From Patescibacteria group bacterium (GTDB lineage: Bacteria > Patescibacteriota > Patescibacteriia > UBA9570): a stretch of DNA of 64,000 nucleotides. A program made the translations under genes and the position numbers. The notes below the pieces were generated by a model. The model was not told where the DNA came from and did not search any database. It worked only from the letters and a program-made list of their open reading frames with translations. The stretch is taken from positions 1,226 to 65,225 of the forward strand of contig JAJRVJ010000009.1 of assembly GCA_024277435.1 (NCBI GenBank). The letters run 5' to 3'. Shown piece after piece: positions 1 through 64,000 of this stretch; position 1 is the first letter of the stretch, and every line of letters starts with the position of its first letter.

Positions 1-1862
1 CAATCATTGGATTTTCTTCATCTGGTTCAAACTGCTTACCACCAATTAATCCAGCATATTCATTCGATTTAAAATCCGACATGCGTACAATTACTTGATG
101 AGGAGCATACGCAGCCGCTAACCGACCTACTCCTAATGCTAATTGATCTACAAAGTAATCAGCTTTATTTTCATAACCAAATGTAATTTCTTCAATCTCT
201 TTCTTCACCTTTTCATCTTCAAGTTCATCGAACCGTAACAATGCAAGTGGATGCACTTTGATAGCATTCAAGATAATCATCTCTAAGCGCGCTAACCCAA
301 TTCCACGATTTGGAATCATAGAGAAATCAAACGCACGTGATGGATCACCCACAATTTGCATAATATCTGTTTTCGGCTCCTTCAACTCTCCTAAATCTGT
401 CTTCTTCACTTCAAATGGAACATCACCTTCATATACAAATCCCTTTTCACCTTCAGCACACGATACTGTTACTTCTTGATCGGTTTTAAGTAACGAAGTA
501 GCATTCTTCGTACCTACTACCGCTGGAATACCGAGTTCACGCGATACAATCGCTGCATGCGATGTGCGTCCGCCAGAATTTGTAACGATAGCTGAAGCAA
601 TTTTCATAATTGGCTCCCAATCTGGATCGGTAATTTCTGTAACCAATACTTCACCTTCTTTAAAATCGTGAATAGAGCTTACGTCTTTAAGAACGCGTAC
701 TTTACCTTGGCCAACTTTTGAACCAACCGATACACCTTCAGTAATTACTTTACCCTCACCCTTCATGAGATACTCTTCAAGAACATTTACATCACCTTGT
801 GAATGCACAGTTTCTGGACGAGCCTGTACAATATATAATTTTCCATTAATACCATCCTTAGCCCACTCAATGTCCATTGGCTTCTCATAATGCTCTTCGA
901 TTAAGCATGCCCAATATGCTAACTTCAGTACTTCATCATCAGTGAGCACATACTGTTTACTATCTTCTTCTGGAACAGGAACCTCACGTACAGGATCGTT
1001 ACCTTCCATGCTATAAATCATTTTGATCTCTTTATGACCCTTGGATTTAGCAACGATAGGACGATACTTAAACTCAGGCTCACCACCTTTCATAGTTACA
1101 CCTTCTCTTAAGGTTGGCTTATATACATAATACTCATCTGGCTCCACTTTACCTTGCACAACCATTTCACCTAATCCATATGATGCATTAATAAGCACTG
1201 CGTTTTCAAATCCAGATTCAGTATCAATAGAAAACATCACACCAGAACCCGATTTGTCAGACCGTACCATTTTTTGCACACCAACAGACAACGCTACATT
1301 AAAATGGTCGTAGCCTTTATCTTGACGATAGGAAATTGCCCGATTCGTAAATAATGAAGCCATGCACCGTTTGGTAGCATCAATTACTTCATAGTCACCC
1401 CGAACATTTAAAAATGTTTCTTGCTGCCCTGCAAATGAAGCATCGGGCATATCTTCTGCAGTTGCCGAGCTACGTACCGCTACATCCATATCATCACCAT
1501 CTTGACCCTCTAGTTTATTTAATTCTATATAAGCTTCTTCAATCGCCTTCTTCAATGCCTCCGGTAACTCAGCTTGCAAAATAGCTTCACGCACTTTATG
1601 GCCATGCTCCTGTAAATTATGTAAATCTGAAGTATCTAGTGTCGCCAAAATATCAACAATTTCCTTACGAACACCTGTTTCATCTAAGAACATATTGTAC
1701 GCATGTGCGGTAATTGCAAATCCGTTAGGAACTACAATACCTTTTGCTGCCATGTTTTGATACATTTCACCAAGAGATGCATTTTTACCACCAGCATATT
1801 GAACATCGTCCATACCTAGCTCTTTAAACCAGAGAATGAGTGCGTCTTTTTTATCTGCCATA
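1..1862 (-). CDS. ppsA: Phosphoenolpyruvate synthase (pyruvate, water dikinase), N-terminal ~620 aa; 3' end runs off window start
   Basis: No ORF-track entry because it is truncated. My translation from the ATG at 1862 downward gives MADKKDALILWFKELGMDDVQYAGGKNASLGEM...VRSSATAEDMPDASFAGQQETFLNV...GGRTSHAAIVSRELGIPAVVG, which follows E. coli PpsA along its whole length, including the PEP-utilizing mobile His domain. Confidence 0.9.
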
Positions 1863-2067
1863 ATGAATAATTGAGGGATTAATTAATGAATATAACACGG
1901 CGTATTATATAGTATGATGATATCATTGTCTAGATTAAGTGTAAGCCAAAATACCTATATTAATACTAGTTCTTTTTTTTGAATATATCGCTTCTTGGAT
2001 TGTTTAAATTTCATTGTATTACTGTGCGCACCGGTAACAGTAATCTTTACTCGTTTAACGCTACTTG

Positions 2068-2451
2068 TTAAAAACCCTTAACATCAAACCGCACTGTCTT
2101 AAACTCTTTATTGCGTGAAAAAGATTGTGGCACAATTGTTACTTTATTATACGTGGCTGTATCAATGACTTCTGTTGAAGAAGCATCTATACCAGCTCTA
2201 CTATTTAAATTTATGATGTTCTTTTTAAGAATTGCGCCTTTCTTATTTACTCCTTCAATTTTGATGCGATTAAAATCTTGTTCATCACTAGGAATCTTTA
2301 TGCGAACCCGCAACTGCCTACCTACTCTTCGTAAACGCATCTTGACTGTATTATTTTGCGTATATTCTAAAAACAATAATGAATTTACGTGCGGATCAAA
2401 ACCAATAGCGTTACAGTTAGCCTCCAACGAACAGGTTGTGCCTACGTGCAC
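2068..2451 (-). CDS. Hypothetical 127-aa protein (weak PilZ-like RxxxR arrangement, not verified)
   Basis: ORF from the track. Basic [11 protein letters not shown] segment. No confident family assignment. Sits between ppsA and the esterase. Confidence 0.3.
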   Translation of the reverse strand: MHVGTTCSLEANCNAIGFDPHVNSLLFLEYTQNNTVKMRLRRVGRQLRVRIKIPSDEQDFNRIKIEGVNKKGAILKKNIINLNSRAGIDASSTEVIDTATYNKVTIVPQSFSRNKEFKTVRFDVKGF

Positions 2452-2592
2452 ATCACCAGCATATCGCTACTCTATATATATGCATCTACAGCCGCAACAT
2501 ATTGTTGATACGTGCGCTCACGCACATTCGCTTCTCTACCCCCCCCTGTATACTCTGAATAAGAATCCATAAATCACAAATGTGTTAAATAC

Positions 2593-3645
2593 CTAATTTA
2601 GCCACCAACTCATGAGCTGATCTTTTTCTGTGCTAGAAATTGTATGCCCACCTGAGTACACATTATATGTTACATCAAAACCAAGACCTTGAAGTGTAGA
2701 TTCATACAGTGAAAGTTCGTCAGGTATGCGTAATGTGTCATCTTCGCCTGTTGAAAGCCAGGCCCTTGGTTTTTCATCACCAAATCCTCCAGAAAATATT
2801 CCGCCATGCAATACAGCGAAGTGCGTAAACCGATCATCGTTAGTTGCAAGATACGCCGTGTAGCTACCTCCGGCTGAAAAGCCCGCTGTAAGCATATGGT
2901 TAGCATCTTCATATACATTACTCTTTGCTAGCACTTCTTCAAGAGTGTTGAGCGTATGTGTATAATCTTCTGTAATTTCACCTTCTATGGTGCCCACCTC
3001 CCAAATATATTCCCCACTTGGAGACATGCGTGAATCTGGCGCTACAATAATGAAGCCGTATTCTTCTGCATACTCATCAAAAAAATTCAGTATCTCATTA
3101 CCATCTCCACCCGTACCATGAAAAGCCACCATTACCGGTAAGCATTGAGTATTGTATCCGGTTGGTAAATAATACTTACCATCTCGGCCAGCAGAATTTT
3201 TCGTACTGATATCTCCACGAACAGCTGCTAATGGACTTGCGCTAGTATCTGCTTCACAGGTAAATGACTCTTCCTCTGGTTCTTCTGGAACTACCTCACA
3301 GCTAGTATGTACGTATTTTTTCTTGGCCCATTTCGAGGCTTTCTTTTTCTTGGTCTTAACTACTCGTACGCGAATACGATATGTTTTATCTTCTACAAAA
3401 GTACTATCACTAAATTTCTTCTTCTTGTTCTTGGTCTTTTTATTCTTAATAACATTACTACTACCTTTAATCACTTTCACACGATACTTCTTTGCGCCGC
3501 TGCGGCGCTTCCACTTAATCTCCACTTTTTCACCAGAGCATTCTACCGTAAGATTTTGTGGCTTCTTAAAGCTTTTCTTGGCTACCACACTTGATGGCGC
3601 TAACATAAATATTGATACCAATAGAATAGCGCTAATGTACCGCAT
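2593..3645 (-). CDS. Secreted alpha/beta-hydrolase esterase (PHB-depolymerase/LpqC-like) with Lys-rich FN3-like N-terminal region
   Basis: Signal peptide MRYISAILLVSIFMLAPSSVVA; I chose the internal Met so the start lies 1 nt after the pyk stop. Lys-rich stretch KNKKTKNKKKKF...KTKKKKASKWAKKK. Catalytic part carries HGTGGDG and nucleophile elbow GFSAGG. Confidence 0.6.
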   Translation of the reverse strand: MRYISAILLVSIFMLAPSSVVAKKSFKKPQNLTVECSGEKVEIKWKRRSGAKKYRVKVIKGSSNVIKNKKTKNKKKKFSDSTFVEDKTYRIRVRVVKTKKKKASKWAKKKYVHTSCEVVPEEPEEESFTCEADTSASPLAAVRGDISTKNSAGRDGKYYLPTGYNTQCLPVMVAFHGTGGDGNEILNFFDEYAEEYGFIIVAPDSRMSPSGEYIWEVGTIEGEITEDYTHTLNTLEEVLAKSNVYEDANHMLTAGFSAGGSYTAYLATNDDRFTHFAVLHGGIFSGGFGDEKPRAWLSTGEDDTLRIPDELSLYESTLQGLGFDVTYNVYSGGHTISSTEKDQLMSWWLN

Positions 3646-3646
3646 A

Positions 3647-5071
3647 TTACACTGTGTGTAATTTAACCATGTTCGCTCCATGCGATTTACCTACCGGCTG
3701 ACCAGTAACTATTACAATATTATCTTTGGCTTTTACCAACTTAGTTTTTTTCATAAGAGCAGCCGACTTACGAATCAACTCATCAAGCGTTTTACACTTC
3801 GGTAATACATATGCCTGCGCACCCCATGTTAGAGCCATTTTATTTTGTGTGAGAGAATCATTTGTGAGTACAGCAATAATTATTTCCGGACGATGCCGCG
3901 CTACCATACGTGCTGTATGACCAGTAATCGAATTTACCACAATAGCTTTCACACCTTCTTGCTGAGCTAAATCATATGCCACAATAGAAATAGAGTCTTC
4001 AATGGATGCATGTTTAATCTGCAAATAATGCCCTGGCAGATCATCAAATTGAGAAGCTTCAGTTTTCTTAATAATATCAGTCATCATTTTTACCGATTCC
4101 ACTGGATATTTTCCAGAGGCGCTTTCACCGGAAAGCATTACTGCATCGGTATGATCTATTACTGCATTGGCTACGTCGGAAACTTCGGCACGAGTTGGCC
4201 GAGGATTAATCATCATCGATTCCAACATTTGTGTTGCCACAATTACTGGCTTGCCAACTAACATACATTTTTCAATCATGGTTTTTTGCGCCAATGGCAC
4301 GTCCGATGCTTTAATTTCAATACCCAAATCACCACGCGCTACCATAATCCCATCGGCCGCTTCAAGAATGCCATCAAAATTCTTTAACGCCTCCTTACGC
4401 TCGATCTTAGCAATAATATGTACGTCTTTATTTCCAAGTAATTTACGTAATGCCTGGACATTATTAGCATCCTTCACAAAGGATAGTGCTACAAAATCAA
4501 TACCGTTGCGCAAACCAAATTTTAGATCCTCTTTATCTTTTTTTGTAATTACCGTAGCATCGATAGTTGTGCCTGGTAAATTAATGCCTTTGTGTGAAAA
4601 AATAATACCCGCCTTTTGGACTACTCCATAAATATGCTGATCTTTTACACTCGTTACCTTAATATCAATCAAGCCATCATTAATTAAAATATGGCTACCC
4701 TTTTTTACATTCTTATATAGTGGCTTGTATCCAACAGGGATAATCTTCTCTTTACCCATAACCACCATTTTGTAATCTACCAAATCCTCGTGCGCTAATA
4801 CCACCTTCTCTCCCCGCGTAAGTTCAACGCCATCTTTTTGCACCTCTCCAACACGAATGCGTGGCCCCTGCAAATCTTGCATGATGGCAACGGTGTGGCC
4901 AAGCTCTTTAGCGGTACTACGAATGGTTTTTATAATTTCTTTGTGTTGAGTATATGTGCCATGAGAAAAATTTAAACGGGCCACATTCATACCCGCTTGC
5001 ATCATTTTCTTTAAGGTTATTTTTGTATTGGATGCTGGTCCAATTGTGCAGACAATTTTCGTTTTTTTCAT
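3647..5071 (-). CDS. pyk: Pyruvate kinase
   Basis: 474 aa beginning MKKTKIVCTIGPAS...ARLNFSHG, with full-length PK domain architecture. Confidence 0.92.
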   Translation of the reverse strand: MKKTKIVCTIGPASNTKITLKKMMQAGMNVARLNFSHGTYTQHKEIIKTIRSTAKELGHTVAIMQDLQGPRIRVGEVQKDGVELTRGEKVVLAHEDLVDYKMVVMGKEKIIPVGYKPLYKNVKKGSHILINDGLIDIKVTSVKDQHIYGVVQKAGIIFSHKGINLPGTTIDATVITKKDKEDLKFGLRNGIDFVALSFVKDANNVQALRKLLGNKDVHIIAKIERKEALKNFDGILEAADGIMVARGDLGIEIKASDVPLAQKTMIEKCMLVGKPVIVATQMLESMMINPRPTRAEVSDVANAVIDHTDAVMLSGESASGKYPVESVKMMTDIIKKTEASQFDDLPGHYLQIKHASIEDSISIVAYDLAQQEGVKAIVVNSITGHTARMVARHRPEIIIAVLTNDSLTQNKMALTWGAQAYVLPKCKTLDELIRKSAALMKKTKLVKAKDNIVIVTGQPVGKSHGANMVKLHTV

Positions 5072-5163
5072 AGATTTATTGTAACATATCTCGACCCCTC
5101 TCCCAATTCTTTCACTAACCGTTCAAGATCCCCTTCCCTCATTTTTAGGAGAGAAGGGGATAC

Positions 5164-5188
5164 AAAAAACCCCTCCTGAAAGGAGGGG
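5164..5188 (-). terminator. Intrinsic terminator downstream of efp
   Basis: cccctcct-gaaa-ggagggg hairpin followed by a T-run on the minus strand (AAAAAA on the plus strand at 5164-5169). A second hairpin lies at 5129-5160. Confidence 0.6.
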
Positions 5189-5209
5189 TTGGGGAGGGTC
5201 GATAAAAGC

Positions 5210-5782
5210 TTAATTCGAGCTCTTATTGGCACGCTCTACATATTCGCCAGTTTCTGTATTTACGATAATTTGCTCATCTTGCTTAATGAATAGCGGTACT
5301 GGTAATTCATATCCAGTTCCTAATCTCACACGTTTAGTGGCATTTCCAGCGGTATCACCTTTTACTCCCGGAGGAGCTTCCACAACGGTAAGCGTTACCT
5401 TTGGTGGAAGTGAGATTGTTACCGGCCTACCATTAAAACTCATTACTTCAACATCCTCACCTTCTTTCACAAAGTTTGAAATTTCACCAATAGCCTCAGC
5501 TTCAAGTGCAAACTGTTCGTAGGATTCATTATCCATAAATTGATACTGACTACCTTCAATGTACAAAAAATTTGCTTTTGTACGTGTTAAGTCAGCTTCC
5601 TCAATTTTATCACCACCCTTAAAGGTATGTTCACGAACAGATCCAGTGATGAGATTTTTAAGCTTAGTGCGTAATACAGCACTACCACGACCCATTTGCA
5701 AATGATCGGTTGAAATTACTCGGAATGGCGCCCCTTCAAAATCGAGCACCTTTCCAAGTTTAATATCGCTCATTGTTAACAT
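5210..5782 (-). CDS. efp: Elongation factor P
   Basis: 190 aa with full-length EF-P similarity (KLGKVLDFEGAPFRV...GDTAGNATK...). Start 3 nt after the rpsR stop. Confidence 0.9.
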   Translation of the reverse strand: MLTMSDIKLGKVLDFEGAPFRVISTDHLQMGRGSAVLRTKLKNLITGSVREHTFKGGDKIEEADLTRTKANFLYIEGSQYQFMDNESYEQFALEAEAIGEISNFVKEGEDVEVMSFNGRPVTISLPPKVTLTVVEAPPGVKGDTAGNATKRVRLGTGYELPVPLFIKQDEQIIVNTETGEYVERANKSSN

Positions 5783-5785
5783 AGT

Positions 5786-6013
5786 TTATCTACGAACGTA
5801 AGGAATTAACGCCATGTAACGAGCTCGCTTTACAGCCTGAGCTAATTTACGTTGTGTTTTTGCATCGGTACCCAAACGTTTTGCTGGAAGAATTTTTGCA
5901 TAATTAGAAATTACGCGACGCACAATTTGCAAATTCTTATAATCCAACGCCCGCGGATCGATGTCTAACGGTTCGCGCTGTTTCTTTTTGCGCTTGTTAT
6001 ATTTGTAAGCCAT
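5786..6013 (-). CDS. rpsR: 30S ribosomal protein S18
   Basis: 75 aa: ...DYKNLQIVRRVISNYAKILPAKRLGTDAKTQRKLAQAVKRARYMALIPY. Confidence 0.92.
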   Translation of the reverse strand: MAYKYNKRKKKQREPLDIDPRALDYKNLQIVRRVISNYAKILPAKRLGTDAKTQRKLAQAVKRARYMALIPYVRR

Positions 6014-6040
6014 TATGATGTATGTTTGTTATTCGATAAT

Positions 6041-6484
6041 TTAGAATGGAATGTCTTCTACACTAATTTCTTCAGCTGCAGAACTTACATTTGGTTCTGG
6101 CGGAGCTTCTGTTGGTGCTGGAGCTGTAGTAGAAACTGGAGCTCCGCCACCGCCGGCACGAGAACTTAGCATAATAAGGTTATTGGCAATAATTTCTGTA
6201 CGATATTTCTTTACTCCACTCGGATCTTCCCAAGAACGAGTTTCAAGGCGTCCTTCAATATATACCTTCATACCTTTTTTCACATACTGCTGAATAATCT
6301 CGGCTAATTTGCGCCAAGCAACAATATTATGAAATTCTGCCTTCTCTTGCTTCCCACCAGATTGATCTGTCCATTGACGATTCGTAGCAATTGAAAATGA
6401 AGCTACCATTTGTCCAGATGGAATTGTTTTTACTTCAGGATCACGGGTTACATTACCGATGATCATTACTTTATTAAGATCCAT
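6041..6484 (-). CDS. ssb: Single-stranded DNA-binding protein
   Basis: OB-fold N-terminus, Gly/Pro-rich linker and the canonical acidic DIPF C-terminal tail. Confidence 0.9.
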   Translation of the reverse strand: MDLNKVMIIGNVTRDPEVKTIPSGQMVASFSIATNRQWTDQSGGKQEKAEFHNIVAWRKLAEIIQQYVKKGMKVYIEGRLETRSWEDPSGVKKYRTEIIANNLIMLSSRAGGGGAPVSTTAPAPTEAPPEPNVSSAAEEISVEDIPF

Positions 6485-6503
6485 AGATGTAATACTTAAT
6501 AAT

Positions 6504-7130
6504 TTATAATTTAGTTTCGATATCTGTATCGTCTAAGATTGCGTCGAGCTTTTTATCAAGATCTTCTACTGATACACTTTTAGGATCTGCTGCTTCTTTT
6601 TCTTCAGTAACTTCTTCAGCTTTTGTTTCACCAGGCGCTAAATCACCTTTTGCTTCAGCTGCACTTTCTTCCGCTGGTTTTTCCACTGGTTTCTCAATAG
6701 GTTTTTCGGCTGCACGTTCTTTAGCGCGTTTAGCATCTTCTTCTACACCACCTTCAGTAGCCTTTACTGGCTCTTCAACAATTGGTTGAGCTTGCCCAGG
6801 ATGATGATCGGCTAACATTTTTGTAAGCTCTTCTTCAGTACGTTGAATACCTTTTACAAGTAGGTACCGTAATACATCTGGATCAAGGCGAAGTTGCTTA
6901 TCTAACTCAGCCATTTGGCTACGTTCGATATTAAAATACACCAAGTAATAATGACCTGATGTTTGTCGCTTTACTTGGTATTGTAAACGACGTCGACCTA
7001 AATCATGGTCGGCAACGATGCTACCACCTGCGGCAGTAACAAGACCCATGGCGCGTTCTTTCACTGCAGGAACTTGGCTCTCATCTAAGGAACCAGGAAC
7101 AATGAACATTAGTTCATATACTTCATTCAT
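6504..7130 (-). CDS. rpsF: 30S ribosomal protein S6 with ~110-aa acidic E/K/P-rich C-terminal extension
   Basis: MNEVYELMFIVPG... S6 fold, then a tail EKPIEKPVEKPAEE.... The ORF could extend to the upstream Met at 7154. Forms the classic rpsF-ssb-rpsR arrangement. Confidence 0.85.
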   Translation of the reverse strand: MNEVYELMFIVPGSLDESQVPAVKERAMGLVTAAGGSIVADHDLGRRRLQYQVKRQTSGHYYLVYFNIERSQMAELDKQLRLDPDVLRYLLVKGIQRTEEELTKMLADHHPGQAQPIVEEPVKATEGGVEEDAKRAKERAAEKPIEKPVEKPAEESAAEAKGDLAPGETKAEEVTEEKEAADPKSVSVEDLDKKLDAILDDTDIETKL

Positions 7131-7278
7131 ATATTTTTTCTTTTGTGCGTACATCCATTATTGCTATACTCGCACGATTCGAGGACAATAATATGGATAA
7201 TTAAGGATGCAACACTTAATAAATTAGCCTGCGTAGTGTACCAATAAGTTATTATGGTGTCAACTGCCGTGAGATGCC

Positions 7279-7307
7279 AAAAAACCCCTGTATTTTCAGG
7301 GGTTTTT
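7279..7307 (-). terminator. Bidirectional intrinsic terminator (cccctg-tatttt-cagggg) after the response-regulator gene
   Basis: Hairpin flanked by an A-run upstream and TTTTT downstream. Confidence 0.55.
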
Positions 7308-7330
7308 GATACATATTATTATGTGAGAAG

Positions 7331-7696
7331 CTAGATATATTTATTAATCTTCTCAACTACACTACTCATTGTTTGCTCGGCTTTAAGTAAGTAGTCAACT
7401 GCGCCGAGATCTAACCCTCGTTGCTTATCTGACTCCTGTTCTAATACAGTTAGAATAATCACAGGAATATCCTTAAGAGCTTCATCAGCCTTTACTTCTT
7501 TAAGAACATCAAATCCATTCTTTACAGGTAAAATAAGGTCAAGAAGAATTAAGTCTGGTTTTTCTTTACCTAGCGCTACCAATGCCTCTGCTCCATCTAA
7601 AACAGACTCAACAACAAACCCTCCCCTTTCAAGGCCATCCTTGAAGATTCTGGAATAGAACTTATCATCTTCAACAAGTAAGATTTTTTTATTCAT
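7331..7696 (-). CDS. Stand-alone CheY-like receiver-domain response regulator (no output domain)
   Basis: 121 aa: ILLVEDD...DLILLDLILP...K motifs. Lies immediately downstream of the histidine kinase. Confidence 0.85.
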   Translation of the reverse strand: MNKKILLVEDDKFYSRIFKDGLERGGFVVESVLDGAEALVALGKEKPDLILLDLILPVKNGFDVLKEVKADEALKDIPVIILTVLEQESDKQRGLDLGAVDYLLKAEQTMSSVVEKINKYI

Positions 7697-7723
7697 ACTC
7701 TTCTTTTTAATGATTATTGATAA

Positions 7724-9073
7724 TTATATTCGTCTTATGGGAATAGTAACATAAAATATAGAGCCCCTCCCCTTTCCTTTTGACTCAAACCAAATTTTAC
7801 CTCCTAACGACTCAATAATTGATTTTGCAACATATAATCCTAATCCAGACCCTTCTGTTCTAGACCTTTTTGCATCATCTGTTCTAAAAAATTTAGTAAA
7901 AATATTCTTTCGATCCTTTTCATCTATCCCAATGCCTGAGTCTTTTACAGATATCTTATATTCTCCCGCCTGTGCATTTTTTGTTAATTCAACGAACACA
8001 CGAGATGCCTTTGGAGAATAATATAGTGCATTACTAATTAAATTCCGAATCACTTGAAAAAAATAAATATGATCCACTCTTATCATTTCATTATCTTGTA
8101 AATGTGGTGTAAATACAATTTCCTGCCCTTCCTCTCTTGCTAATAAGCTAAATTCTTTAATAAGTTCTTCAATACCCTCCTTGATATTAATATTAACTGG
8201 CTTGAATTCTAGTTTGGCAGACTCAAGCCTAGATACATCAAGTAGCTCATGAACAAGCTGATGCATGCGCACATTAGAATTATGTATTAAATCCAAATAT
8301 TCTTTTTGTTTTTCATTGATCTTTCCATAATCTTCATTCAATAATGATTCAGTAAGAAGCTTAATGGCGCCAAGCGGTGTATTAAGTTGATGAGATGCAG
8401 AAGATACAAACTCTGATTTTGCACGACTCAACCGCTGCTCTTCACTGACATCTTTAAATACCACAACGCTACCATGAATCTTCTCATCACCATCAATAAC
8501 AGGTGCCGCGCACACAGAAATAGGGATAACATTGTGTGATTTTTTTATTCGCAAATAAATATTATTTACCTCTGTGAAACCGCTACATAAATTAATAGAC
8601 TTATTTACCACAGAAGCAATTGAATCAAGAACATTTGCTCCAGACTCATCTGTGGTAACAAAAACAGCATCGTACTTTTTACCAAGTACATTACTTTCTT
8701 TAGCACCAATAAAATCAAGAGCAACCCGGTTTATAGCTGTAATAGCATTATCTTCATCTATTACAAATAAGCCTTCACCAATACTTTCAATAATAGCCTC
8801 CGCTCGATTTTTTTCTTTTTCTAAAGCCATCTCTCCTTTTTTTCTATCTGTAACATCACGAATAATGGCCATTGTTCCCGACTTCCCTTTAAAAGAAATT
8901 TGTTGCGCAGAAATTTCTGTATGCCTAATCACGCCGTCTTTTCTGATGGCATCAAACGAGTATTGTTTTGGAACATCTTTTCCGGCCAAACGATCCTGAT
9001 ATCTTTTTAAGATCAATGGACGATGATACTCTGCAACAAGTTGTAGTATTGGCATTCCAATAAGCTCTTCCAC
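7724..9073 (-). CDS. PAS-HisKA-HATPase sensor histidine kinase (C-terminal portion of a disrupted larger sensor; starts at GTG directly after an in-frame TAG)
   Basis: H-box FVSSASHQLNTPL and ATP-binding GSGLGLYVAKSIIESLGG. Its first codons, VEELIGMPILQL, complete a PAS motif begun in the upstream ORF. Confidence 0.8.
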   Translation of the reverse strand: MEELIGMPILQLVAEYHRPLILKRYQDRLAGKDVPKQYSFDAIRKDGVIRHTEISAQQISFKGKSGTMAIIRDVTDRKKGEMALEKEKNRAEAIIESIGEGLFVIDEDNAITAINRVALDFIGAKESNVLGKKYDAVFVTTDESGANVLDSIASVVNKSINLCSGFTEVNNIYLRIKKSHNVIPISVCAAPVIDGDEKIHGSVVVFKDVSEEQRLSRAKSEFVSSASHQLNTPLGAIKLLTESLLNEDYGKINEKQKEYLDLIHNSNVRMHQLVHELLDVSRLESAKLEFKPVNINIKEGIEELIKEFSLLAREEGQEIVFTPHLQDNEMIRVDHIYFFQVIRNLISNALYYSPKASRVFVELTKNAQAGEYKISVKDSGIGIDEKDRKNIFTKFFRTDDAKRSRTEGSGLGLYVAKSIIESLGGKIWFESKGKGRGSIFYVTIPIRRI

Positions 9074-9706
9074 CTAATAGCCTGTAATCTTAACGGTTGC
9101 ATGATTTGTAAATACTAATTTTCCATCCTGTATGATATTAATACTGTCATGCGCACCATTAACAACCGCAGAATACTTAGTCTCGGATTCTTGTAATTTT
9201 GCAAAAGCCTCCTGTCGCTCCGTAACATCTTCATGCATCATGACTACACTCTGAATCGTATCATTTTTATCTTTGATAGAGTATATCTGCGACTGCACCC
9301 AACGCTTCCTGCCCCTTATCTTAACCGACGTTGTTTTTTCTGGCGTATATTCAAACACTGGAAGAGTAACTACCTCTCCTGCAAACGCTTTTTCAATAAG
9401 AGGCATAAATCCCAATGCTCGAATCTGATCATCTTTTAAGATATTATACTTTTTATGAATCAACGATAATTCTTCTCGACTCACATCCCATAATTTACTA
9501 TACGCATCATTAACTTGTGTGATTTTACCGTCAGGCGTCATTATTTGAATAGCAATAGTAGACTGCTCCATTAACATTCTGAATTTTTCTTCGCTCTGCT
9601 GCAACTCAAGCTTTGTCTGCTCAAGATCTTCAAGCATATTCAATAAAACAGCAGGCTTAAGCAGCTTCTTAGTAGTACGTTCCTTGTTTCTTGCTCTCTT
9701 AATCAA
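9074..9706 (-). CDS. PAS-domain linker protein (middle fragment of disrupted sensor kinase)
   Basis: Coiled-coil linker followed by a PAS fold. Ends ...VFTNHATVKITGY then TAG, which is the TGYxxEELIG PAS signature interrupted by a stop. Confidence 0.7.
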   Translation of the reverse strand: MIKRARNKERTTKKLLKPAVLLNMLEDLEQTKLELQQSEEKFRMLMEQSTIAIQIMTPDGKITQVNDAYSKLWDVSREELSLIHKKYNILKDDQIRALGFMPLIEKAFAGEVVTLPVFEYTPEKTTSVKIRGRKRWVQSQIYSIKDKNDTIQSVVMMHEDVTERQEAFAKLQESETKYSAVVNGAHDSINIIQDGKLVFTNHATVKITGY

Positions 9707-10721
9707 GGGATGTATCTTTATACTTTTTTAGCTCCTTTTTAAGTTCGATCATCTTTTCTTCACGTCCAACAGAATGTTTCGCAAACTTCTGTAACTGTGT
9801 ATTTAATTTTGAAATTGAAACATACCTCCATGCAACCATCATAATCATCACCACTCCAATCATTATGCCAGCAAAAGATGCTACGCGCGCTGCCGTCCAA
9901 TATGGCGCTGGTTCTGCGAACCATTTCACATACATTTCATGATACTCTTCTGTTTCTAAAAACTGTCTAAGCGCTTGATCGAGGCGTTGCTGTAATTCAA
10001 CATCTCCCTCTGCAACGGCAATGCCTCTCTTTATTTCTTCAAGCGGCTCGCCAACAACTTGAATTTTATCACTCAAGCCAGTATCTTCTGTAAGTCGTAA
10101 CATCACCGGCTGTGGATATGCTAGCGCATCAACATTGCCCGATAATAATTCAAAAAAAGCATCGTATGGATGTTGAAATACTTCAAAATACATCCCTTTA
10201 TTCTGCAGTAAGGTTACAGCAACATTCTCCTCAACAATAGCAACGTGCTTACCACGCAAATCATCAACGCTTTCGATTCCCTTACTATCTGCTCGAACAA
10301 ATATAGACACACTAAATGCCTCCATTGGAATAGTAAAATCTAAATATTCATCACGCTCATCAGTGATGCCAATATTTGGGATCACATCGGCCTCGCCGTC
10401 ACGCATTACCTGTAATACCTCGGACCATGTCTCCTCTATTTGATAGGTTAGATTGATATTCGCACGCTTAGCCACCTCATTCATTACATCAATGGCAAAC
10501 CCATATGGCTCACCTAATTCGTCTATAGAATATTGCGGTGGAAATAATTTTGGTATCACAGCAATAACATCAATTTCTTCCATAACATCACCTGTAGCCA
10601 CTGTCTCGTCTTTATCATGGGCAGCAAAAATAACATGTGGAGCACTAAATAACGCTATAGAAACACAAACAAATACAATACTAGCTATTGTATAATTAAA
10701 TTTTGTAAGCTCATTTGTCAT
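9699..10721 (-). CDS. Periplasmic solute-binding (SBP family 3 / amino-acid-binding-like) sensor domain + TM + coiled-coil (N-terminal fragment of sensor kinase)
   Basis: Signal/TM anchor, PBPb-type domain, C-terminal TM (FAGIMIGVVMIMMVAW) and a coiled-coil. Overlaps the next ORF by 8 nt in another frame. Confidence 0.7.
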   Translation of the reverse strand: MTNELTKFNYTIASIVFVCVSIALFSAPHVIFAAHDKDETVATGDVMEEIDVIAVIPKLFPPQYSIDELGEPYGFAIDVMNEVAKRANINLTYQIEETWSEVLQVMRDGEADVIPNIGITDERDEYLDFTIPMEAFSVSIFVRADSKGIESVDDLRGKHVAIVEENVAVTLLQNKGMYFEVFQHPYDAFFELLSGNVDALAYPQPVMLRLTEDTGLSDKIQVVGEPLEEIKRGIAVAEGDVELQQRLDQALRQFLETEEYHEMYVKWFAEPAPYWTAARVASFAGIMIGVVMIMMVAWRYVSISKLNTQLQKFAKHSVGREEKMIELKKELKKYKDTSLD

Positions 10722-10889
10722 CTCGAAAAATCTTATCGAGTTATTCCTGCAGCATGCTCTATGCTATGCAGTATATCACTTCATATTTGCGTGGCAAATA
10801 AAACCCCCGCTCAAACTCATCCCTCTTCTCTACATACATCAATATAGTATATGTACAGGAAAGGACCGGAAGATACGTGGATCAATCCA

Positions 10890-11370
10890 CTATTCTCGAC
10901 GTCCGGCTGGAACACAATCAAGATAGCTCCTAGCTCCATCGAGGTAGATCCGCCAGCGGCCCTCATAGAAGGCCTGACTGAACTCGATCTCCTCGCGGGT
11001 GTAGTGCTTGTAACGCTTCAGCAAGGCGTCAATATCCTTGACCAGGCCAAAGTACAGATGGGTACAGAGGTGAATCCTCTCCAGCTGCCTGCCAACAGTT
11101 ATCTGCGGATCAATGTCTCCCTGCTCGGTCAACTGCTGCGTTCAAGATGCAGATGTAGGCTTCAGCCGTAAGAGGCTTCGTGTTCTTAGCGAGGTCGATA
11201 AGCCGCCGTATGACGCAGATGTAGCGTCCCTTCGTGCGACAAGTGTGGGAGGTGCGGAACTTCCCACTCTTGCGGAACATCTCCTCAGCAACGAGAATCT
11301 GCACATCTTCAAGAGTAATGCGATCCATGATGTAAATTCCTTTGGGAATGTGCGGTATCAAGTGAAACAA
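10890..11370 (-). pseudogene. GC-rich island carrying a frameshifted ~165-aa ORF of unknown family (foreign-looking remnant)
   Basis: Composition at 10860-11340 is clearly more GC-rich than the flanks. Two overlapping minus-strand ORFs (11370-11110 and 11132-10890) would join by a 1-nt shift near 11125. Confidence 0.4.
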
Positions 11371-11475
11371 AAGCGATTCAAATGACTATGCAGTATAGTT
11401 AATTAGCGTATAATGTAAATTTAATAATTATATATAGTAAATATTGAATATTTTTAGCTAACATTATATAATTAT

Positions 11476-11507
11476 TTGTAATAATATTTATTACAACATT
11501 ATATAAT
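11476..11507 (+). promoter_or_regulatory. Putative sigma70-like promoter for the TrmB-family regulator, embedded in two direct repeats aacattatataat (11460 and 11495)
   Basis: TTGTAA ... TATAAT/TTATAT 12-20 nt upstream of the ATG. Direct repeat and ATTATT-N3-AATAAT dyad in the same AT-rich spacer. Confidence 0.3.
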
Positions 11508-11518
11508 AATCTCAAGAC

Positions 11519-12289
11519 ATGAAGTTAGATGAAGTAAAAAAACTTGTAGAAAGCATTGGATTATCCGATAAAGAAGCCTCCGTATATTTATCTCTATTAT
11601 CTTTTGATTACTTAAAAGTGTCTGATTTAGCCAAAAAAGTCGATATTCACCGAGTTGCACTATATGCAGTACTGGATAACTTAATTCAAAAGGGCTTAGC
11701 TAATAAATTCAAAAAAAGTGGCGCAACTTACTTTAGCGCCTTATCCCCTAAGCGACTGTTAAACTACATGGATCGTGAACGTGAAGATATGGAGGCTCGA
11801 TACGAAAAGCAACGCAAATTATTAGAAGAAATGATCCCTAAAATAGAATCTACTCGATTTGAACAAAGTGATAAGCCGCACGTCCAGTTTTATGAAGGAA
11901 AAAAAGGTATGCGTGAAGCCTACGAAGATACACTCACTGCCCAAGAAACTATTAGAGCATATGCCAATGTACAAACCATGCACGAAGCATTACCAAATTT
12001 CTTTCCAAAATATTATAAACGCCGTACCGACGCTAAAATCGCGATCCGTGCAATTATGCCAAACAATACCGCCTCACAAGAACGCGCAGAAAAAGACCCG
12101 CAAGAATTACGCCAATCACGATTTCTTACTGATGACAATACATTTTCACCAGAGGTAAATATTTATAACAACAAAGTACTCATCACTTCATGGAAAGAAC
12201 AGATGGCTATTATTATTGAATCCAAAGAATACGCCGATCTTCAAAAAAGTATTTACGACCAACTCTGGAAATCCCTGCCAAAAAGCTAG
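11519..12289 (+). CDS. TrmB-family transcriptional regulator (HTH + sugar-binding-like C-terminal domain)
   Basis: N-terminal wHTH DKEASVYLSLLSFDYLKVSDLAKKVDIHRVALYAVLDNLIQKGLA. The length of 256 aa is typical. Confidence 0.75.
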   Translation: MKLDEVKKLVESIGLSDKEASVYLSLLSFDYLKVSDLAKKVDIHRVALYAVLDNLIQKGLANKFKKSGATYFSALSPKRLLNYMDREREDMEARYEKQRKLLEEMIPKIESTRFEQSDKPHVQFYEGKKGMREAYEDTLTAQETIRAYANVQTMHEALPNFFPKYYKRRTDAKIAIRAIMPNNTASQERAEKDPQELRQSRFLTDDNTFSPEVNIYNNKVLITSWKEQMAIIIESKEYADLQKSIYDQLWKSLPKS

Positions 12290-12295
12290 AAAAGA

Positions 12296-12326
12296 AAAAC
12301 CCTCCCCTAAGTTAGGGGGGGGTAAA
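12296..12326 (-). terminator. Intrinsic terminator of ahcY (ccctcccctaa-g-ttagggggggg)
   Basis: GC hairpin followed on the minus strand by TTTTTCTTTT. Sits between convergent genes. Confidence 0.55.
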
Positions 12327-12352
12327 TCTTATAGTGATTTTGATAAACTACT

Positions 12353-14568
<2,216 letters not shown>

Positions 14569-14573
14569 GCGTA

Positions 14574-15734
14574 TTACTGAACCGCCTTCTTAAGCTGATC
14601 AACTTTATTGGTTTGTTCCCATGGAAACTCAGGGCGACCAAAGTGACCGTATGCTGCAGTAGCTCTATAAATAGGACGCTTAAGATCTAACTCCGTAATA
14701 ATTCCAGCTGGAGTAAGATCAAATGCTTCACGTACAGCTGCCACTAATTTTTCTGCGTCCACTTTACCGGTTCCAAATGTTTCAACCATTACACTTACTG
14801 GCTCTGGGAATCCAATGGCATAGGATAATTGTACTTCACAACGATCTGCTAAATCTGCCGCTACAATGTTCTTCGCAACGTACCGTGCCATGTAGGCACC
14901 GGATCGATCTTGCTTATTTGGTACTTTTCCAGAGAAGGCCCCACCACCATGTCGTCCCATACCACCGTAGGTATCAACAATAATTTTACGACCGGTTAAT
15001 CCAGTATCGCCGTGTGGGCCGCCAATTACGAACTTACCTGTCTCATTAATATAATATGTCGTATTTTCATCTGCTAAATCACCAATTACTGGGTCAATCA
15101 CATGCTTTTTAATATCTGCTCGAACCTGCTCTAAATCCATGTCGTCATGTTGAGCAGCAATTACTACTGCATCTACGCGTACTGGTTTACCATCTTCGTA
15201 CTCTACAGTTACCTGACTTTTACCATCTGGCCGTAGGTACGCAAGGGTACCATCTTTACGAACCTCTGCTAATTTCTTCGTTAGCCCATGTGCCAACATA
15301 ATTGGCATTGGCATAAGTTCTTCTGTTTCTTTACATGCATAACCAAACATCATACCTTGATCACCAGCACCTTGCTCTTTATGATCACCCTCTTCTAATT
15401 TTTCACCTTGAGCGATTTCAGTGCTCTGTTCATCAACGGTAACCATTACACCACAACTATTGGCATCAATACCATACGCATCATCGGTATAACCAATATC
15501 GGTTAATACACCCCGAACGATACCAGGAATATCAACATATGTTTTTGTGGTGATCTCGCCACCCACTACTACTAAACCTGTTGTAGTGAACACCTCACAA
15601 CAACACGCTCCATCTGGGTCGTCTTTCAGTACTGCATCGAGTACTGCATCGGAAATTTGATCAGCAATCTTATCTGGATGCCCTTCGGTTACCGACTCCG
15701 AAGTAAATAATGTTCGTTCTTTTGAATTAGACAT
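14574..15734 (-). CDS. metK: S-adenosylmethionine synthetase
   Basis: [19 protein letters not shown] and the full MetK fold. Confidence 0.93.
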
Positions 15735-15941
15735 ATTTTACCTATCTTACGTAATTAAACGCGGTTAGGTATTGAGGCCTAGAAGTAATCGTTTATCTCG
15801 TAGAGAGCATAAGCGATGCAACCGCTAAACCTCGATATCTAAAAACCACGACGGTTAGTATAAACTAAGGTGAATAGCAGGTCAAACCCCATACTATGGC
15901 TTGTATCTTGAACGAAAAAATGACATAATAAGCAGCAGATT

Positions 15942-16619
15942 ATGCTAGAAAGCCTACAGCCATTATTCTCCACCTACACCTGGATAGATCGCCGTATTTT
16001 GAAACGAGAACTTGCTTCATTTTCTGGAAAAATTCTTGATGTTGGATGTGGCAATAAACGGCTGCAAGAATATTTACCAAGCGATACAGACTATACTGGA
16101 ATAGATTTTAATGCCGCCGCCGATATTCAAATGGATATCAGTAAAGAGCCTTATCCATTTAAAGATAATTCGTTCGACTATATTATATGCAACGCGGTAC
16201 TAGAACATGTGAAAAATGATGATTTTGTATTAAACGAAATTTATCGCGTGCTAAAGCCTGGTGGCACATTATATGTAAGCATTCCATTCATGCAACCATA
16301 TCATGCCGACCCTGATGACTTCCGTCGCTATACTGGCTATGGATTGGAGAACAAACTCAAAGAACATGGCTTTGCTGATATGCGTAGCCTAGAAGCCTAT
16401 GGAACGTTGCTTACTATTGAATATCTTGTATTCGCCGAGGTTGGAAAATATCTTGAGAATAAAAAACGGCTACTCAACCCATTCCGTTGGCTTTATCTCC
16501 TCTTGTTATTGAATGTCTACATTACCAGTAAAATTGCTTCTCTAATCCTTTATCCATTGCAAAAAAACGATTCCTACATTTCGCCCGGATCGAAATGTAT
16601 TTGCAAAAAGCCTGCATAG
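15942..16619 (+). CDS. Class I SAM-dependent methyltransferase (type 11)
   Basis: Motif I ILDVGCGNKRL and motif post-II DNSFDYIICNAVLEHV. Confidence 0.75.
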   Translation: MLESLQPLFSTYTWIDRRILKRELASFSGKILDVGCGNKRLQEYLPSDTDYTGIDFNAAADIQMDISKEPYPFKDNSFDYIICNAVLEHVKNDDFVLNEIYRVLKPGGTLYVSIPFMQPYHADPDDFRRYTGYGLENKLKEHGFADMRSLEAYGTLLTIEYLVFAEVGKYLENKKRLLNPFRWLYLLLLLNVYITSKIASLILYPLQKNDSYISPGSKCICKKPA

Positions 16620-16646
16620 TCAATACATATTGCCTAAAACAAGTAT

Positions 16647-17600
16647 TTGTGTTCAAATACAGTGGTTATGAATATAAAAATCGAGAATCCTGAAATAGCG
16701 GTCATTATACCGTGCTTAAATGAAAAAACTACAATCGCTAAAGTTGTTGGCGATTTTAAAGCTGAACTACCACAAGCAAAAATATATGTGTACGACAATG
16801 GCTCAACCGACAATTCAGTTGAGCTAGCAGAAAACGCTGGAGCAATTGTTCGAGTAGAGCCACATAAGGGTAAAGGAAATGTTGTGCGCCGGATGTTCGA
16901 GGAAATTGAAGCTGACATCTATATTATGATTGATGGTGACGATACATATCCGGCGAAAGAAGTGCATCATCTGTTAAAACCAGTTGTAGAAGAAGGTGTA
17001 GATATGGTTGTGGGTGATCGCTTGGCACATACCGAGAATCATAAAGATAGTATTAGTTGGCTACATCAATTAGGAAACAAATTTTTTCTATTGATGCTTA
17101 ATACATTATTTCGATCAAACTTCAAAGACATTCTCTCTGGGTATCGTGTAATGAATCGCGACTTTGTAAAGAATATTCCATTACTCGCTCAAGAATTTGA
17201 AGTTGAAACAGAAATGACAATTCAAGCATTAGAGCGCCGATACATTGTTGTAGAACGACCAATTCATTATCGATCTAGACCAGACGGCAGTGAATCGAAA
17301 GTAAATACTTTCCGAGACGGTTTCAAAATTCTGTTTACCATTGTGTGGATCTTGCGTGATTATCGACCGATGACATTCTTTAGTATAGTAGCTGGTGGAT
17401 TTCTTGGAACCGGCATGATATTAGGCTCAGTAATTATTCAAGAATTTATTCAAACAGGTGAGGTATTACGCATGCCAACAGCATTATTATCTATTGGCCT
17501 TGTGTTAATTGGTGTATTTGTATGGTTAACTGGATTTATGATAAGCACAATTAACCGACGCTTTAACGAACTCGACACGTTAATGAAAAAACGCCGCTAA
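16647..17600 (+). CDS. GT2 polyprenyl-phosphate glycosyltransferase (GtrB/ArnC/DPM1-like) with C-terminal TM helices
   Basis: IAVIIPCLNE...YVYDNGSTDNS...DGDDTY plus two C-terminal TM segments. The true start is probably the internal Met at about 16668. Confidence 0.8.
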   Translation: MCSNTVVMNIKIENPEIAVIIPCLNEKTTIAKVVGDFKAELPQAKIYVYDNGSTDNSVELAENAGAIVRVEPHKGKGNVVRRMFEEIEADIYIMIDGDDTYPAKEVHHLLKPVVEEGVDMVVGDRLAHTENHKDSISWLHQLGNKFFLLMLNTLFRSNFKDILSGYRVMNRDFVKNIPLLAQEFEVETEMTIQALERRYIVVERPIHYRSRPDGSESKVNTFRDGFKILFTIVWILRDYRPMTFFSIVAGGFLGTGMILGSVIIQEFIQTGEVLRMPTALLSIGLVLIGVFVWLTGFMISTINRRFNELDTLMKKRR

Positions 17601-17614
17601 CCCTAAAGGTACAT

Positions 17615-18727
17615 ATGCGCGTTTGCATCATCACTCCGTTTTTTAACGAATATCCAAATGCCATGGCCAGTGCTGAAAAAATGGCCAAGGCATTATCCGA
17701 GCAACACACCGTAACTGTATATACTAGCCGCACATATAATGCTGCTGCAATAGAACAATTAGATAACGTACACATTGAACGCTTACCTGCCTGGTACATT
17801 CCAGAGCCAGCTAATTATGTGTTTACACGTGGCTTGATTCGTAGACTCTGGAAACACCGTAATGATTTTGATATATTTATTATCAATAAATATATGTGGC
17901 CAGTTGCGTGGTCTACTATATTTCTGAAGCTATTAGGCAAACCGGTGATTTTGGCGACCGATGCGTTTCAAGGTTACGATTGGTGGAGCTGGTCCAAACC
18001 AGTTAATACCATTATGTGGTTGTATGCCAGAACCATCGGCTTAGTTGTTCTAAAACTAGCTGATACAGTTGTGTTATTTCATCAGGGCCTCGTAACACGA
18101 GCCAAAGCATTAACACTTCCCTTTCAAGTAATTCATAATGGCATTCATGCAGAGAATTTTCACAACGCCCAGCCAGCTAAAGATATTCGCGATAATAAAA
18201 ATCAAATAATTATTACCTATATAGGCAGGCTTGATAAAATTAAAGGCTATCTTGATTTCTTAACAGTTGCTAAAAAATTAGCCTCAAGCAATGTGCAGTA
18301 TAAATTTGTGGTAGTAGGCAATACACATAATCGTGAAGAAGTGATGAAACAATATAGTAACAAACAAATTGTATTTACAGGTGTACGCAAAGATATTCCT
18401 GCGGTACTAGCCGTCAGCGATATGTTGATACTACCAACCTATGGTGATGGATTGCCAAATGTAATAATGGAAGCAATGGCTGCCGGACTTCCATGTATTG
18501 GAACAAATATTAATGGCCTACCCTATTTAATTGAAGATTCCGTAACTGGATTTACTATTAGCCCAGGCGATACTAAAGCGTTAGAAGAAAAAATTCAGCG
18601 ATTAGCTAATAATAAAGAGTTGAGAGAACATATGGGGGTAGCTGGCTATAAAAAGATTATGCGAGAATTTAATTGGGAGTATATTGTTAAAGAATACAGC
18701 GAACTATTTGGCAACCTTACGAACTAG
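17615..18727 (+). CDS. GT4 (GT-B fold, group 1) glycosyltransferase
   Basis: C-terminal GDGLPNVIMEAMAAGLPCIGTNINGLPYLIEDSVTGF. Confidence 0.8.
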   Translation: MRVCIITPFFNEYPNAMASAEKMAKALSEQHTVTVYTSRTYNAAAIEQLDNVHIERLPAWYIPEPANYVFTRGLIRRLWKHRNDFDIFIINKYMWPVAWSTIFLKLLGKPVILATDAFQGYDWWSWSKPVNTIMWLYARTIGLVVLKLADTVVLFHQGLVTRAKALTLPFQVIHNGIHAENFHNAQPAKDIRDNKNQIIITYIGRLDKIKGYLDFLTVAKKLASSNVQYKFVVVGNTHNREEVMKQYSNKQIVFTGVRKDIPAVLAVSDMLILPTYGDGLPNVIMEAMAAGLPCIGTNINGLPYLIEDSVTGFTISPGDTKALEEKIQRLANNKELREHMGVAGYKKIMREFNWEYIVKEYSELFGNLTN

Positions 18728-18746
18728 CTGATATACTAGTTCTGGT

Positions 18747-19814
18747 ATGAAAATCATCCATCTTATTACCGGACTCACTGTGGGAGGAGCCGAACAGATG
18801 TTATTGAAAACTGTTCCCTATTTACAGGGCGAACACGTTGTTATTAGTATTATTCCGCAAGCAAAAATTGGTGAGGAATTAGAAGCAGCTGGAGTAGATG
18901 TACGATATTTGAATTTACACTCAATGCTAGACATCCACGCACCTTTTAAGCTCTATAAAATATTACGTACCGAGCAACCCAATATTCTTATTACCTATTT
19001 ATTACACGCCGATATTCTCGGTCGCTTGATTGGAAAACTCGCTCGCGTGCCAAAAATTATTTCCTCCATACGATGTGCTCATAAAGATAAGAAATTCTTT
19101 GTATGGCTATCCAAGCTAACCGCCAACCTTGCTGACCACTACGTGGCAGTATCTCATGAAGTATGCACATGGACACAACAACGCCTCAATGTGCCAGCAG
19201 AAAACATCACTGTAATTCATAATGGAATTCTATTGCCTGAACTAAATAGCGCTAAACCAGTAACTGATGTTCCAAAAGATACCATCACTCTTACATTTAT
19301 AGGAAGATTAGATGCGCAAAAAGGCTTACAATATTTAATACAAGCTGCAGAAATTCTACAATCACACGCTTCGCCATGGACATTACTACTTATTGGTGAT
19401 GGACCTGAGCGAAAAAATATTGAGCAACAAATCAAAGCAAAAAAATTATCTAACGTACGCCTCCTAGGATTCCGGCGTGATGTACCGGCTATTCTGCAGC
19501 AATCTGATATCTTCGTATCACCTACATTATTTGAAGGAATCTCTAACGCCATTATGGAAGCCATGAGTTATTCTCTGTCAGTAGTTACAACCGATATTCC
19601 TGAAAATCGTGAATTGATTGATCATGAAAAGAATGGTATAGTTGTTCCGGTTCGCAGCGGCTCTGCACTAGCCGAAGCCCTGCAATTATTGATGAATAAC
19701 GCAGAAATGCGACATACACTAGGAACGGCAGCACGTAAAACCATCGAATATGATTTTAGTATCGAACATACTCGAGAGCAATTAAATACTCTCTTTAATT
19801 CACACAGCAAATAA
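18747..19814 (+). CDS. GT4 glycosyltransferase
   Basis: MKIIHLITGLTVGGAEQ... N-terminus and an EGISNAIMEAMSYSLSVVTTDIPENRELI C-terminal motif. Confidence 0.8.
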   Translation: MKIIHLITGLTVGGAEQMLLKTVPYLQGEHVVISIIPQAKIGEELEAAGVDVRYLNLHSMLDIHAPFKLYKILRTEQPNILITYLLHADILGRLIGKLARVPKIISSIRCAHKDKKFFVWLSKLTANLADHYVAVSHEVCTWTQQRLNVPAENITVIHNGILLPELNSAKPVTDVPKDTITLTFIGRLDAQKGLQYLIQAAEILQSHASPWTLLLIGDGPERKNIEQQIKAKKLSNVRLLGFRRDVPAILQQSDIFVSPTLFEGISNAIMEAMSYSLSVVTTDIPENRELIDHEKNGIVVPVRSGSALAEALQLLMNNAEMRHTLGTAARKTIEYDFSIEHTREQLNTLFNSHSK

Positions 19815-19820
19815 TACTCT

Positions 19821-21704
19821 ATGTGCGGAATAGCCGGCAAACTCTATTTTAACCAAGACAGCAATATTCATTCCGATGAATTAGATTTGATGCTTAACGA
19901 AATTAAGCATCGCGGACCTGATGATCAAGGAATTGAAACATTTGGAAATGTAGCGCTTGGTCAACGCCGTCTTTCTATTATTGATCTATCGCCTGCTGGA
20001 CATAATCCAATGAGTAACGCGGATGGCACTGTGTGGATTACCTTTAACGGTGAAATTTTCAATCATACAGATTATCGTCCTGAATTAGAAAAAAAAGGAT
20101 ACAAATTTAAATCCCAAACCGATACCGAAGTTATCTTGTACCTCTATGAAGAATATGGCGAAGAGTGCTTACAATATTTGCGTGGCTTTTTTGCATTTGC
20201 TATTTGGGATGCGCCAAAGAAAAAATTATTTATCGCTCGTGACCGGGTTGGTAAAAAACCATTAAAATATTATCTTACCGATACACAATTATCATTTGCC
20301 TCAGAACTTAAAGCTATCTTGGCCGACCCTTCCGTTCCACGTGAAGTTGATGAAGAAGCCATCCATCATTACTTAACCTTAGAATACGTTCAGCATCCAC
20401 AAACTGGCTTCAAACATATTAAAAAACTACCACCAGCTCACTACATGGTGGTACAAGATGGCAAAGTAGAAATTAAACGTTACTGGAAACTTGATTACAG
20501 CAAGAAGCTTGATTTACCCGAAGAAGAATGGATTGAACGCATTCAAGATAAATTAAGTGAAGCCACAAAATTACGCCTCATGAGTGATGTACCGCTTGGC
20601 GCCTTTCTTAGTGGTGGGGTAGATTCCAGTGCAGTAGTGGCCATAATGGCTAAACATACTACTGGACGCGTAAAAACCTTTACCATTGGCTTCAATGAAG
20701 CCTCGCATGATGAATCAGACTACGCACGAATGATTGCTGAAAAATTCAATACCGAACATACAGAATTTATTGTTGAACCTAAATCTGTTGAACTATTTCC
20801 AAAATTAGCCTGGCAGTACGAAGAGCCATTTGCCGATCCTTCCGCCATTCCCTCATACTATCTTGCGGAATTAACTCGTAAGCACGTAACTGTTGCCCTT
20901 AACGGTGATGGTGGCGATGAAAATTTTGCTGGCTACGGACGGTACGATTATCACTTACTCGGGAAACGCTATGAAAAAATTCCTCGCTGGATCCGACAAG
21001 GTATTATTGCAAATAGCACATCTATTGCAAGTAAACTGATTAAAACTACATTCTTCGATAGAGCTAACCGCTTTGCGCAATCCGTGGCTGATACACCAGA
21101 ACGCCGCTACTACAATTATATTTGTTATTTCACTACCGAACAGAAAAAAGAAATTTACACTGAAGAGTTTTGGAATAAAATGAAGGATAAAGAAACGCAA
21201 GATATTCTCGCAGAACTTGCACAACATGCTGGCAATGATGACTATCTTGACAAAACACTCTATACAGATTTCAACTCGTATCTACCAAATGCGTTAATGG
21301 CAAAAGTAGATATTGCCACTATGGCACATTCACTTGAGGGGCGCTCGCCGTTACTTGATCACGAATTACTTGAACTCTCTGCACAAATTCCTTCCAACTT
21401 AAAAATAAAAAATGGTGAGAAGAAATATATTCTTAAAAAATCTTTAGAGGGTATTCTTCCAAATGAAATTCTATATCGACCTAAAATGGGTTTTGGCGTT
21501 CCGTTAGTACATTGGTTCCGCGATGAACTAAAAGACTACATGTATGATGTGATCATGAATGGTGAAGCCATTAAGCGGGGATATTTAGATAAAAATAAAG
21601 TGCAGAAATTACTTGATACTCATGCAAATACTAAAGTGGATTACGCTAATCACATCTGGGCACTCATTATGTTAGAACACTGGTTTGCCACTTGGTTTAA
21701 ATAG
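19821..21704 (+). CDS. asnB: Asparagine synthetase (glutamine-hydrolysing), WbpS-like amidotransferase in glycan locus
   Basis: N-terminal MCGIAG nucleophile and a PP-loop SGGVDSS. Confidence 0.88.
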   Translation: MCGIAGKLYFNQDSNIHSDELDLMLNEIKHRGPDDQGIETFGNVALGQRRLSIIDLSPAGHNPMSNADGTVWITFNGEIFNHTDYRPELEKKGYKFKSQTDTEVILYLYEEYGEECLQYLRGFFAFAIWDAPKKKLFIARDRVGKKPLKYYLTDTQLSFASELKAILADPSVPREVDEEAIHHYLTLEYVQHPQTGFKHIKKLPPAHYMVVQDGKVEIKRYWKLDYSKKLDLPEEEWIERIQDKLSEATKLRLMSDVPLGAFLSGGVDSSAVVAIMAKHTTGRVKTFTIGFNEASHDESDYARMIAEKFNTEHTEFIVEPKSVELFPKLAWQYEEPFADPSAIPSYYLAELTRKHVTVALNGDGGDENFAGYGRYDYHLLGKRYEKIPRWIRQGIIANSTSIASKLIKTTFFDRANRFAQSVADTPERRYYNYICYFTTEQKKEIYTEEFWNKMKDKETQDILAELAQHAGNDDYLDKTLYTDFNSYLPNALMAKVDIATMAHSLEGRSPLLDHELLELSAQIPSNLKIKNGEKKYILKKSLEGILPNEILYRPKMGFGVPLVHWFRDELKDYMYDVIMNGEAIKRGYLDKNKVQKLLDTHANTKVDYANHIWALIMLEHWFATWFK

Positions 21705-22821
21705 AATCTGTAACTAATTGAAGAAATTGTTCACTCACCACGGTAATATCGTGGTGAGTTTTTGCATACACGTATGCTTTCTTACTCATTACATCTAATT
21801 GCTGCTCATTATTTGAAACCTGCTGAATAACCTGTATTAATTCTTTATCTGTATCAGCAATTAACCCAAAGTTATGCTTTTGAAGAATATCATCAGGATT
21901 CACCCCGCGTGAAATAATTGGCGTACCGTGTTTTGCGGCCTGAATATACGTATTAGGAAATCCTTCCATACTTGATGTATTCACAAATAGCTTAGCCTTA
22001 GCGAAATATTCATCTATATCATTAAGCGGTACGCTCTCTATAAAATCTACATTCGATAATTTCCCGGCACGTTTACACCACTCTTCATATTGTTGCGGAT
22101 AATTACCAGCCGGCATTATCATAATAAACCGTTCATCAGGCAAAGCTTCTGCTGCATCAAGTAGCCGCTCTGGATGTTTCCATGTTTCGCCTCGGCCAAC
22201 CCATAGCACGCCATCACGTTCATTCATTGGTACTATATCTGTAGGAATTTCATAAGCTGTTGATAATAATGGGCCTTTAATACCATAATTATCCTTTAGC
22301 ATTGTTTGCTGATTGTTATTTTGTAAAATAACCAAAGAAGCATTACGCATACCCCATACTCCTAACTTACCAATGAGGCCTCGTTCCCGTTCAAACTGAC
22401 CAGATACATCCCACTCATGAGCCACCATATACACAAACTTCTTTCTGAATACCTTGCAGTATAGCGCTGCAAACCCTGTTTCTGGACCCATAGCGCGCTG
22501 AATATATATATCTGACTGCGATCTATGAAGTTGCCAAAAAAAACGTACTAGGCCAGTAATATGAGAAAAAATAGGAATAGCTCTACTAATACGCAATGTA
22601 CGTCGTAATTCAATATTCTTATACTGCGATACCTCAGATGATTTGCCTGAAGTTAAAAAAACAACTTTCGGTTTTTTATCTTTGCTAATAGTGGTAGCTA
22701 ATTGATACAACTGCACTTCCGCGCCTCCATACGTAACGCCTTCCGATGGAGCAAATAATCCATAAGCGTAATATGCAATAAAGCAAATTGATTGTTGATT
22801 ATCTTTATTGTTTGACATCAA
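21697..22821 (-). CDS. GT4 glycosyltransferase
   Basis: EGFPNTYIQAAKHGTPIIS C-terminal GT-B motif. Converges with asnB, overlapping it by 8 nt. Confidence 0.75.
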   Translation of the reverse strand: MMSNNKDNQQSICFIAYYAYGLFAPSEGVTYGGAEVQLYQLATTISKDKKPKVVFLTSGKSSEVSQYKNIELRRTLRISRAIPIFSHITGLVRFFWQLHRSQSDIYIQRAMGPETGFAALYCKVFRKKFVYMVAHEWDVSGQFERERGLIGKLGVWGMRNASLVILQNNNQQTMLKDNYGIKGPLLSTAYEIPTDIVPMNERDGVLWVGRGETWKHPERLLDAAEALPDERFIMIMPAGNYPQQYEEWCKRAGKLSNVDFIESVPLNDIDEYFAKAKLFVNTSSMEGFPNTYIQAAKHGTPIISRGVNPDDILQKHNFGLIADTDKELIQVIQQVSNNEQQLDVMSKKAYVYAKTHHDITVVSEQFLQLVTDSI

Positions 22822-25162
22822 ATAACTTTGTTAATACTGATCCGTTACGCGCAAATGAATGATTTTTTAACGCATACATGTACGCATTCTCTACATATGT
22901 TACTACGTCTACATCCTTTTCCATAACACGATGCAAAAGATCAATGAGTGTATTCTCATCACCTTGAGCACACCACCCCATCTTATGCGACTGTAATATA
23001 GTATCAGGATCAACATGCAACGAAATAATAGGGCATCGATGTAACGCTGCTTGCACAAACGTATTTGGAAAACCTTCGCTTTTCGAAGTGTTTATAAATA
23101 CTCGAGCTTGCGCAAAATATTGAGATATATCCTGAAAAGGAACATTAGGAATGTATTGCACATTATCCAGCAAATTAACTTTCTTACGAACCTGTGCAAT
23201 TAACTCTTGATCAACAGTTTCGGCCATGATCATAACATACCGATACTGAGGATACTGCTCTGCTAATCGCAAAAATATTTCCGGCTGTTTTACTGCCGCC
23301 GCACGACCCACCCACAATATAGTATCTCGCTCTGATACTTTCGTACCTTCTAATTTCTTTGTAACAAAATATGAAGAATAAATTAAAGTGCTGGAAATAT
23401 TAGGCATCATTATTTGTAATTGTTTATGCTGATCATCACTCTGTGTGATAACTGCATTAGCCTGCTTCATGCCCCAAAATGCAAATTTCGTTAGCAGATC
23501 ACCTTGCCTCCGATACTTCATATCAACTTCACGATCATGAGCGATCATATAAATAAATTGTTTACGCATTATTTTGCAATATAGTGCGATCATACCTGTT
23601 TCTGGACCAATAGAACGCTGTATAAAGGTAGTTGCGCCACTAAGTTGCATGTGATGCCATAAACGTATCATGGCAGCAATATTAGAAACAACGCCGTACT
23701 TGCGTTGCGAAGAAATGGATTTATGTACAACAACACCATCATATTCTTCAATAGTAAATTTCTTAGCGCCCTGAGTAATAACGTGTACAGAATAACCTTG
23801 TTCAAGTAAATATTTAGACCACAAGTATAGCTGCACCTCAGCCCCGCCATATTTTATACCCGCATTTGAATTATATAACCCATATCCATGGTAGCTGACC
23901 ATACATACATCAGAGCGTTGCTTACACTTTTGCAAATAAGTGCTTATTGTTAATCCAGCAGATAACAGTAGTAGTGGATACAAGGGAATACCATAACGCG
24001 GCACTGCATTAAGAGGCATATAAATGACAATATGATACAAAAAAATAACAGAAAAAACTGTATAAAATATTGAAAATTTCTTAAACTGAAATACCCCAAG
24101 CAACGCCAGTGATAAAATAATAACTTGCACTGTAAAAGCTAAAACTAAAGCTATGCTGGCTATAACATTGGATTGTAATGCCCCCATTATTAATAACGTT
24201 TGCATGCCTTCTGGTTGAAATAAGATTTTTAGAGGCTTTTTTGCGTATACCACCGCAACAGCTAAAGGATCTTCCTTGATATTTTGCAAAGTCATTTCAC
24301 GCAACAACGCCTCCTGTTCATCCACAGTAAGTGATTTATCTTTCACTTCAGATAATGGCCATATATGGCCCTGCCAATCCCCGTCCCATGGAACATAACT
24401 TCCTGTCCAATAAATTGCGCCACCACCCTGTCGCCCAAGCACAAATTCGTCAAATTGTATTGCATTACGAATGAACCACGGGCTCACAACAGCCGCAAAG
24501 ACAATGATAAACACACTGCTATGGACAAAAATAGTTTTTATACTACGTGTCCGTCGCTCTACCAGCCAAATGATACCTACCATAAGTAACGGTAAAAATA
24601 AAGCAGCCGACCGAGTTAATGCTAATAATCCTATAGCCATGCCACTAACAATGAACCATCTTACCGTCTTTTTATCTAATGCCAACAAAAAAAGAAAAAT
24701 ACATAGCACCAACAATGCTGCATATAACGTTTCTGTCATTATCTCACCAGAATAGACTATCACCGCAGGAAACATTCCAAATGAAAATGCAGCAATAATA
24801 CCAGATTGATTTGATAAAAATTTCCTACCAATCCAATATATTCCCACACACGTAACTGCCGCTAATAAAGCCTGAACAATTTGCGGACCAATAATCGAAT
24901 GTCCAAACATTGCATAAAGCGGCGCTAATATAAATAATGAATACCCTGGTTCACGTTCTGCGCTAGGGATGCCTGAGGTAACTGATAAGCCATCCCCCTG
25001 CACAACATTCCAGGCCATAGCGTCAAAAATACTGGAATCATTCCAGTGCAAAGGCGCTATACCTAAAGCAATATATGACAAATGTATCACTGCAATCACT
25101 ACAAAAATTGCAAGCGAGACATATCGTGGCGGCATTGTCGTAAATACTTTTTTTAGATTCAT
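22805..25162 (-). CDS. Fusion protein: N-terminal GT-C (ArnT/PMT-like, GT39/83) membrane glycosyltransferase + C-terminal GT4 domain
   Basis: The N-terminal 400 aa are a paralog of the next two genes (REPGY...FGHS, GEIMTE, YVPWDGDWQGHIWPL). The C-terminus carries ...GGAEVQLY... and EGFPNTFVQAALHRCPIIS like the 21697 GT4. Confidence 0.75.
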   Translation of the reverse strand: MNLKKVFTTMPPRYVSLAIFVVIAVIHLSYIALGIAPLHWNDSSIFDAMAWNVVQGDGLSVTSGIPSAEREPGYSLFILAPLYAMFGHSIIGPQIVQALLAAVTCVGIYWIGRKFLSNQSGIIAAFSFGMFPAVIVYSGEIMTETLYAALLVLCIFLFLLALDKKTVRWFIVSGMAIGLLALTRSAALFLPLLMVGIIWLVERRTRSIKTIFVHSSVFIIVFAAVVSPWFIRNAIQFDEFVLGRQGGGAIYWTGSYVPWDGDWQGHIWPLSEVKDKSLTVDEQEALLREMTLQNIKEDPLAVAVVYAKKPLKILFQPEGMQTLLIMGALQSNVIASIALVLAFTVQVIILSLALLGVFQFKKFSIFYTVFSVIFLYHIVIYMPLNAVPRYGIPLYPLLLLSAGLTISTYLQKCKQRSDVCMVSYHGYGLYNSNAGIKYGGAEVQLYLWSKYLLEQGYSVHVITQGAKKFTIEEYDGVVVHKSISSQRKYGVVSNIAAMIRLWHHMQLSGATTFIQRSIGPETGMIALYCKIMRKQFIYMIAHDREVDMKYRRQGDLLTKFAFWGMKQANAVITQSDDQHKQLQIMMPNISSTLIYSSYFVTKKLEGTKVSERDTILWVGRAAAVKQPEIFLRLAEQYPQYRYVMIMAETVDQELIAQVRKKVNLLDNVQYIPNVPFQDISQYFAQARVFINTSKSEGFPNTFVQAALHRCPIISLHVDPDTILQSHKMGWCAQGDENTLIDLLHRVMEKDVDVVTYVENAYMYALKNHSFARNGSVLTKLFDVKQ

Positions 25163-25164
25163 AC

Positions 25165-26403
25165 TTATGTATGTTTACGATAATTCGTTACAAAGCTAAA
25201 GGTATCAATCACGCCTAAACCACTCAATAACAAAATAAGAGGGTATAATGGCACTGCATAGCGTGGCACTGCATTTAATGGTAAATACACTATCACAAAA
25301 TATATCAGGATACACACTGTAATAATCGCATAATTTCTATACTTCGAAAAACGTAACATACCAATACCGGCTAATACTAGCAACACACAGTGATATACAT
25401 ACAATATAATTGCCATTAACGTCATGAATGTATTATTATTAAAAGCACCGCGCTCTAATGTAAAGTGTAGACCTTCAGGTTGAATAAATATCTTAAGAGG
25501 TTTCTTAAGATATAACCAAGCCACTGTGAGTGGATCCTGCTTAATATTTTCAATAGCTCTATCTATCATTTGAGCATCATGCTCAAAAAAATCTGCACCT
25601 GTCCGATATTCGGTAAGCGGCCATATATACCCTTGCCAGTCACCATCCCACGGAACATAACTTCCTGTCCAAATAATTTCTCCACCACCTGTTCTGCCTA
25701 ATAATACCCTATCAAACATTGTATAATTTCGTACAACCCATGGCGTATATACTGCTAAGCTAATCACACCAATCACTATTCCATACCTAATACTAAATCG
25801 AACATTTCTGGTTATTAATAACAACACTACTGGTACTATACCAATTAATGGTAATGCAGCCATGCGAGTGAGCGCGGCTAAACCGAGTAATACCCCACCT
25901 AATACGAACCATCGTGTCATTTTCTTCTCTACACCTACTAACAGCACATATGTAAACGCCGTTAATAGTAGCATAAACCAAGCTTCAGTCATGATTTCAC
26001 CAACATTCACAATAATAGCTGGATGAAGAGCAAAGATGAGAGCCGCAGCAATGCCCGCATTTTTAGATATAAATCGTTTTCCAATAACAATTAATAATAC
26101 AGCCGTAAAGGCGCTCAATAAAGCTTGAGCTACCTGAGCTGCAAAAATACTATGACCAAAAATCGCATACACTGGAACAAGTACAAAAAATGCATAACCG
26201 GGCTCTCGTAATGCATCTGGAATTCCTGGTGTATATGTAAAGCCATCACCCTGAACAAAATTCCAGGCAGTAGCATCATAAATAGCAGAATCAAACCAAT
26301 TCAATGGAGCATTTGTTAGCGCTACATACAGCAATTGAACGGCCACCACCATTATAAATACACCTATCTCAACTTTATACTTTCTTAATACGCTTATAAA
26401 CAT
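25165..26403 (-). CDS. GT-C (ArnT/PMT-like) membrane glycosyltransferase, paralog 2
   Basis: Polytopic protein with the same conserved loops (DSAIYDATAWNFVQGDG, REPGYAFF, GEIMTEA, YVPWDGDWQGYIWPL). Confidence 0.7.
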   Translation of the reverse strand: MFISVLRKYKVEIGVFIMVVAVQLLYVALTNAPLNWFDSAIYDATAWNFVQGDGFTYTPGIPDALREPGYAFFVLVPVYAIFGHSIFAAQVAQALLSAFTAVLLIVIGKRFISKNAGIAAALIFALHPAIIVNVGEIMTEAWFMLLLTAFTYVLLVGVEKKMTRWFVLGGVLLGLAALTRMAALPLIGIVPVVLLLITRNVRFSIRYGIVIGVISLAVYTPWVVRNYTMFDRVLLGRTGGGEIIWTGSYVPWDGDWQGYIWPLTEYRTGADFFEHDAQMIDRAIENIKQDPLTVAWLYLKKPLKIFIQPEGLHFTLERGAFNNNTFMTLMAIILYVYHCVLLVLAGIGMLRFSKYRNYAIITVCILIYFVIVYLPLNAVPRYAVPLYPLILLLSGLGVIDTFSFVTNYRKHT

Positions 26404-27655
26404 TACTATACATATTATATACTACCGGAGCAGCTGGGATAATCAATAGAGCCATAATGGGAACATTATATCGTGTAACAGGATTTAACGGAACATAAAT
26501 GAGCGCCGCAAATATTAGTACAGATAATAATCCAATACGTACAGTGTGATCCATTTTTTTATTACGTAGTAATCCAAATAATCCAATAAACAATATGAAC
26601 CAATGAAGTAAAATCATACTACCAGTTACTACCCATAATATTGGATTTCTATTCTCCAATAGTGTAGTACCCGTTCGATTTGTGTAGTTTATTGATTCAG
26701 GAAGTAAGTAGATTTTAAATGGCTTTTTGAACCAGATCCAAGCTACGCCTAATGGATTCTCTTTAATATTTTCAATAGCAGCAGCAGTAAATTTCTTATC
26801 ATATTCCTCTCGCGTAAGATCGCCACGAATTTCATCGATAATTGGATCATCTATTCTCCACTCGCCATCAAAAGGAATATAGCTACCAGACCAATATATT
26901 TGTCCGCCACCAATTCTTCCAAAAATAAATTCATCAAACAGCACATAATTACGAACCAGCCATGGCGCTACCACAATACCTACCCCCACCAACAATAAAC
27001 CGCTATACAATATAGTCTTTTTTATATCACGCAATATAGCAAATATTCCTACAATAAGAAAAAAGGGTAGCACTATCGCACCCCAACGAACCAACGCCGT
27101 ATAACCCAACGCTAACCCAACGCTAAATATTAACCAGCGTGACTTACGTTGCAACGCCAAAATAAACAAAAACAATGTTACTAGCAACCAAAACTGATAT
27201 GGAGCTTCAGTCATAATCTCACCATGCTGAAAAATAAACGGCAAGTACAAAACATACAACATGCCTCCAATCAACGCGGTGCGTTCCCCCATATATTTGC
27301 GCAAAAAATACACCACCATTAACATCATTGCAATATCTAATAGCAATTGCACAACAGCAGCCATCTCCACAGAATGACCAAATAATACATATGTAGGGAC
27401 TAATAGAAACAAGGCATATCCTGGTTCACGAAAAGCAAACGCCACCCCTTCTTCATAAACATATCCATTCCCCTCAACTACGTTCCAAGCCGGAATGTCG
27501 TACGCTGGAGAATCTCCACTATACGGCGTTAGTGGTGGATTATAACTAAAAAAATACACCGTGCGAATAATTAACGCACAAAGAACCAAGGCTATTACAC
27601 CAGTTCGGAAAAATACTTTACTATTTAAGGAATTTTTTTCCAATGCGGATTTCAT
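26375..27655 (-). CDS. GT-C (ArnT/PMT-like) membrane glycosyltransferase, paralog 3
   Basis: DSPAYDIPAWNVVEGNG, REPGYALF, GEIMTEAPY, YIPFDGEW. Overlaps paralog 2 by 29 nt. Confidence 0.7.
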   Translation of the reverse strand: MKSALEKNSLNSKVFFRTGVIALVLCALIIRTVYFFSYNPPLTPYSGDSPAYDIPAWNVVEGNGYVYEEGVAFAFREPGYALFLLVPTYVLFGHSVEMAAVVQLLLDIAMMLMVVYFLRKYMGERTALIGGMLYVLYLPFIFQHGEIMTEAPYQFWLLVTLFLFILALQRKSRWLIFSVGLALGYTALVRWGAIVLPFFLIVGIFAILRDIKKTILYSGLLLVGVGIVVAPWLVRNYVLFDEFIFGRIGGGQIYWSGSYIPFDGEWRIDDPIIDEIRGDLTREEYDKKFTAAAIENIKENPLGVAWIWFKKPFKIYLLPESINYTNRTGTTLLENRNPILWVVTGSMILLHWFILFIGLFGLLRNKKMDHTVRIGLLSVLIFAALIYVPLNPVTRYNVPIMALLIIPAAPVVYNMYSNVYKRIKKV

Positions 27656-28325
27656 TCCATAAACACTTTAAAAATGCGATACCTGTTGGAATTGATTTAG
27701 CGTAGCTTTCTCCGCCAATGCGCTCACCTTCGTTAGTAGGAAATTCAATAATATTCTTACCCAATTTCATGCAACGAGTAGTCATTTGATATTCAATAGT
27801 ATACCCAACTGCATCTTGATTGAGCGTTCGAAATAGATCTGTTTTAAAACCACGAAATCCATTAATACTATCCGTTACGTAGTTGCCAGATTTATTGAAA
27901 AATAGATTGATCAACCAATTAAAGGCATTATTAGCCCACTTTCGCATGCGGAAGAATTGCTCATCTTCTTCATTATGAGCCCCCTTCATCATACGTGAGG
28001 CAATTACCAAATCCGCATTATCTTCTTCAAAATATTTTTTGAATTTCTTAATATCTTCAGGATCCTCATTTCCATCTGGGCTATAAATAATCATTACATC
28101 ACCTGTAGCACGCTCTAGAGCAACGCGAAAAGCTTCACCACGACCCTTGCGTGATTTTTGTTCTACTACTTCTACATTATGTTTAGCAAAAAACTCCAGG
28201 GTTCCATCAGTAGAGCCACCATCAACTACAAATGTTTCATCAACTGCGTCCATTGGAATTTTATCCAGCAGTGCAGTAACTCCGTCAATTTCATTATAGG
28301 TAAGAATAACTAGGCTGTATTTCAT
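27621..28325 (-). CDS. GT2 polyprenyl-phosphate sugar synthase (ArnC/DPM-like, soluble type)
   Basis: MKYSLVILTYNE...VVDGGSTDGT...DGNEDP. I chose the internal Met start at 28325, 4 nt after the upstream stop; the ORF could extend to 28394. Confidence 0.75.
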   Translation of the reverse strand: MKYSLVILTYNEIDGVTALLDKIPMDAVDETFVVDGGSTDGTLEFFAKHNVEVVEQKSRKGRGEAFRVALERATGDVMIIYSPDGNEDPEDIKKFKKYFEEDNADLVIASRMMKGAHNEEDEQFFRMRKWANNAFNWLINLFFNKSGNYVTDSINGFRGFKTDLFRTLNQDAVGYTIEYQMTTRCMKLGKNIIEFPTNEGERIGGESYAKSIPTGIAFLKCLWNEIRIGKKFLK

Positions 28326-28329
28326 GATA

Positions 28330-29316
28330 TTAATATGGTAGTGAATTTTTATGTTCTTTATACCACTCGATAGTATTGCGTAAACCATCTTCAAGTGACA
28401 TCTGGGCTTTATAATCTAATTTTTCCGCGGCTTTTGTTATATCACAATGGCGTCGCGGTTGGCCAGTTGGTTTTGATATATCAAATTCAATAGCTGTATC
28501 CACACCCGATAGTTCAACAATTTTCTCTACAAGATCTTTGATAGTAGTTTCTTCATCAGCGCCAATATTTACTACATCACTCTCGGCATATTTTTCACAT
28601 ACCTCAATTAAGCCACGAGCAAAATCTGTTACATACAAGAATGATCGGCTAGCAGAGCCATCACCCCACACTTGCAAAGGATTTTCTCCATCAATTACGC
28701 GTTTAATAAGTGCTGGAATAACATGACTAGATTCTGGATTGAAATTATCGCGCGGACCATAACAATTATATGGGCGAGCAATACCAACCTTCATTCCATA
28801 TTCACGATGATACGCATCTCCAAGAAATTCTTCCATACGCTTTGCCCAACCATAGCCTTCATTGGTAGGTTCTGGGCGATCGCGAAATCCTTCCGCTTCT
28901 GGGGTTGGAATTTCACAATGCCGTGGATACACACAAGCAGAACTTGTTACTAAAAATCGCTCAACTTCTGCATGACGCGCTGCTTCAATGACGTTCATGA
29001 AAATTTGCAAATTATCACGAAAAATTGAACCAGGATGCTTAATGTTATATTCAATACCACCAACATTAGCAGCTAGATTCATCACAATATCTTTACCCGC
29101 GGCAATTTCTTTTGTACGTTGCGCATCGAGTAAATCCGCATACACAATTTCAACATCATTCTTAACATCACCAAGAAATTCTACATAACTTTTTTCTGAA
29201 CGCACAGGAACACTTACGCGCGCACCTCGTTTTACTAACATTTCCACTAAGTGTGAACCAATAAATCCAGCCCCACCTGTAACTAATACCTTTTTCCCGT
29301 CGTAAAAATCTACCAT
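28330..29316 (-). CDS. GDP-L-fucose synthase family epimerase/reductase (Fcl/ColC-like GDP-4-keto-(3,)6-deoxyhexose reductase)
   Basis: GGAGFIGSH, EPTNEGYGWAKR, PYNCYGPRDNFNPESSHVIPALI and KPTGQPRR align with Fcl/ColC. Confidence 0.7.
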   Translation of the reverse strand: MVDFYDGKKVLVTGGAGFIGSHLVEMLVKRGARVSVPVRSEKSYVEFLGDVKNDVEIVYADLLDAQRTKEIAAGKDIVMNLAANVGGIEYNIKHPGSIFRDNLQIFMNVIEAARHAEVERFLVTSSACVYPRHCEIPTPEAEGFRDRPEPTNEGYGWAKRMEEFLGDAYHREYGMKVGIARPYNCYGPRDNFNPESSHVIPALIKRVIDGENPLQVWGDGSASRSFLYVTDFARGLIEVCEKYAESDVVNIGADEETTIKDLVEKIVELSGVDTAIEFDISKPTGQPRRHCDITKAAEKLDYKAQMSLEDGLRNTIEWYKEHKNSLPY

Positions 29317-29319
29317 ATA

Positions 29320-30495
29320 TTATTGATCAAATAAATCAAGTACGCCAGAGATTTCTTCTTCTGTAAGTTCAGGATTATTCCCAAAGTAAAAACCTTGAAC
29401 ATGAATTTTATGAGCATTCTTCAATTCACTAAAATCACCAATACCTAACTTTTTGAAGAATGGTTGCTCTACCATAGAACCACCAACAATTGGACGAATT
29501 TCTACACCATGATCCATCAATAGCTTCGTATAATAATCAAAAATATCTTGATCCTTACAGATAATCGGCATAGCAAAATTTGAAACCACGTCCATATGAT
29601 CCATATTTAACATTTCAAACTTATCACTATGCTTTTCTAAAATTGTCATGAAGCGCTTGAAATTATCCTCTCGCTTCTTTGTAATTTCATCTAAATACTT
29701 AATCTGTACATGCCCTAGGAAACCATTAATTTCTGTGGGACGTAGGTTATATCCAAGCGTATAAAATGTATACCGTGAATAAAATCCATCAATACCATTT
29801 TCTTCACGAATCTTTTTCTGATCAGCTTCCTCTAAATTACGATCCCAACCATGGGATCGTACCATCCGTAACATCATGTCTAACTCTTTATCATCCGTAC
29901 ACACCATACCACCTTCGATAGTAGACATATGATGCCCTACGTACGTAGAGAATGTACTCGCTAATCCGAAGTTACCTAGTTTTTTACCCGCAATTTCAGA
30001 ACCAAGTGATTCGCAATTATCTTCAATAAGAATAATATTATTCTGCTCACAGTACTCAGCAATCTTATCAATATCGGCAGAAAATCCTAAGAGATTAGTC
30101 AAAAATACAGCCTTAAGTGGTGTAGCCTCATGCGCTTCCTGCACATAACGCTTTGAAGCATTTAAATTATCAAGCTCTACTTCCAATGGCCGGATACCAA
30201 TGTTTAACTGAATCATTGGGGTAACATTTGTAACCCATGTTAACGAAGAAAACCCAACCGTATCATCCTTTTGCAGCTTACCCATATTAGCCAAGGCCTG
30301 AATAAGTGCTAAGTTGGCTGAACTACCACTATTATACATAGTGCAATATTTGCGACCTTGATATTTTGCAAAATCTTCTTCAAACTTCTTTACCTCTGCA
30401 CCAATACTTAACTGTTCAGCGCCAGCAATAAAATCAATTAGTTTCTTCTTAGTATCTGCCTCATTATAAAATGTAGATTTGATGAGTTTAATCAT
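29320..30495 (-). CDS. DegT-family PLP enzyme with His replacing the Schiff-base Lys: GDP-4-keto-6-deoxy-D-mannose 3-dehydratase-like (ColD/E1-type)
   Basis: LIEDNCESLGS, TFSTYVGHHMSTIEGG (His at the Lys position), RSHGWDRN and GYNLRPTEINGFLG closely resemble ColD as I recall it. Confidence 0.6.
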   Translation of the reverse strand: MIKLIKSTFYNEADTKKKLIDFIAGAEQLSIGAEVKKFEEDFAKYQGRKYCTMYNSGSSANLALIQALANMGKLQKDDTVGFSSLTWVTNVTPMIQLNIGIRPLEVELDNLNASKRYVQEAHEATPLKAVFLTNLLGFSADIDKIAEYCEQNNIILIEDNCESLGSEIAGKKLGNFGLASTFSTYVGHHMSTIEGGMVCTDDKELDMMLRMVRSHGWDRNLEEADQKKIREENGIDGFYSRYTFYTLGYNLRPTEINGFLGHVQIKYLDEITKKREDNFKRFMTILEKHSDKFEMLNMDHMDVVSNFAMPIICKDQDIFDYYTKLLMDHGVEIRPIVGGSMVEQPFFKKLGIGDFSELKNAHKIHVQGFYFGNNPELTEEEISGVLDLFDQ

Positions 30496-30504
30496 AGGTA
30501 TATG

Positions 30505-31497
30505 TTATACAGTATCTTTAGCAAGATTATAGTTATCTGGCTTCATATCAGCATCCACCATAATTTTTACCAAATCTTTATATTTAGTTTTAGCAACCCA
30601 GCCAAGTTTTTCCTTCGCTTTTGTTGGGTCACCCAATAATAAGTCTACTTCCGATGGTCGCATATACTTCTCGGATACTTCTACATGATCTTCCCAATTC
30701 AATCCGGCGTAACTAAAAGCCGCTTCTACAAATTCTTTTACAGTATGGGTTTCACCAGTGGCTAACACAAAATCATCCGGCTTATCCTGCTGCAACATTC
30801 TCCACATACCTTCAACATAGTCTGGAGCGTATCCCCAATCACGTTTAGCATCTAAGTTACCTAGATATAACTTATCTTGCTCACCACGCTTAATCGCACC
30901 AACAGCCCGCGTAATTTTACGAGTTACAAACGTTTCACCACGGCGTGGAGACTCATGATTAAATAAAATTCCAGAGCAATTATACATATTATAAGATTCT
31001 CGATAGTTTACTGTTATCCAGTGAGCATACAATTTAGCCGCCGCATATGGGCTGCGTGGGTAAAACGGTGTAGTTTCCGATTGTGGCACAGCTTGTACTA
31101 AGCCATACATTTCTGAAGTTGAAGCTTGATAAAATCGGGTATTCTTTAAGCCAGCACTTCGAATAGCATCCAATAACCGTAATGCACCAACTGCAGAAAC
31201 CTGCGCTGTATATTCTGGAACTTCAAAACTTACTTGCACATGACTTTGTGCGCCTAAATTATACACTTCATCAGGCTTAATAGTGTTCATCAATTTTGTT
31301 AACACCGCTGAATCTGCTAAATCACCATAACTCAATTTCAAATCGTCAAAAATATGTAGAATACGACCCGTGTTAAATGAGCTCGAACGACGGATAATGC
31401 CGTGCACTTCGTAACCTTTTTCTAATAACAGTTCCGCAAGATAGGAACCGTCTTGTCCGGTAATACCGGTAATGAATGCTTTTCGTTTATTTGCCAT
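30505..31497 (-). CDS. gmd: GDP-mannose 4,6-dehydratase
   Basis: [46 protein letters not shown]... matches GMD throughout. Confidence 0.9.
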
Positions 31498-32479
31498 AAA
31501 GTAATTCTGCGAGGAAGGCTAAGGACTGTGTTGTTTCCCGAATTTCGGTAAAATCCTTATCTTGAACCTCAAGATTAATAGAGTATTCTTTATCTGGGTT
31601 AGATTCTAAATGATGCAATAATTCACTTAATTCCTGCTGATTTTGCTCACCAGCATTAAGCGCCAGTCCACCAACTGGCATCGAAGCCTTATTCTGCCAT
31701 AAACCCGTAGAATCGGCAAGGTGAATATGGCCGAGTCCAGCCCCTAAATTTTTAACTACCGTGAGATAATCTGGCTGCACCCCATGCTCATAAATACCCA
31801 CTATTTGATCACGTATAGCAATCAATTTAGGATCAATCTTGCCATCACGGGTAATCAGGTAATTCCAGAGCCGGCGCATCATATCATAATGACAAATATC
31901 AAACGTTACATCGATACCAGCTTGAGTGGCTGCTAATAAATCTTGAAATGTTACTAAACAAGGATTAAATCGCATATCATCAGCATTGTCTACTGTATCA
32001 GCAAATAACGGTAATGGCATATTCTCTAAACAAAACCGAATGCCTGGAAATTCATTCTGCAGTTTCTTAATAGAAGCAAATATTTCCTCATACAAAGCAT
32101 CGCGCCATGTATTAGTAGATTGCTCTGACTTCCAATCCCTAAGTAAATACGCTAATTGTGAGTGCACCACAACAATACCTGCGCCAATTTCCTGTGCAAT
32201 TTCGGCAGTAACCCGCATTTTTTCTAAACCAGCTTCCGTGCGCGGATCAAAAGCTGTATGATCACCATCAATTTGCGGAAATGGCACATGCACAGAAATA
32301 ACAGGAAACGAAAACTGCTTAAGATTAGCTACAATCACATCCTTTTTCGTATAATCATCCTCTAATAAAATAAGCTCCCCGCCTAATCGTAATACGCTAG
32401 GAGCCGCTGCAAGCATTGTTTGACGGGCAGCAACATCATGTGCCGCCGCTCCCCGCATGGGGGTAAGAAATCTAATCAT
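31487..32479 (-). CDS. Xylose-isomerase-like TIM-barrel sugar (phosphate) isomerase/epimerase
   Basis: 330-aa AP-endonuclease-2/TIM-barrel family pattern. Substrate unknown. Confidence 0.5.
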
Positions 32480-32490
32480 TGAGCTATGGC

Positions 32491-32847
32491 TTAGCCCTTA
32501 GTAACAAAATAAATACCTAAAATAATAACGCCGGCACCTAGCCATTGCCAACCATTTACTTTTTCTTGCAATACTATCATTGCCAATAAAATACTAAACA
32601 CATACGACATACCCATAATTGGATATGCATAACTTACATTTGCTTTCGATAAAATCACTAACCACAACCCTAGAGAGAAGCCATATAACACGGTACCGCC
32701 TAATATAAAAGGATTAACAGCTGCTTTCAAAAAAAATTGAACTAACTTATCTGGATCCAGTACCCCAACCTTATTTACACCTAATTTCAATACAATTTGT
32801 GCTGTAGCGGTAATAATAGCGTTAAATATAATGAGTCCAAATACCAT
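32491..32847 (-). CDS. Small 4-TM DMT/SMR-like protein, ArnE/ArnF-like lipid-linked sugar flippase subunit
   Basis: 118 aa with four hydrophobic helices and an EamA-like pattern. Adjacent to the GT2 and GT-C genes. Confidence 0.55.
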   Translation of the reverse strand: MVFGLIIFNAIITATAQIVLKLGVNKVGVLDPDKLVQFFLKAAVNPFILGGTVLYGFSLGLWLVILSKANVSYAYPIMGMSYVFSILLAMIVLQEKVNGWQWLGAGVIILGIYFVTKG

Positions 32848-32849
32848 AC

Positions 32850-33806
32850 TTATACTTTGTAGTATCCTTTATACCAAACAATAAAATTATGTAACCCATC
32901 TGCTAGGCTAGTTTGAGGTGAAAAATCCAGTAATTCTTTAGCTTTTGAAATATCAGCATAGGTTTTATGTACATCACCTGGCTGCATAGGAAGCATATTT
33001 TTCTTCGATTCAATTCCTAATTCTTTTTCTAGTGTTTCAATCATATACATTAATTCTTCAGTTTGAGAGTTACCTAAATTGATAATTTCATAGCCAAAAT
33101 CTTTATCAAGTGCAGTTACTATTCCCGCAACAATATCATCAATATATGTGAAGTCACGTTGGTGATCGCCATTATTATAGACATCAATAGTATCACCAGC
33201 TAGCATTTTTTGTGTGAACTTGAAGTACGCCATATCTGGCCGACCCCATGGTCCGTACACGGTAAAGAAACGCAACACAATGCAATTCAAACCATATAAG
33301 TGATGATAGGTGTGAGCGAGTAACTCTCCAGCTTTTTTAGTAGCTGCATATGGAGAAACTGGATGATCTACTGGATCAGTCTCCGAAAAAGGTACCTTCT
33401 CATTACCGCCGTATACAGAAGATGTAGAAGCTAACACAAAATCCTTAACATCAAAATCGCGAGCTAACTCTAATAAGTTCAGAGTGCCGTTTACATTGGC
33501 TTGCTCATATATATATGGATTCTCTAACGATGCCCGTACACCAGCCCTCGCTCCTAAATGACAAATCTTATCAAACGCATGCTGCTCAAAAATCTTCCGT
33601 GTTCCTTCTAAATCTGAAAAATCCTGTTCATAGAATGTAAAGCCATCATAAGGCTCTAAAAAAGCCACGCGATCCCGCTTTAATTGAGTATCATAATAAT
33701 CATTAACATTATCGATGCCAATTACTGTATGTCCAGCCTCTAACAATGCTTTAGCTGTGTGACTGCCAATAAATCCTGCTACTCCGGTTACTAAAATGGT
33801 GCTCAT
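32850..33806 (-). CDS. NAD-dependent nucleotide-sugar epimerase (UDP-glucuronate 4-epimerase-like)
   Basis: TGVAGFIGSH...GIDNVNDYYD..LK..R, a YxxxK catalytic pair and a GalE-like fold. Confidence 0.7.
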   Translation of the reverse strand: MSTILVTGVAGFIGSHTAKALLEAGHTVIGIDNVNDYYDTQLKRDRVAFLEPYDGFTFYEQDFSDLEGTRKIFEQHAFDKICHLGARAGVRASLENPYIYEQANVNGTLNLLELARDFDVKDFVLASTSSVYGGNEKVPFSETDPVDHPVSPYAATKKAGELLAHTYHHLYGLNCIVLRFFTVYGPWGRPDMAYFKFTQKMLAGDTIDVYNNGDHQRDFTYIDDIVAGIVTALDKDFGYEIINLGNSQTEELMYMIETLEKELGIESKKNMLPMQPGDVHKTYADISKAKELLDFSPQTSLADGLHNFIVWYKGYYKV

Positions 33807-33815
33807 AGATAATTT

Positions 33816-35153
33816 ATGTATAATAAAGCTGCTGAACTATATCATATGCATACAAAAGCTTCAACTCACATTATTATCATAATTACCCTAGGTTTTATAT
33901 TGGCAATAATACCTTTTATTCAAAGTAATTGGTTGCCAACCTCACCAGATAGCGCAGGCTTAAGTTGTGCCGCTCAACATCTAACCTCCGCTGGAGAATT
34001 TGCTCAAAACCGAACTCGTGGATTTGATTTTCATTATAACCCATGTTGGACGCAACAAACCTATCCTGGAAACCAAGTGTTCACTGCAGGTATTATCACC
34101 ATCACAGGCGCACCTGCTAGTAGTGTTGTGGTATGGCTAAGCATTCTCACATTCATTGCCATTGCCATTGCCATATATATTGCGGTATGGCTAAGCACAG
34201 ATGAACGCACATTAGCTCTCTGGTCTGGATTAGGGGCTATTACATCATTAGCACTGGCTCGCTCACTATTGCTTACACCGCATAATTTATACGGATATTT
34301 AGGAATCATCCTGATTATTTTAGGAATTGTTATCTGGGAACGATCGCGCCACTGGTTGAGTGTTGTACTTATCATTCTGAGCATAGCTTTCCTAACAGTA
34401 TTTCACGCTTTGTCACTAGCCATTGTAGGCATTAGCCTAGCTCTCTATACTCTTGCATCTACATATAAGAAGCCAAAAATACTACTGATACTTTTTGGCG
34501 TATTACTACTAATTAATATTGGCGTTGCGCTCATCATGTTCGGCACCATAAATCCAATCGTGCCAGTTGAAAGTATTTTGGCAATGTCTATACCAGGTAT
34601 CACAAATCCTTGGTACGACCATCCTGCGGTATGGGGATATATCGCAACTAGTATTGGTGCACTTGGTATTGCCTACCGTATTAGCAGCAAAGATATGCAT
34701 CCTGCATTACATCTTGGTATCTGGATTGGCCTTGTAAGTATTTTTTTTGGTCATCCAGAAATTACACAAATTGAAATACTACCAGAACGCGTAATTGCTT
34801 ATGGATGGATACCTCTTGCAATAGCATTAGGCGATGGCGTGCTTGTAAGTACTGGTTGGCTAAAAGCTAAGTGGAGATACCTACTATCAATACTAATTAT
34901 TGCCGGCATGGCGCTACATTTTAGTATCTTTATTCAAGATAGCTATGAAGGCATTAGTAAGCGTTTTATACCTGATACAGATTTTATAGAAAGTATGCAA
35001 TGGTTAGAAACACAACGCACCGATGATACATTCCTCTTAGCAGTAGGAAATACTATTAACCGGAAAATTACCTATTCTGGATTATGGTATTACGGTGATA
35101 GTGCTTGGTATCCATGGTATCGTTTAAATCATAAAAACATCCACGCATTCTAA
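33816..35153 (+). CDS. Large polytopic membrane protein (paralog of 36805 gene); reading frame continues past an in-frame TAA to 35399
   Basis: More than 10 TM segments. The 81 codons after the TAA at 35151 align with the C-terminal domain of the 36805 paralog (TESAQAAVINYGITHMLV vs TESQIKYIQTWDIKYIAI; IVYENDQYLIYEL vs AIYKSDEFSLYQI). Confidence 0.6.
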   Translation: MYNKAAELYHMHTKASTHIIIIITLGFILAIIPFIQSNWLPTSPDSAGLSCAAQHLTSAGEFAQNRTRGFDFHYNPCWTQQTYPGNQVFTAGIITITGAPASSVVVWLSILTFIAIAIAIYIAVWLSTDERTLALWSGLGAITSLALARSLLLTPHNLYGYLGIILIILGIVIWERSRHWLSVVLIILSIAFLTVFHALSLAIVGISLALYTLASTYKKPKILLILFGVLLLINIGVALIMFGTINPIVPVESILAMSIPGITNPWYDHPAVWGYIATSIGALGIAYRISSKDMHPALHLGIWIGLVSIFFGHPEITQIEILPERVIAYGWIPLAIALGDGVLVSTGWLKAKWRYLLSILIIAGMALHFSIFIQDSYEGISKRFIPDTDFIESMQWLETQRTDDTFLLAVGNTINRKITYSGLWYYGDSAWYPWYRLNHKNIHAF

Positions 35154-35408
35154 ACAGTAGATACCACCTACTTCCCAATCGTTTATCTGGAAGACAATCC
35201 GTTACATCAACGTTTAGTTGATCTATACACAATAGTAACCACACCAGATACAGAGTCTGCTCAGGCTGCAGTTATCAACTATGGAATTACGCATATGTTG
35301 GTATGGAAAAAAGGTCCCGAGGCAAAAATATGGAAGGCTCGATTCTCCAACGAATCAATAGTCTACGAAAACGATCAATATCTGATTTATGAATTATAAG
35401 GCCACACT

Positions 35409-35660
35409 ATGAAACGCTCTCACGCTAAAATTCATATTCCCGACTGGCTACGATATATACTTCTCGCCGCTATTCTTATAGTAACCATAACAACTATTAT
35501 CAGCGCCGCCCTTCCAGATCATTTTACCATACTAGGTGACCCGTATCATCACAGCCTAAACTACGCTCCATCACGTGCCTTATGGCCATGGCTTGGAACC
35601 TGGCTCACTATTCTTATAAGTATCGTGTACGGCATATATGTACGCCACACTAAGCGCTAA
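35409..35660 (+). CDS. Small 2-TM membrane protein, hypothetical
   Basis: 83-aa ORF with two hydrophobic helices. Confidence 0.35.
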   Translation: MKRSHAKIHIPDWLRYILLAAILIVTITTIISAALPDHFTILGDPYHHSLNYAPSRALWPWLGTWLTILISIVYGIYVRHTKR

Positions 35661-35989
35661 TCTTCCTTTTGGAAAGGACTATACCCCCTATACCATACTA
35701 CGCAAATACAAATAACTACTACAACGATATATGTGATTAATGTACCAATGTACGTACTTCCAAGTATACGTGTTGCCATCATCTGCAATATTGGAAAAGT
35801 AACAACAGAAATTAACCAAGCATATAATAAACGCTCTCCCTTTGGAATTGTATTAAATGGCCATATTGCTACTGAAATAATATAGCCAATTCCGAAATAC
35901 ACTACAAAACTGGCAAGTAATACAAACATAATCATACTATGACAGCATAGCGATGGATAGATTGCTTGTAAAGTCAAAATCCGATACAA
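35657..35989 (-). CDS. Small 3-4-TM membrane protein (GtrA-like?), hypothetical
   Basis: 110-aa hydrophobic ORF. Converges with 35409 and overlaps it by 4 nt. Confidence 0.4.
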   Translation of the reverse strand: MYRILTLQAIYPSLCCHSMIMFVLLASFVVYFGIGYIISVAIWPFNTIPKGERLLYAWLISVVTFPILQMMATRILGSTYIGTLITYIVVVVICICVVWYRGYSPFQKED

Positions 35990-36001
35990 TCAAAATGTTT
36001 T

Positions 36002-36808
36002 ATGAAAAAATACATTACTAATTCTGTCGGATATACAATTGTAGCGCTGCTTGGTTTAGCTCCAATACTACTGTTACTAGCTATATATTCACCATATCCC
36101 GGAATTATCTACATGCGACAAACATTTCGACCAAGCCCTGCTGCACAAAAGCTAGGTGTAAGTAATTTTTTTCCAGACTCCTCGTTATCTCCCGGAATAA
36201 ACCCAATTGAAAATTACCAAATACGTACCATTAATGATGCGGTTGACTTCACCGTAAAAAAAATACCCCGCACCACTTCTGCGGTAATGTACATTAATAT
36301 GAAGCAAAATGCAGCCGCTAGCGCATTACTGCACATAAGCGACACTGGTGGAGATGTCTCATATCGACTACTTGGAGCTGATGATTTTATTTCAAGTCTA
36401 CTAAAAAATGAAGACTATACGTACATTCAAGACCCTGAAACAGATATTACACTCTTCCAAAAAAAGACAAGTGCGTATTCTAGTATAAAAGAATTTATGA
36501 GTAATCCGCCGCGTAGTACCATTGGCCTTTACTATCCCCCATCGGATCAGCTAGACTCTTTTATTGAAAAAATACATACCACGCCACTTCACGCGAAAAA
36601 AAATAAACTAGCAAACGGTAATATCACTCTACCTAACTATATCATTACTTCCTGGCAAAATATCAACAATGATGAATTTGTTGAATATGAATTAAACTGG
36701 AATATGAACGCCCTTGCCATTGAACGGCAAGATTACTTTGCGTTTCGATTACGACCAAGTAGTGAGTATCCCATTACTATCAAACCAATTATCGTAGGAA
36801 TGCAATGA
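36002..36808 (+). CDS. N-terminally anchored hypothetical protein
   Basis: One N-terminal TM segment. Its stop overlaps the next gene's start as ATGA. Confidence 0.5.
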   Translation: MKKYITNSVGYTIVALLGLAPILLLLAIYSPYPGIIYMRQTFRPSPAAQKLGVSNFFPDSSLSPGINPIENYQIRTINDAVDFTVKKIPRTTSAVMYINMKQNAAASALLHISDTGGDVSYRLLGADDFISSLLKNEDYTYIQDPETDITLFQKKTSAYSSIKEFMSNPPRSTIGLYYPPSDQLDSFIEKIHTTPLHAKKNKLANGNITLPNYIITSWQNINNDEFVEYELNWNMNALAIERQDYFAFRLRPSSEYPITIKPIIVGMQ

Positions 36809-38733
36809 ATATGCTAAAAATATTGAAAGACTGGATAATCGAAATAATGCGCATAATGTTCATCCCGCTAATTATAGCGTATCTATTATTAGTAGTTACT
36901 GATGGAGTTAACCAAGATATTATTAGTCCATTTATTATTATTTCCGACTTTTCTATCCCACTTATATTCGTAGCGATAGGGTACGGTGCGCATATGTATG
37001 CAAATAAAAAGGTAAAAACCGCACTTTCAAAAAAAGCTCAGTGGACTATCCACACTAGCATCGCATCGATAATTGCCATTATCACATGGATCGCATTACA
37101 AGATTCATTGATCCTCTACAAAATAATATGTGCTCTGATCATAATGGTTGGATCACTATCTGCATACATTGCACAAAATAAATCACAAAAACGTTGGGCT
37201 ATTATTTCCATAGTTACTGTGTGTATTTTAGCTACCGCGTTGATAATTTCTTTCATTGCACAATACGAAATAGGTTTTATATCATTTGATTTTTGGAATC
37301 ACTATAACTCTAGTAAGGTCTATTCACTTACTGGAGTAGTTGGGTCATTACTATTATCGTATCAATCTTTTTATGTACTAATTGGTAGCATTCTCAATTT
37401 AACAAATACAAGCATTGCAAACGCACAAATTGTGTACACACTAAGTGTAGCTATGGTATATCTTCTTGGTGCATATAGTATGTACTATATAGGTTGTAAC
37501 CTAGGTAGTCGTCGCTATGGAATCATTAGCGCCATTATCTTCGCTTTATTTCCAATGACCACCTGGGGTGGGGCGGGATTCTTTATTCCTAATACCCTCT
37601 CTCTTATTGTATGGCCTCTACTGTTCTACTTTGGAATGCAAAAAAGGAGCAAACGTTCCATATTTCTATTCATATTAAGCGGCTTAGTTATCTTCTTATA
37701 TCATCCTTGGGATTTAGGAATTATTTTACCAGCGTTTATTATCTGGAAAGTATTCTTACAAAAACATGTTAAAGGTTTTATTTTGTGGTTTATAGTTTTT
37801 TCTGTGGGCTTTATAAGCACAGAAATTATACTGTTTATATTTGCTCCTGATTTATTCTTTTCACTACATGATTGGCTACCAAATTTTTATGGAATTTACA
37901 ATAACATAATCAGCACCATAAATACTCAATCTAGCTTCAATCCTCAGGTATTGTTTACACTAAAAAATATTTTCATTACACCTCTAGCAATAATTGGATC
38001 ATTATTTGTAATCATACGGTACATCCAAGAGCGCAATACAGGTAAATTACAGCCTATCACAAAATTCTTACTTGCTCATGTAATATTACTATATCTACTG
38101 CTATTTCTTGGATTTATTTTCGCATATAATTTTCGCATTGTTGTATTTGTCTTATTTGTCTGTGTACCGCTAGCCGCATACATGCTTCATCAATTATCAC
38201 GCCGTCATATAATAACTGGCTCTATGATCTTAGGCCTATCATTTAGTGCCCTACTATTACACAACGTAAATGTATATACAATATTAAATGGCTCAACCTA
38301 TAGTTCTCAATCGGAAAGTCAAAACATATATGCAGGACTCAAACAGATTGATCAAGAGGCTATTATACTTACCGACCCATACAGCCGTACATTTCTTATA
38401 GCGCTTGGAGCTCGCTATCGCATCCATACTAATCCTGATGAAGAAAATGAATACTATCAGATTTTTCATGAGCAAGATTGGACAGAGTCTCAGATTAAAT
38501 ATATTCAAACATGGGATATTAAATATATTGCTATTACAAATCGTACCGTAGAATGGGCACGAACCGGTAAGCCAACAACTGCTGTAACCAACTACTTATC
38601 AAGAATTGATAGCTTTATTTCCACAAAAGAAACCCTGACAGATAAACTATCAGGCGATCTCAAAGCTATTTATAAGAGTGATGAATTTTCACTCTACCAG
38701 ATTCCGGAAGATCCGGCTGCGCTACTGTATTAA
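36805..38733 (+). CDS. Large polytopic membrane protein (>12 TM) with C-terminal extracytoplasmic domain; putative GT-C-like glycosyltransferase/polymerase
   Basis: 642-aa paralog of the 33816 gene. No confident family assignment. Confidence 0.55.
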   Translation: MNMLKILKDWIIEIMRIMFIPLIIAYLLLVVTDGVNQDIISPFIIISDFSIPLIFVAIGYGAHMYANKKVKTALSKKAQWTIHTSIASIIAIITWIALQDSLILYKIICALIIMVGSLSAYIAQNKSQKRWAIISIVTVCILATALIISFIAQYEIGFISFDFWNHYNSSKVYSLTGVVGSLLLSYQSFYVLIGSILNLTNTSIANAQIVYTLSVAMVYLLGAYSMYYIGCNLGSRRYGIISAIIFALFPMTTWGGAGFFIPNTLSLIVWPLLFYFGMQKRSKRSIFLFILSGLVIFLYHPWDLGIILPAFIIWKVFLQKHVKGFILWFIVFSVGFISTEIILFIFAPDLFFSLHDWLPNFYGIYNNIISTINTQSSFNPQVLFTLKNIFITPLAIIGSLFVIIRYIQERNTGKLQPITKFLLAHVILLYLLLFLGFIFAYNFRIVVFVLFVCVPLAAYMLHQLSRRHIITGSMILGLSFSALLLHNVNVYTILNGSTYSSQSESQNIYAGLKQIDQEAIILTDPYSRTFLIALGARYRIHTNPDEENEYYQIFHEQDWTESQIKYIQTWDIKYIAITNRTVEWARTGKPTTAVTNYLSRIDSFISTKETLTDKLSGDLKAIYKSDEFSLYQIPEDPAALLY

Positions 38734-40680
38734 ACGAGTAAGTTCCTCGTGAAGAATTTTGGAAACCCGTTCTATGGAATGATGTTTTCTAAAATATTGA
38801 CTTCCATTATCTCCAGCTTCTTGCAATTGTCGCGGATTACTTAAAATATCGTCAAGCAATGCACGTAATGTTTCAAAAGAATTTTGAGCTACCCATCCTA
38901 ATGCATGCTCTGTAATAATATTATCGGGATTTGCTGATAGACTCATAATAGGAGTGCCGTGCAATCCCGCTTGAATAAATGTATTTGGAAACCCCTCCAC
39001 TCGCGATGTATTCACAAATAGTTTAGCCTTACTAAAATATTCCCCAATTACATCAAAATCAACTTGATCATGAAATGTTACATTACTTAGCGCATTTACC
39101 TCTTGCTGTACGGAAGTAAATAGCACTTCATCACCTTTATTACAAATCATCACAAATTGCTCATCAGGAAATGCTTCAGCCAACCTTAAGAATACCATTG
39201 GTTGCTTCATTTCATGTGCGCGACCAACCCATAAAATACTATCTTTGATAGCACCCAATTCATCCTTACGCAATAAAAAGCCATTTGGTAAAAGCGTAAC
39301 ATGCGCCCCCATTTTTTCTAATAGAGATTGATGATTAGAATTTTGAGCAAAAAATTCTGTGGTATTATGCAACCCATACCTGTACGACTTACTCGCCAAC
39401 CAACTTGCACTATCGATAAATTCACCATTCACATCTATATCTGATGCTGTCATGTATACACCCCGCTTACGCGCCATTTTACAAAACCATGCTACAAGCC
39501 CAACTTCAAATGATGCAGAACGCGAAATATAAATATCTGCATTTATACGCTGGAAATCCAATAGCAATTTTAGCGTCCTCCAAAAACCAACAAATATGTT
39601 TGTGGATGCAGTATTGCGTACTTGCCAATATGTAATGTCGTTTTCACACACTAGCTTGGGTATGTCTTGAATCGCAGATACAACATGAATATCATATCCG
39701 TCACCATAACTACGACGTAACTCCTCCACTAACTGAAATAATTGAACCTCACTACCTCCAAAAACGCCTCCTCCTGGGTGGGAAACATTATACATATCAT
39801 AATTCACAATACATATACGTGTTTTTTCAGGTGGCGTTTTTTTAAACTCTAAAGCAATATCCATACCCTGATACTCCATGCCGAACATTACAAGAAAACG
39901 ATATATAATTCGCTTTATCGCTCTTGGTAATAAAGTGGTAACTATACTTAATCTGCCGCTCATCTCACGTTGCCATTCAACTGAAAAAAACTTTCCACCA
40001 TATTTTCGAGAAACTGCGCGAGATTCCTTCCAGAACTGATCGGCTCTACCTCCAGTTTTTGATTCTTCATGAATACGGAAGTGTCCTAATACCACAGGCA
40101 ATAACTCAATAGTCGTTTCTAATCCTATGCGAATATAGTAATCCTTATCCATCGAAAAATGTAATGACTCATCAAAATATCCAACACTGTCTAGTAATTC
40201 TCTTCGCCAAAAAACTGTGATATACGCCATAAACATCGTCTCATTCAATAATGCATCAAGAGAAAATTCCTGTGTTGGTAATAGATATTCTTCAGCCTGA
40301 CCATTCGTAGTGTTATATGCTAGGCACTTACCATACACCATACCCACCTCGGAATGTTCTTTAAAATGTTTGACGACAGCTTGAAATGCACCAGGCTCAA
40401 ACCAATCATCGGTACTTAGCCATACTACGATATCACCAGTAGCTTTACGTAAACCCTTATTCAAGGCATCGGACTGCCCTGTATCTGATTCAGAAATAAA
40501 TTTCACCTTATCCGGATACTTCTCCTGATACGCCTCTAGAATTTCAATGCTGTTGTCCGTGGATTCACCGTCATAAATAATATGCTCCCAATCTGCATGG
40601 CTTTGCTGCGTAACGCTATCAATAGCCTGCTGCAAATATTGCCCCTGGTTAAACGATGGAGTAACTACTGAAATTTTCAT
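38722..40680 (-). CDS. Bifunctional glycosyltransferase: N-terminal GT2 + C-terminal GT4 domains
   Basis: N-terminus ISVVTPSFNQGQYL...YDGESTDNS...LSTDDW. C-terminus GGSEVQLFQL... and EGFPNTFIQAGLHGTPIMS. Confidence 0.75.
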   Translation of the reverse strand: MKISVVTPSFNQGQYLQQAIDSVTQQSHADWEHIIYDGESTDNSIEILEAYQEKYPDKVKFISESDTGQSDALNKGLRKATGDIVVWLSTDDWFEPGAFQAVVKHFKEHSEVGMVYGKCLAYNTTNGQAEEYLLPTQEFSLDALLNETMFMAYITVFWRRELLDSVGYFDESLHFSMDKDYYIRIGLETTIELLPVVLGHFRIHEESKTGGRADQFWKESRAVSRKYGGKFFSVEWQREMSGRLSIVTTLLPRAIKRIIYRFLVMFGMEYQGMDIALEFKKTPPEKTRICIVNYDMYNVSHPGGGVFGGSEVQLFQLVEELRRSYGDGYDIHVVSAIQDIPKLVCENDITYWQVRNTASTNIFVGFWRTLKLLLDFQRINADIYISRSASFEVGLVAWFCKMARKRGVYMTASDIDVNGEFIDSASWLASKSYRYGLHNTTEFFAQNSNHQSLLEKMGAHVTLLPNGFLLRKDELGAIKDSILWVGRAHEMKQPMVFLRLAEAFPDEQFVMICNKGDEVLFTSVQQEVNALSNVTFHDQVDFDVIGEYFSKAKLFVNTSRVEGFPNTFIQAGLHGTPIMSLSANPDNIITEHALGWVAQNSFETLRALLDDILSNPRQLQEAGDNGSQYFRKHHSIERVSKILHEELTRLIQ

Positions 40681-42200
40681 ACCTTTGAACGTGAAGGAAT
40701 AATCTTACTAATATATGACGTGAACAACATCCGATCTTTTTTTGAAAAGATACCAATAACCAATCCAAGTAGAAGTATAAATACTCCAGCTAATAATAAT
40801 GCTAGCAAAACACCCCAAATAGATGATAACAACGATACACTATATCCCAATACAAAATATCCAACGCTCCCGATAATTAATAGCTTTACATAGATCATAA
40901 ACATCGATGTGTGCTGAACGCGTAACTTTCGCTCAATCATATATATATATATTGGTACAGGCCACTGAGCTATGAGTAATCCATACGCAGCGCCTTCAAT
41001 ATTAAATATTGGGATAAGAGTTGCTGTTAACGCTATATTAGAAATAACAATAGTGGCAATTACAGCAGCATTGGTCTTGGGTTTATCAAAACCAGCGAAA
41101 AAATAAAATGGAATTGCCGTAAGTGCATACAAACCATAACACACAACCAAAACCTGCATAATATACGCCGACTCAATAATATATGCATCACCCAACCAGT
41201 AACCAATAAATGGCTCTGCGTATACGATAAGTGGAATAACCATAGCCAATATAAACGTATAGGTAAATTTAGAAGCGCGTATATACAATTCCCGCAGTGC
41301 ATCTAGTCTCTGCTGTGTAAATAGTTCTGTTGATAGCGGAAATAATACATTATTGAGCGTTGCAATAAGTGCATGAATTTTCATAGCAATGGTCACTGGA
41401 ATTGCATAAAATGTTACAACAGTTGATCCTAAAAATGCGCTAATTAAAAATTTATCAAATTGAAATAACATATTACCAGCTATTGTTGCAATAAACGTAA
41501 AGCCCGCAAAATTCATTATTTTTTTCACAAGTCGCTTGTCCCAAGCAAGAACAAATGTGAAGTCAGGTAGTAATCGCTTTAATAAAATAATGTATCCAAT
41601 CAATAATGTAAGAGATGTAGCAGCGTTTACTAATAAAATAGCCAACAAACTTGGATGCAACCATAAAATGAACACAAGCACCGCCGTAAGGGCCATTGCG
41701 TTTATCAATACAACTATTGTATTAAGATGATATTTTTGCAAAGCTCGTGGAACCGCGCTCAATACACCATTGGCTAAATTAAAAAGTAAACTACCCACAG
41801 CCAACAGTAAACCGATTTTACTCACGTCACGTAGCTCTTCTGGAATCTTCAGTAAAGTAATGATAGAATCAGCGCCTAGCATCACAACAACGAATAACAC
41901 CACACCTAAACCAAGAAAGATGATGAGATTCGTACTAATAACTTTATTAACCTGTCTTGTGTCACCACGCGTATATGCTTCTGAAATATACCGTACAGAA
42001 GCTGATGCTAATCCAAGATCCAGAAACGATAATATGCCAATAACCGATAATAGCAGTGTATACACACCATATTGATCATCACCTAATGCACTCAATATAA
42101 ATGGAGTGATAGCAAAAGCTATCACAATAGACCAGCTAAACGCTAGTACATTACTCAGTGCATTAGTGATGGTTTGATGGGCCTTTTTCATAACAAACAT
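40677..42200 (-). CDS. Wzx-like MOP-superfamily polysaccharide flippase
   Basis: About 12-14 TM segments and a PST-family pattern. I chose the start at the Met preceding KKAHQTITNALSNVL; the ORF extends to 42272. Confidence 0.7.
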   Translation of the reverse strand: MFVMKKAHQTITNALSNVLAFSWSIVIAFAITPFILSALGDDQYGVYTLLLSVIGILSFLDLGLASASVRYISEAYTRGDTRQVNKVISTNLIIFLGLGVVLFVVVMLGADSIITLLKIPEELRDVSKIGLLLAVGSLLFNLANGVLSAVPRALQKYHLNTIVVLINAMALTAVLVFILWLHPSLLAILLVNAATSLTLLIGYIILLKRLLPDFTFVLAWDKRLVKKIMNFAGFTFIATIAGNMLFQFDKFLISAFLGSTVVTFYAIPVTIAMKIHALIATLNNVLFPLSTELFTQQRLDALRELYIRASKFTYTFILAMVIPLIVYAEPFIGYWLGDAYIIESAYIMQVLVVCYGLYALTAIPFYFFAGFDKPKTNAAVIATIVISNIALTATLIPIFNIEGAAYGLLIAQWPVPIYIYMIERKLRVQHTSMFMIYVKLLIIGSVGYFVLGYSVSLLSSIWGVLLALLLAGVFILLLGLVIGIFSKKDRMLFTSYISKIIPSRSKV

Positions 42201-42266
42201 AGTGAGTGTAGCGGCAATATACACTACAGTCAACGTACATATAAAGCTATGTGCTATACTGGGACT

Positions 42267-43397
42267 ATGCAATATTTAGCTATCCTTGGCAACGTACCAG
42301 AACTATCAGCCCTCGAGCTCAATCGCATGGGCATTACCGCTGAATGGCGAGGAGGTAGCGTAGCGGAATTATCCAACAAAATCGATATTAATCAGCTTGG
42401 TGGCACTGTTAAAATTGCTGAATATATAACTACTATTAAGCGCGATCTTGAAGGCTTAAAAGAACTATACGCACTCTTAGAGCAAGCCAGTGGGGATGGA
42501 AAAAAATTATGCTTTGGATTTAGCGTATATGCAGCCGATGCTGCAGTTACAGAAAAAGTGGAGAAACACTATAATAAAAAATTACGTGCTATTGGCATCG
42601 ATTGGAAAAAAAAGTTGAAAGAAGTGCATAATGGAGCAGTTCGTTATGTTGAAAGCAAAGAACCTGCTCTCTCTTCGGTAATTGTACAAAAAGAAAAATT
42701 ACTCAACCATAATACAGATTTCATCATTGCAATTCGTAAAAAAGAAATCATCCTGGGCCGCACTATAGAAGTACAAGATTATAAAGGTTTTTCTAAAAGA
42801 GACTTTGGTCGACCAGCGCGTGATCACCAATCTGGTATGTTACCACCAAAAGTAGCCCGTATGATGATGAATATCGCCCAACCAACCGGCGCAGGTTCAT
42901 TCGTTGATGCCTTTTGTGGATCGGGCACCGTGTTACAAGAAGCAACATTGCAAGGCCATAAAAATATCATTGGTGTTGATATCTCGAAGAAAGCCATTAC
43001 TGATACTAAAGAGAATTTCGAATGGATGAAACTGCCAGTACCAGAGCTCCATGTGGCTGATAGTCAAAAAATAAATGGGTTACTACCAAAGAATTCTGTG
43101 GAGTGTGTGGTAGGAGAAGGCTATCTTGGACCAACACGTCCTAAAAAAACCGAAAAGGTGCGTAGACAACTTATTAAACTCTACGATAATACAATTACCG
43201 CATTTAATGATATTTTAATTCCGGGCGGAAGAATTGTGTTAGCTGTTCCAGCATGGAAACGTTACGACGATATACTTACATTACCAATCAATGAAACCTT
43301 ACAGCGCTTGGGGATGAAGGAATTTCACGAACCGATTTTCTATGGCCGCGAACACGCACACGTATTGCGACACATTCACTTCTTAGAAAAGAAATAA
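42267..43397 (+). CDS. Putative RNA methyltransferase (N2-G/N6-A class, THUMP-like N-terminal domain)
   Basis: MTase motif I FVDAFCGSGTVLQEA. The internal Met at 42267 avoids the overlap with the Wzx-like gene; the ORF track starts it at 42174. Confidence 0.55.
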   Translation: MQYLAILGNVPELSALELNRMGITAEWRGGSVAELSNKIDINQLGGTVKIAEYITTIKRDLEGLKELYALLEQASGDGKKLCFGFSVYAADAAVTEKVEKHYNKKLRAIGIDWKKKLKEVHNGAVRYVESKEPALSSVIVQKEKLLNHNTDFIIAIRKKEIILGRTIEVQDYKGFSKRDFGRPARDHQSGMLPPKVARMMMNIAQPTGAGSFVDAFCGSGTVLQEATLQGHKNIIGVDISKKAITDTKENFEWMKLPVPELHVADSQKINGLLPKNSVECVVGEGYLGPTRPKKTEKVRRQLIKLYDNTITAFNDILIPGGRIVLAVPAWKRYDDILTLPINETLQRLGMKEFHEPIFYGREHAHVLRHIHFLEKK

Positions 43398-43475
43398 CTC
43401 CAACTCAGATTAATTCAATATTTTGATGTACTGTGAGGAACAGAACTTCTGACGAAACAGTACGCAAAATTTGGA

Positions 43476-44531
43476 TTAAGCTGCGTTGTGGAATACCATT
43501 ACGTCCCCTTCTTGTACTACATATTCCTTACCTTCCATGCGGATTTGCCCAGCATCTTTTGCAGCAGACCAACTACCTGCTTCAAGTAATACATCCCATT
43601 GAATAACTTCAGCCCGAATAAATTTTTCTTCAAAATCAGAATGAATAACTCCAGCAGCTTCTGGAGCCATCGCACCTTTACGCACAGTCCAAGCCCGTGT
43701 TTCTTTTTCACCGGTAGTAAAGTAAGACATTAATTCTAGCAATTCATAGCCAGCAGCAATAAGTTTATCCAAGCCAGTTTCTTTCATTTCTAATGCATCC
43801 ATCATTTCTTTTGCGTCCTCATCTGATAATTCTGTAAGTTCAGCCTCAATTTTTGCAGATACAACAATTGCTCCTTCAAGTGGAGATTCATTCACACCCT
43901 CATCTACATTCACAACATATAAAAATGGCTTACTCGTTAACAAATTGAGTTGCTTAATAAAATGTGCTTCTTTTTCTGGATCTAACTCAACACTGTTGAC
44001 TAACTTACCTTCTTGAAGAGCTGGTAATACTTTATCAATTACGGCTAATTCTGCTATTGCGTCTTTATCTTGGCCACGTGCTTTATTTTCTACTTTAATA
44101 CGATGCTTTTCTAGTAATTCAACATCAGCCATAACTAACTCTGTATTAATTACATCAATGTCGGAAGTAGGATTTACCTCACCATGCACATGAACTACAT
44201 TTTCATCTGTAAAGTAACGAACTACTTGAATGATTGCATCCACTTCACGAATGTTTGATAAAAATTTATTTCCAAGCCCCTCCCCTTTATGCGCTCCAGC
44301 CACTAATCCAGCAATATCTACAAACTCAATAGCAGCCGGAATAATTTTTTTTGTGCCCGACATTTTCGATAACTTATCTAAGCGCTCATCAGGCACAGCA
44401 ACAACGCCCACGTTAGGGTCTATCGTGCAGAATGGATAATTACTCGCCTCTACTTGTACCTTTGTTAGAGCGCGAAATAAGGTTGATTTTCCTACGTTGG
44501 GCAAGCCAACAATACCAATTTGTAATGCCAT
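43476..44531 (-). CDS. ychF: Ribosome-binding ATPase YchF
   Basis: [23 protein letters not shown]... and a TGS-domain C-terminus ...[18 protein letters not shown]. Confidence 0.9.
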
Positions 44532-44597
44532 AGGGGTCTATAATAACACAAAAGAGGGCTTTGCATACCCTCTATGTGCGTAAACTACTAGTAAATC

Positions 44598-45845
44598 CTA
44601 TTCGAACTCTGGATAGAGTGGGAATTTATTTGTTAGCTCAACTACTTCTTTAGCAATCTCTTGCTTAATTGCTTCATTTTCATGGTTCTTCAATGCCTTA
44701 AGAATCATTGCAGCAATTTGCTTCATTTCAGGCTCCTTCATACCACGCGTGGTTACCGGAGGCGTACCTAAACGAATACCAGATGGATCCATTGGCTTGC
44801 GTGGATCATCAGGAATTGTATTCATATTTAATGTAATACGCACTTCATCAAGAACCGTTTGTGCAATTTTACCGGTAATACCAAGTGGGGTAACATCAGC
44901 CAGGATAAGATGATTTTCGGTAATTTCACCAAACATCACTTTTAAGCCGCCAGCTTTTAGTTCATCACACAATACCTTAGCGTTCACTTTTACTTGCTTA
45001 GCGTACTCTTTGAATTCAGGCTTCATGGCTTCACCAAGTGCAACGGCCAGCGCAGCAATTTGATGATCATGTGGACCACCTTGTAAGCCTGGAAAAACCG
45101 CTTTATCAATAGCCTTCGCATGTTCTTTCTTACACATAATCATTCCACCGCGCGGACCACGTAATGTTTTATGCGTAGTAGTAGAAACCACGTCAAAAAT
45201 TGGTACTGGATTATTCAATTCACCTGCAGCTATTAATCCAGCAATATGTGCAATATCTGCCATGGTTAAAGCACCAACTTCATCAGCAATTTCTTTAAAC
45301 TTGGTGTAATCCAAATCACGAGAGTAGGCAGAAAATCCAGCCACAATAAGTTTTGGCTTATGCTCTAATGCCATAGCTCGTAAATTATCAAAATCAATCA
45401 AACCATCTTCACCAGTTTTATAACGAACAAAGTTGAAAATCTTCGCCATAAATGTAACTGGATGACCATGGGTAAGATGTCCGCCATGTGATAAATCCAT
45501 ACCAAGCACAGTGTCACCTGGCTCTAGCAATGCTGCATATACAGCAAGGTTAGCTGGCGCACCAGATAATGGCTGTACATTTACATGCTCCGCGTTAAAT
45601 AATTCTTTTGCCCGTTCAATGGCCATAGTTTCAATTTGATCCACCCATTCCTGACCACCATAATACCGTTTTCCAGAATATCCTTCAGAATACTTATTCG
45701 TCATGATGCTTCCTAGAGCCTCCAATACAGGTACAGAGACGAAATTCTCCGATGGAATAAGCTCAATATTGTTACGTTGACGTTGGAGCTCGCCCTTGAT
45801 AAACTGGGCAATCTCTGGATCTTGTTTAGTGAGATATTCGAGCAT
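44598..45845 (-). CDS. glyA: Serine hydroxymethyltransferase
   Basis: 415 aa, PLP-Lys region TTTHKTLRGPRGG. Confidence 0.93.
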   Translation of the reverse strand: MLEYLTKQDPEIAQFIKGELQRQRNNIELIPSENFVSVPVLEALGSIMTNKYSEGYSGKRYYGGQEWVDQIETMAIERAKELFNAEHVNVQPLSGAPANLAVYAALLEPGDTVLGMDLSHGGHLTHGHPVTFMAKIFNFVRYKTGEDGLIDFDNLRAMALEHKPKLIVAGFSAYSRDLDYTKFKEIADEVGALTMADIAHIAGLIAAGELNNPVPIFDVVSTTTHKTLRGPRGGMIMCKKEHAKAIDKAVFPGLQGGPHDHQIAALAVALGEAMKPEFKEYAKQVKVNAKVLCDELKAGGLKVMFGEITENHLILADVTPLGITGKIAQTVLDEVRITLNMNTIPDDPRKPMDPSGIRLGTPPVTTRGMKEPEMKQIAAMILKALKNHENEAIKQEIAKEVVELTNKFPLYPEFE

Positions 45846-45965
45846 TGACTTAAGATTTAAGTATTAATTAAGGTTGAATTGTAGCACATATTATCAATAA
45901 TGTCATGAAACAATTTTGTGTTCTTCCAACCCATACATAGTATCTTATAGTAATAGTCAGAATAT

Positions 45966-46304
45966 ATGAAAAAAATGTACTTTTCTTTTGGATAGCAAAA
46001 AGCGCAGGCACAAGCATTCATTCAGTATTAGAGAAATATGATTATCCCTTATTAAAGTTACCGAAGGATTATAAACAATTTACTAATAGCGGATTTATTA
46101 CATCGCTTTTCCCTTCGCTACAACAAAAAACTTACCTTTCTTCCACTGCCAAAATTGGGTAATTTCAATGCGATTGACCTAAGTCAAGCTAACCCACAAG
46201 TTGATTGGCTCACCAACGATAATGGAAATTTACTCGTTGACTTTGTTGGCAAAATGGAAACATTATCCGCTAATGCAAATACTGCATTTGATTACACATT
46301 TTAG
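45966..46304 (+). pseudogene. Relic of a sulfotransferase-family gene (N- and C-terminal fragments, frameshifted, middle deleted)
   Basis: MKKMYFSF/WIAKSAGTSIHSVLEKY matches the fIHIPKTGGTS motif. ...NGNLLVDFVGKMETLSANANTAFDYTF matches the C-terminal vDFvGr.E.L motif. Stops and shifts lie between them. Confidence 0.45.
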
Positions 46305-46384
46305 GAAATTTAGGTGTGAATACCGGGCTTACTTGAATCAGAGAAACCAACACACTCCCCGATGCAATCACATCTCTACGTTAA

Positions 46385-46885
46385 CTATCGACGCGGTACT
46401 CGATCTATCGATCGCCCAACTTCGACTAATCGTATTTGATAAGCTGCTAATATTTCTGTTCTTAGTTTAGAAAATATTTGATTCACACGTTCCGCCTCTT
46501 GATTTAAAGTAACTTGCCCAGATTCTGGAATAACTCCATCGTGCTTTATTTTCATTTCTGTATATAATGCATGTAGATATGCAGCCAATAATTCCGCTAC
46601 CGACCCAATTTCTTCTTGATCCCGTACTATGGTAAAAACCTCATCCCACATCGAATCATCATTTACTTTCTCAATAAGATTCTCTTCAATATAATCATCA
46701 ACTGCCATTTGATCTCCCCCATCATAAAAAAGATATGGCGAAACGTAATTATAAAAATATTCCTCCAGTTTTTCTCTTGCTAAGACAATTAATGCTCTTC
46801 GTAATAATTGAGCTTCCTCATGTAAAAAATTATCACCATCATCTACTGGTAATGTTTGTTCTAATTCCTGAAGAAATTGAGACAT
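46385..46885 (-). CDS. Acidic hypothetical protein translationally coupled to Elp3
   Basis: 166 aa and rich in D/E. Its start is 1 nt after the Elp3 stop. Confidence 0.5.
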   Translation of the reverse strand: MSQFLQELEQTLPVDDGDNFLHEEAQLLRRALIVLAREKLEEYFYNYVSPYLFYDGGDQMAVDDYIEENLIEKVNDDSMWDEVFTIVRDQEEIGSVAELLAAYLHALYTEMKIKHDGVIPESGQVTLNQEAERVNQIFSKLRTEILAAYQIRLVEVGRSIDRVPRR

Positions 46886-46886
46886 A

Positions 46887-48497
46887 CTAGAGTGATTTTA
46901 CCATATACTCTTCGGCTAATTCATAGCCAAGCTTCTCGTAATATTTTCGTACACCAACACCGGCAATTACTGCCGATTTTTTGAATCCTTTTTCTTTTGC
47001 CACCATCTCGGCTTCAGCCATAAGTTTTCTACCCAACCCACGATGCTGCGCTGCCTTACTTACTTTATCTGATACTGGAATTAATTGGCCATATACATGG
47101 AGTTCTCGAATAATCGCCGCATCCTGAAGCTCTTCATACCAGTGATGATCTATAGATTGTAACCGTAAACGCACAAAACCAAATAGCTTTGTTCTATCTG
47201 CATTTTCATACGAAATAAAATATTCTGTTCCATCAGATGCTTCATACTCATCAATATATAATTGCGCTTCTTCAATACCAGAAATATCATCGCGTGGCTC
47301 ACGACAACGGATACAATCACACTGTGCGCCCTTATCTTGCATCATCTGGCGTAAATTAGTTACTGTATTTCCGCCCTCAATAGAATTTTCAGGAATATCA
47401 CGGACTAATCTTTCAATTCGACAATAATAAGGAACCTCATTTTTAATATCAATTAATAAATCTGTCAACGTTTGCTCTGAATATGATTTATAACGCCCTG
47501 CTTTCCAATGGCGATACAGTGGTGCAGATTTTACTACTACACAAGGATAAATTTTAATGTGATCGGGCTGATACGCTGGATCTGAAAAAATAGTTTTAAT
47601 ATCATGCAAATCAGTTTCAGGTATTGCCCCCGGTAAGTTTTGCATCATGTGATAGGTAATTTTAATCCCGGCTTCTTTCAATAACTTAGTTGCCTGTTGC
47701 ACACCCTCATTTGTTTGATCACGCAGCGTTAAAGCTAATACATGCTTATTTAATGTTTGCACACCAATTTGCATACGGGTAGCACCAAACCAGCGCAACC
47801 GCTTTACTTCTGCCTCATCAATATGATCTGGTCGAGTTTCTAACGTACAACCAATCACTCTATATTTTGCTATTTCATTTAAACGCTTGGCCTCTTCAAG
47901 TGTTTCTGCACCATCCGGCCGCTCATCTAAATTAAAGCCATCGTAACAACGCTTCATGAACCATTCTTGATAATCATTTGGATACGCTGTCCAAGTTCCT
48001 CCCAATACAATTAATTCACACTTTTCTGGAATGTGTCCATTACGCTCCAATGCCTCAATGCGTTTTGTTACTTGTTCATACGGATCAAACTTTAAACGCA
48101 ACGCTCGCATTGCGCCCGGCTCGGTATCAATATAACTCTTCGGCATATTCGATTCGGTTGGACAGTACGTACAACGACCTGGACACTGATACGGTTTCGT
48201 AAGAACTGTAATAGGTGCAATACCAGATAGTGTACGCACACTCCGCACCTGAAGTATTCTCATAAACGCAAAATCCTCTTCCATGTCACCTTGCTCAATC
48301 ATAGTGCGATACTCTTTAAGGATATCTGCGTTCGTAGGCATTTGAATTTTATACTCCTTACATATCTCCGCTTTTACTCGGCGCAATTCCAAAGCATCGC
48401 CAACGCTGCGGTTGATGGATTTCGTAATAATTTCACGCACTGCCTCTACTGGTGACGTTACTTTATTATCTAATTTTGTTACAGGCCCTGTATTCAT
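46887..48497 (-). CDS. elp3: Elp3-like radical-SAM + GNAT protein (tRNA wobble-uridine carboxymethyl/acetyl-transferase homolog)
   Basis: Radical-SAM CPGRCTYC (CxxxCxxC), a TIM-barrel region, and a C-terminal GNAT with HRGLGRKLMAEAE. The length of 536 aa matches Elp3. Confidence 0.85.
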   Translation of the reverse strand: MNTGPVTKLDNKVTSPVEAVREIITKSINRSVGDALELRRVKAEICKEYKIQMPTNADILKEYRTMIEQGDMEEDFAFMRILQVRSVRTLSGIAPITVLTKPYQCPGRCTYCPTESNMPKSYIDTEPGAMRALRLKFDPYEQVTKRIEALERNGHIPEKCELIVLGGTWTAYPNDYQEWFMKRCYDGFNLDERPDGAETLEEAKRLNEIAKYRVIGCTLETRPDHIDEAEVKRLRWFGATRMQIGVQTLNKHVLALTLRDQTNEGVQQATKLLKEAGIKITYHMMQNLPGAIPETDLHDIKTIFSDPAYQPDHIKIYPCVVVKSAPLYRHWKAGRYKSYSEQTLTDLLIDIKNEVPYYCRIERLVRDIPENSIEGGNTVTNLRQMMQDKGAQCDCIRCREPRDDISGIEEAQLYIDEYEASDGTEYFISYENADRTKLFGFVRLRLQSIDHHWYEELQDAAIIRELHVYGQLIPVSDKVSKAAQHRGLGRKLMAEAEMVAKEKGFKKSAVIAGVGVRKYYEKLGYELAEEYMVKSL

Positions 48498-48556
48498 AAG
48501 CTACGGAAGGATACTGTAAATACACGAATAAATCAAGATACCCTTATACTACGGCT

Positions 48557-49064
48557 CTATGTAAGCTGCATTAACTGAATAGCATCTCCTATACGAGGAT
48601 TATAATATAGATAGTAATGAAAATCCGCCAATATAAATTCACTAGCACTCATCTGGCCAACAAATTCATAACCCTCCATTGGCGAAGTGAATCCATGCTG
48701 CACAGGCAACGGATACAGTCCAAAAAATACTCCTCTCCCCCTACCTTTAGATCCTGCATTGCAGTATATACTAAACTCTGCCAATTATTGTATTCAGCAT
48801 TATTCGTATCAATTACAGGTTGCGGTGGAACAGCAGCTGGCCAATCATAATCCGTAAATGCACATACCCCTTTGGCAACTTATCCGCGTATCCTGCAATT
48901 AGCTCCTCAAATGGAGCAATCTCTTTTACTGAAAAAGCAATGTCAGCAACCTTACCGTTTGTGTAAGAAATTTCTACCTCCTCAAGATCTGGCGCCTCCC
49001 AATATAATAACGGTAGCCGACCGCTCCACGCTGGACTTACTAATTGCAAATCAATCCAACACAA
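48557..49064 (-). pseudogene. Degenerate coding remnant (two out-of-frame minus-strand ORFs, possibly a GyrI-like/unknown small-protein gene)
   Basis: ORFs 49064-48813 and 48784-48557 are separated by a stop and shift. The protein-like composition is on the minus strand only. Confidence 0.25.
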
Positions 49065-49252
49065 TGGCGCAATCTTATCTTATAAGTGCTCAAATCCCTA
49101 TTGAAACACATCATTCCATTCAGGAAATAAGGTTGAGTGTTCGGCTCGTCTTTAAATGAATATGTAGTAAACATTTTCATAATGGTTGTACATGTTCTCT
49201 AACATTATCTATACTACCACATATACGGCCCACTAAAAGATGGCTAAGAATT

Positions 49253-50002
49253 ATGAATAAAGAATTTGCCGACAATCTCATCAAACAAATGGAGCAAGAT
49301 TACGATGCGATTGCTGATCATTTCTCGCAAACTCGCCAGGCGCCCTGGCCTGAATTTGATATTATTGAAAAGCTCGTTAATCCAGTAGCTTCAATTCATG
49401 AATTGAAGCTACTGGATATTGGCTGTGGCTCGGGTAGATTATCAGAAATTCAAAAGAACATTGCCGGATGCACATACACTGGCATTGATCTTTCTAATGA
49501 ACTTTTAGAATTAGGACGCAAACAATATCCCGATGTAAATTTTATACATGGCTCAATGCTAGAACTACCATTTAAAGATAACTCCTTTGATTTCATTACA
49601 GCTATAGCAAGCCTGCAACACATCCCTTCTCGGCAGTATCAAATTCAAGCCTTGCAAGAAATGGCTCGCGTTGCAAAAACTAGTGCCACATTATTTATGA
49701 CCAACTGGAATCTCTATCAAGATGTAATGCCAGATTACTTCACTTCAGCTAAAAAAGCTTTTGGAGATGAGTGGGAAGAAGGTGACACCCTCGTGCCATG
49801 GAAAGATAAGTATGGAAAAATTCAGGCCACTCGGTACTATCACAGCTTTAAGGAAAAAGAGATGGCTGAACTACTCGAAACTAGTGGCTGGAACATTCAA
49901 GAGCAATACTATATGGCACGCAGTAAACGCACCAACAGTGCAAAAGGATTCAATCTTGTAACTATCGCAAAAAACCATAAAAACAAGATAGATAGTACGT
50001 AG
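49253..50002 (+). CDS. Class I SAM-dependent methyltransferase (type 11)
   Basis: LLDIGCGSGRLS and DNSFDFITAIASLQHIP. Confidence 0.75.
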   Translation: MNKEFADNLIKQMEQDYDAIADHFSQTRQAPWPEFDIIEKLVNPVASIHELKLLDIGCGSGRLSEIQKNIAGCTYTGIDLSNELLELGRKQYPDVNFIHGSMLELPFKDNSFDFITAIASLQHIPSRQYQIQALQEMARVAKTSATLFMTNWNLYQDVMPDYFTSAKKAFGDEWEEGDTLVPWKDKYGKIQATRYYHSFKEKEMAELLETSGWNIQEQYYMARSKRTNSAKGFNLVTIAKNHKNKIDST

Positions 50003-50062
50003 AAATACTATAGATGCTACTATGACGGCGTTATTACACGATCAATAATTACCCATTCACAT

Positions 50063-50815
50063 ATGCATGAAAATCTATTACTCAAAGCTGGCTTAACTGA
50101 TAACCAAGTACGTATTTACGATCTCTTACTCCGTAAAGGGCCAGCCACCGCCGCTGAGCTAACCGAAGTCACTAAGATGCAACGCGGAAGCGTATATTAT
50201 GTTCTTGATAGTTTAATAGCAGAAGAACTCATTGAAAAAACCAAGCGAGGTGCAAAAACACTCTTTCAAGCGGCACATCCAACTGTATTAATGGAGTATA
50301 TTAATCGCAAAAAAAAATACAATTGAGCAAGTTGAAAACTCATTAAGTACAGCCATGCCAAGCATGATAGAAAACTATAAATTATCTAACAAGCTACCAG
50401 GTGTATATGCTTTAGAGGGTAAGAAGGTATTCAGCGAGCATTCAACGAATTACTAAAAGATAACTTACCAATTTTAGCTATTGAGGATACAGGTATTTTA
50501 TACGATTTAATGCCAGCATATGAAGAAGAATTCATGAGGCAAACAGTTGCCATGAAACATAAAAATCGCTCCGTCATTCCCTCAAGTAATCAACGCGTAT
50601 TCAAAGATGAAGAAAAAGCATGGGAGTATCGAAGTATCGATGTTGAAAAATTTCCATTTAAAATGGATATCACCATAACAGATAAACGTGTAATTATTAG
50701 TTCGGTTCAAGAAAAAACTGCCATTGGTGTAGTAATTATTCATGATGAAATTATCAGAAACTTCAAAATATTATTTGAAGTATTATGGTCTATTGGAAAA
50801 CCAGACGCAGTATAA
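50063..50815 (+). pseudogene. TrmB-family regulator paralog, disrupted by two frameshifts (first at an A9 homopolymer, 50315-50323)
   Basis: HTH ORF 50063-50326. Shifting frames gives ...IEQVENSLSTAMPSMIENYKLSNKLPGVYALEGKKVFSEH... and then IQRAFNELLKDNLPILAIEDTG..., both aligning with the 11519 TrmB protein. Confidence 0.6.
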
Positions 50816-50869
50816 TATACAGCTAGTTACTAGGGGTAACTACAAATAACTATTCGACATACATATATA

Positions 50870-50898
50870 TTGTCAAAATAGGGTTATTTAGGTATACT
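50870..50898 (+). promoter_or_regulatory. Putative sigma70-like promoter TTGTCA-17-TATACT for the 50912 gene
   Basis: The hexamers are 17 nt apart and lie 14 nt upstream of the ATG. Confidence 0.4.
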
Positions 50899-50911
50899 TA
50901 TCTGCATAATC

Positions 50912-52309
50912 ATGAAACAAAAGGTCGCTCAAACTTTACCCCTAATGCTAACGTTTAGTGCAGTACTCACTCTCGGTGTACTGTTTTTTTCGTTTACAGC
51001 AGTAGATGCCGCCTTAGAAATTAATGATGAAACTACGCCGCCAGAAACAACCACAGAAACTAAAGAAAAAACAAAACGTACCAATGCTGAAATTAATAAA
51101 AAGGATACCGATTCGATAAAAAAAGATTCGCCTAAAATAGAATCTACAAAAAATGTCGTTCAATCAGATACGGATGAACAATCAAGTACCCTAAAAGTAT
51201 ATGAAGATACCTACACTGTTGCTGGGGAAACAATAGAACTGAATGGGTATTTTAAAAATGATGTTATCGTTGCCGGGAATAACGTTACGATTTCTGGAGT
51301 TGTAGAAGGTGATGTAATTTCAGCTGCTGCTAATATTACAATCGATGCCGTTATAAGTGGCGACGCACGACTAGCTGGTGGAAATATTACCATCCAAAAT
51401 GTGATAGAACGCAATGCAACGGTATTCGGCGGAAGAGTTATTATAGAAGACAGTGCCAATATCCAGCGTGATCTTTTTGTACAGGCCGGAGACCTCCTCA
51501 TTGAGGGGGGTATTGATGGTGAGATTTCTGGAAGTGCTGGCAATACAATAATTGATGCGCCAGTTAACGGTGATGTGTATTTCAAAAGTGTCGGAAATTT
51601 ACGCTTACGCTCTAACGCAAAAATTAATGGCGATCTATATTATTCCTCCGCACAGCAAGTTGTAGCTGATGATATAGCTATTATTAATGGTGAAACAGTC
51701 TACTCACCGCCACTAGTTGAACCAAGAGAACAAACATCAAAATTCACACTATGGTTTTGGGTTCGTAAAGTAACCGGACTATTTGGATTGTGGTTATTGG
51801 GTATTGTTGTATTGAATGTACTTAAACGAAAATCTGTTGCTGTAGTAAAACATATGCTTGCTTATGTAGGACAAAGTATGGGGTGGGGCGTAATATACGT
51901 ATTCACTGTCCCGGCCGTACTTACAGTGCTATTAATTACTCTTGTAGGAATACCTTTAAGTATCTTTGGATTACTATTATTTGGAGCATCGCTGTACTTA
52001 GCAAAAATTTATATTGGCACAGCCATTGGTAAGCTTATATTCTCAAAACAACAATCAATGATTTGGCCAATGCTCGCCGGTGTAACTATTTACTACATCC
52101 TCATTGAAGGCCTAGGATTGCTGCCATTCCCATGGCTTATTGCTGGATCACTTGTAAATGCAATTGGTATTATCTGGGCTGCCGGTGGAATCGTGTTGTA
52201 CTTACGAGATCGTATGCGCGAACACAATGCTAAACCATCCATCAAACACCGTAAGAACAAAACAACCAAGTCCGTTAAAAACAAAAAGACAAAGCCAGTT
52301 AATCTGTAA
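50912..52309 (+). CDS. Secreted/membrane protein with bactofilin-like (polymer-forming, DUF583-type) β-helical repeat domain followed by ~6 TM helices and Lys-rich tail
   Basis: Signal peptide, T/E/K-rich spacer, and repeats such as VAGNNVTISGVVEGDVISAAANITIDAVISGDARLAGGNITIQNVIERNATVFGG. The C-terminal half is hydrophobic and the tail reads KHRKNKTTKSVKNKKTK. Confidence 0.6.
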   Translation: MKQKVAQTLPLMLTFSAVLTLGVLFFSFTAVDAALEINDETTPPETTTETKEKTKRTNAEINKKDTDSIKKDSPKIESTKNVVQSDTDEQSSTLKVYEDTYTVAGETIELNGYFKNDVIVAGNNVTISGVVEGDVISAAANITIDAVISGDARLAGGNITIQNVIERNATVFGGRVIIEDSANIQRDLFVQAGDLLIEGGIDGEISGSAGNTIIDAPVNGDVYFKSVGNLRLRSNAKINGDLYYSSAQQVVADDIAIINGETVYSPPLVEPREQTSKFTLWFWVRKVTGLFGLWLLGIVVLNVLKRKSVAVVKHMLAYVGQSMGWGVIYVFTVPAVLTVLLITLVGIPLSIFGLLLFGASLYLAKIYIGTAIGKLIFSKQQSMIWPMLAGVTIYYILIEGLGLLPFPWLIAGSLVNAIGIIWAAGGIVLYLRDRMREHNAKPSIKHRKNKTTKSVKNKKTKPVNL

Positions 52310-52321
52310 TTATTTTAAATC

Positions 52322-53692
52322 ATGAAAGTTGCTAGTCACATTTATAAAGCCTACGATATTCGAGGCATCTACGGAACAGAACTTACTGAAGAAGTTACTT
52401 ATAAAACTGCTCGAGCGTACGCTCAGCTCATGAAAAAAGAAAACGCGGATACACAATTAACAATAGCTGTTGGCGCTGATATGCGCATATCAACCCCTGT
52501 ATTGCAACCCGAAGTACTTCGTGGCTTAACTGATGAAGGTATTAACGTTGTTGATGTTGGATTAGTATCCACACCCGCATTTTACTATGCCGTTGCCAAA
52601 TATGAATACGATGGTGGGATTATGGTTACTGCCTCCCATAACCCTAAAGAATATAATGGATTAAAATTTGTGCGTGCTGACGTAAAGCCAGTAAGTATGG
52701 ATAATGGTATTGCGAAAATTCGAGACGCAGTAATTGCTGATAATCTGGGTGATATCATTGGTGGTGGAACAGTAGAAAAAAAAGACGGAATTGTTGAGGA
52801 ACATGCTAAATATGAAGTGGACTGGGTAGGTATCAATAATATTAAACCACTACGCATAATAGCTGATGCCGCAAACTCAATGGGTGCCACATACGTACGT
52901 GCTATGTTCTCACATCTACCCTGTGAATTAATTGAAATGAACTTCGAACTCGATGGAAATATGCCCTCTCATGAAGCTGATCAATTCAAGGAAGAAAATA
53001 ATGCAGCATTAATGCAGCAAGTTGTAGAGCGTAAAGCTGATTTAGGAATTGCTACCGATGGTGATGGTGACCGAATCTTTTTTATCGACAGTGAAGGAAA
53101 TATGATTGAGCCTGCTATTATCCGTGGATTAATTGCTCAATTAGTACTAGAACGTGAACCAGGATCAACTATTTGTTACGATATTCGCCCAGGACGCATT
53201 ACCCGAGACATGATTATAGAGGCTGGCGGAAAACCATCAGTAACTAAAGTAGGACATTCATTTATTAAAGCTCAAGCCATTGAGGAAGGCGCTGCCTTTG
53301 CTGGTGAATCTTCCGGACATTTCTTTATGCGTACAGAATTAGGTGTATTTGAAACACCGGTTATCGTAGCCATGATGTTATTACAATACTTCAGCAGAAG
53401 TAATGAATCTATCGCCGATCAAGTACGGCCATTTAGAAAATACTCACACTCTGGTGAAATTAATTCTGAAGTTGAAGAAAAAGAAACTATGGTACAAAAA
53501 CTAAAAGATACATACGGTAAGGATGCTAAAAACGTATCTGAACTGGATGGCATTACAATTGAATATGAAGACTACTGGTTTAATGTACGACCTTCCAATA
53601 CAGAATCCGTATTACGATTAAATTTAGAAGCTATTTCCGAAGAAGTACAAAAGCAAAAGACTAAGGAAATCCTTAGTATCATTCGAGGTTAA
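52322..53692 (+). CDS. Phosphomannomutase/phosphoglucomutase (alpha-D-phosphohexomutase)
   Basis: Active-site TASHNPKEYNG, metal loop DGDGDR and sugar-binding GESSGH. Confidence 0.88.
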   Translation: MKVASHIYKAYDIRGIYGTELTEEVTYKTARAYAQLMKKENADTQLTIAVGADMRISTPVLQPEVLRGLTDEGINVVDVGLVSTPAFYYAVAKYEYDGGIMVTASHNPKEYNGLKFVRADVKPVSMDNGIAKIRDAVIADNLGDIIGGGTVEKKDGIVEEHAKYEVDWVGINNIKPLRIIADAANSMGATYVRAMFSHLPCELIEMNFELDGNMPSHEADQFKEENNAALMQQVVERKADLGIATDGDGDRIFFIDSEGNMIEPAIIRGLIAQLVLEREPGSTICYDIRPGRITRDMIIEAGGKPSVTKVGHSFIKAQAIEEGAAFAGESSGHFFMRTELGVFETPVIVAMMLLQYFSRSNESIADQVRPFRKYSHSGEINSEVEEKETMVQKLKDTYGKDAKNVSELDGITIEYEDYWFNVRPSNTESVLRLNLEAISEEVQKQKTKEILSIIRG

Positions 53693-53712
53693 TTTTCGAA
53701 GACATTAGCTAT

Positions 53713-55266
53713 ATGAAAACAGATCGCCCAATTGTATTCATTGTACTCGATGGATGGGGTATTGGTACGGATGATGCGCATAATGCCATCTTTCAAGCCA
53801 ACACTCCTACAATTGATTACTTCCTAGCGAACTATCCAAATAAAGCCATTGGTGCAGCCGGACCACATATTGGATTACCAGATGGCCATCCCGGTTCAAC
53901 TGAAATGGGACATATGATTATGGGAGCTGGACGTGATTTATTATTACCACAAATGCAATTACTTAATGCTATTAGCACTGGGGAGCTTCGTAATAATAAA
54001 GCTATTGTTACGGCTATGAAAAAAGCGAAGCAAGGTAATGGTCGCCTGCATCTATTAGGGTTATTGTCAGACGGCGGAATTCACACATACGATACAGCTT
54101 GTCATGAATTGATGGCGATTGCAAAAGAATATGATATTCCTGAAGTATACGTTCATATCATTGGTGATGGTAGAGATGCACCACCTAAATCTATTTCAAA
54201 ATACGTACATGTACTACAAAATAAAATGGCAACCGTTGATAATGCTAAAGTAGCAAGCCTACAAGGCCGCTGGTGGGTAATGGATCGTGATCATCGGTGG
54301 GAACGAATTGAAGCTGCCTATAAATTAATGGTACTTGGTGAAGGCTTACATACAGCTCATACAATTAATGAAGCAATTGATGCAGCCTATACTCGCGGTG
54401 AGAGTGATGAATTTATTCAACCAACCGTTATTGATCCTAATGGTAACATGCGCGACGGTGATGTAGTAATTAACTTCAACTTTCGAATTGATCGCGAAAT
54501 TGAAATCACCCAGGCGCTCATTGAAGAAGATTTTACACATTTCGAACGTCGTGACTGGCCAAAACTACACTATGTTGGCATGAGTAAGTATTATGAGGAA
54601 ATGAAAGCTCCTACTGCACTGGAACGCATTGAGCTGAAAGCCAAAAATATTCTTGGAGAAGTATTAAGTGATCGTGGCTATAAACAACTACGGCTTACCG
54701 AAACCGAAAAATGGGTATATGTAACAAAAATATTTAATGTAATGCGGGAAGATCCATTTCCTGGCGAAGAACGCATTTTAATTCCTTCAGATAAAGTTGC
54801 TACATACGATTTAAAACCCGAAATGCAAGCTATGTCTATTGCTAAAGAAGCTGTGAAGCATTTAAACGCCAAAGCCTTCGATACGTATGTGATTAATTTT
54901 CCAAACGCAGACATGTTAGGGCATACAGGAAATCATGAAGCGGCTATGCGTGGGATAGAGGTAATTGATGCAGCACTTAATGTAATTTTTCAAGAACTTC
55001 AGCAACAGAATGGTATTATGATTATTACTGCCGACCATGGTGATGCAGAAGTAATGTGGGATGAAGAATGGAATAGCCCACATACCTTTCATACAGATTC
55101 ATATGTACCATTTATATTGATAGATGAGCAACGTAAGCACATGCAACTACGTGACGCAGGAGCGCTTAAAGATTGCGCACCAACTATTTTAGATTTACTT
55201 GGAGAAGAAATTCCAGAAGAAATGACTGGGACAAGCTTGCTTATTCAAGAGAAAAAAGAAGGCTAA
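53713..55266 (+). CDS. gpmI: 2,3-bisphosphoglycerate-independent phosphoglycerate mutase
   Basis: PIVFIVLDGWGIG..., 517 aa, with iPGM similarity along the full length. Confidence 0.88.
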   Translation: MKTDRPIVFIVLDGWGIGTDDAHNAIFQANTPTIDYFLANYPNKAIGAAGPHIGLPDGHPGSTEMGHMIMGAGRDLLLPQMQLLNAISTGELRNNKAIVTAMKKAKQGNGRLHLLGLLSDGGIHTYDTACHELMAIAKEYDIPEVYVHIIGDGRDAPPKSISKYVHVLQNKMATVDNAKVASLQGRWWVMDRDHRWERIEAAYKLMVLGEGLHTAHTINEAIDAAYTRGESDEFIQPTVIDPNGNMRDGDVVINFNFRIDREIEITQALIEEDFTHFERRDWPKLHYVGMSKYYEEMKAPTALERIELKAKNILGEVLSDRGYKQLRLTETEKWVYVTKIFNVMREDPFPGEERILIPSDKVATYDLKPEMQAMSIAKEAVKHLNAKAFDTYVINFPNADMLGHTGNHEAAMRGIEVIDAALNVIFQELQQQNGIMIITADHGDAEVMWDEEWNSPHTFHTDSYVPFILIDEQRKHMQLRDAGALKDCAPTILDLLGEEIPEEMTGTSLLIQEKKEG

Positions 55267-55290
55267 TAACAACCTAATAAATCTATCATA

Positions 55291-55321
55291 AAAACCCATG
55301 CTAAAATATGGGGGTTTTTTT
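55291..55321 (+). terminator. Intrinsic terminator of gpmI (cccat-gctaaaat-atggg + T7)
   Basis: Hairpin followed by TTTTTTT. Confidence 0.6.
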
Positions 55322-55611
55322 GATATCTCAGATTACTACTATATACGCCCCTAGGCCATTAACGATATGGTTATTTTATAGTACACTCCCTGGTCATCTT
55401 AGGTAAGTTTCATAAGCACGCGTGACCAAATGATATCGTGCTCTTTTTCAACCGGGAGATTCCCCTCATGTGTACCGCTACTTCCAAGCGCTACTCTCTC
55501 TTCACTATCCTGCTCGGACTCTTCCGCATCCATAAGTATTTTATGCAATACTATTGTTATAGAGTATTTATGGATGTTGACAAAAAGTAGCAAATACATG
55601 ATTCTATATGC

Positions 55612-56352
55612 ATGATTGGTATATATGATTCAGGAATAGGTGGCTTAGGAATTTTCAAAAAAATCCGTGGAATTCTACCATATGAATCTATCACGTATTT
55701 TGCAGATTCTGCACATTTTCCTTTTGGCGATCGAGATAAAGATGAAATCCGATCAATTACACTTACCGCTTTACAGAAACTAGAACAAACCTGTGACGTT
55801 ATTATTATTGCCTGCAATACTGCTTCAGTGAACGATATCGATTACTATCGCAACAATATTACAGCGCCAATCATCGCTGTTGTACCCGTAATTAAAACTG
55901 CAGCTCATGTAACCGATACAAATCATATTGCTTTACTGGCAACTACATCAACCAATTCGGCATCATACACCGATAATCTCATTCAACAATTTGCTAATAC
56001 TGTAACTGTAGAAAAAATTAGCTGCTCCGGATTAGCGGATGCAGTTGAATATGATGATGTGAACAAACAACGTTTACTACTTGAAGATGCGCTTAAAAAC
56101 TTAGGTGATATTGATGTGATTGTGCTCGGCTGTACTCACTACACATTAATTAAAGGCTTGATTCAAAACATCGCTGGGCCAGAGGTAAAAATCCTTGATT
56201 CCAATACAGCAGTCGCCCGCCACGCATTACGAATTATGCATGAAACCAATGTTGAGCAACCACAAAATACTCCAGAATACATATTTCTAAGTAGTAATAC
56301 AGATGATGCTAGCTATCGAGAACGCATCACTGCAATTCTTCAAACATTATAA
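55612..56352 (+). CDS. murI: Glutamate racemase
   Basis: IGIYDSGIGGL and ...IIIACNTAS...VLGCTHY catalytic Cys motifs. Confidence 0.9.
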   Translation: MIGIYDSGIGGLGIFKKIRGILPYESITYFADSAHFPFGDRDKDEIRSITLTALQKLEQTCDVIIIACNTASVNDIDYYRNNITAPIIAVVPVIKTAAHVTDTNHIALLATTSTNSASYTDNLIQQFANTVTVEKISCSGLADAVEYDDVNKQRLLLEDALKNLGDIDVIVLGCTHYTLIKGLIQNIAGPEVKILDSNTAVARHALRIMHETNVEQPQNTPEYIFLSSNTDDASYRERITAILQTL

Positions 56353-57639
56353 CGCCTTTACCAGCTTCACAAACTGTTTACCACGTGCAAACTCGTTCAT
56401 ATGCGGTAACCATGTAACACCTGGAGATAGTAAAATAATATCTCCTTTTTTAGATACTTCCCAAGCCTGCTGAACAGCATCTTTCATATCAATAGTAAGT
56501 GTACCTTCTGGAAATTGATCATTTGCATTACCGGGCTGTAGTAAGAACAAATGTTTCACGCTCTTCTCAATTTCTTTACGCAATTCACCTAATGGAAGCT
56601 GTTTGGAATTACCACCAGCTATTAAAATTACTTTCTTTTTAAATGAACGTAGTGCAGCAATGGCTGCATCAGGAGTAGTAGCGGTAGTATCATTATAAAA
56701 CTCTCGGCCTTTGTATGTACGAATCAATTCTAAACGATCTGGCACGCCTGCAAAATTTCTAATCACTTTCTTCATCTTTGCATCGGAAACACCCATTTGT
56801 TTACCTACCTCATATGCCGCAGCCACATTACTATGGTTGTGCTCACCCCGCAACTTCATATTCTTCACCTTCTTTTTCGCAAACATAATCACTTCAGCCG
56901 TGGTTAATGTAACCATCTTCTTTACCACCTCATCATTAGTATTAAGAATTGCTATATCATTATAGGTTTGCCCTAAGAAAATGCGCTCCTTATCTTTACG
57001 ATATGCCGCCATGCTTGGATACGCATTCATATGATCCTTCAAGAAGTTAGTAAACAGAGCAATATGAAAGGATGGATTCTGCAAATCTCGGAGCAACCAA
57101 CTTGATAGCTCCAATACAATAATATGACCAGATCGTACTTTCGATAAAAACTTCAACGGTGATACACCAATATTACCACCAACATGTACGGCATCTTTCC
57201 CATAATGTGCGCGCAAAATCTCACCAGTTAACGCTGTAGCAGTACTTTTCCCACGCGTACCAGTGATAGCGATAATTGGCACTTCCATGGAAGAATATTT
57301 TTTACGTAGTTCATTAATGAATATTCCAACATCATTTGTAATTGGCTTTTTGAGTTTATGCGCTAATTGTATATATTCTGATGAGTCAGGTACACCCGGA
57401 TTACGCACAATTAAACGCGCAGATCGAATATCAGATTTGCGATGCCTCCCTAATACCAATTCTACATTCTTATACTTTTTGAGTTTACGCAAGGTTGGTT
57501 GATGTAATTGATCAGCTGTTTTACTATCCGTAATAACAACTTTTTCTCCTTGCCTCTTTTGGCTTTGCCGAGCAAACCACAAAGCCGCTACTGTACCACT
57601 ACCCGTTGGATAACTACCTAAGCCAAAAATGAGAACCAT
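56347..57639 (-). CDS. murD: UDP-N-acetylmuramoyl-L-alanine--D-glutamate ligase
   Basis: Mur ligase pattern with P-loop IIAITGTRGKST and MurD-like N- and C-terminal domains. Confidence 0.85.
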   Translation of the reverse strand: MVLIFGLGSYPTGSGTVAALWFARQSQKRQGEKVVITDSKTADQLHQPTLRKLKKYKNVELVLGRHRKSDIRSARLIVRNPGVPDSSEYIQLAHKLKKPITNDVGIFINELRKKYSSMEVPIIAITGTRGKSTATALTGEILRAHYGKDAVHVGGNIGVSPLKFLSKVRSGHIIVLELSSWLLRDLQNPSFHIALFTNFLKDHMNAYPSMAAYRKDKERIFLGQTYNDIAILNTNDEVVKKMVTLTTAEVIMFAKKKVKNMKLRGEHNHSNVAAAYEVGKQMGVSDAKMKKVIRNFAGVPDRLELIRTYKGREFYNDTTATTPDAAIAALRSFKKKVILIAGGNSKQLPLGELRKEIEKSVKHLFLLQPGNANDQFPEGTLTIDMKDAVQQAWEVSKKGDIILLSPGVTWLPHMNEFARGKQFVKLVKAL

Positions 57640-57654
57640 AGTTATTCCCGATAA

Positions 57655-58638
57655 TTATATTACCCCTAACTTAGTTTTAACGTCATCAAGTGTTATTTGC
57701 GCAACAGTACTAGCCTTCTCTTTTCCAGCCTCAAGGATTTTTTGTAATTCTGCTGGATGATCAATAAGCTCATTATACTTTTCCTGAATTGGCCTTAAGA
57801 ATTCAATAATTGCTTCAGCTAATTCTTTCTTGAACCTACCATAACCTTGTCCAACATATAGTTGTTCAATTTCACCAATGGATTTAGCAGTAACAGCTGT
57901 ATAGATCGTAAGTAAATTTGTGAGAGCCGGTTTATCTGCAACCGCCTTAACCTCATCTCCAGAATCCGTAACTGCTCGCTTCACCTTTTTCATTACAACA
58001 TCTGGTGGGTCGATAAGTGAAATATAACCACGCTCAGTAGTTGCAGATTTACTCATTTTCTTTGTAGGATCATCTAAACTCATAATACGAGCGCCTTGCT
58101 TTGGATGCAGTACATCTGGAATACGAAATGTTTCACCATACCGTTGATTAAACCGCTCAGCAATATTGCGCGTTAGCTCTACATGCTGCTTTTGATCTTC
58201 CCCTACGGGCACCAAATGTGGTTGATACAATAAAATGTCAGCGGCCATCAACACCGGGTATGTAAATAATCCTACCGTAGAACGTTGCTTATGTTTAGCC
58301 TTCTTATCTTTATATTGCGTCATGCGCTCCAACTCACCCATATGAGAAAAACAATTCAATATCCACGCCAACTCGGTATGGGCTGATACATCAGATTGTT
58401 TAAACAATGTCACTTTATTTGGATCTAATCCAATAGCCACATACATTGCAGCTAACTGATGAATATTATCGTACAAATCCTGCGGATCTTGCGGAACAGT
58501 AATTGCATGATAATCCACAATGCAAAAAAATGCATCAGAAGAATCTTGCAAATCCTTCCATTGCCGAATGGCTCCAATATAATTACCTAAATGTAGGGCA
58601 CCACTAGGTTGGATGCCTGATAAAATTCGTTGTTTCAT
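57655..58638 (-). CDS. trpS: Tryptophan--tRNA ligase
   Basis: ILSGIQPSGALHLGNYIGA (HIGH-like) and KMSKS. The ORF may extend to 58662. Confidence 0.9.
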   Translation of the reverse strand: MKQRILSGIQPSGALHLGNYIGAIRQWKDLQDSSDAFFCIVDYHAITVPQDPQDLYDNIHQLAAMYVAIGLDPNKVTLFKQSDVSAHTELAWILNCFSHMGELERMTQYKDKKAKHKQRSTVGLFTYPVLMAADILLYQPHLVPVGEDQKQHVELTRNIAERFNQRYGETFRIPDVLHPKQGARIMSLDDPTKKMSKSATTERGYISLIDPPDVVMKKVKRAVTDSGDEVKAVADKPALTNLLTIYTAVTAKSIGEIEQLYVGQGYGRFKKELAEAIIEFLRPIQEKYNELIDHPAELQKILEAGKEKASTVAQITLDDVKTKLGVI

Positions 58639-58661
58639 AGTGTACAGTATATCACATTCCA

Positions 58662-59303
58662 CTATACAAGCGGATCGGTACTAAACCCTTGCATATTATG
58701 TCGTAACTGCAGCGTAATTGCAAATAACAAACTTACTATAGCTATACCTGTTGATAATAAAAATATCCAGGTTGAATTAGACAGCGCCTCTTCTTGAGTA
58801 ACCTCAAATTGAGCGACTACTTCTTCATCACTACGCACTCCATTATATATGGTTTGCACATATGCTTCATACATACCATGATCTAGTTCATCAACAGGAA
58901 CCTCCACACTCCACACTCCATCTATATTTGCAGTTGTTGAAGTACGTATATAACTATTTGGGATAAGAATTGTTACCGCAGTACCTGGTTGCAATGCCTC
59001 TCCAGAAAAATAGATTACTGTTTCTTGATCCTTCTCTAAAAAACTATCTAATCCAATATATTGAATGGTATTTAATCGAACCGTATTATTAACAACCTCC
59101 TTTTGAGCAATGACAATATCATTTTGCTTAGCTTGAACGCTCATGTTAGGAATAATTTCTTGTTGCAAAATACGATTAGCCTCTTGTAGATCATTAACAG
59201 AAACTACTTGATATTCTTGGGTAGCAAAACCAACACTAGGCAATAATACGCTAAGTGCAATATATATTCCTATTATATATTTTAAATTTGCATTAATTTG
59301 CAT
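58662..59303 (-). CDS. Secreted hypothetical protein sharing the C-terminal anchor module (..EE.LSN.TW-TM-LQLR) with the adjacent giant protein
   Basis: Signal peptide. C-terminus AQFEVTQEEALSNSTWIFLLSTGIAIVSLLFAITLQLRHN matches the giant protein's ARFVIEEETRLSNTTWLVIINIIVALIALMVSIILQLRKQ. Confidence 0.55.
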   Translation of the reverse strand: MQINANLKYIIGIYIALSVLLPSVGFATQEYQVVSVNDLQEANRILQQEIIPNMSVQAKQNDIVIAQKEVVNNTVRLNTIQYIGLDSFLEKDQETVIYFSGEALQPGTAVTILIPNSYIRTSTTANIDGVWSVEVPVDELDHGMYEAYVQTIYNGVRSDEEVVAQFEVTQEEALSNSTWIFLLSTGIAIVSLLFAITLQLRHNMQGFSTDPLV

Positions 59304-62300
59304 TGGAAATTTCTTGAAGTGAGCGAGTTCGTTGTTTTCGAAGTTGTAAAATAATCGATACCATCAAGGCTATCAACGCTACAATAATATTAATAATCAC
59401 TAACCATGTTGTATTCGATAGTCGCGTCTCTTCTTCAATAACAAACCGAGCTATCTCCACTTGATCTCCCTGTACACCATTTATTTGACTAGCTACATGA
59501 ACTGTATGCTCACCTTCTACAAGTAAGTTTGTTGGTAGCGTCATCTGCCAAGCGCCATCAGATGCTTGCGCAATTTGTACAATAGGATCGGAAAATACTG
59601 TAGTAGTAATTAATGCTGGTAGTTGTTTTAAAAATAATGGCTTCACATTCTCTTGTAGTGACGGCAATACACCAGCCAATACAATTGAAGTATCTTGATC
59701 TTGATTAGGCTGCGGCTTTCTTAATACCCAAGCCACGATATCAGCAATGGTAATTGTACGTTGAATAGTTACCACAGGGATATCATCATCACTAACCGTT
59801 GCATTCGCACCAACGTTGATTGAAAATAATGTTTCACGCATATCCAATGTTAGGCCGCCTTGGAAGAAAAATGACTGCAATTCAGATAGTGCAATAACTG
59901 GCTCTGTAAGGGCATATGTCGTTGGCTCTTCTGTACCAGTTGCGTCGTATGTTGAGGAAGCGGTATCTTGGGCAGTATCTTGCGCTGAGTTCACATCAAT
60001 TTCAATGGATAAATCACCATCCAATTGATCAATAATTCCATCATTATCGGTATCACTAGTTGTAGGATCTGTACCTAACGTATCTTCAACGGCATCAAGT
60101 AAGCCATCATCATCAGAATCCTTATCATTAGGATCTGAGCCCTTATCAACCTCTTCACCATCCGATAATTCATCATCATCACTATCCTCATCTACTGGAT
60201 CAGTACCAGCTTCTGATTCTTCATTATCATCTAGGCCATCACCGTCGGTGTCGGCATCTGTAGGATTAGTACCAGCTGCTAGCTCATCTGCATCATTAAT
60301 ACCATCACCATCGGTGTCGGCGTTAGTAGGATCAGTTCCTAAACTAAGCTCATCTGCATCATTAATACCATCACCATCGGTGTCGACTGATAATGGATTT
60401 GTACCAAGTAAAACTTCATCACTATCAGAAATACCATCACCATCGGTGTCGGCGTTAGTAGGATCAGTTCCTAATTCATCTTCTTGATCTCCGCCAATCC
60501 AATCATCGTCTTCATCATCTTCTCCTGGGTTATCAATTTCCTCCTCAATACCGTCAGAAATACCATCTCCATCACTATCAGCATTTGTTGGATCTGTTCC
60601 TGCATCTTGCTCATCGCTATCAGAAATACCATCACCGTCGGTGTCGGCATCTGTAGGATTAGTACCAGCTGCTAGCTCGTCGCCATCGGAAATACCATCA
60701 TTATCGCTGTCCATCGCTAACGGATTACTGAGCGCAATAACTTCATCACCATCCGAGATGCCATCGCTATCGCTATCAGTATTAGTAGGATCGGTTCCTA
60801 AATCTACTTCTTCACCATCAGTAAGTCCATCGCCATCGGTGTCGGCATTAGTAGAATCGGTACTATATAATGGCTCATCATAATCACTTAACCCATCATC
60901 ATCAGCGTCATCATCAATTGGGCTAGGATCTTCACCATCGGGTATTCCATCGCCATCAGAATCATTACTCCCTGGCTCAGTCCCTAATATAATTTCTAAA
61001 CCATCACCCAAACCATCGTTATCTGTATCGGCATTTACAGGATCGGTACCATTTTGTATTTCCTGACCATCAGTAATACCATCACCATCAGAATCACTTT
61101 GATTAACATCTGTGCCAAGATCCCGCTCTATATCATCATCTACACCATCATTATCGGCATCAGTATCGGTAACATCTGGAATACCATCACTATCAGTATC
61201 GGGCAAGTCACTACTATCATCAACATCAACTAGCTCTATAACCACACCCGGATCATCATCTTCACCGTCATTAATACCATCATTATCAGTATCAGGATTA
61301 TCTGGTAATGTACCTTGATTAATTTCCTCTTGATCACTCACACCATCACCGTCGGTGTCGGCGTTAGTAGGATCAGTACCCAAGTCTTGCTCTTCTTGAT
61401 CTGTTAAACCATCATTATCAGAATCAATATCTGTATCATCAACGGGAGCGTCGTCAATAACCGGCGTATCATCAACTTGATCGCTAGCGTCTGTTGCGTC
61501 ATCTGTATCAGTTGCATCGTCTACCTGACCATCAACATCATCAGTGGTATCAATAGCATCCACTGGAAGTGTACTTACTACTGGCGCTGGTTTATATGTA
61601 ATAATACTTAATGATGTAAAAACAGATTTAAATAAATTTGGACTAATGCCTCGTAAATAAAACTGCTGTGTGCCTGTACTTGTTCCAATATATTGATTCA
61701 AATTAATAGTTGCGCCATTATTTACCGATACTCTTTCAAACAATAGTTGTTTATTCTTATCAAACAACTGAATCAGATAATCATTAGGAGCTGCAACAGT
61801 TAAATTAATCGTACTATCTAATGAATGACGTGAACCCTCTTCTGGAGCAATGATGCCTGGTTGCACTGGTTTATGAATTGACCATACTTTGACCTTATAA
61901 TCTTGAATTACCTTACCCTTACCACCAGTTTCTTTAATGGTTAATTCCACTGGCCCTTTGGGCCATGGGAATAATGTGAATTTATTACTACCCGAAATCA
62001 CACCTTGTCCCGTATTATCAGTTGGCCCCTCTAATGTATATGGGCCACCAAGAAAATCAGCGGACATTGTTAGCGTACTGCCCGGATTATACTTAAGGTA
62101 TGCCAATGTTGGATTTTTTGCAGTAGTAACACGCTGGCCACTACGCTGATCTAATGAAAGTACATTACTCACTCCATCCGCTACAATCATTTCCAGAGTG
62201 TTAGTAACATTTTTGCCATTAGTAGCTTTAATCTCTAAATCATACACCCCAGCCCCCACAAAAAATGGCATGGCACACGATGCTAGATTACTCGCATCAA

Positions 62301-64000
62301 TACTTCCATTACAACTTACAGCCACTGCGCCAGATTTTTGATTTAATATATTGAATACAATTTTTGCTCCTTGTTGCATGGTTGGTACATATGCAATGAA
62401 TTCTTCAGGTACACTATTCAAAATTATTGCATCACCAAATTGTGGATTCGGAAACACTAATTGAGCCGCCTGATGTTTCGCTGTAAATGTAAAACGCTTC
62501 TTTAAAGCAACATTCTTTTTTGCATTATTTGGATTTGTTAACCCAGTAGAAACCGCATACGATTTACCAAGTTCAAGCTGCTTTTTCTTTACAACGAAAT
62601 CAACTTGCTTCTTTTTATCTGCAGCTTTCTTCTTATTTACAATCTGCTTACCAACTTTATCTGTTTTCTTCTTATAGTTATTTACTACAAACTGAACGAT
62701 ATTACCTTCATCAACGCCCTCCAATTCAAATGTAAGCTTTTCGTTCGGAAGATCAATATGCACGTTATCACCACCTTCAACTTTTGCATTTGCGGTATTG
62801 CCAGTAATTGTAAAATTATTAATACTCTCCTCCGTATCACTTAATGTTGTAACTGTCTGATCAGCTGAAGTACGAGCATTACCATTTGCATCAGTGACTG
62901 TAACTTGATAGTGATACTGCGTACCAGCTGTTAAGCCCTTAAAGGTATGTGTATGTACTTTTTGTAAATTAGTATATGATGCGGCTTTGCCATAGTTAGT
63001 AGTTTCACCCATGTGAATTACCACTGTACTATTTTCATCGGTTTGCACACTAGCTGTAAAAGCACTCGCTGTTATATTAGTTGCTGTTAAGCTTTGAATT
63101 ACCGGCGCCGCGGTATCCTGTACCTCCTCTTCTTGAGCTACATCAGTAGCAAAATTACGAACACTATCGGTAAAAATCCCACTAACTCTATCACCATCCT
63201 TAAACAACACAATCATATAATAATATGTAGTTTCTGTGGTAAGACCTGTTATTTCCACTGCAAAATCGTTAGTTACCTCTGTTACTTGAACAAAATCTGT
63301 TTGTTTATTTTCAACGGCTGCTTGATCGGTACCATAATACACATCAGCCGTACCAGAGGCTTGGCCAGTTAACCATGTAATAGTTGCTGTAGTATCTGTA
63401 GTTGCAACCTCCAGATTGGTAATAGGATCATCATCCTGAGATTTTTGTGTAACAGTAAATTCTGATGAATTACCACCTGAAGTTTGCATTACCGCCACAG
63501 CTGATGCATCACCTAATTTTACGTCAGTTAATGTAAATTTCCCATCACCATCAGCCGTAACAGTACCAATATAATTTAAATTATCCTCAACCTCTGGATA
63601 CGCATATACATCAATCGTTGCATTAAATTCCGCTGCACCTTGCACAGTAGAGCTAGTATAATTCACCTCTGGCACAGTTAAGCTATCTTGCGCACCAGTA
63701 AAAATTGAAAAAATGTCATCGGTACCATTTTTATCATACATATTCTTCCTCCATTGATTTTGACGAGACGTAGCATCTCGCACAGCGATTCCTACTCTAG
63801 TATTGCCTACAATAGTATTTTGCGCTCGATCTGTTACTACTGTAGAACCAATTTCATTACCAATTGAACCATTATTAAGCATTACACCAGTTTGATTTAC
63901 TTCAATAACATTACCAGATACAATAGTATTTGATACCTCATCTAGTTGAATTCCTGATTGGGCGTTATACGATATTGTATTATATGTAATACGATTATTG
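59293..64000 (-). CDS. Giant cell-surface protein (>1,560 aa, 5' end beyond window): parallel β-helix repeats, FN3/Ig-like domains, Lys-rich linker, ~20 TSP3-type Ca-binding Asp-rich repeats, C-terminal TM anchor
   Basis: The frame stays open from 63882 to the window end (NNRITYNTISYNAQSGIQLDEVSNTIVSGNVIEVNQTGV...). FN3 segments (TATITWL...TYYYMIV). Repeats DTDGDGISDGDE(L)xxGTDPTNA. C-terminal hydrophobic helix plus RKQR. Confidence 0.8.
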   Translation of the reverse strand, partial: NNRITYNTISYNAQSGIQLDEVSNTIVSGNVIEVNQTGVMLNNGSIGNEIGSTVVTDRAQNTIVGNTRVGIAVRDATSRQNQWRKNMYDKNGTDDIFSIFTGAQDSLTVPEVNYTSSTVQGAAEFNATIDVYAYPEVEDNLNYIGTVTADGDGKFTLTDVKLGDASAVAVMQTSGGNSSEFTVTQKSQDDDPITNLEVATTDTTATITWLTGQASGTADVYYGTDQAAVENKQTDFVQVTEVTNDFAVEITGLTTETTYYYMIVLFKDGDRVSGIFTDSVRNFATDVAQEEEVQDTAAPVIQSLTATNITASAFTASVQTDENSTVVIHMGETTNYGKAASYTNLQKVHTHTFKGLTAGTQYHYQVTVTDANGNARTSADQTVTTLSDTEESINNFTITGNTANAKVEGGDNVHIDLPNEKLTFELEGVDEGNIVQFVVNNYKKKTDKVGKQIVNKKKAADKKKQVDFVVKKKQLELGKSYAVSTGLTNPNNAKKNVALKKRFTFTAKHQAAQLVFPNPQFGDAIILNSVPEEFIAYVPTMQQGAKIVFNILNQKSGAVAVSCNGSIDASNLASCAMPFFVGAGVYDLEIKATNGKNVTNTLEMIVADGVSNVLSLDQRSGQRVTTAKNPTLAYLKYNPGSTLTMSADFLGGPYTLEGPTDNTGQGVISGSNKFTLFPWPKGPVELTIKETGGKGKVIQDYKVKVWSIHKPVQPGIIAPEEGSRHSLDSTINLTVAAPNDYLIQLFDKNKQLLFERVSVNNGATINLNQYIGTSTGTQQFYLRGISPNLFKSVFTSLSIITYKPAPVVSTLPVDAIDTTDDVDGQVDDATDTDDATDASDQVDDTPVIDDAPVDDTDIDSDNDGLTDQEEQDLGTDPTNADTDGDGVSDQEEINQGTLPDNPDTDNDGINDGEDDDPGVVIELVDVDDSSDLPDTDSDGIPDVTDTDADNDGVDDDIERDLGTDVNQSDSDGDGITDGQEIQNGTDPVNADTDNDGLGDGLEIILGTEPGSNDSDGDGIPDGEDPSPIDDDADDDGLSDYDEPLYSTDSTNADTDGDGLTDGEEVDLGTDPTNTDSDSDGISDGDEVIALSNPLAMDSDNDGISDGDELAAGTNPTDADTDGDGISDSDEQDAGTDPTNADSDGDGISDGIEEEIDNPGEDDEDDDWIGGDQEDELGTDPTNADTDGDGISDSDEVLLGTNPLSVDTDGDGINDADELSLGTDPTNADTDGDGINDADELAAGTNPTDADTDGDGLDDNEESEAGTDPVDEDSDDDELSDGEEVDKGSDPNDKDSDDDGLLDAVEDTLGTDPTTSDTDNDGIIDQLDGDLSIEIDVNSAQDTAQDTASSTYDATGTEEPTTYALTEPVIALSELQSFFFQGGLTLDMRETLFSINVGANATVSDDDIPVVTIQRTITIADIVAWVLRKPQPNQDQDTSIVLAGVLPSLQENVKPLFLKQLPALITTTVFSDPIVQIAQASDGAWQMTLPTNLLVEGEHTVHVASQINGVQGDQVEIARFVIEEETRLSNTTWLVIINIIVALIALMVSIILQLRKQRTRSLQEISNAN
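60010..61560 (-). repeat. Coding tandem-repeat region (TSP3-like DxDxDGxxDxxE units); includes near-identical 66-bp DNA repeats (60281/60347) and ~390-bp-spaced duplicates (60241/60634)
   Basis: The direct nucleotide repeats are visible in the sequence. The plus-strand Ser-rich antisense ORFs are their mirror images. Confidence 0.8.

Follow-up and report, generated by a model that had tools for sequence, protein, structure and literature searches.

The locus and its genes

The genes described here lie on a Patescibacteria (CPR) MAG contig, of which one 64-kb stretch (the window) was analysed. Three open reading frames follow each other on the minus strand, with a response regulator gene behind them:

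10721..9699, minus strand: ORF1, an ORF call of 340 aa with a natural TAA stop
9706..9074, minus strand: ORF2, 210 aa, with a TTG start and a TAG stop at 9076..9074
9073..7724, minus strand: ORF3, 449 aa, beginning with the GTG directly after the TAG
7724..9706, minus strand: kinase gene, made up of ORF2, the TAG and ORF3; soluble 3xPAS-HisKA-HATPase_c, 660 codons with one interruption
7331..7696, minus strand: response regulator gene, receiver only, 121 aa, intact (PF00072, E 5.1e-23)

The receiver gene starts 27 nt downstream of the kinase gene, and a public collection calls the 340-aa product of ORF1 as a protein of its own. The domain content of the three genes is clear, and agrees with the original prediction for the three ORFs: SBP_bac_3 in ORF1, PAS in ORF2, and PAS, HisKA and HATPase_c in ORF3. 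Together they would form a three-gene signalling operon, with a membrane sensor gene, a separate gene for a soluble kinase with three PAS domains, and a gene for a stand-alone receiver. A ligand bound at the SBP_bac_3 domain of ORF1 would give a signal to the separately encoded kinase, which would then phosphorylate itself at the H-box histidine and hand the phosphate on to the receiver. The one pointer to coupling between ORF1 and the kinase is the recurrent gene order described below.

The original prediction read the three ORFs as a single ancestral gene of three parts that had been broken twice, by a frameshift in the linker between ORF1 and ORF2 and by a TAG inside a PAS domain. The second of these breaks is real at the level of the deposited sequence. 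The first is a gene boundary.

A membrane sensor with a conserved C-terminal tail

ORF1 is a complete gene, and its product has an extracellular ligand-binding domain, a transmembrane helix and a cytoplasmic helix of about 40 residues. Its main features are the following:

9915..10562, minus strand: SBP_bac_3 (Venus-flytrap-type) ligand-binding domain, ORF1 residues 54-269 (PF00497, E 3.9e-26)
9828..9884, minus strand: transmembrane segment VASFAGIMIGVVMIMMVAW, ORF1 residues 280-298, read from the sequence
9723..9800, minus strand: C-terminal tail motif KLNTQLQKFAKHSVGREEKMIELKKEL, ORF1 residues 308-333 of 340, followed by KKYKDTSLD and the stop

The protein starts with an N-terminal signal or transmembrane helix, and this is followed by the SBP_bac_3 domain, the transmembrane helix and the cytoplasmic helical tail. 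In an AlphaFold2 model (mean pLDDT 89.6) residues 50-268 form the SBP fold, and residues 277-338 form one continuous helix that takes in the transmembrane segment and extends to the C-terminus. The PYW...WRYxSxxKLN motifs around the transmembrane segment are common to the homologues. The families that match ORF1 are all of the SBP type, none of them a kinase, a cyclase or another kind of output domain, and the similarity to GlnH and to the Lys/Arg/Orn binding proteins stays below threshold.

The tail belongs to a motif of about 40 aa with the consensus ELERFNxLxVGRELKMIELKKEINELLxxxGxxxKYKIV, directly followed by the stop. An independent profile of 120 tails matches ORF1 residues 308-333 with 36.7 bits (E 1.2e-7 at Z=1e6), and in a six-frame translation ORF1 is the only match to the profile in the window. 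The position of the motif is strikingly constant. In all 12 local proteins that carry it, it starts 16-35 aa from the protein end; it is also C-terminal in 118 of the 120 best database matches, with its start at a median of 29 aa from the end (range 23-51). At E<=1e-3 the profile matches 1087 proteins. The inputs of the tail-bearing proteins are SBP_bac_3, dCache, PAS or GAF domains, and probably CHASE4 as well.

It is worth noting that in all four other loci where a tail-bearing sensor without output domain could be followed, it is closely followed by a kinase gene on the same strand, in a small sample that has no control. We define these proteins here as a class, namely sensor proteins without output domain that end in a GRExxMxELK tail. 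ORF1 falls into this class, with the tail within its last ~50 residues, a natural stop, an input domain only and a kinase gene downstream. A published name for the class was not found, and searches of the literature by motif strings gave no match. Likewise, no Pfam or NCBIfam model covers the motif, and it matches neither PDB chains nor plasmid records. The idea that the tail mimics DHp helix 1 of HisKA was rejected, with an hhalign probability of 0.2%. The N-termini of the kinases encoded downstream of tail-bearing sensors are dissimilar, and a docking of the tail directly onto its kinase is therefore no more than a possibility. Tentatively, the tail may mark a large undescribed class of sensors without output domain that signal non-covalently to a kinase encoded downstream.

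The junction between sensor and kinase

ORF1 and ORF2 overlap by 8 nt in different frames (9699..9706, minus strand), as originally described: the TAA of ORF1 is at 9701..9699, the TTG start of ORF2 at 9706..9704, and the frame of ORF2 is +1 relative to that of ORF1. An alternative kinase start is the ATG at 9637..9635, 61 nt past the ORF1 stop. Overlaps of a similar kind, of 4 nt and 26 nt, are found in other loci. Soluble kinases such as P0029, P0072 and P0109 align to ORF2+ORF3 from their own N-termini, and the N-termini of soluble kinase homologues project onto 9634-9712 of the window.

Kinases in which the SBP domain, transmembrane helix, PAS domains and kinase core form a single chain do exist, and to this extent the architecture assumed by the original prediction is a known one. 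As an example, P0007 (940 aa, 96% query coverage) is collinear with both parts of the locus, its residues 25-296 matching ORF1 and its residues 296-930 matching ORF2+ORF3. If the window had once contained such a gene, two lesions would be needed: a 1-nt indel in the linker (e.g. A5 to A6 at 9724-9729) in addition to the TAG. There is in fact an A6 run at the edge of a 26-nt stretch that is open in both frames. With runs of at least 6 A or T roughly every 430 nt, one close to the junction is weak evidence. Against the ancestral fusion, the ORF1 tail is C-terminal in the roughly 130 other proteins considered above, while the internal position that a fusion requires was never seen. All 19 fused homologues checked lack the tail motif and have a linker of 25-35 aa, and in the window the distance from the transmembrane helix to the first PAS domain is about 45-48 aa above that of every one of them. 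These extra residues correspond to the tail together with the N-terminus of the kinase itself. The window thus carries a split version of the SBP-TM-PAS-kinase architecture, because the tail is C-terminal elsewhere and fused homologues are without it. A single ancestral gene with two lesions is accordingly very improbable, and the ORF1/ORF2 junction is a natural and conserved type of gene end, with no break inside one gene; the predicted linker frameshift finds no support.

Other origins of the junction were considered as well. A tandem duplication or insertion as the source of the 45-48 extra residues was rejected, as 141 of 500 shuffles give an internal DNA alignment at least as good as the best one seen here, and a search for repeats on either side of these residues gave none. 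A programmed frameshift of the dnaX/prfB type was also rejected: the in-phase A_AAA_AAG gives a -1 shift that runs into a TAA after two codons, whereas ORF2 is in the +1 frame, and 9702-9727 has no CUU-UGA-like +1 site. No gene of the window has a Shine-Dalgarno motif, so this signal is uninformative about separate starts, and a scan for promoters and terminators gave results at chance level.

The kinase gene and its internal stop

The features of the kinase gene are listed from its N-terminal end:

9224..9586, minus strand: PAS domain 1, ORF2 residues 41-161 (PF00989, E 1e-7)
8852..9178, minus strand: PAS domain 2, split by the stop, with 34 aa (9178..9077) in ORF2 and 74 aa (9073..8852) in ORF3
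9074..9076, minus strand: TAG in frame and sole lesion of the gene, within GGC TAT TAG GTG GAA GAG
8447..8800, minus strand: PAS domain 3, ORF3 residues 92-209 (PF00989, E 8.6e-17)
8219..8422, minus strand: HisKA (DHp), ORF3 residues 218-285, with H-box SASHQLNTPL, histidine present (PF00512, E 2e-18)
7733..8068, minus strand: HATPase_c (PF02518, E 7.5e-28)

The first PAS domain is 38-40% identical to PAS modules of P0020, P0030 and P0031. In HATPase_c the N (RNLISNALYY), G1 (DSGIGI), F (FTKFF) and G2 (GSGLGL) boxes are all intact, and no membrane segment is predicted in the kinase. The gene thus has both the HisKA and the HATPase_c domain of a class I kinase, in a frame that is interrupted once.

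As the original prediction had it, ORF2 and ORF3 are in the same frame and read ...ITGY-TAG-VEELIGMP, and the stop falls inside a PAS domain. With an X in place of the stop, a 127-aa stretch with the second PAS domain matches PAS_9 over positions 6-103 of 103 (42.6 bits, E 8e-11), which is well above what chance would give. Dozens of homologues align unbroken across the TAG in single tblastn alignments, among them P0029 (617 aa), whose residues 20-612 match ORF2+ORF3 with E 2e-65; the stand-alone kinases P0072 and P0075 (647 aa) likewise match from end to end. In the column of the TAG the homologues carry S, E, A or T, and the stop is one base change away from such codons, which bears out another part of the prediction. 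The gene is therefore disrupted when compared with intact homologues, which are continuous across this column. Judged by these alignments, the PAS domain in which the TAG lies is genuine and part of a PAS-HisKA-HATPase_c kinase.

What the stop codon means

The most likely explanation of the TAG is a recent inactivating mutation. It would leave a fragment of 210 aa with the first PAS domain and, at best, also an N-terminally truncated kinase, if translation starts again at the GTG next to the stop or at an ATG six codons further on. The fuller reading, of two genes with one lesion, where the TAG is a real nonsense mutation of recent date and the operon is dispensable and lineage-specific, is the one that we on balance prefer. 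Evidence on the operon as a whole comes from relatives of the source genome, which were found through their pyruvate kinase. At seven syntenic loci the S6-SSB-S18-EF-P-PK block is kept while the operon is absent. No orthologue above about 50% identity was found in 5.8 billion proteins, GTDB species genomes and JGI metagenome contigs, and look-ups of the exact products of ORF1 and of the receiver gave no match. These two observations, the absence from the syntenic loci and the lack of an orthologue, make a real lesion plausible, as do the disruption of another regulator gene and the otherwise sound assembly, both described below. The locus in this respect resembles pseudogenised accessory two-component genes, in which a single premature stop is found in an otherwise well-conserved sensor kinase and the operon is absent in relatives. 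It differs from typical cases in having one lesion and no further decay. All kinase motifs besides the TAG are intact, and no other pointer to decay was seen. With only one lesion of this kind, a very recent event and an error are indistinguishable.

For this reason an error has to be taken seriously, although we consider it rather less probable. In this case the TAG would have arisen in sequencing or assembly, or would be a minority allele taken into the MAG consensus, and the kinase would be intact and the operon working. The lesion is a single one at the base level, the catalytic motifs and the three PAS domains all score well, and the MAG contig has been sampled once, with each ORF forming a singleton cluster. 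Another regulator gene of the window, a TrmB-like one, is likewise disrupted, by two frame changes in the region 50300-50440; one is at a GG and the other in an A9 run, a classic site of errors, so that the latter could equally be due to assembly. On the other hand, about 30 other genes in the window have full-length domain matches and intact ORFs contain 49 of the 55 long homopolymers; the assembly is therefore not generally error-prone. Consensus sequences seldom carry a substitution error that makes a stop codon, and both of the visibly broken genes are accessory regulators, as real decay predicts. ORFs in the gaps at 45.9, 48.6 and 11.0 kb were considered as further pseudogenes and have no Pfam support.

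Improbable, by comparison with a mutation or an error, is that the interruption is tolerated or even used by the cell, by re-initiation at the GTG to give two polypeptides that reassemble, or by low-level read-through to a full-length kinase. The GTG directly after the TAG, the ATG 18 nt further on and the intact kinase core would fit with this, as would the fact that genes in the window seemingly initiate independently of a Shine-Dalgarno motif. However, the break is inside the PAS fold, past its first third, and a split at the same place was seen in none of the homologues. Scanned with Rfam and for tRNA genes, the window yielded neither a recoding signal nor a tRNA or other structured element, and nothing indicates that the TAG-GTG arrangement is conserved.

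A reading of the TAG as sense, by a changed genetic code or as pyrrolysine, can practically be dismissed: TGA is a rare terminator here (4 of 56 ORFs) and some Patescibacteria do use a non-standard code, with UGA read as Gly, but TAG ends 16 of the 56 ORFs of at least 100 aa with complete domains, the frame closes 0-19 codons past the stop for 12 of the 13 other TAGs (the remaining one leads into a separate gene), 9074-9076 is the only in-frame TAG in 64 kb that joins two coding stretches, and the window has no tRNA gene. Recoding of TAG throughout the genome was likewise rejected, on the basis of how stop codons are used and of how soon the frames close after TAG.

Comparison with known systems

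Sensor kinases with Venus-flytrap (SBP_bac_3) domains are known from the BvgS/EvgS family (PMC4352136, PMC5829827). The parts found here occur there in the same arrangement: an extracytoplasmic SBP_bac_3 domain, a helix that crosses the membrane and extends into the cytoplasm, PAS, and HisKA/HATPase_c. Unlike in BvgS and EvgS, perception module and kinase are made here as two polypeptides, without covalent continuity; the SBP domain is single instead of double, and receiver or HPt phosphorelay domains are lacking from the kinase. The best database matches are single-chain homologues that also have one SBP domain (P0007, P0002 and others). What sets ORF1 apart from such single-chain SBP sensors is that it ends in the tail motif, which is absent from the fused proteins.

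In LuxP-LuxQ, TorT-TorS and ChvE-VirA the ligand is recognised by a protein of the SBP fold that is encoded apart from the kinase, and in this the locus resembles them. LuxP, TorT and ChvE are soluble proteins of the periplasm that make contact with a membrane kinase through its periplasmic domain. At the present locus the situation is the reverse, with ORF1 anchored in the membrane and equipped with a cytoplasmic tail, and a kinase without predicted membrane segment.

Another point of comparison are split histidine kinases, such as CheA3/CheA4 of Rhodobacter sphaeroides (PMC3591291) and Hik36/Hik43 of Synechocystis (PMC7656254). Here too, what is usually the function of one kinase is divided between two genes. 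In those systems the phospho-acceptor part is split from the part for dimerisation and catalysis, whereas in the window the core is undivided and it is the input module that is separate.

Implications

The locus is best annotated as two genes plus a receiver gene, with one stop codon inside the kinase gene, and not as a triply fragmented pseudogene. This has direct consequences for automated processing, since a 'repair' across 9700-9730 would produce an artificial fusion. Taken by itself the nonsense codon is nothing unusual, and the tail motif is the more useful and interesting by-product of the analysis. If the class that it may mark is real, many 'orphan' PAS or other sensor proteins would be the input halves of split sensor kinases, with the tail as the coupling element. 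If the tail does mediate coupling, this would explain how many sensors without output domains signal, and would provide a simple sequence marker for the inputs of split two-component systems.

A stop codon within a PAS domain

Three minus-strand ORFs are found at 7724-10721, and their Pfam domain content agrees with the original prediction, which took them for one broken sensor kinase.

Features of the locus (positions in the window)
10721..9699, minus strand: ORF1, 340 aa, SBP_bac_3
9723-9800, minus strand: C-terminal motif of ORF1 (the tail), ~40 aa, consensus ELERFNxLxVGRELKMIELKKEINELLxxxGxxxKYKIV-stop
9706..9074, minus strand: ORF2, 210 aa, TTG start, one PAS domain, stop TAG at 9076..9074
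9073..7724, minus strand: ORF3, 449 aa, GTG right behind the TAG; PAS, HisKA and HATPase_c
7696..7331, minus strand: receiver gene, 121 aa, downstream of ORF3

The TAG was said to lie inside a PAS domain. This is confirmed and is no chance pattern, because the surrounding stretch, with the TAG replaced by X, matches the PAS_9 profile along its full length (positions 6-103 of 103; 42.6 bits, E 8e-11), and in a local tblastn with 120 homologues dozens of single alignments cross 9074-9076, with S, E, A or T at the stop column.

The junction between ORF1 and ORF2

A linker frameshift had also been proposed between ORF1 and ORF2. This was not borne out, and it is the tail that settled the question: ORF1 closes in a motif that is C-terminal in other proteins. 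The end of ORF1, KFAKHSVGREEKMIELKKELKKYKDTSLD-stop, bears a motif shared by a further 12 proteins in the local set, six PAS-only and six SBP_bac_3-TM (the latter from an exhaustive search with ORF1), and in 12/12 it sits 16-35 residues ahead of the natural C-terminus. A profile search with the local tails matched 1087 proteins at E<=1e-3; in 118 of the best 120, the distance from motif start to stop has a median of 29 residues (range 23-51). A second profile, built from 120 independent tails and run on the six-frame translation of the window, matches ORF1 residues 308-333 of 340 (36.7 bits; E 1.2e-7 at a nominal database size of one million sequences), with no second match in that translation; the remaining matches of this profile end 0-10 residues from a C-terminus. 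Proteins that end in the tail without an output domain include SBP_bac_3-TM, dCache, PAS-only and PAS/GAF types. The tail has no matching entry in Pfam, NCBIfam or PDB, and a literature search found no paper containing the motif. A relationship to the DHp helix of HisKA was rejected, the two being unrelated. The AlphaFold2 model of ORF1 (mean pLDDT 89.6) has an SBP fold and a single unbroken helix at residues 277-338, and the transmembrane helix is predicted to run straight on into the tail.

The reading frame of ORF2 is +1 relative to ORF1, and both frames are open only across 9702-9727, adjoining an A6 run. Fused SBP-TM-PAS homologues put window position 9792 beside 9646, so the window junction has ~45-48 surplus residues, which are no filler but take in the conserved tail; the TM-PAS linker is 25-35 aa in 19/19 of the fused homologues. 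ORF2 and ORF3 together match stand-alone soluble kinases end to end (the homologues P0029, E 2e-65, P0072 and P0109), and the N-termini of the soluble kinase homologues map to 9634-9712, where ORF2 begins. From the tail, these alignments and the gene order described below we conclude that ORF1 is a complete gene and ORF2+ORF3 a second, separate one.

ORF1 contains CTA AAA AAG at 9723-9732 (minus strand), an in-phase A_AAA_AAG heptamer and a dnaX-type -1 slippery sequence. Programmed frameshifting was rejected: ORF2 lies in the +1 frame, and as the -1 frame ends after two codons, slippage would merely exchange the last 9 ORF1 residues for one valine.

Gene order around tail-bearing sensors

In 4/4 other loci a tail-bearing sensor gene without output domain is followed by a kinase gene on the same strand, a small sample without a control. 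The window has the same order, making a kinase gene downstream in 5/5 loci.

Order of genes at the four other loci, named by their tail-bearing homologues
P0026: dCache protein (also tail-ending), PAS-only P0026, PAS-kinase overlapping P0026 by 4 nt
P0108: P0108, 93 nt gap, REC-PAS-kinase, REC gene
P0079: P0079, B12-binding protein, kinase
P0044: P0044, CHASE4 protein, PAS-kinase, REC gene

Outside the window, tail-bearing sensor genes are recorded at L083 (3722-4999 and 5001-7772), L081 (5001-9308) and L080 (5001-9335). Any mode of action of the tail, direct contact with the kinase included, is a matter of inference, because the contexts are few and lack a control and the downstream kinases have N-termini unlike one another.

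Origin of the stop codon

Recoding of TAG was rejected, because TAG is an ordinary terminator in the window: among the 56 ORFs that reach 100 aa, TAA ends 36, TAG 16 and TGA only 4, domains are complete at the TAG in the 16, the frames beyond close within 0-19 codons (bar one running into a separate small gene), and scans of the 64-kb window for tRNA genes and Rfam families were both negative. None of ~48 start codons across the window is preceded by a purine motif of Shine-Dalgarno type; the leaders are AT-rich, often with ...A(T/A)CT ahead of ATG.

What stands of the original prediction is one ordinary premature stop, in the gene of an accessory kinase, without the frameshift. We lean towards a real inactivating mutation. 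A consensus error or minority allele is less likely: a single base change with intact kinase motifs would be compatible with one, but the assembly is not generally error-prone, since ~30 other window genes have full-length domain matches and 49/55 long homopolymers lie inside intact ORFs. The broken genes are, moreover, accessory regulators. The second is a TrmB-family gene at 50063-50815 (+) with two compensating single-base frame changes: the frame is lost at an A9 run (50309-50317) and regained near 50415-50434. Its corrected product (251 aa) and an intact paralogue encoded at 11519-12289 are collinear over 241 residues (E 4e-21). Real decay fits this restriction to accessory regulatory genes better than random error does. 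That the break is tolerated by re-initiation, at the adjacent GTG or an ATG six codons downstream, is improbable. A shade less probable still is a single SBP-TM-PAS-kinase gene with two lesions, as ORF1 ends in its C-terminal tail and ORF2+ORF3 align with stand-alone kinases.

Three gaps (45846-46384, 48498-49252 and 10722-11518) look non-coding, each with overlapping ORFs of 70-110 aa in different frames of one strand and without a Pfam match; they may represent what is left of frameshifted genes. Elsewhere, 46887-48497 (-) encodes an Elp3-like protein in this Patescibacteria genome, with ELP3 N-terminal, radical SAM and GNAT acetyltransferase domains, and 16647-42272 is a long cluster of glycosyltransferase, PMT_2-type mannosyltransferase, epimerase, asparagine synthase and polysaccharide-export genes. 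The ORFs at 36002-38733 and 59293-64000 (>1529 aa) are without Pfam assignment.

Comparison with known systems and relatives

In LuxP/LuxQ-type systems, too, the binding protein has a gene of its own, but the window locus differs in pairing a binding protein anchored in the membrane with a soluble kinase. The Venus-flytrap sensor kinases of the BvgS/EvgS family (PMC4352136, PMC5829827) have the same parts, whereas the window locus lacks the covalent link of perception module to kinase. Published 'split kinases' are divided elsewhere, between the phospho-acceptor part and the catalytic part (PMC3591291, PMC7656254).

Ribosomal protein S6 (6504-7154, minus strand, 216 aa) has a long acidic C-terminal extension rich in lysine and glutamate, and S6 of relatives is likewise long (195-217 aa). 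The genome belongs to a Patescibacteria (CPR) bacterium, and among named matches to its pyruvate kinase the best come from Patescibacteria and Kerfeldbacteria. The S6-SSB-S18-EF-P-pyruvate kinase block is kept in 7 loci of relatives at 70-75% nucleotide identity, with glycosyl- and methyltransferase genes in place of the receiver, kinase and sensor genes; against L041, L042, L044, L045 and L046, synteny of window 7160-15800 breaks off at the S6 start. The operon genes had no orthologue for comparison (best matches 28-47% identical), and ORF1, ORF2 and ORF3 are each a singleton cluster in a public protein collection. Because of this, and its absence at the 7 syntenic loci, the operon is lineage-specific and presumably dispensable.

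What the first reader, a model, noticed from the sequence alone, without database searches (positions are those of the whole stretch)
10860..11340. Compositionally foreign GC-rich island with a frameshifted ORF between the sensor locus and the TrmB regulator
About 480 bp are conspicuously more GC-rich than the surrounding sequence. They carry a minus-strand ORF of about 165 aa that needs a 1-nt shift near 11125 to read through (MDRITLEDVQILVAEEMFRKSGKFRTSHTCRTKGRYICVIRRL...//...DPQITVGRQLERIHLCTHLYFGLVKDIDALLKRYKHY...). AT-rich spacers with direct repeats flank it. It looks like a decayed horizontally acquired gene, such as a nuclease, toxin or mobile-element protein, of a family I could not place.
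Basis: seen in the sequence. Interest (0 to 1): 0.55.

Follow-up and report, generated by a model that had tools for sequence, protein, structure and literature searches.

The report
Foreign orphan pseudogene in a variable TrmB slot
The GC-rich patch is a broken, compositionally foreign gene with no known relatives, and it sits in a slot next to a conserved TrmB-type regulator where related candidate-phyla (CPR) bacteria each carry a different, unrelated GC-rich orphan gene behind the same promoter and leader.

Summary
Window 10855-11355 is the GC maximum of the 64 kb (52.6% against 38.4±2.7%). It carries a minus-strand ORF (ATG 11328, stop 10890, about 147 aa) broken by a +1 frameshift at 11113-11141. 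Third-codon-position GC flips phase at the break and is about 10 SD above host genes, so this is foreign-looking coding DNA, not a structured RNA (no Rfam hit, folding z about -0.8).

The protein is an orphan. I found nothing in Pfam, PHROGs, NCBIfam, PADLOC, PDB, 5.8 billion protein clusters, an exhaustive HMMER scan of 1.84 billion representatives, or in phage, plasmid, viral, genome and metagenome DNA.

The new result concerns context. The host is a Patescibacteria bacterium. In relatives whose neighbouring TrmB regulator is 79%, 75% and 60% identical, the same position holds a different, mutually unrelated GC-rich orphan ORF. Each lies behind the same promoter (TTTAC-N16-TATACTG) and 5' leader, and homology stops about 25-35 nt before the start codon. 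A Kerfeldbacteria genome has five tandem TrmB-plus-orphan modules.

The island is therefore the now-inactivated cargo of a lineage-variable "partner slot", not a random insertion. Nuclease, toxin or transposase identity is unsupported. How the cargo turns over is unresolved; 12-bp direct repeats flank two of the islands.

The parts
10855..11355 (.). GC-rich island (about 53% GC in a 38% GC genome).
   Evidence: Composition profile. Highest 480-bp GC window of the 64 kb.
11110..11328 (-). Island ORF, 5' part in frame A: ATG 11328..11326, 72 codons, premature TGA at 11112..11110.
   Evidence: GC by codon position 0.54/0.44/0.63.
10890..11141 (-). Island ORF, 3' part in frame B (+1 relative to frame A), open from 11141 to the TAG at 10892..10890.
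   Evidence: GC by codon position 0.60/0.38/0.66.
11113..11141 (-). Interval that must contain the +1 frameshift (a 1-nt insertion relative to an intact gene). It is bounded by the frame-B upstream stop and the frame-A stop.
   Evidence: Read from the sequence. The GC3 phase flip is centred at about 11150±20.
11337..11343 (-). Shine-Dalgarno-like AAAGGAA, 8 nt upstream of the ATG.
   Evidence: Sequence. GGAAT is conserved at the same place in L003 and L010.
11329..11385 (-). Conserved 5' leader of the partner-slot transcript. A predicted 5' stem-loop lies at 11357-11386.
   Evidence: Alignments A1, A2 and A4. There are 10 predicted pairs, one of them compensatory. blastn homology to L002 and L003 ends at 11363 and 11352.
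11392..11419 (-). Promoter of the island ORF: -35 TTTACA (11419..11414), 16 nt, -10 TATACT (11397..11392).
   Evidence: Promoter scan, 10/12 match. TTTAC and TATACTG are invariant in 5 lineages.
11386..11397 (.). Proximal copy of the perfect 12-bp direct repeat CTATGCAGTATA. It overlaps the -10 box and the transcription start region.
10764..10775 (.). Distal copy of the 12-bp direct repeat. It forms the -10 box of the promoter-like site of the downstream sensor gene (TTGCCA-16-TATACT, 10797..10770).
11476..11496 (.). 21-bp near-perfect palindrome TTGTAATAATATTTATTACAA, just downstream of the TrmB promoter -10 box. It is a candidate TrmB operator.
   Evidence: Sequence. It is the most conserved block of the intergenic alignment A1. 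TGTA-N11-TACA recurs upstream of TrmB in L010 and L012.
11444..11472 (+). Promoter-like site for the TrmB gene (TTGAAT-17-TATAAT).
11519..12289 (+). TrmB-family (TrmBL2-like) regulator gene, intact, 256 aa. It is the conserved anchor of the slot.
   Evidence: PF01978, E 2.6e-12. 730 homologues, mostly Patescibacteria. A family profile matches TrmBL2 (5BOX) over residues 6-248, E 1e-6.
7724..10721 (-). Downstream sensor histidine kinase (SBP_bac_3, PAS, PAS, HisKA, HATPase) split into three ORFs by a frameshift (9699-9706) and an in-frame TAG (9074-9076). It lies in the same transcription direction as the island ORF, and no terminator was found between them.

Best explanation
The island is a compositionally foreign, probably horizontally acquired, protein-coding gene of about 147 codons with no detectable relatives. 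It occupies a lineage-variable "partner slot" lying divergent to a conserved TrmBL2-like regulator gene in a Patescibacteria genome.

How it works:
1. Transcription starts at a conserved sigma-70-type promoter (TTTACA-16-TATACT).
2. It runs through a conserved leader of about 57 nt, with a 5' stem-loop and a GGAA ribosome-binding site, into the cargo ORF.
3. In this genome it probably reads on into the sensor-kinase gene.
4. The TrmB-family protein probably controls the divergent region through the palindrome at 11476-11496.

In this genome the cargo ORF is inactivated by a 1-nt insertion (+1 frameshift at 11113-11141), and the sensor kinase downstream is also broken. The whole leftward transcription unit is therefore decaying.

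Shown: composition, coding periodicity, the frameshift, orphan status, conservation of promoter and leader, and non-homology of the cargo between lineages.

Inferred: foreign origin, regulation by TrmB, that the frameshift is real rather than an assembly error, and how cargo is exchanged.
For: Composition and coding:
- The GC island is the window maximum.
- GC3 is 0.63 and 0.66, against a host value of 0.291±0.036. The codon score is far outside the host range, and the periodicity phase flips at the ORF break.

Not an RNA or a contaminant:
- No Rfam hit at E<=1.
- Folding z is -0.79 and -0.73.
- No tRNA or tmRNA.
- No match in E. coli, plasmid or phage DNA.

Orphan status:
- No family hit.
- No homologue in 5.8 billion clusters.
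- The exhaustive phmmer scan of 1.84 billion representatives gave only one artefactual tandem-repeat hit.
- Nothing in PDB, by tblastn against phages and plasmids, or in viral, genome and metagenome scans.

The slot:
- TrmB relatives L002 (79%), L003 (75%) and L010/L011 (60%) each have, at the same divergent position, an ORF of 54.7-56.8% GC with GC3 of 0.68-0.76 in genomes of about 40% GC. L012 (60%) has a weaker case: 50.4% GC with GC3 of 0.52, in a 45.5% GC locus.
- These ORFs are unrelated to each other and to the window ORF by BLASTP, Smith-Waterman with shuffles, tblastx and blastn.
- Those tested are themselves orphans.
- Promoter and leader are conserved: TTTAC and TATACTG are invariant in five lineages. 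Window-L003 identity is 71% and window-L002 63%, against 51±2.8% for shuffles. The coding sequences are at background, 52-54%.
- blastn homology to L002 and L003 stops at 11363 and 11352.
- Partner GC exceeds TrmB GC in 10 of 11 modules.
- A Kerfeldbacteria locus has five tandem TrmB genes, with a no-Pfam ORF between each neighbouring pair, divergent from the TrmB gene that follows it.

Decay:
- Lesions cluster in this transcription unit, with one frameshift and one in-frame TAG in the sensor kinase. The other long ORFs of the window look uninterrupted.
Against: - No donor or homologue was found, so horizontal transfer is inferred from composition alone.
- Only three close and about four distant relatives could be examined. 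One of them (L009) has an ordinary PALP gene in the slot. In the distant lineages the GC excess is small.
- The 12-bp repeat in the window encloses the conserved leader, whereas in L002 the repeat lies after the leader. A single simple insertion model therefore does not fit both.
- The frameshift cannot be told apart from an assembly indel without reads.
- Regulation by TrmB is untested.
- The structure model is uninformative (pLDDT 44).
Confidence: 0.6

Rival explanations
1. The island is a small non-autonomous mobile cassette that inserted into the promoter region of the sensor gene. It duplicated 12 bp of target (TATACTGCATAG on the minus strand) and supplied an outward-facing -35 box (TTGCCA) that rebuilt a promoter for the sensor gene. 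This partly overlaps the best explanation, since it would be the mechanism of cargo arrival.
For: - A perfect 12-bp direct repeat brackets the island. It has only two exact copies in 64 kb, and near-matches are at chance level. Simulation gives p about 0.007.
- The similarity between the two promoter copies is limited sharply to the 12 bp.
- The distal copy matches the window-specific variant GCATAG rather than the GCTTAG or GCTCAG variants of the relatives.
- L002 has its own perfect 12-bp repeat, AGGCAACTTTTT, bracketing its GC-rich cargo, with p about 0.004.
- A TTGCCA-16-TATACT promoter-like site lies at the distal junction.
Against: - No terminal inverted repeats, no transposase or integrase nearby, and no second copy in the window or in any collection.
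- The repeat-bounded segment in the window includes the leader that is conserved in L002, L003 and L010. If the whole segment were an insertion, the leader would have to travel with it. In L002, however, the repeat lies after the leader.
- No repeat was seen flanking the L010 or L012 cargo.
Confidence: 0.2
2. The ORF is a native, vertically inherited partner gene of TrmB that evolves so fast that homology is lost. Its GC-richness would come from a local process, such as GC-biased repair, conversion or mutation, or selection on the mRNA, rather than from transfer.
For: - The position, orientation, promoter and leader are conserved over lineages whose TrmB proteins are only 60% identical.
- Partner GC exceeds TrmB GC in 10 of 11 modules, including distant ones. 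That looks like a property of the slot rather than of 10 separate donors.
- None of the cargo ORFs has a homologue anywhere, so no donor is evident.
Against: - The cargo ORFs differ in length (114-152 aa) and in apparent fold. L003 is receiver-like (E 0.0026), while the window ORF is not.
- No residual similarity exists in any frame, even between genomes whose TrmB is 75-79% identical and whose leader is 63-71% identical.
- Homology ends abruptly about 25-35 nt before the ATG rather than fading.
- GC3 of 0.63-0.76 alongside a normal GC2 is what a gene from a genome of 55-60% GC looks like.
Confidence: 0.13
3. The gene is actually intact. Either the frameshift is an assembly or sequencing indel, or it is decoded by programmed +1 frameshifting at CAT-TGA (11115..11110), helped by the Shine-Dalgarno-like GGGAG just upstream, as in prfB.
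For: - Both halves keep a strong coding periodicity, and there are no further stops.
- The frame-A stop codon TGA sits at the end of the overlap, and a +1 slip there gives ...GRH-DPQITV... in frame B.
- GGGAGA lies immediately 5' of CAT-TGA.
- TGA is the rarest stop codon in this genome, 3 of 45.
Against: - A His-tRNA re-pairing from CAU to AUU is poor, so this is not a known slippery site.
- The spacing from the SD-like element (0-1 nt) differs from the 3 nt of prfB (my own knowledge).
- No relatives exist to test conservation of the site.
- The adjacent sensor kinase carries two further lesions, including a nonsense codon that an indel error cannot create. That points to real decay of this unit.
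Confidence: 0.15
4. The GC-rich island is a structured non-coding RNA gene. GC-rich islands in AT-rich genomes are often RNAs.
For: It is a GC-rich island in an AT-rich genome. ORFs are open on both strands. It lies behind a promoter.
Against: - No Rfam match at E<=1 or at gathering score in the whole window.
- The minimum free energy is not better than shuffles on either strand, with z of -0.79 and -0.73.
- There is clear 3-nt periodicity with a phase shift.
- Relatives carry unrelated sequence at the site.
Confidence: 0.02

Closest known systems
Horizontal-gene-transfer hotspots, meaning variable accessory genes between conserved core genes in bacterial chromosomes (my own knowledge of the concept)
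   Same: One flank is a conserved core (TrmB, AhcY, PfkB, syntenic in L002 and L003). The content at the boundary differs between lineages and is compositionally atypical. The cargo consists of orphan genes.
   Different: - The variable unit is a single small ORF placed behind a conserved promoter and 5' UTR, with homology ending about 25-35 nt before the start codon.
- No integrase, tRNA or phage genes mark the site.
- The association follows a regulator family and is repeated in tandem in another lineage.
Integron gene cassettes (attI plus the Pc promoter expressing promoterless, often orphan, cassettes)
   Same: A fixed promoter and leader express exchangeable, small, mostly orphan ORFs whose composition differs from the host. 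Short direct repeats lie at the cargo boundaries in two cases.
   Different: - No IntI-type tyrosine recombinase nearby.
- No attC-like imperfect palindrome or GTTRRRY core at the boundaries (sequence inspection).
- Only one cargo ORF per slot rather than an array.
- The flanking repeats are 12 bp long and differ between loci.
TrmB/TrmBL2 family regulators of Thermococcales (PDB 3QPH, 5BOX)
   Same: The anchor gene has the TrmB wHTH domain (PF01978). The family profile aligns over its full length with TrmBL2. A palindromic site lies in its own promoter region.
   Different: It is bacterial (Patescibacteria). No sugar-binding TrmB C-terminal domain was detected. Pairing with a divergent hypervariable orphan gene is not a described property of TrmB or TrmBL2, and no paper in the searchable library links TrmB with CPR genomes.
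IS or MITE insertions that create target-site duplications and hybrid promoters
   Same: A 12-bp direct repeat flanks the island. An outward -35-like hexamer at the element end forms a promoter with the duplicated -10 box.
   Different: There are no terminal inverted repeats, no transposase, only a single copy and no related copies in any database.

Membership tests
Structured RNA (any Rfam family) | Match to a covariance model, or thermodynamic stability beyond that expected from composition. | tested here: not met
   No hit at E<=1 or at gathering score. Folding z is -0.79 and -0.73.
Protein-coding sequence (former gene) | Three-base periodicity in an open frame, with a start codon and a ribosome-binding site. 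| tested here: met
   GC1>GC2<GC3 holds in both halves, with a phase shift at the ORF break. The ATG is at 11328, with AAAGGAA 8 nt upstream.
Pseudogene | A disrupted reading frame relative to an intact homologue. | tested here: inconclusive
   A +1 frameshift is present in the assembled sequence. No intact homologue exists for comparison, and the reads are not available.
Horizontally acquired gene | Atypical composition and codon usage relative to the host. | tested here: met
   GC3 is about +10 SD. The codon score is -0.27 and -0.29, against 0.146±0.045 for the host.
Horizontally acquired gene | Patchy phylogenetic distribution, or an identifiable donor homologue. | tested here: inconclusive
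   The ORF is absent from the closest relatives at the same locus, which carry different cargo. No donor or homologue was found anywhere.
   Pfam, PHROGs, NCBIfam and PADLOC gave no hit at E<=10. PDB gave none. The AlphaFold model has pLDDT 44, which is unusable. An R-x5-H-x-Y motif, which I noticed by eye as HEPN-like, has no profile support.
Insertion sequence or MITE | Terminal inverted repeats. | tested here: not met
   No inverted repeat pairs the two island ends. Inspection of the ends shows only 6 of 8 matching bases.
Insertion sequence or MITE | Target-site duplication. | tested here: met
   A perfect 12-bp direct repeat flanks the island, with p about 0.007.
Insertion sequence or MITE | Multiple copies, or a transposase gene. 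| tested here: not met
   There is a single copy in the window and none in any collection. No transposase is nearby.
Integron cassette | An adjacent IntI integrase and attI/attC recombination sites. | tested here: not met
   The neighbours are TrmB, AdoHcyase, an SBP/PAS/HK sensor and PfkB. No GTTRRRY core or attC-like palindrome was seen at the boundaries.
Integron cassette | Exchangeable promoterless ORFs expressed from a fixed upstream promoter. | tested here: met
   The promoter and leader are conserved while the coding sequences are unrelated in the window, L002, L003 and L010. This is a functional analogy only.
Response-regulator receiver domain (as in the L003 and L013 partners) | Profile similarity to a receiver (REC) domain. 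| tested here: not met
   No Response_reg hit for the window ORF. hhalign probability is 0.1% and the hmmsearch score is -1.4 against a small REC profile.
TrmB family (the neighbouring anchor gene) | An N-terminal TrmB winged helix-turn-helix domain. | tested here: met
   PF01978, E 2.6e-12, 46.8 bits against a cut-off of 25.6. The family profile matches TrmB (3QPH) and TrmBL2 (5BOX).

The most novel reading that the evidence does not exclude
In one clade of Patescibacteria, a TrmBL2-like regulator gene may anchor a dedicated gene-capture and expression slot. Unrelated foreign ORFs would be repeatedly installed within about 25-35 nt of the start codon, behind one conserved promoter and 5' UTR, leaving 12-bp duplications. 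That would be an integrase-less functional analogue of an integron, or a regulator-plus-hypervariable-effector module that can be arrayed in tandem. The window's island would be one, now dead, captured cargo.
Probability: 0.12. Interest if true: 0.8.

Novelty: new variant of a known kind. Interest (0 to 1): 0.5.

Why it matters
CPR/Patescibacteria genomes are small and largely uninterpretable, and little is known about how they acquire and express new genes.

Taken alone, the island is a dead orphan gene. Its context suggests something more: a recurrent arrangement in which a conserved regulator and a conserved promoter and leader are combined with a different GC-rich orphan ORF in every lineage.

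If that is general, it would define a new accessory-gene platform in a major, poorly understood part of bacterial diversity. It would also offer a handle (the TrmB family) for finding the fastest-turning-over genes in these genomes, which are likely to be involved in host or phage interaction.

If it is not general, the finding is an ordinary horizontally acquired pseudogene.

Tried and rejected
1. Structured RNA. No Rfam match and no excess folding stability.
2. Protein homology for the fused 147-aa ORF. Pfam, PHROGs, NCBIfam, PADLOC and PDB gave nothing. The indexed search of 5.8 billion clusters and tblastn against phages and plasmids also gave nothing. The exhaustive phmmer scan gave one hit, P0001, which I rejected. 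It is a 9x tandem-repeat protein in which a short KN-KPLTAE word is summed nine times.
3. Other copies of the island. There are none in the window, in viral, genome or metagenome contigs, or in plasmid, phage or E. coli DNA.
4. Structure prediction. pLDDT was 44, so I did not run a fold search.
5. Leader probe (CTATACTGCNNAGTCATNTGAA) against metagenome and viral contigs. It gave five chance hits inside ordinary coding sequence and none in viral contigs.
6. A single fast-evolving partner family. All-vs-all Smith-Waterman, BLASTP, tblastx and blastn were at background. The window-L012 GRWR motif gave z = 4.1 in one run and 2.7 in another, and L012's ORF has no family from which to build a profile.
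7. Receiver-domain identity for the window ORF. Rejected.
8. The 12-mer as a general promoter consensus. Rejected, since other upstream regions lack it and near-matches are at chance level.
9. Alternative genetic code (TGA as a sense codon). The host uses TAA, TAG and some TGA as stop codons. Reading through the TGA in frame A meets further stops, and the periodicity supports a frame change.
10. Plus-strand coding. The plus-strand ORFs are the codon-aligned antisense frames, which stay open because A-ending codons are rare in the sense frame. They lack an RBS, and the conserved promoter and leader face the other way. I did not search them separately against the large protein database; PADLOC and Pfam gave no hit.
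11. Exact look-ups of the window's own proteins failed, so I could not fetch the source contig for wider context.
12. The GTDB scan with TrmB found only an irrelevant 37% match.
13. Literature. No paper in the searchable library links TrmB with CPR genomes.
Full report
**1. The observation**

The segment 10860-11340 is 52.6% GC in a window that averages 38.4% (sd 2.7% for 480-bp windows). It is the single highest GC window in the 64 kb. The GC-rich core runs from about 10855 to 11355. On the right, a spacer of 20-25% GC leads to the TrmB gene (11519-12289). On the left, about 130 bp of ordinary composition leads to the start of a sensor gene at 10721.

Two minus-strand ORFs overlap in different frames. 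The first is 11328..11110 (MDRITLEDV..., 72 aa, stop TGA). The second is 11132..10890 (80 aa, stop TAG). One +1 shift somewhere in 11113-11141 joins them into about 147 aa.

**2. Coding or RNA?**

No Rfam family matches, either at E<=1 in 10000-12200 or at gathering score in the whole window. Neither strand folds better than shuffled sequence, with z of -0.79 and -0.73.

Both ORF halves show the coding signature GC1>GC2<GC3: 0.54/0.44/0.63 for the first and 0.60/0.38/0.66 for the second. The phase of the GC3 peak changes at about 11150, which is where the frames change. The ATG at 11328 is preceded by AAAGGAA at a distance of 8 nt.

The plus-strand ORFs are the codon-aligned antisense frames. 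Such frames stay open whenever A-ending codons are rare in the sense frame. They have no ribosome-binding site, and the conserved promoter faces the other way. I conclude that this is, or was, a minus-strand protein-coding gene.

**3. Foreignness**

GC3 of the 44 long host ORFs is 0.291±0.036, with a maximum of 0.361. The island halves are therefore about 10 SD away. Their synonymous-codon score is -0.27 and -0.29, against 0.146±0.045 for the host (minimum 0.037).

The island is not E. coli, plasmid or phage DNA.

**4. No relatives**

The fused protein has no hit in any of the following:
- Pfam, PHROGs, NCBIfam or PADLOC at E<=10.
- PDB sequences.
- The indexed search of 5.8 billion protein clusters.
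- tblastn against phages and plasmids.
- Pattern-plus-tblastn scans of viral, GTDB-genome and JGI-metagenome contigs.

The exhaustive phmmer scan of 1.84 billion representatives returned one hit, which is an artefact. It is a 711-aa protein built of nine identical repeats, each sharing the short word KN-KPLTAE with the query.

None of the five possible island ORFs was ever called as a protein in the collection. AlphaFold without an alignment gave pLDDT 44, which is unusable. No nuclease, toxin or transposase identity is supported.

**5. Context: the key result**

The neighbours are bacterial housekeeping genes (EF-P, S6, MetK, AdoHcy hydrolase, PfkB) and a TrmB-family regulator. TrmB homologues are overwhelmingly from Patescibacteria/CPR genomes. 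The family profile aligns over its full length with archaeal TrmBL2 (5BOX, E 1e-6).

I fetched the genomic contexts of the relatives:
- L002: TrmB 79% identical.
- L003: 75%.
- L009: 61%.
- L010/L011: 60%, the same sequence in two independent assemblies.
- L012: 60%.
- L013/L014: Kerfeldbacteria, 58%.
- L015-L017: Uhrbacteria, 56%.

In L002, L003 and L010/L011, the divergent upstream neighbour of TrmB is again a small ORF of 54.7-56.8% GC, with GC3 of 0.68-0.76, in genomes of about 40% GC. L012 shows the same pattern more weakly.

These ORFs are unrelated to the window ORF and to each other by BLASTP, Smith-Waterman against shuffles, tblastx and blastn. They have no convincing family: L003 is weakly receiver-like (E 0.0026) and the others have nothing. 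Those tested are singletons and are absent from viral contigs and plasmids.

What lies upstream of them is conserved. The -35 box TTTAC, a 16-17 nt spacer, the -10 box TATACTG, an initial GTCAT, a 5' stem-loop and a GGAAT ribosome-binding region all align across lineages. Promoter-plus-leader identity is 71% for window-L003 and 63% for window-L002, against 51±2.8% for shuffles. The first 120 nt of the coding sequences are at background, 52-54%.

By blastn, homology of L002 and L003 to the window ends at 11363 and 11352, about 25-35 nt before the ATG. To the right it continues through TrmB, AdoHcy hydrolase and PfkB.

In Kerfeldbacteria, five TrmB paralogues stand in tandem, with a different no-Pfam ORF between each neighbouring pair, divergent from the TrmB gene that follows it. 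Over all modules, partner GC exceeds TrmB GC in 10 of 11 cases. L009 is the exception, with an ordinary PALP gene in the slot.

The island is therefore the cargo of a conserved expression slot, not a random insertion.

**6. Anatomy and likely working**

On the minus strand, in order:
- Promoter: -35 box at 11419..11414 and -10 box at 11397..11392.
- Leader at 11385..11329, with a predicted stem-loop at 11386..11357.
- Ribosome-binding site at 11343..11337.
- ORF from 11328 to 10890, with the frameshift.
- No terminator-like site.
- A second promoter-like site (TTGCCA-16-TATACT, 10797..10770).
- The sensor gene.

On the plus strand, TrmB has its own promoter-like site (11444-11472). Immediately after it comes a 21-bp near-perfect palindrome, TTGTAATAATATTTATTACAA (11476-11496). 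This is the best-conserved block of the intergenic alignment. It recurs as TGTA-N11-TACA in L010 and L012. I infer, without a test, that it is the TrmB operator and that TrmB controls the divergent region.

**7. Decay**

The island ORF needs a +1 correction. The sensor kinase downstream has the domain order SBP_bac_3, TM, PAS, PAS, HisKA, HATPase. It is cut into three ORFs by a frameshift (9699-9706) and by an in-frame TAG (9074-9076) that falls inside a PAS motif (...ITGY*VEELIG...).

The other long ORFs of the window look uninterrupted. The lesions therefore cluster in this one transcription unit, which argues for real decay rather than random assembly error. An indel error in the island cannot be excluded without reads.

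A programmed +1 frameshift at CAT-TGA, with an SD-like GGGAG just upstream, is conceivable but is not a known slippery configuration.

**8. How did the cargo get there?**

A perfect 12-bp direct repeat, CTATGCAGTATA, brackets the island at 10764-10775 and 11386-11397. These are the only exact copies in 64 kb, and near-matches are at chance level (9 found, 10.2 expected). Other promoters in the window lack the motif. In simulation, flanks like these share a word of 12 or more bases with p about 0.007.

The distal copy carries the window-specific variant GCATAG rather than the variants seen in the relatives, so the duplication is recent and local. L002 has its own perfect 12-bp repeat (AGGCAACTTTTT, 353-364 and 816-827) bracketing its GC-rich cargo, with p about 0.004.

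These look like target duplications. The picture is not simple, however:
- In the window the repeat encloses the conserved leader, whereas in L002 it lies after the leader.
- There are no terminal inverted repeats.
- No recombinase gene is nearby.
- No repeats were seen around the L010 or L012 cargo.

I therefore leave the exchange mechanism open.

**9. Comparison with known systems**

The nearest concepts are:
- Chromosomal hotspots of horizontal transfer.
- Integron cassettes, which match in function (a fixed promoter and exchangeable orphan ORFs) but lack the defining integrase and attC sites here.
- IS or MITE insertions that create hybrid promoters, where only the duplication feature is met.

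The anchor gene is a genuine member of the TrmB family. No paper in the searchable library links TrmB with CPR genomes.

**10. Verdict**

The island itself is an ordinary kind of object: a compositionally foreign, orphan, frameshifted gene.

Its setting is unusual. A conserved TrmBL2-like regulator with a conserved promoter and leader is combined with a different GC-rich orphan ORF in each lineage, and the module is arrayed in tandem in another lineage. This rests on about seven lineages, so it is a lead rather than an established system.

Interest is 0.5. The most novel reading, an integrase-less gene-capture and expression slot, has a probability of about 0.12 and would deserve an interest of about 0.8 if true.

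Noticed in passing
window 7724-10721 (minus strand): A sensor histidine kinase (periplasmic SBP_bac_3, TM, PAS, PAS, HisKA, HATPase) is split into three ORFs. One break is a frameshift at 9699-9706. The other is an in-frame TAG at 9074-9076, inside a PAS motif (ITGY*VEELIG). It is probably a pseudogene. It lies directly downstream of the island ORF in the same direction.
   Followed up: partly
window 11476-11496: A 21-bp near-perfect palindrome, TTGTAATAATATTTATTACAA, lies just after the TrmB promoter -10 box. It is the most conserved intergenic block among the window, L002 and L003. A TGTA-N11-TACA equivalent sits upstream of TrmB in L010 and L012, and the Kerfeldbacteria paralogues have TGTC...GACA-type variants. 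It is a candidate TrmB operator.
   Followed up: partly
L013 1-6762 (Kerfeldbacteria GCA_016182555.1, JACPGJ010000007.1) and L014: A tandem array of five TrmB-family paralogues, with a different small no-Pfam ORF (74, 181, 133 and 207 aa) between each neighbouring pair, divergent from the TrmB gene that follows it. Each of these ORFs has higher GC than its TrmB gene. One partner (5224-5847) is receiver-like, with a Cys-rich C-terminus.
   Followed up: partly
L002 353-364 and 816-827: A perfect 12-bp direct repeat, AGGCAACTTTTT, brackets the GC-rich cargo ORF of the closest relative. Just distal to it lies a strong hairpin (GTGGAAGG...CCTTCCAC) followed by a T-rich run. If the cargo were removed, this arrangement would look like an empty promoter-leader-terminator unit. 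The consensus scan did not call a terminator there.
   Followed up: partly
L003 3-296 (minus strand): The GC-rich cargo of the 75% relative starts MTTRNTVLLIDDNADL... and is weakly receiver-domain-like (PF00072, E 0.0026, below the cut-off). The contig ends inside the ORF.
   Followed up: partly
window, whole 64 kb: No tRNA, tmRNA or Rfam family was found anywhere in the window. Several stretches of 570-910 bp have no ORF of 150 aa or more: 5783-6503, 7155-7723, 35154-36001, 48498-49252 and 50003-50911. This is unusual for a compact CPR genome. I did not examine them.
   Followed up: no
window 6504-7154 (minus strand): The ribosomal protein S6 ORF is 216 aa, but the S6 domain covers only residues 13-101. 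It therefore has a long C-terminal extension, or the start is mis-set.
   Followed up: no
window 10983-10893 (3' end of the island ORF): The GC3 periodicity of frame B fades over the last 30 or so codons, and a third frame (ORF 10966..10817, 49 aa) is open there. A second frameshift, or a chimeric 3' end, cannot be excluded. The signal is not significant with so few codons.
   Followed up: partly
P0001 (711 aa): This protein consists of nine near-identical tandem repeats of about 79 aa (MIPINKKHTKPPSPNPGKDEPSTS...). It produced a misleading E-value of 1e-6 against the island ORF by summing a short shared word over the repeats.
   Followed up: yes

Follow-up and report, generated by a model that had tools for sequence, protein, structure and literature searches.

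A glycosylation island of a Candidatus Kerfeldbacteria-like bacterium that may combine oligosaccharide export with sugar transfer outside the membrane

We propose, with a probability of roughly 0.7, that a ~26-kb gene cluster in the window analysed here (a stretch of 64,000 nucleotides) serves to glycosylate the cell surface of a CPR/Patescibacteria bacterium resembling Candidatus Kerfeldbacteria, and that it combines two arms. In the cytoplasmic arm, a modified oligosaccharide would be assembled on a polyprenyl carrier and carried out by a MOP (Wzx-like) flippase. In the extracytoplasmic arm, polyprenyl monophosphate would be charged with sugars, the charged lipid flipped by a 118-aa EamA protein, and the sugars transferred by five GT-Cs (three of the PMT_2 clade and two of a small lineage-restricted clade) to acceptors located at the membrane's outer face.

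The cluster had been recognized in an earlier note, and Pfam and NCBIfam profile searches of its gene content confirm that it is real. Its span, positions 15942-42272, coincides exactly with ORF boundaries: the left end is the ATG of the first methyltransferase gene, and the right end is the TTG that gives the Wzx-like gene its longest possible reading frame. The ORF count is 23, however, not the 25 consecutive genes claimed. The GC content (0.35-0.39) is the same as that of the flanks. Four transcription blocks with alternating strands span the island; operon A, on the plus strand, is headed by the methyltransferase gene, and operon B, on the minus strand, by an SDR gene at 32850, running SDR-EamA-TIM-GMD-ColD-ColC-GT2-GT-C-GT-C-GT-C/GT4-GT4 with genes that overlap or abut. 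A giant TSP3 protein is encoded 17 kb from the locus.

GT2, small-flippase and GT-C machinery dominates the locus, and the polyprenyl-phosphate-sugar logic put forward in the earlier note gains strength because two unannotated polytopic proteins turn out to be GT-Cs as well. One or both of two DPMS/AglJ/ArnC-like GT2s would charge the lipid. The first (16647..17600, plus strand; Pfam Glycos_transf_2), a polyprenyl-phosphate glycosyltransferase with two C-terminal transmembrane (TM) segments in a TM scan, has its best PDB matches in the Dol-P-Man synthase of P. furiosus (5mlz, E 9e-11) and in ArnC (9hwj, E 8e-8). The second, a soluble DPMS-like GT2 (27621..28394, minus strand; Pfam Glycos_transf_2, 69 bits), has a gene that overlaps the beginning of the GT-C gene after it, is 82% identical to its homologue in the relative L001, and matches the AglJ model (E 6.5e-27) and the 5mlz DPMS (E 3.7e-12), the P. 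furiosus enzyme being the best solved relative of both GT2s. Translation probably begins at a codon downstream of the TTG, because its homologues are 237 aa long. The pairing of such a GT2 with a GT-C recurs in L003, L011 and L016. The putative flippase is an EamA/DMT half-transporter (32491..32847, minus strand; Pfam EamA, 37.7 bits), an ArnE/F-like candidate for polyprenyl-P-sugars whose best NCBIfam matches are ArnF (43.7 bits, cutoff 99) and ArnE (35.6 bits, cutoff 92). Because this protein and both GT2s score under the cutoffs that NCBIfam sets for ArnE/F, AglJ and ArnC, their suggested substrates are guesses. The sugar that each GT2 would load and the direction of flow are predictions.

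The same succession of GT2 loading, a small four-TM flippase and an external GT-C is found in the Arn (ArnC/ArnE-ArnF/ArnT) and Gtr (GtrB/GtrA/GtrC; glucosylation of O-antigen) systems of Gram-negatives. The likeness to Arn lies in the ArnC structures matched by the first GT2 and in the ArnF/ArnE hits of the EamA protein; however, all scores of the locus fall under the Arn equivalog cutoffs, and it is without ArnA, ArnB and ArnD. It differs from both systems in having five GT-Cs rather than one, in a host that is unlikely to have lipid A, and in a GDP-linked (colitose-type) sugar pathway rather than UDP-Ara4N or UDP-Glc.

This sugar pathway would be supplied by three contiguous genes on the minus strand (28330..31497; 78-85% identity to L001). 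GMD (30505-31497) scores 536 bits against TIGR01472, over the equivalog cutoff of 415; it is followed by a ColD-like PMP 3-dehydratase (29320-30495; E 9e-55 to E. coli ColD, 2gms) and an Fcl/ColC-like epimerase-reductase SDR (28330-29316; Fcl model 222 bits, under the cutoff of 500). In the ColD-like protein, 'GHH' aligns with the 'SHH' of ColD, and His188 is kept where aminotransferases have Lys. The trio is predicted to convert GDP-mannose to a GDP-3,6-dideoxyhexose, most simply GDP-L-colitose, with a third step that we infer to be of the colitose type. Gmd, ColD and ColC form the GDP-L-colitose pathway of E. coli O55/O111 and Yersinia pseudotuberculosis; here, in contrast, they occur in a CPR bacterium, outside an O-antigen cluster and directly upstream of a DPMS-like GT2 and GT-Cs. 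ManC is absent within the window, the locus has no recognisable colitosyltransferase, and a search for a polyprenyl-phosphate-colitose donor found none; alternatively, one of the GT4 or GT2 enzymes could take GDP-colitose directly as its donor. The adjoining xylose-isomerase-like TIM-barrel protein (31487..32479, minus strand; Pfam AP_endonuc_2, 42.5 bits) is conserved only in L001, L006 and L016, and co-occurs with ColD and EamA in relatives.

Three of the five GT-Cs are of the PMT_2 type. Two are short proteins (412 and 426 aa, starts 25165 and 26375; 25165..27655, minus strand; Pfam PMT_2, 52 and 37 bits) without a large C-terminal soluble domain, and the third is the N-terminal membrane domain (PMT_2, 51 bits, residues 75-229) of a fusion with a C-terminal GT4 (22805..25162, minus strand; Glyco_trans_1_4 and Glycos_transf_1, residues 608-750; database gene call P0004, 776 aa). 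The short proteins are 34-46% identical to each other and to the fusion (BLAST), and the family profile weakly matches AglB (3waj, E 1e-4). The sole other full-length case of this fusion found among 5.8e9 clusters is P0005 (39% identical). The stand-alone GT4 at the end of operon B, of a subfamily we call GT4-X (21697..22821, minus strand; Glycos_transf_1, 65.8 bits), is a paralogue of the GT4 halves of two fusions, with 36% identity to the C-terminus of the GT-C/GT4 protein and 34% to that of a protein in operon D (38722..40680, minus strand; BLAST). The latter joins an ordinary Leloir GT2 (Glycos_transf_2, 105 bits, 4-164) to GT4-X (Glycos_transf_1, 47.6 bits, 481-627), and its L001 homologue is an unfused 282-aa GT2.

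The remaining two GT-Cs are the unannotated polytopic proteins of operon C; the model used to assign the fold is of only moderate confidence (pLDDT 67) and depicts a homologue in place of the window protein. The first (33816..35399, plus strand), a GT-C-fold glycosyltransferase of a small Kerfeldbacteria-type family, spans about 527 codons, with an in-frame TAA at 35151-35153 and a listed ORF of 445 aa; one component, the 527-aa GT-C of this genome, may therefore be inactive. The second (36805..38733, plus strand; 642 aa) has ~150 extra N-terminal residues, a weak BLAST match to the PMT_2 region of the GT-C/GT4 fusion (E 8e-4), only 3 members found in the database, and an AF2 model with no usable fold (pLDDT 41). 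The two had been described as huge paralogs, and this stands at the profile level, where hhalign relates the 642-aa family to a 56-member alignment of the 527-aa family (98.3%, E 2e-14, 430 columns), whereas BLAST finds nothing between them. Between these genes lie three smaller ORFs. A two-TM protein of 83 aa (35409..35660, plus strand; 46% identical to a homologue in L001) always follows the 527-aa GT-C gene, with counterparts of 75-92 aa directly after it in L004, L006 and L016, and is a possible small subunit. A four-TM ORF of 110 aa (35657..35989, minus strand), which belongs to no Pfam family, is probably a real gene: L001 has a counterpart at the same place and strand (43% identity over 69 aa), and L016 has a 93-aa gene call at this position. 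The third, a 268-aa protein with an N-terminal membrane anchor (36002..36808, plus strand) and no Pfam match, has a 283-aa homologue in L001 (35% identical) and corresponds to a 282-aa gene in L016.

Monoderms also combine polyprenyl-P-sugars with GT-Cs, as in actinobacterial Ppm1/PMT and PimE/Emb/Aft, Firmicute CsbB-GtcA-YfhO, and S. mutans Pgf, which glycosylate proteins, lipoglycans or teichoic acids on the outer side of the membrane. They share the PMT_2 family with the locus, and in L011 a GT87 (PimE-family) GT-C adjoins a DPMS-like GT2. However, there is no close sequence relationship (the PgfS hit reaches only E 1e-7), a GtrA/GtcA family protein is absent from the locus, and two of its GT-Cs fall in a clade with only 65 detectable members.

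The cytoplasmic arm would draw on three free GT4s, the two fusion GT4 domains and the ordinary GT2, with three modifying enzymes. Operon A opens with a SAM-dependent methyltransferase with one C-terminal hydrophobic segment (15942..16619, plus strand; 225 aa; Methyltransf_11, 66.9 bits; 71% identical to a homologue in L002). After the first GT2 come two tandem GT4s (GT-B; 370 and 355 aa, starts 17615 and 18747; 17615..19814, plus strand; Glycos_transf_1, 113 and 125 bits), which are 32% identical (BLAST) and have as best NCBIfam match the stp2/XrtA-system GT, under cutoff. An AsnB-type glutamine amidotransferase (19821..21704, plus strand; Asn_synthase, 355 bits, and GATase_7) scores 663 bits against the XrtA/PEP-CTERM amidotransferase model (cutoff 817) and 508 bits against asn_synth_AEB, and is 70-81% identical to homologues in L002 and L004; we infer that it probably amidates a uronic-acid sugar. 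The third modifier is a GalE/TviC-like SDR nucleotide-sugar epimerase (32850..33806, minus strand; Epimerase, 211 bits), with GalE (180 bits) and TviC (140 bits) each under cutoff and 64-70% identity to homologues in L001, L004, L006 and L014. Export would fall to the MOP-superfamily flippase (40677..42272, minus strand; Polysacc_synt, 78 bits, Polysacc_synt_3 and MatE), which is 59% identical to a 505-aa L001 homologue and probably starts downstream of the TTG at 42272.

The presence of a Wzx-like flippase together with an ordinary GT2 and five GT4 domains in the cytoplasm implies a lipid-linked oligosaccharide, for which some primer is required. The earlier note had seen no initiating phosphoglycosyltransferase, Wzy or Wzz, and this holds: a Pfam scan of the whole window (E<=0.001, all non-nested ORFs of at least 150 aa) gave no hit to PF00953 (WecA/MraY), PF02397 (WbaP/PglC), Wzy_C, EpsG, Wzz or LCP; proteins without any Pfam hit gave nothing at E<=10 either, and the visible parts of the syntenic loci L001/L002, L004, L006 and L016 contain none of the three. 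The absence of a primer from a cluster is weak evidence for a non-canonical route, however, as E. coli O-antigen clusters are normally without wecA and wzz, and priming genes often lie outside such clusters. Of the non-canonical pathway suggested earlier, the transfer logic and a probable departure from O-antigen are supported, and the missing primer adds little. Under our two-arm reading, priming would more likely fall to a phosphoglycosyltransferase whose gene lies in another part of the genome, or else to the AglJ-like GT2, with polyprenyl monophosphate as its substrate. The former also fits a conventional Wzx-dependent locus for a polysaccharide (capsule, EPS or secondary wall polymer), with its WecA/WbaP-type primer, polymerase and attachment enzyme elsewhere and the GT-Cs adding side branches, as Gtr does on O-antigen. 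The flippase and six cytoplasmic GT domains, the EPS-locus (XrtA/PEP-CTERM) families best matched by the AsnB and GT4 genes, and a visible genome of only 64 kb make this a tenable if less probable view; but five GT-C genes and two DPMS-like GT2s far exceed the needs of a side-branch module, and phosphoglycosyltransferase, Wzy, Wzz and LCP are missing from the four syntenic relatives as well, in their visible parts.

With its AglJ-like GT2, the locus could be seen as the equivalent, in a bacterium, of the Haloferax volcanii Agl cluster for protein N-glycosylation (AglJ, G, I, E, P, M, Q; AglD/AglR/AglS; AglB), an idea we consider improbable. In Haloferax, a GT2 primes on dolichyl monophosphate without a phosphoglycosyltransferase, and the parts include a methyltransferase, sugar-modifying enzymes, a Polysacc_synt-family flippase and GT-Cs (PMC3871713). 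The locus shares this part list, and AglJ (TIGR04182) is the best NCBIfam match of the first GT2 (230 bits, E 3e-68, model positions 1-280 of 293), which is grouped in an operon with two GT4s, the methyltransferase and the amidotransferase. After GT4/GT2 extension, methylation, amidation and MOP export, the 527- or 642-aa GT-C would transfer the glycan en bloc to protein, and the last sugars would come from polyprenyl-P-sugar through the PMT_2-type GT-Cs, in the manner of AglS; a 518-aa GT-C gene directly after Wzx in L006 is in line with this. However, the AglJ score is under the family cutoff of 325, the host is bacterial, no window protein matches Pfam STT3 or is an STT3/AglB member by sequence, and no canonical WWDXG motif was noticed by eye. 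Moreover, in L009-L015 the partner of the 518-aa GT-C is a small DPMS-like GT2, and the locus Wzx has no detected homologue there, so that a monosaccharide donor fits better than en-bloc transfer.

Comparison among relatives also bears on whether the island is a single system. The two arms may be independent modules merely side by side, and a hypervariable island that gathered separate glycan modules between conserved housekeeping flanks, namely operons A (EPS-like), B (colitose and GT2/GT-C), C (new GT-Cs) and D (Wzx and GT2-GT4), is conceivable, if rather unlikely. Besides the alternating blocks, fusions vary from genome to genome and so does gene content at the same site: L004 is without the ColD, EamA, TIM and PMT_2-type GT-C genes, and L009-L015 have a small core only. 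Yet the order of the central block, which extends from the GT-C genes as far as the 637-642-aa gene, is the same in three genomes despite only ~40-85% protein identity, and the fusion of GT4-X both to a GT-C and to a GT2 suggests that the blocks are functionally coupled. The EamA-to-GT-C run of operon B is likewise kept in L001/L002 and L016, and distant Kerfeldbacteria loci bring the 518-aa GT-C together with a small DPMS-like GT2, GMD and an Fcl-like gene.

The host belongs to the CPR and is Kerfeldbacteria-like, uncultured, ultra-small and of groundwater type, an assignment accompanied by a conserved insertion site of the island among relatives. The CPR envelope is uncharacterised, and because lipid A/LPS genes are unreported for this group (PMC5220378), an O-antigen reading is unlikely and the probable acceptor is a wall polymer or a protein of the surface or S-layer. 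We suggest that the island is an unusual mix of known parts rather than a new kind of system, and that this bacterium seems to decorate its surface mostly through lipid-carried sugars passed to five extracytoplasmic membrane enzymes.

The glycan genes form a contiguous ~26 kb cluster at 15942-42272, as the earlier note had proposed, and the ORF listing together with Pfam and NCBIfam scans confirms it and resolves it into four transcription blocks. Block A (15942-21704, plus strand) encodes a methyltransferase, a GT2 with two C-terminal TM segments, two GT4s and an AsnB-type amidotransferase. Block B (33806-21697, minus strand) begins with a GalE/TviC-like SDR, a 118-aa EamA protein and a TIM barrel resembling xylose isomerase, continues with GMD, a ColD-like dehydratase and an Fcl/ColC-like SDR, and ends with a soluble GT2, three GT-C paralogues of the PMT_2 type, of which the last is fused to a GT4, and a free GT4. 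Block C (33816-38733, plus strand) holds a 445-aa polytopic ORF, an 83-aa ORF, a 268-aa anchored protein and a 642-aa polytopic protein, with a 110-aa four-TM ORF within it on the opposite (minus) strand, and block D (42272-38722, minus strand) a MOP/Wzx flippase and a GT2-GT4 fusion. Every item of the earlier inventory was recovered, but we count 23 ORFs instead of 25. The three PMT_2 proteins share 34-46% pairwise identity, and the three GT4 domains of one subfamily, 'GT4-X' (the gene at 21697 and the C-terminal halves of the fusions at 22805 and 38722) share 32-36%. The GC content of the locus is unremarkable, no RNA family was found in the window with Rfam, and a promoter and terminator scan gave no signal above background. 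Directly 3' of the AsnB stop, at 21733-21759 (plus strand), a perfect hairpin (12-bp stem, 3-nt loop) precedes a TTTTT run. It marks the junction of the convergent operons A and B, falls within the final codons of the GT4 gene on the minus strand, and could serve both operons as a terminator. The longest ORFs of the soluble GT2 (27621-28394) and of Wzx (40677-42272) both start at TTG and overlap their neighbours, by 65 nt (28330-29316) and 99 nt (42174-43397), respectively. Because the homologues of both proteins are 20-26 aa shorter, the true starts are probably internal ATGs.

The sugar-nucleotide genes of block B point to a GDP-3,6-dideoxyhexose of the colitose type. GMD passes its equivalog threshold (TIGR01472, 536 bits; cutoff 415). 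The DegT-family protein matches Escherichia coli ColD (2gms) with an E value of 9e-55, is also close to CDP-sugar E1 dehydratases, and has 'GHH' opposite the 'SHH' of ColD, so that its His corresponds to ColD His188, a site occupied by Lys in aminotransferases; the register at this residue was set by the H188N mutant entry 3b8x. A perosamine synthase was considered for this gene and ruled out, as the protein is closest to ColD and the E1 dehydratases and carries His, not Lys. The third enzyme is less specifically defined: the top match of the Fcl/ColC-like SDR is GDP-L-fucose synthase, at 222 bits below a cutoff of 500, among NCBIfam models of which none is specific for ColC. The likeness to ColD, including the His188 position, and the presence of the Fcl/ColC-like SDR thus support a GDP-3,6-dideoxyhexose as the predicted product, with a putative third step (C-5 epimerase/C-4 reductase).

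Both small GT2s have the Pyrococcus furiosus dolichyl-phosphate mannose synthase (DPMS) as their best solved relative. The first (16647-17600, plus strand) also matches three ArnC structures, and its best NCBIfam model is archaeal AglJ (TIGR04182, E value 3e-68), which it covers nearly in full at 230 bits, below the cutoff of 325. The Arn system itself is matched poorly: the ArnC, ArnF and ArnE models reach 29, 44 and 36 bits in the locus, all below their cutoffs of 529, 99 and 92, the ArnA and ArnB models give just weak generic SDR or DegT matches, and the locus has no deformylase that could stand for ArnD. Judged from these comparisons, the locus appears to resemble Arn in its working without being a member of it.

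Of the two unannotated polytopic proteins of block C, neither has a Pfam match even at an E value of 10, and profile searches with either new family found nothing among PDB sequences. The 445-aa ORF is part of a ~527-codon gene (33816-35399, plus strand) with an in-frame TAA at 35151-35153. The 81 codons beyond this stop form an open frame that matches the C-terminus of the homologues; the TAA may reflect a nonsense mutation or an error in assembly or consensus, or it may be read through. Cluster searches returned four relatives of this protein, one of them named Candidatus Kerfeldbacteria, and two of the 642-aa protein (36805-38733, plus strand) among 5.8 billion clusters. A full HMM search across 1.84 billion representatives enlarged the 445-aa family to just 65 relatives, the distant ones bearing PMT_2, PTPS_related, DUF6541 or STT3 domains. 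An AF2 model of a 518-aa homologue, P0031, used in place of the window protein (pLDDT 67, pTM 0.66), had GT-C enzymes as all 23 of its top 23 Foldseek matches in the PDB (DPY19, STT3, AftA, ArnT, ALG9, AglB, PglB, AftD and Pmt4); a model of the 642-aa family, built from three sequences, was set aside at a pLDDT of 41. In the first extracytoplasmic loop, D36 of 'SPDSAG' is nearly invariant across 56 family members; the PMT_2 paralogues have their own conserved loop-1 Asp aligned to it, and the 642-aa family the string 'FDFWNH'. The earlier note had called the two proteins paralogs, and this holds at the profile level: hhalign joined the 642-aa family to the 56-member alignment over 430 columns with a probability of 98.3%, an outcome that depends on alignment depth, as against two sequences the value was 0.6%. 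Thin profiles reached just 70-79% against the PMT_2 paralogues. The modelled fold of the homologue and the profile alignment together indicate that both proteins are GT-C enzymes, and Wzy was ruled out for them on fold. The predicted number of GT-C enzymes in the locus therefore rises to five, and two small GT-C clades here are without a Pfam model. As their genes neighbour those of DPMS-like GT2s, both may use a polyprenyl-phosphate-linked donor.

The most economical reading is a surface glycosylation island with two arms. A cytoplasmic arm would comprise the Leloir GTs, amidotransferase, methyltransferase, epimerase and MOP flippase (Polysacc_synt, 78 bits; cutoff 28.2), and an extracytoplasmic arm the GDP-sugar pathway, the DPMS-like GT2s, the EamA flippase and the five GT-Cs. 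The tight GMD-ColD-ColC-GT2-GT-C order suggests that a DPMS-like GT2 may load the GDP-dideoxyhexose on polyprenyl phosphate; moreover, the GT2 and the first GT-C gene overlap, and DPMS-type enzymes use GDP-linked donors. Literature searches combining colitose with polyprenyl found no precedent for polyprenyl-phosphate-colitose, and those combining CPR with GT-C or polyprenyl found nothing relevant. The acceptor is likely a protein or a wall polymer, since no lipid A or LPS genes have been reported in CPR bacteria and the CPR/Patescibacteria envelope is essentially uncharacterised (PMC5220378).

The earlier note had found no initiating phosphoglycosyltransferase, Wzy or Wzz and had read this as a sign of a non-canonical route. 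The observation is borne out for the window and the seen parts of the loci of four syntenic relatives: neither PF00953 (WecA/MraY-type) nor PF02397 (WbaP/PglC-type) occurs in the non-nested ORFs of at least 150 aa across the whole window or in the gene tables of L001/L002, L004, L006 and L016, and Wzy_C, O-ag_pol_Wzy, EpsG and Wzz have no Pfam match in the window, whose sole unannotated polytopic proteins are the two assigned to GT-C by fold. The missing primer is not decisive, because priming enzymes are often encoded outside such clusters and these searches covered only the window and the seen parts of the relatives' loci.

It would be tempting to see here a pathway of the Haloferax volcanii Agl type, in which the AglJ-like GT2 would prime on polyprenyl monophosphate. 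The part lists are strikingly parallel: in H. volcanii, the GT2 AglJ primes on dolichyl monophosphate and GTs extend the chain, which a methyltransferase, a dehydrogenase and an isomerase modify, and the Polysacc_synt-type AglR and the PMT-like GT-C AglS handle Dol-P-Man (PMC3871713). However, the AglJ match stays below threshold, and no member of the STT3/AglB/PglB oligosaccharyltransferase family was found: no window protein matches Pfam STT3, one of 56 distant members of the 445-aa family does, and of the WWDXG motif just loose W-x-D strings ('PWYDH', 'HPWDL') were seen. Moreover, distant relatives pair the new GT-C with a DPMS-like GT2 and yielded no homologue of this Wzx, so that transfer of monosaccharides is favoured. 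We therefore regard an Agl-type pathway as improbable. In its full form, the idea would be that Kerfeldbacteria-type CPR glycosylate their surface in the Agl manner without a phosphoglycosyltransferase, that the lineage-restricted 527/642-aa clade with a 75-92-aa partner is the transferase to protein, and that the GDP-3,6-dideoxyhexose gives an undescribed polyprenyl-phosphate-colitose donor for the PMT_2-type GT-Cs; this we consider a long shot.

Comparison with relatives places the island at a fixed genomic site. Syntenic loci came from three Logan assemblies (L001/L002; L016; L003 in part), the NCBI MAGs GCA_016182495.1 (titled Ca. Kerfeldbacteria) and GCA_040960315.1, and eight GTDB representatives, of which four bear the title Ca. 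Kerfeldbacteria. YchF is 68-78%, SHMT 80-86% and the ELP3-like protein 71-74% identical to those MAGs. In all loci that reach that far the island adjoins a UPF0020 methyltransferase, and YchF and SHMT come next wherever the sequence extends. L001/L002 and L016 have the central block in common, which extends from the GT-C genes as far as the 637-642-aa gene. L004 is without the ColD, EamA, TIM and PMT_2-type GT-C genes. L009-L015 keep a minimal core of GMD, an Fcl-like gene, GT2 and GT4 on one side and a small DPMS-like GT2, an SDR, the 518-aa GT-C, another SDR and the methyltransferase on the other. The gene content of the island thus differs between relatives. The sugar-nucleotide enzymes are 78-85% identical, on par with housekeeping genes; identity falls to just 33-59% for the GT-Cs, Wzx and the 642-aa protein. 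GT2/GT-C pairs seem recurrent in the lineage. At 15845-18454 (minus strand), L011 has a GT87-family (PimE-type) GT-C beside a GNAT and another DPMS-like GT2, and it encodes two more polytopic proteins (621 and 659 aa), likewise unannotated. Between the UPF0020 methyltransferase and YchF, L004 (17203-18681) and L006 (12993-14660) encode a 480-560-aa single-TM protein without a Pfam family, conserved in L009, L010 and L012; it is missing from the window, where the two genes abut. Three of the loci (L010, L013, L015) come from MAGs titled 'uncultured Gammaproteobacteria bacterium', are of the Kerfeldbacteria type with the 518-aa GT-C, and share the gene order of Kerfeldbacteria-titled MAGs, with the UPF0020 methyltransferase also present in L010 and L013; these titles are probably mislabelled.

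Several genes outside the island deserve mention. Bacterial Elp3 homologues are uncommon, and one is encoded at 46887-48497 (minus strand), a radical-SAM and GNAT protein with ELP3_N and Radical_SAM_C domains, whose counterparts in the Kerfeldbacteria MAG loci L006/L008 and L012 show the 71-74% identity given above. An archaeal origin, prompted by ELP3, TrmB and the AglJ match, was ruled out by the flanks, where bacterial EF-P, S6, MetK and a Mur ligase are encoded; TrpRS is a further flank gene. Ribosomal protein S6 (6504-7154, minus strand) has a C-terminal extension of ~100 aa, which brings it to 216 aa here and 211 aa in L002. In a 465-aa protein (50912-52309, plus strand), a bactofilin domain scores below threshold. 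The giant surface protein of the earlier note (59293-63882, minus strand; 1529 aa) carries ten copies of the bacterial TSP3 repeat together with a purple-acid-phosphatase N-terminal-like domain, and fn3 matches it weakly. Housekeeping genes occupy the 17 kb that separate it from the locus.

In summary, the earlier interpretation is partly supported: the locus consists of known module types in an unusual combination, with five GT-Cs, one of which is fused to a GT4, and a colitose-type pathway linked to genes for DPMS-like GT2s and GT-Cs. If priming does take place on polyprenyl monophosphate, an archaeal-style glycosylation route would extend to bacteria. The tiny CPR/Patescibacteria presumably live attached to host cells, which makes their surface glycans leading candidates for a part in recognising the host and in defence against phages. 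The locus offers a concrete glycan island, conserved yet variable at a fixed site and comparable to an O-antigen locus, with a defined part list of five GT-Cs, two DPMS-like GT2s and a colitose-type pathway, and heterologous expression of these parts could show what CPR cells display.

Follow-up and report, generated by a model that had tools for sequence, protein, structure and literature searches.

A patescibacterial operon predicted to encode synthesis of a colitose-type GDP-sugar and its delivery through a lipid carrier and GT-C glycosyltransferases

Results

Gene content of the locus

The DNA analyzed here is a 64-kb stretch from an ultra-small, uncultivated CPR bacterium (hereafter the window), in which 11 genes form an operon on the minus strand (33806-21697). 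Neighboring genes are separated by gaps of 2–11 nt or overlap. Genes for a GMD, a ColD-like protein of the DegT family, and an Fcl-family reductase make up only the middle portion of this operon, with 9 nt between the first two and 3 nt between the second and third. In order of transcription, the features are as follows.

32850..33806, minus strand: extended SDR epimerase/dehydratase, 318 aa, operon gene 1 (PF01370, 211 bits)
32491..32847, minus strand: small EamA-type membrane protein, 118 aa, candidate ArnE/ArnF-like flippase (PF00892 EamA, 37.7 bits)
31487..32479, minus strand: xylose-isomerase-like TIM-barrel protein, 330 aa (PF01261, 42.5 bits)
30505..31497, minus strand: GMD, 330 aa, pathway step 1 (TIGR01472 equivalog and PF16363)
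29320..30495, minus strand: predicted ColD-type PMP-dependent GDP-4-keto-6-deoxymannose 3-dehydratase, DegT fold, 391 aa, step 2 (PF01041, 198 bits)
29932..29934, minus strand: codon of His188, the proposed catalytic acid/base that replaces the PLP Schiff-base Lys (translation and alignment)
28330..29316, minus strand: Fcl-family extended SDR of the "FclL" subfamily, 328 aa, predicted NADPH-dependent C5-epimerase/C4-reductase, step 3 (NF047922 and PDB matches)
27621..28322, minus strand: soluble GT2 of the polyprenyl-phosphate glycosyltransferase type, DPMS/GtrB/ArnC-like (PF00535, 69 bits)
26375..27655, minus strand: GT-C membrane glycosyltransferase 1, PMT_2/ArnT-like (PF13231 PMT_2, 37.4 bits, cutoff 26.1)
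25165..26403, minus strand: GT-C membrane glycosyltransferase 2, paralogue of GT-C 1 (assigned through relatives in L013 and L003)
22805..25162, minus strand: fusion of an N-terminal GT-C (PMT_2) and a C-terminal GT4, 785 aa (PF13231; PF13692/PF00534)
21697..22821, minus strand: GT4 glycosyltransferase, final gene of the co-directional block (weak NCBIfam GT4 matches only)

Synteny of the operon is kept in full in two related loci, L003 and L013 (71–81% identity). The SDR encoded by gene 1 is 64% identical to its counterparts there, and its top NCBIfam model, GalE, scores 180 bits, below the cutoff of 262; the terminal GT4 is 43% identical to the syntenic GT4 proteins. The closest named relative of the host is a Candidatus Kerfeldbacteria MAG. 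Scans for tRNAs and Rfam families across the window returned no RNA features. Promoter and terminator consensus sites in the window were fewer than, or no more numerous than, those in shuffled sequence, so the limits of the operon are not definable by a consensus scan.

GMD and the ColD-like 3-dehydratase

The GMD assignment is secure: a score of 535.8 bits against TIGR01472, covering profile positions 2–340 of 342, lies well above the equivalog cutoff of 415, and the protein matches PF16363 at 478 bits and is 59–61% identical to E. coli Gmd proteins. The preliminary description of this DNA had placed a GMD beside a DegT-family protein carrying His at the position of the Schiff-base Lys, and both observations hold. 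When phmmer aligns the protein to E. coli ColD (2gms), ColD His188 pairs with the leading His of a "GHH" motif within the peptide TFSTYVGHHMSTIEGG, which is encoded at 29955-29908. The ColD chains 2r0t (H188K), 3b8x (H188N), and 3gr9 (S187N/H188K) differ at exactly this column, which is occupied by His in all 120 of the 120 best database homologues of the window protein.

Comparison with characterized enzymes points in the same direction. The best PDB match is E. coli ColD (189 bits, E=9e-55), with E1 the second-best characterized relative (137 bits, E=8e-39) and perosamine synthase scoring far lower (86 bits, E=1e-23). By BLAST the protein is 32% identical to ColD of E. coli O55, and ColD Ser187 is replaced by Gly. 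Arg219 and Arg334 are invariant, and we take them to correspond to the ColD diphosphate ligands Arg219 and Arg331. For an AF2 model of the protein, which has low confidence around the active-site loops, the top 12 Foldseek matches are all ColD (TM 0.83–0.85). An unbootstrapped neighbor-joining tree containing a single ColD sequence places the entire CPR/DPANN ColD-like clade as sister to ColD. Overall, these data support a predicted ColD-type function for the DegT protein, as opposed to an E1-type or aminotransferase function.

E1 (RfbH/DdhC/AscC) too is a PMP-dependent 3-dehydratase of the DegT fold in which His replaces Lys. E1 contains a Cys-rich [2Fe-2S] motif and requires E3, and the absence of the four-Cys motif separates ColD from E1 and SpnQ (PMC8987622). 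The window protein might be a 3-dehydratase of the E1/SpnQ type that relies on an Fe-S cluster and a reductase and uses a CDP- or dTDP-sugar, or else an aminotransferase such as a GDP-perosamine synthase. Its best NCBIfam model is indeed RfbH (E1, 207.8 bits), some databases name its homologues "CDP-6-deoxy-D-xylo-4-hexulose-3-dehydrase", and many members of the clade lack a neighboring GMD. With a cutoff of 423, however, the RfbH score falls far short, and the profile of genuine E. coli ColD is parallel (RfbH, 263 bits). The cysteine insert of E1, GRDCYCAPGCDNTC, aligns to a gap in the window protein, and no Cys was found in the corresponding HGW...YNLR loop, the cluster-binding site of E1, in any of the 120 closest homologues. 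No E3-like reductase gene is present among the island ORFs scanned. Whereas the E1 pathway employs a CDP-glucose dehydratase, the neighboring dehydratase gene in the window, probably co-transcribed, encodes a GDP-specific GMD. We therefore reject the E1/SpnQ assignment on account of the missing Fe-S motif and the lack of an E3 gene among the ORFs scanned, and the aminotransferase and perosamine synthase assignments because the Lys needed for transamination is replaced by His; together we regard these options as very improbable.

The reductase belongs to a separate subfamily

The reductase was described earlier as a member of the GDP-fucose synthase family related to Fcl and ColC. Family membership stands: GDP-L-fucose synthases are its best PDB matches (E=1.5e-49) and also its best NCBIfam matches. 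Orthology to ColC does not. The protein shares 33% identity with E. coli Fcl and 29% with the ColC of E. coli O55, whereas ColC and Fcl are 39% identical to each other; at this level the window enzyme does not qualify as a ColC orthologue. Against the Fcl equivalog model NF047922 it scores 221.6 bits with a cutoff of 500 and is thus not an Fcl equivalog; the same model gives 551 bits for E. coli Fcl, 465 for a canonical Fcl from a CPR genome, and 304 for bona fide E. coli ColC. The NCBIfam matches to E. coli ColC include no ColC-specific model. We refer to the subfamily formed by the window reductase and its relatives, in which the N-terminal Rossmann segment is longer and GalE-like, as FclL.

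The catalytic residues are nonetheless kept. The window protein has Ser107, Tyr136, and Lys140, presumably the catalytic triad, and Cys109 and His179, presumably the epimerization pair, if roles are assigned as in E. coli GMER. Across 46 FclL-type relatives the conservation is Ser/Thr 46/46, Tyr 46/46, Lys 46/46, Cys 44/46, and His 46/46. GMD, a ColD-type protein, and Fcl-family active-site residues make a GDP-3,6-dideoxyhexose the best reading of the triad's product, most likely GDP-L-colitose; with a reductase from a distinct subfamily, not orthologous to ColC, the choice of colitose over other 3,6-dideoxyhexoses, and the stereochemistry of the product in general, is a prediction. The earlier proposal of GDP-colitose-type synthesis is accordingly supported at the level of the GDP-3,6-dideoxyhexose, with colitose itself the probable identity.

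FclL could instead diverge from ColC in C5 epimerization or in the facial selectivity of C4 reduction, and the triad would then yield another GDP-3,6-dideoxyhexose (D-arabino, tyvelose-configured, or L-ribo). The low identity to ColC and Fcl, the separate subfamily, and the GalE-like segment are compatible with this idea. In addition, canonical Fcl proteins (46–55% identity to E. coli Fcl) are used at other gmd-colD loci of CPR and DPANN genomes, where GMD, ColD-like, and canonical Fcl genes occur together (L085, L063, L083, L090, L091, L042, L069, and L092), so the two reductase types need not be isofunctional. On the other side, the Cys/His pair and the Ser/Tyr/Lys residues are conserved across FclL, and FclL and canonical Fcl genes occupy the same slot in homologous modules, between the dehydratase genes and the GT2 gene, suggesting equivalent roles. 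On balance we consider a product other than colitose unlikely.

Genes for a polyprenyl-phosphate-type GT2, a candidate flippase, and three GT-C proteins

The preliminary description missed the lipid-carrier and GT-C machinery attached to the triad. The mechanical ORF of the GT2 begins at a TTG (28394), and its homologues begin at the ATG at 28322. Its score against the AglJ model is 94.7 bits (cutoff 325), and it falls under the cutoff of every specific NCBIfam model. In a PDB profile search, the best distinct enzyme families were the Pyrococcus furiosus Dol-P-Man synthase (PfDPMS, E=6e-20), GtrB, and ArnC; these relatives and the conserved residues place the GT2 in the polyprenyl-phosphate type. 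The metal, acceptor-phosphate, and A-loop residues of PfDPMS are retained, including the metal ligand Asp91 as well as Glu12, Arg117, Arg131, and Arg202 (residues per PMC5526996). The guanine-binding Asp of PfDPMS is absent (Asp39 to Gly), which weighs against the pathway proposed below.

The putative flippase of 118 aa finds its best NCBIfam models in ArnF (43.7 bits, cutoff 99) and ArnE (35.6 bits, cutoff 92). Its gene is syntenic in L003 and L013, and a similar small EamA ORF lies 3' of the GT2 homologue in L095. PMT_2 scores above the gathering cutoff in two of the GT-C proteins, GT-C 1 (37.4 bits) and the GT-C/GT4 fusion (51.4 bits, residues 75-229, with PF13692/PF00534 at residues 608-750), and the third is assigned by paralogy. 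The L013 homologue of GT-C 1 is 47% identical and also matches GT-C 2 at 34% identity; the L003 protein at the GT-C 2 position (418 aa) carries PF13231.

We then considered which sugar these proteins handle. They might serve mannose from GDP-Man in the manner of DPMS and PMT, or else a uronic acid, with the upstream SDR as its source, in the manner of Rhizobium Rgt, with the dideoxyhexose going to cytoplasmic GT4 enzymes. The closest solved relative of the GT2 is a GDP-Man-dependent Dol-P-Man synthase, the GT-C proteins match a Pfam family named for Dol-P-Man protein mannosyltransferases, and the same operon holds GT4 genes and the extra SDR. In PfDPMS, however, Asp89, His94, and Lys178 hydrogen-bond the mannose 2-OH, 3-OH, and O4 (PMC5526996), and all three are replaced in the window GT2 (Asp89 to Ser, His94 to Glu, Lys178 to Thr/Gly; motif SPDGNE versus DADLQH in PfDPMS), which argues against plain mannose as the donor sugar.

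Gene neighborhoods bear on the same question. Among 33 metagenome loci anchored on GT2 homologues, an Fcl or FclL gene is present in 32, a His-type DegT gene in 29, and GMD in 13, and in none of the 33 is a Lys-type DegT the sole DegT. The reductase is often encoded directly upstream of the GT2. The gene after the GT2 homologue encodes a protein with 7–12 TM segments; in seven of nine tested this protein matches PMT_2 at E<=0.01, five of them above the Pfam gathering score. The upstream SDR accompanies the GT2 family just once outside the window's own lineage (L156). Such rare co-occurrence disfavors the Rgt-like supply of a uronic acid, and we judge it improbable overall that the GT2, ArnE/F-like, and GT-C proteins serve another sugar. 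That genes of the GT2 family in metagenomes almost always adjoin genes for an Fcl-type reductase and a DegT protein of the His type, usually with a GT-C gene next, suggests a three-component system that would use a lipid-phosphate-linked dideoxyhexose, a proposal based on homology and this strongly conserved neighborhood.

Proposed pathway and comparison with known systems

With a probability that we put at roughly 60%, the operon converts GDP-mannose to a colitose-type GDP-sugar that is loaded onto a lipid carrier and transferred by GT-C enzymes outside the cell. GMD would act first, with GDP-mannose as the starting sugar; as a point against the scheme, in the 64-kb window we found no gene for a mannose-1-phosphate guanylyltransferase and only a PGM/PMM. 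By homology to ColD, the second enzyme is expected to form a PMP-sugar Schiff base, from which His188 would take the C4' proton as the 3-OH is expelled. Hydrolysis would release GDP-4-keto-3,6-dideoxy-D-mannose and ammonia, and PMP would be regenerated from L-glutamate without an Fe-S cluster or E3 reductase. The Fcl-like SDR would then epimerize C5 by means of its Cys/His pair and reduce C4 with NADPH, giving a GDP-3,6-dideoxy-L-hexose, most likely GDP-L-colitose. From there, the DPMS-like GT2 may move the dideoxyhexose onto polyprenyl phosphate, the ArnE/F-like protein may flip the lipid-linked sugar across the membrane, and the three GT-C (PMT_2) enzymes may attach it to a surface acceptor, whether glycan, protein, or lipid.

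The synthetic half of this scheme shares enzyme families and reaction logic with the GDP-L-colitose pathway of E. coli O55/O111 and Yersinia pseudotuberculosis (Gmd, ColD/WbdK, and ColC/WbdJ): a GMD, a DegT-fold dehydratase with the His188 equivalent and no Fe-S motif, and an Fcl-related reductase with the Cys/His pair. It departs from that pathway in the divergence of both later enzymes, including Gly for Ser187. The gene order had been called exactly that of the colitose pathway, which is apt for the order of the reactions but not for the E. coli O55 genes, which are split, with gmd between galF and gnd and colC-colD beyond gnd; the window genes lie together. The host, a CPR bacterium, also differs; to our knowledge, CPR bacteria are generally held to lack LPS. 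In the known pathway, cytoplasmic Leloir transferases use GDP-colitose, whereas a lipid-phosphate route is predicted here.

For the delivery half, the closest parallels are the GtrB/GtrA/Gtr*, ArnC/ArnEF/ArnT, and DPMS/PMT systems, in which, as in the window, a polyprenyl-phosphate GT2, a small flippase candidate, and at least one GT-C are encoded together; the framework of three-component extracytoplasmic glycosylation has been described (PMC11127046). Unlike these systems, the window has a GT2 without a transmembrane segment, three GT-C paralogues (one carrying a fused GT4 domain), sugar-synthesis genes within the operon itself, and a predicted donor derived from a GDP-linked 3,6-dideoxyhexose.

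Distribution in CPR and DPANN genomes

The sugar had been expected to be unusual for this lineage, an expectation that is not upheld: ColD-like genes are widespread, and common rather than rare, in Patescibacteria and DPANN archaea. At about three-quarters of the 80 closest ColD-like genome loci, GMD is missing within 10 kb, and some of these loci carry unassignable 4,6-dehydratase-like SDRs instead. A GDP-linked substrate is thus putative for the clade at large. Comparing ColD-like proteins encoded next to a GMD with those lacking such a neighbor revealed essentially no specificity-determining positions (two weak columns), which neither supports nor excludes a change of nucleotide.

Tentatively, and at slightly less than even odds, we propose that Patescibacteria and DPANN share a widespread, undescribed module in which a colitose-type, GDP-derived 3,6-dideoxyhexose is converted by a dedicated DPMS-like synthase to a polyprenyl- or dolichyl-phosphate donor for GT-C transfer at the surface, with no direct Leloir use. 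Our literature searches returned no report linking colitose to CPR or DPANN, to lipid-phosphate, or to GT-C transfer. If the proposal is true, the module would provide the first case of a dideoxyhexose donor linked to a lipid phosphate, and the sugar could be a signature decoration on the surface of these ultra-small, episymbiotic cells. Confirmation would also widen the donor range of three-component glycosylation systems, give colitose-type sugars a second reductase family that is not orthologous to the first, and point to a possible surface marker or lectin target on these cells. Both the predicted 3,6-dideoxyhexose, a type of sugar best known from Gram-negative O-antigens, and the delivery route through a lipid-phosphate carrier and GT-C transferases are testable; GMD, the ColD-like protein, FclL, and the GT2 are soluble enzymes whose expression and assay require no culture of the organism.

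The TIM-barrel gene, which overlaps the start of gmd by 11 nt, appears to be lineage-restricted, as only about 10 homologues of its product were found, all within one narrow lineage. The protein has no sequence match in the PDB, and Foldseek matches its AF2 model (pLDDT 86) to nothing more specific than TIM-barrel epimerases, isomerases, and EndoIV (TM ~0.55).

Organization of the operon

Eleven minus-strand open reading frames span positions 33806–21697, separated by gaps of 2–11 nt or overlapping by 11–35 nt, and the triad under study occupies the middle of this block.

Features of the operon and its surroundings
SDR, 118-aa EamA protein and orphan TIM-barrel protein (31487–32479): minus strand, the three genes upstream of gmd
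31497–30505, minus strand: GDP-mannose 4,6-dehydratase (GMD)
30495–29320, minus strand: ColD-like DegT-family protein
29316–28330, minus strand: Fcl-family reductase
GT2 of ~233 aa, three GT-C proteins, then a GT4: minus strand, downstream of the reductase
19821–21704, plus strand: AsnB-type amidotransferase, 627 aa, converging on the operon 3′ end
21733–21759: 12-bp GC-rich hairpin with T-run, after the AsnB stop codon
38722–40680: GT2-GT4 fusion
40677–42272: Wzx-type flippase
59293–63882, minus strand: 1529-aa ORF at the window edge

The G+C content of the window is ~38%, and the operon shows no compositional break. Scans of the window for tRNA genes and Rfam families returned no feature. 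The closest database relatives of the proteins are from Patescibacteria. Near-synteny was found with a Candidatus Kerfeldbacteria MAG (comparison locus L013), the sole near-syntenic named genome, in which identity across the block ranges from 43% (GT4) to 81% (GMD) and reaches 71% for the ColD-like protein.

A GDP-mannose 4,6-dehydratase and a ColD-like 3-dehydratase

The preliminary description had assigned the first triad gene to GMD. This assignment holds under the strictest test available, as the protein scores 535.8 bits on TIGR01472 (cutoff 415). The second protein has the DegT fold (PF01041, 198 bits), and a comparison with all PDB sequences placed E. coli ColD first (E = 9e-55), followed by E1 (8e-39), a putative NDP-hexose 3-dehydratase (2e-35) and the perosamine synthases (~1e-23), in agreement with the ColD-like assignment made previously. 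Its AlphaFold model, with a pLDDT of 82 and low confidence near the active-site loops, matched twelve ColD chains (TM 0.83–0.85) before E1. The protein is 32% identical to E. coli ColD and has Gly where ColD has Ser187.

Replacement of the Schiff-base Lys by His separates 3-dehydratases from aminotransferases, and the Fe-S motif separates ColD from E1 and SpnQ (PMC8987622). The peptide quoted for this substitution, TFSTYVGHHMSTIEGG, is encoded at 29955–29908, with the His188 codon at 29934–29932. The first His of its ‘GHH’ aligns with the column altered in the deposited ColD mutants H188K, H188N and S187N/H188K, and it is kept in all 120 closest homologues. The E1 Fe-S Cys motif, named earlier as a feature to look for, is absent: the Cys-rich E1 segment ‘GRDCYCAPGCDNTC’ lies opposite a gap in the window protein, and a Cys in the cluster loop was found in 0 of the 120 homologues. 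The reaction would follow the ColD mechanism, with PMP, glutamate and release of ammonia. Because GMD adjoins, GDP would be the nucleotide for this step and the next. Overall, the triad probably makes a GDP-3,6-dideoxyhexose (probability about 0.8).

The reductase lies outside the Fcl equivalogs and is not orthologous to ColC

The third gene encodes an extended SDR. In the PDB, GDP-L-fucose synthases match it best (E = 1.5e-49) and GDP-mannose 3,5-epimerases come next. Ser107, Tyr136, Lys140 and the epimerisation pair Cys109/His179 are present, and these five residues are kept in 44–46 of the 46 members of FclL, a reductase subfamily distinct from Fcl and ColC. The label ‘Fcl/ColC-like’ is thus appropriate as regards family and catalytic and epimerase residues, but does not extend to orthology with ColC. 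The genuine ColC, ColD and Fcl of E. coli O55 strain CB9615 served as direct references. The reductase shows 33% identity with Fcl and 29% with ColC, and the identity between those two E. coli proteins is 39%. The Fcl equivalog model, whose cutoff is 500, gives it 222 bits, compared with 304 for ColC and 551 for Fcl. These low identities and the sub-cutoff score rule out both assignments.

The reductase would be expected to epimerise C5 and to determine the face of C4 reduction, and it is on these predicted steps that the name colitose depends; we lean modestly towards L-colitose as the product. In its predicted chemistry the triad follows the colitose pathway of enterobacteria. It departs from that pathway in its divergent ColD clade, its non-orthologous reductase and its host, which belongs to the CPR, a group commonly regarded as devoid of LPS. 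In E. coli O55:H7 CB9615, colC-colD (L012:9701–11787; NC_013941.1 2553701–2555787) lies between gnd and ugd, outside the galF-gnd O-antigen cluster and beside a degraded ISAs1 transposase. PGAP labels these genuine genes just ‘GDP-L-fucose synthase family protein’ and ‘DegT/DnrJ/EryC1/StrS family aminotransferase’.

Distribution of the ColD-like family

A scan covering one genome per species recovered at least 582 ColD-like relatives. The best 80 of these (52–71% identity) come nearly all from Patescibacteria and DPANN archaea, plus one Chitinophaga; the predicted sugar is therefore not unusual within the lineage, contrary to what had been proposed. In a neighbor-joining tree rooted on E1 (no bootstrap), the whole clade is sister to E. 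coli ColD, and the window protein belongs to a basal grade whose members usually adjoin GMD. Loci of this grade read GMD / ColD-like / canonical Fcl, with Fcl 46–55% identical to that of E. coli, and thus the classical triad recurs independently.

GMD lies within 10 kb in just about one quarter of the best 80 loci. Many crown-group loci carry ColD-like and FclL genes beside 4,6-dehydratase-like SDRs that match no curated model; such SDRs flank the two genes at L058:9031–13202 and also in L018, L048 and L061. Against the dTDP- and CDP-glucose dehydratase models, those of the L058 type reach similar scores, in both cases well short of the cutoff. Apart from two weak columns, no alignment position separated ColD-like proteins with a neighbouring GMD from those without. 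This comparison points to no specificity switch, and would not of itself prove a GDP-linked substrate. Throughout, ColD-like genes neighbour SDRs, GT4s, GT2s and aminotransferases, i.e. glycan clusters.

In an uncultured archaeal MAG (L069:4547–6904), GMD and ColD-like sequences share one uninterrupted 786-codon frame, with a GT-C-like gene directly upstream; this may be a natural fusion of pathway steps 1 and 2. ColD-like genes 55–60% identical, in CPR-style glycan clusters, also occur in TPA MAGs titled ‘uncultured Gammaproteobacteria bacterium’ (L016, L018, L022, L026, L027, L036 and others), labels that look doubtful.

A GT2 family is statistically coupled to predicted 3-deoxygenation genes

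The GT2 directly follows the reductase. From a GT2-anchored metagenome scan we analysed the best 80 loci (50–64% identity), and neighbours were counted in the 33 with at least 3.5 kb upstream of GT2. An Fcl or FclL gene was present in 32 of the 33, a DegT protein bearing His in place of the Lys in 29 and GMD in 13; a Lys-type DegT alone was found in none. The gene directly before GT2 is commonly the reductase, and archaeal loci L042 and L069 read GMD / ColD-like / Fcl / GT2 directly. The ORF after GT2 is a 7–12 TM protein; of nine tested, seven match PMT_2 at E ≤ 0.01, five of these above the Pfam gathering score. In L095 a small EamA protein comes after the GT2. The GT2/GT-C genes are therefore statistically coupled to the reductase and His-type DegT genes.

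The His-type DegT proteins near GT2 form three clades: the CPR ColD-like clade, one closer to E. coli ColD (motif YFSHH) and one leaning towards E1. The association is thus with 3-deoxygenation itself and not with a single gene lineage. The third clade (L103, L104, L107, L109, L144, L154, L169) is 26–28% identical to the window protein and slightly nearer E1. YIAHLLT and YIAHNIQ are examples of its motifs, and some of its members show a CxC..C pattern. The same FclL-GT2-GT-C module lies beside this clade too, and no characterised counterpart was matched.

Possible lipid-linked delivery

A profile built from the window GT2 and three homologues matches P. furiosus Dol-P-Man synthase (PfDPMS; 6e-20), then GtrB and ArnC, all polyprenyl-phosphate glycosyltransferases. 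In PfDPMS, Asp91 binds metal, Arg117 and Arg131 the acceptor phosphate, and Arg202 belongs to the A-loop; mannose is contacted by Asp89 (2-OH), His94 (3-OH) and Lys178 (O4), and guanine by Asp39 (PMC5526996). By alignment, the GT2 keeps Glu12, Asp91, Arg117, Arg131 and Arg202. The sugar contacts are altered (Asp89 to Ser, His94 to Glu, Lys178 to Thr or Gly), and Asp39 is replaced by Gly. PMT_2 is above threshold in two of the three GT-C proteins and the third is their paralogue; one is fused to a GT4 domain. The best models for the EamA protein are ArnF and ArnE. A GT2, a small flippase candidate and GT-C proteins match the ‘three-component’ architecture known for periplasmic glycosylation (PMC11127046).

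The GT2 would then use the dideoxyhexose donor, the EamA protein would flip the lipid-linked sugar, and a GT-C protein would pass it to a presumed acceptor. We place delivery through a lipid-phosphate intermediate at even odds or slightly under. Judged from sequence, the machinery belongs to a known class and the predicted donor type appears unreported; in the literature searched, colitose was connected neither with CPR/DPANN nor with transfer through lipid phosphate and GT-C enzymes. A true lipid-linked dideoxyhexose would raise the interest of the finding, which is moderate at present.

The TIM-barrel protein, xylose-isomerase-like with ~10 homologues found, lies between the flippase candidate and gmd, whose start it overlaps by 11 nt; a speculative role would be that of a sugar epimerase or isomerase. 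Several of its homologues lie on contigs equal in length to those bearing the nearest ColD-like homologues.

The surrounding glycan island

The operon sits inside a ~26 kb glycan-synthesis island (flanks 15942–19814 and 33816–42272) whose genes could build the acceptor glycan. They include a methyltransferase, a GT2, two GT4s, the GT2-GT4 fusion and the flippase; ORFs 33816–35153, 36002–36808 and 36805–38733 have no Pfam or NCBIfam match. The AsnB-type protein is kept in the syntenic loci (71–72% identity) and might convert a uronic acid of this glycan to its amide. In L064, L070, L084, L092 and L151, ColD-like or GT2 genes likewise have an AsnB-like gene nearby.
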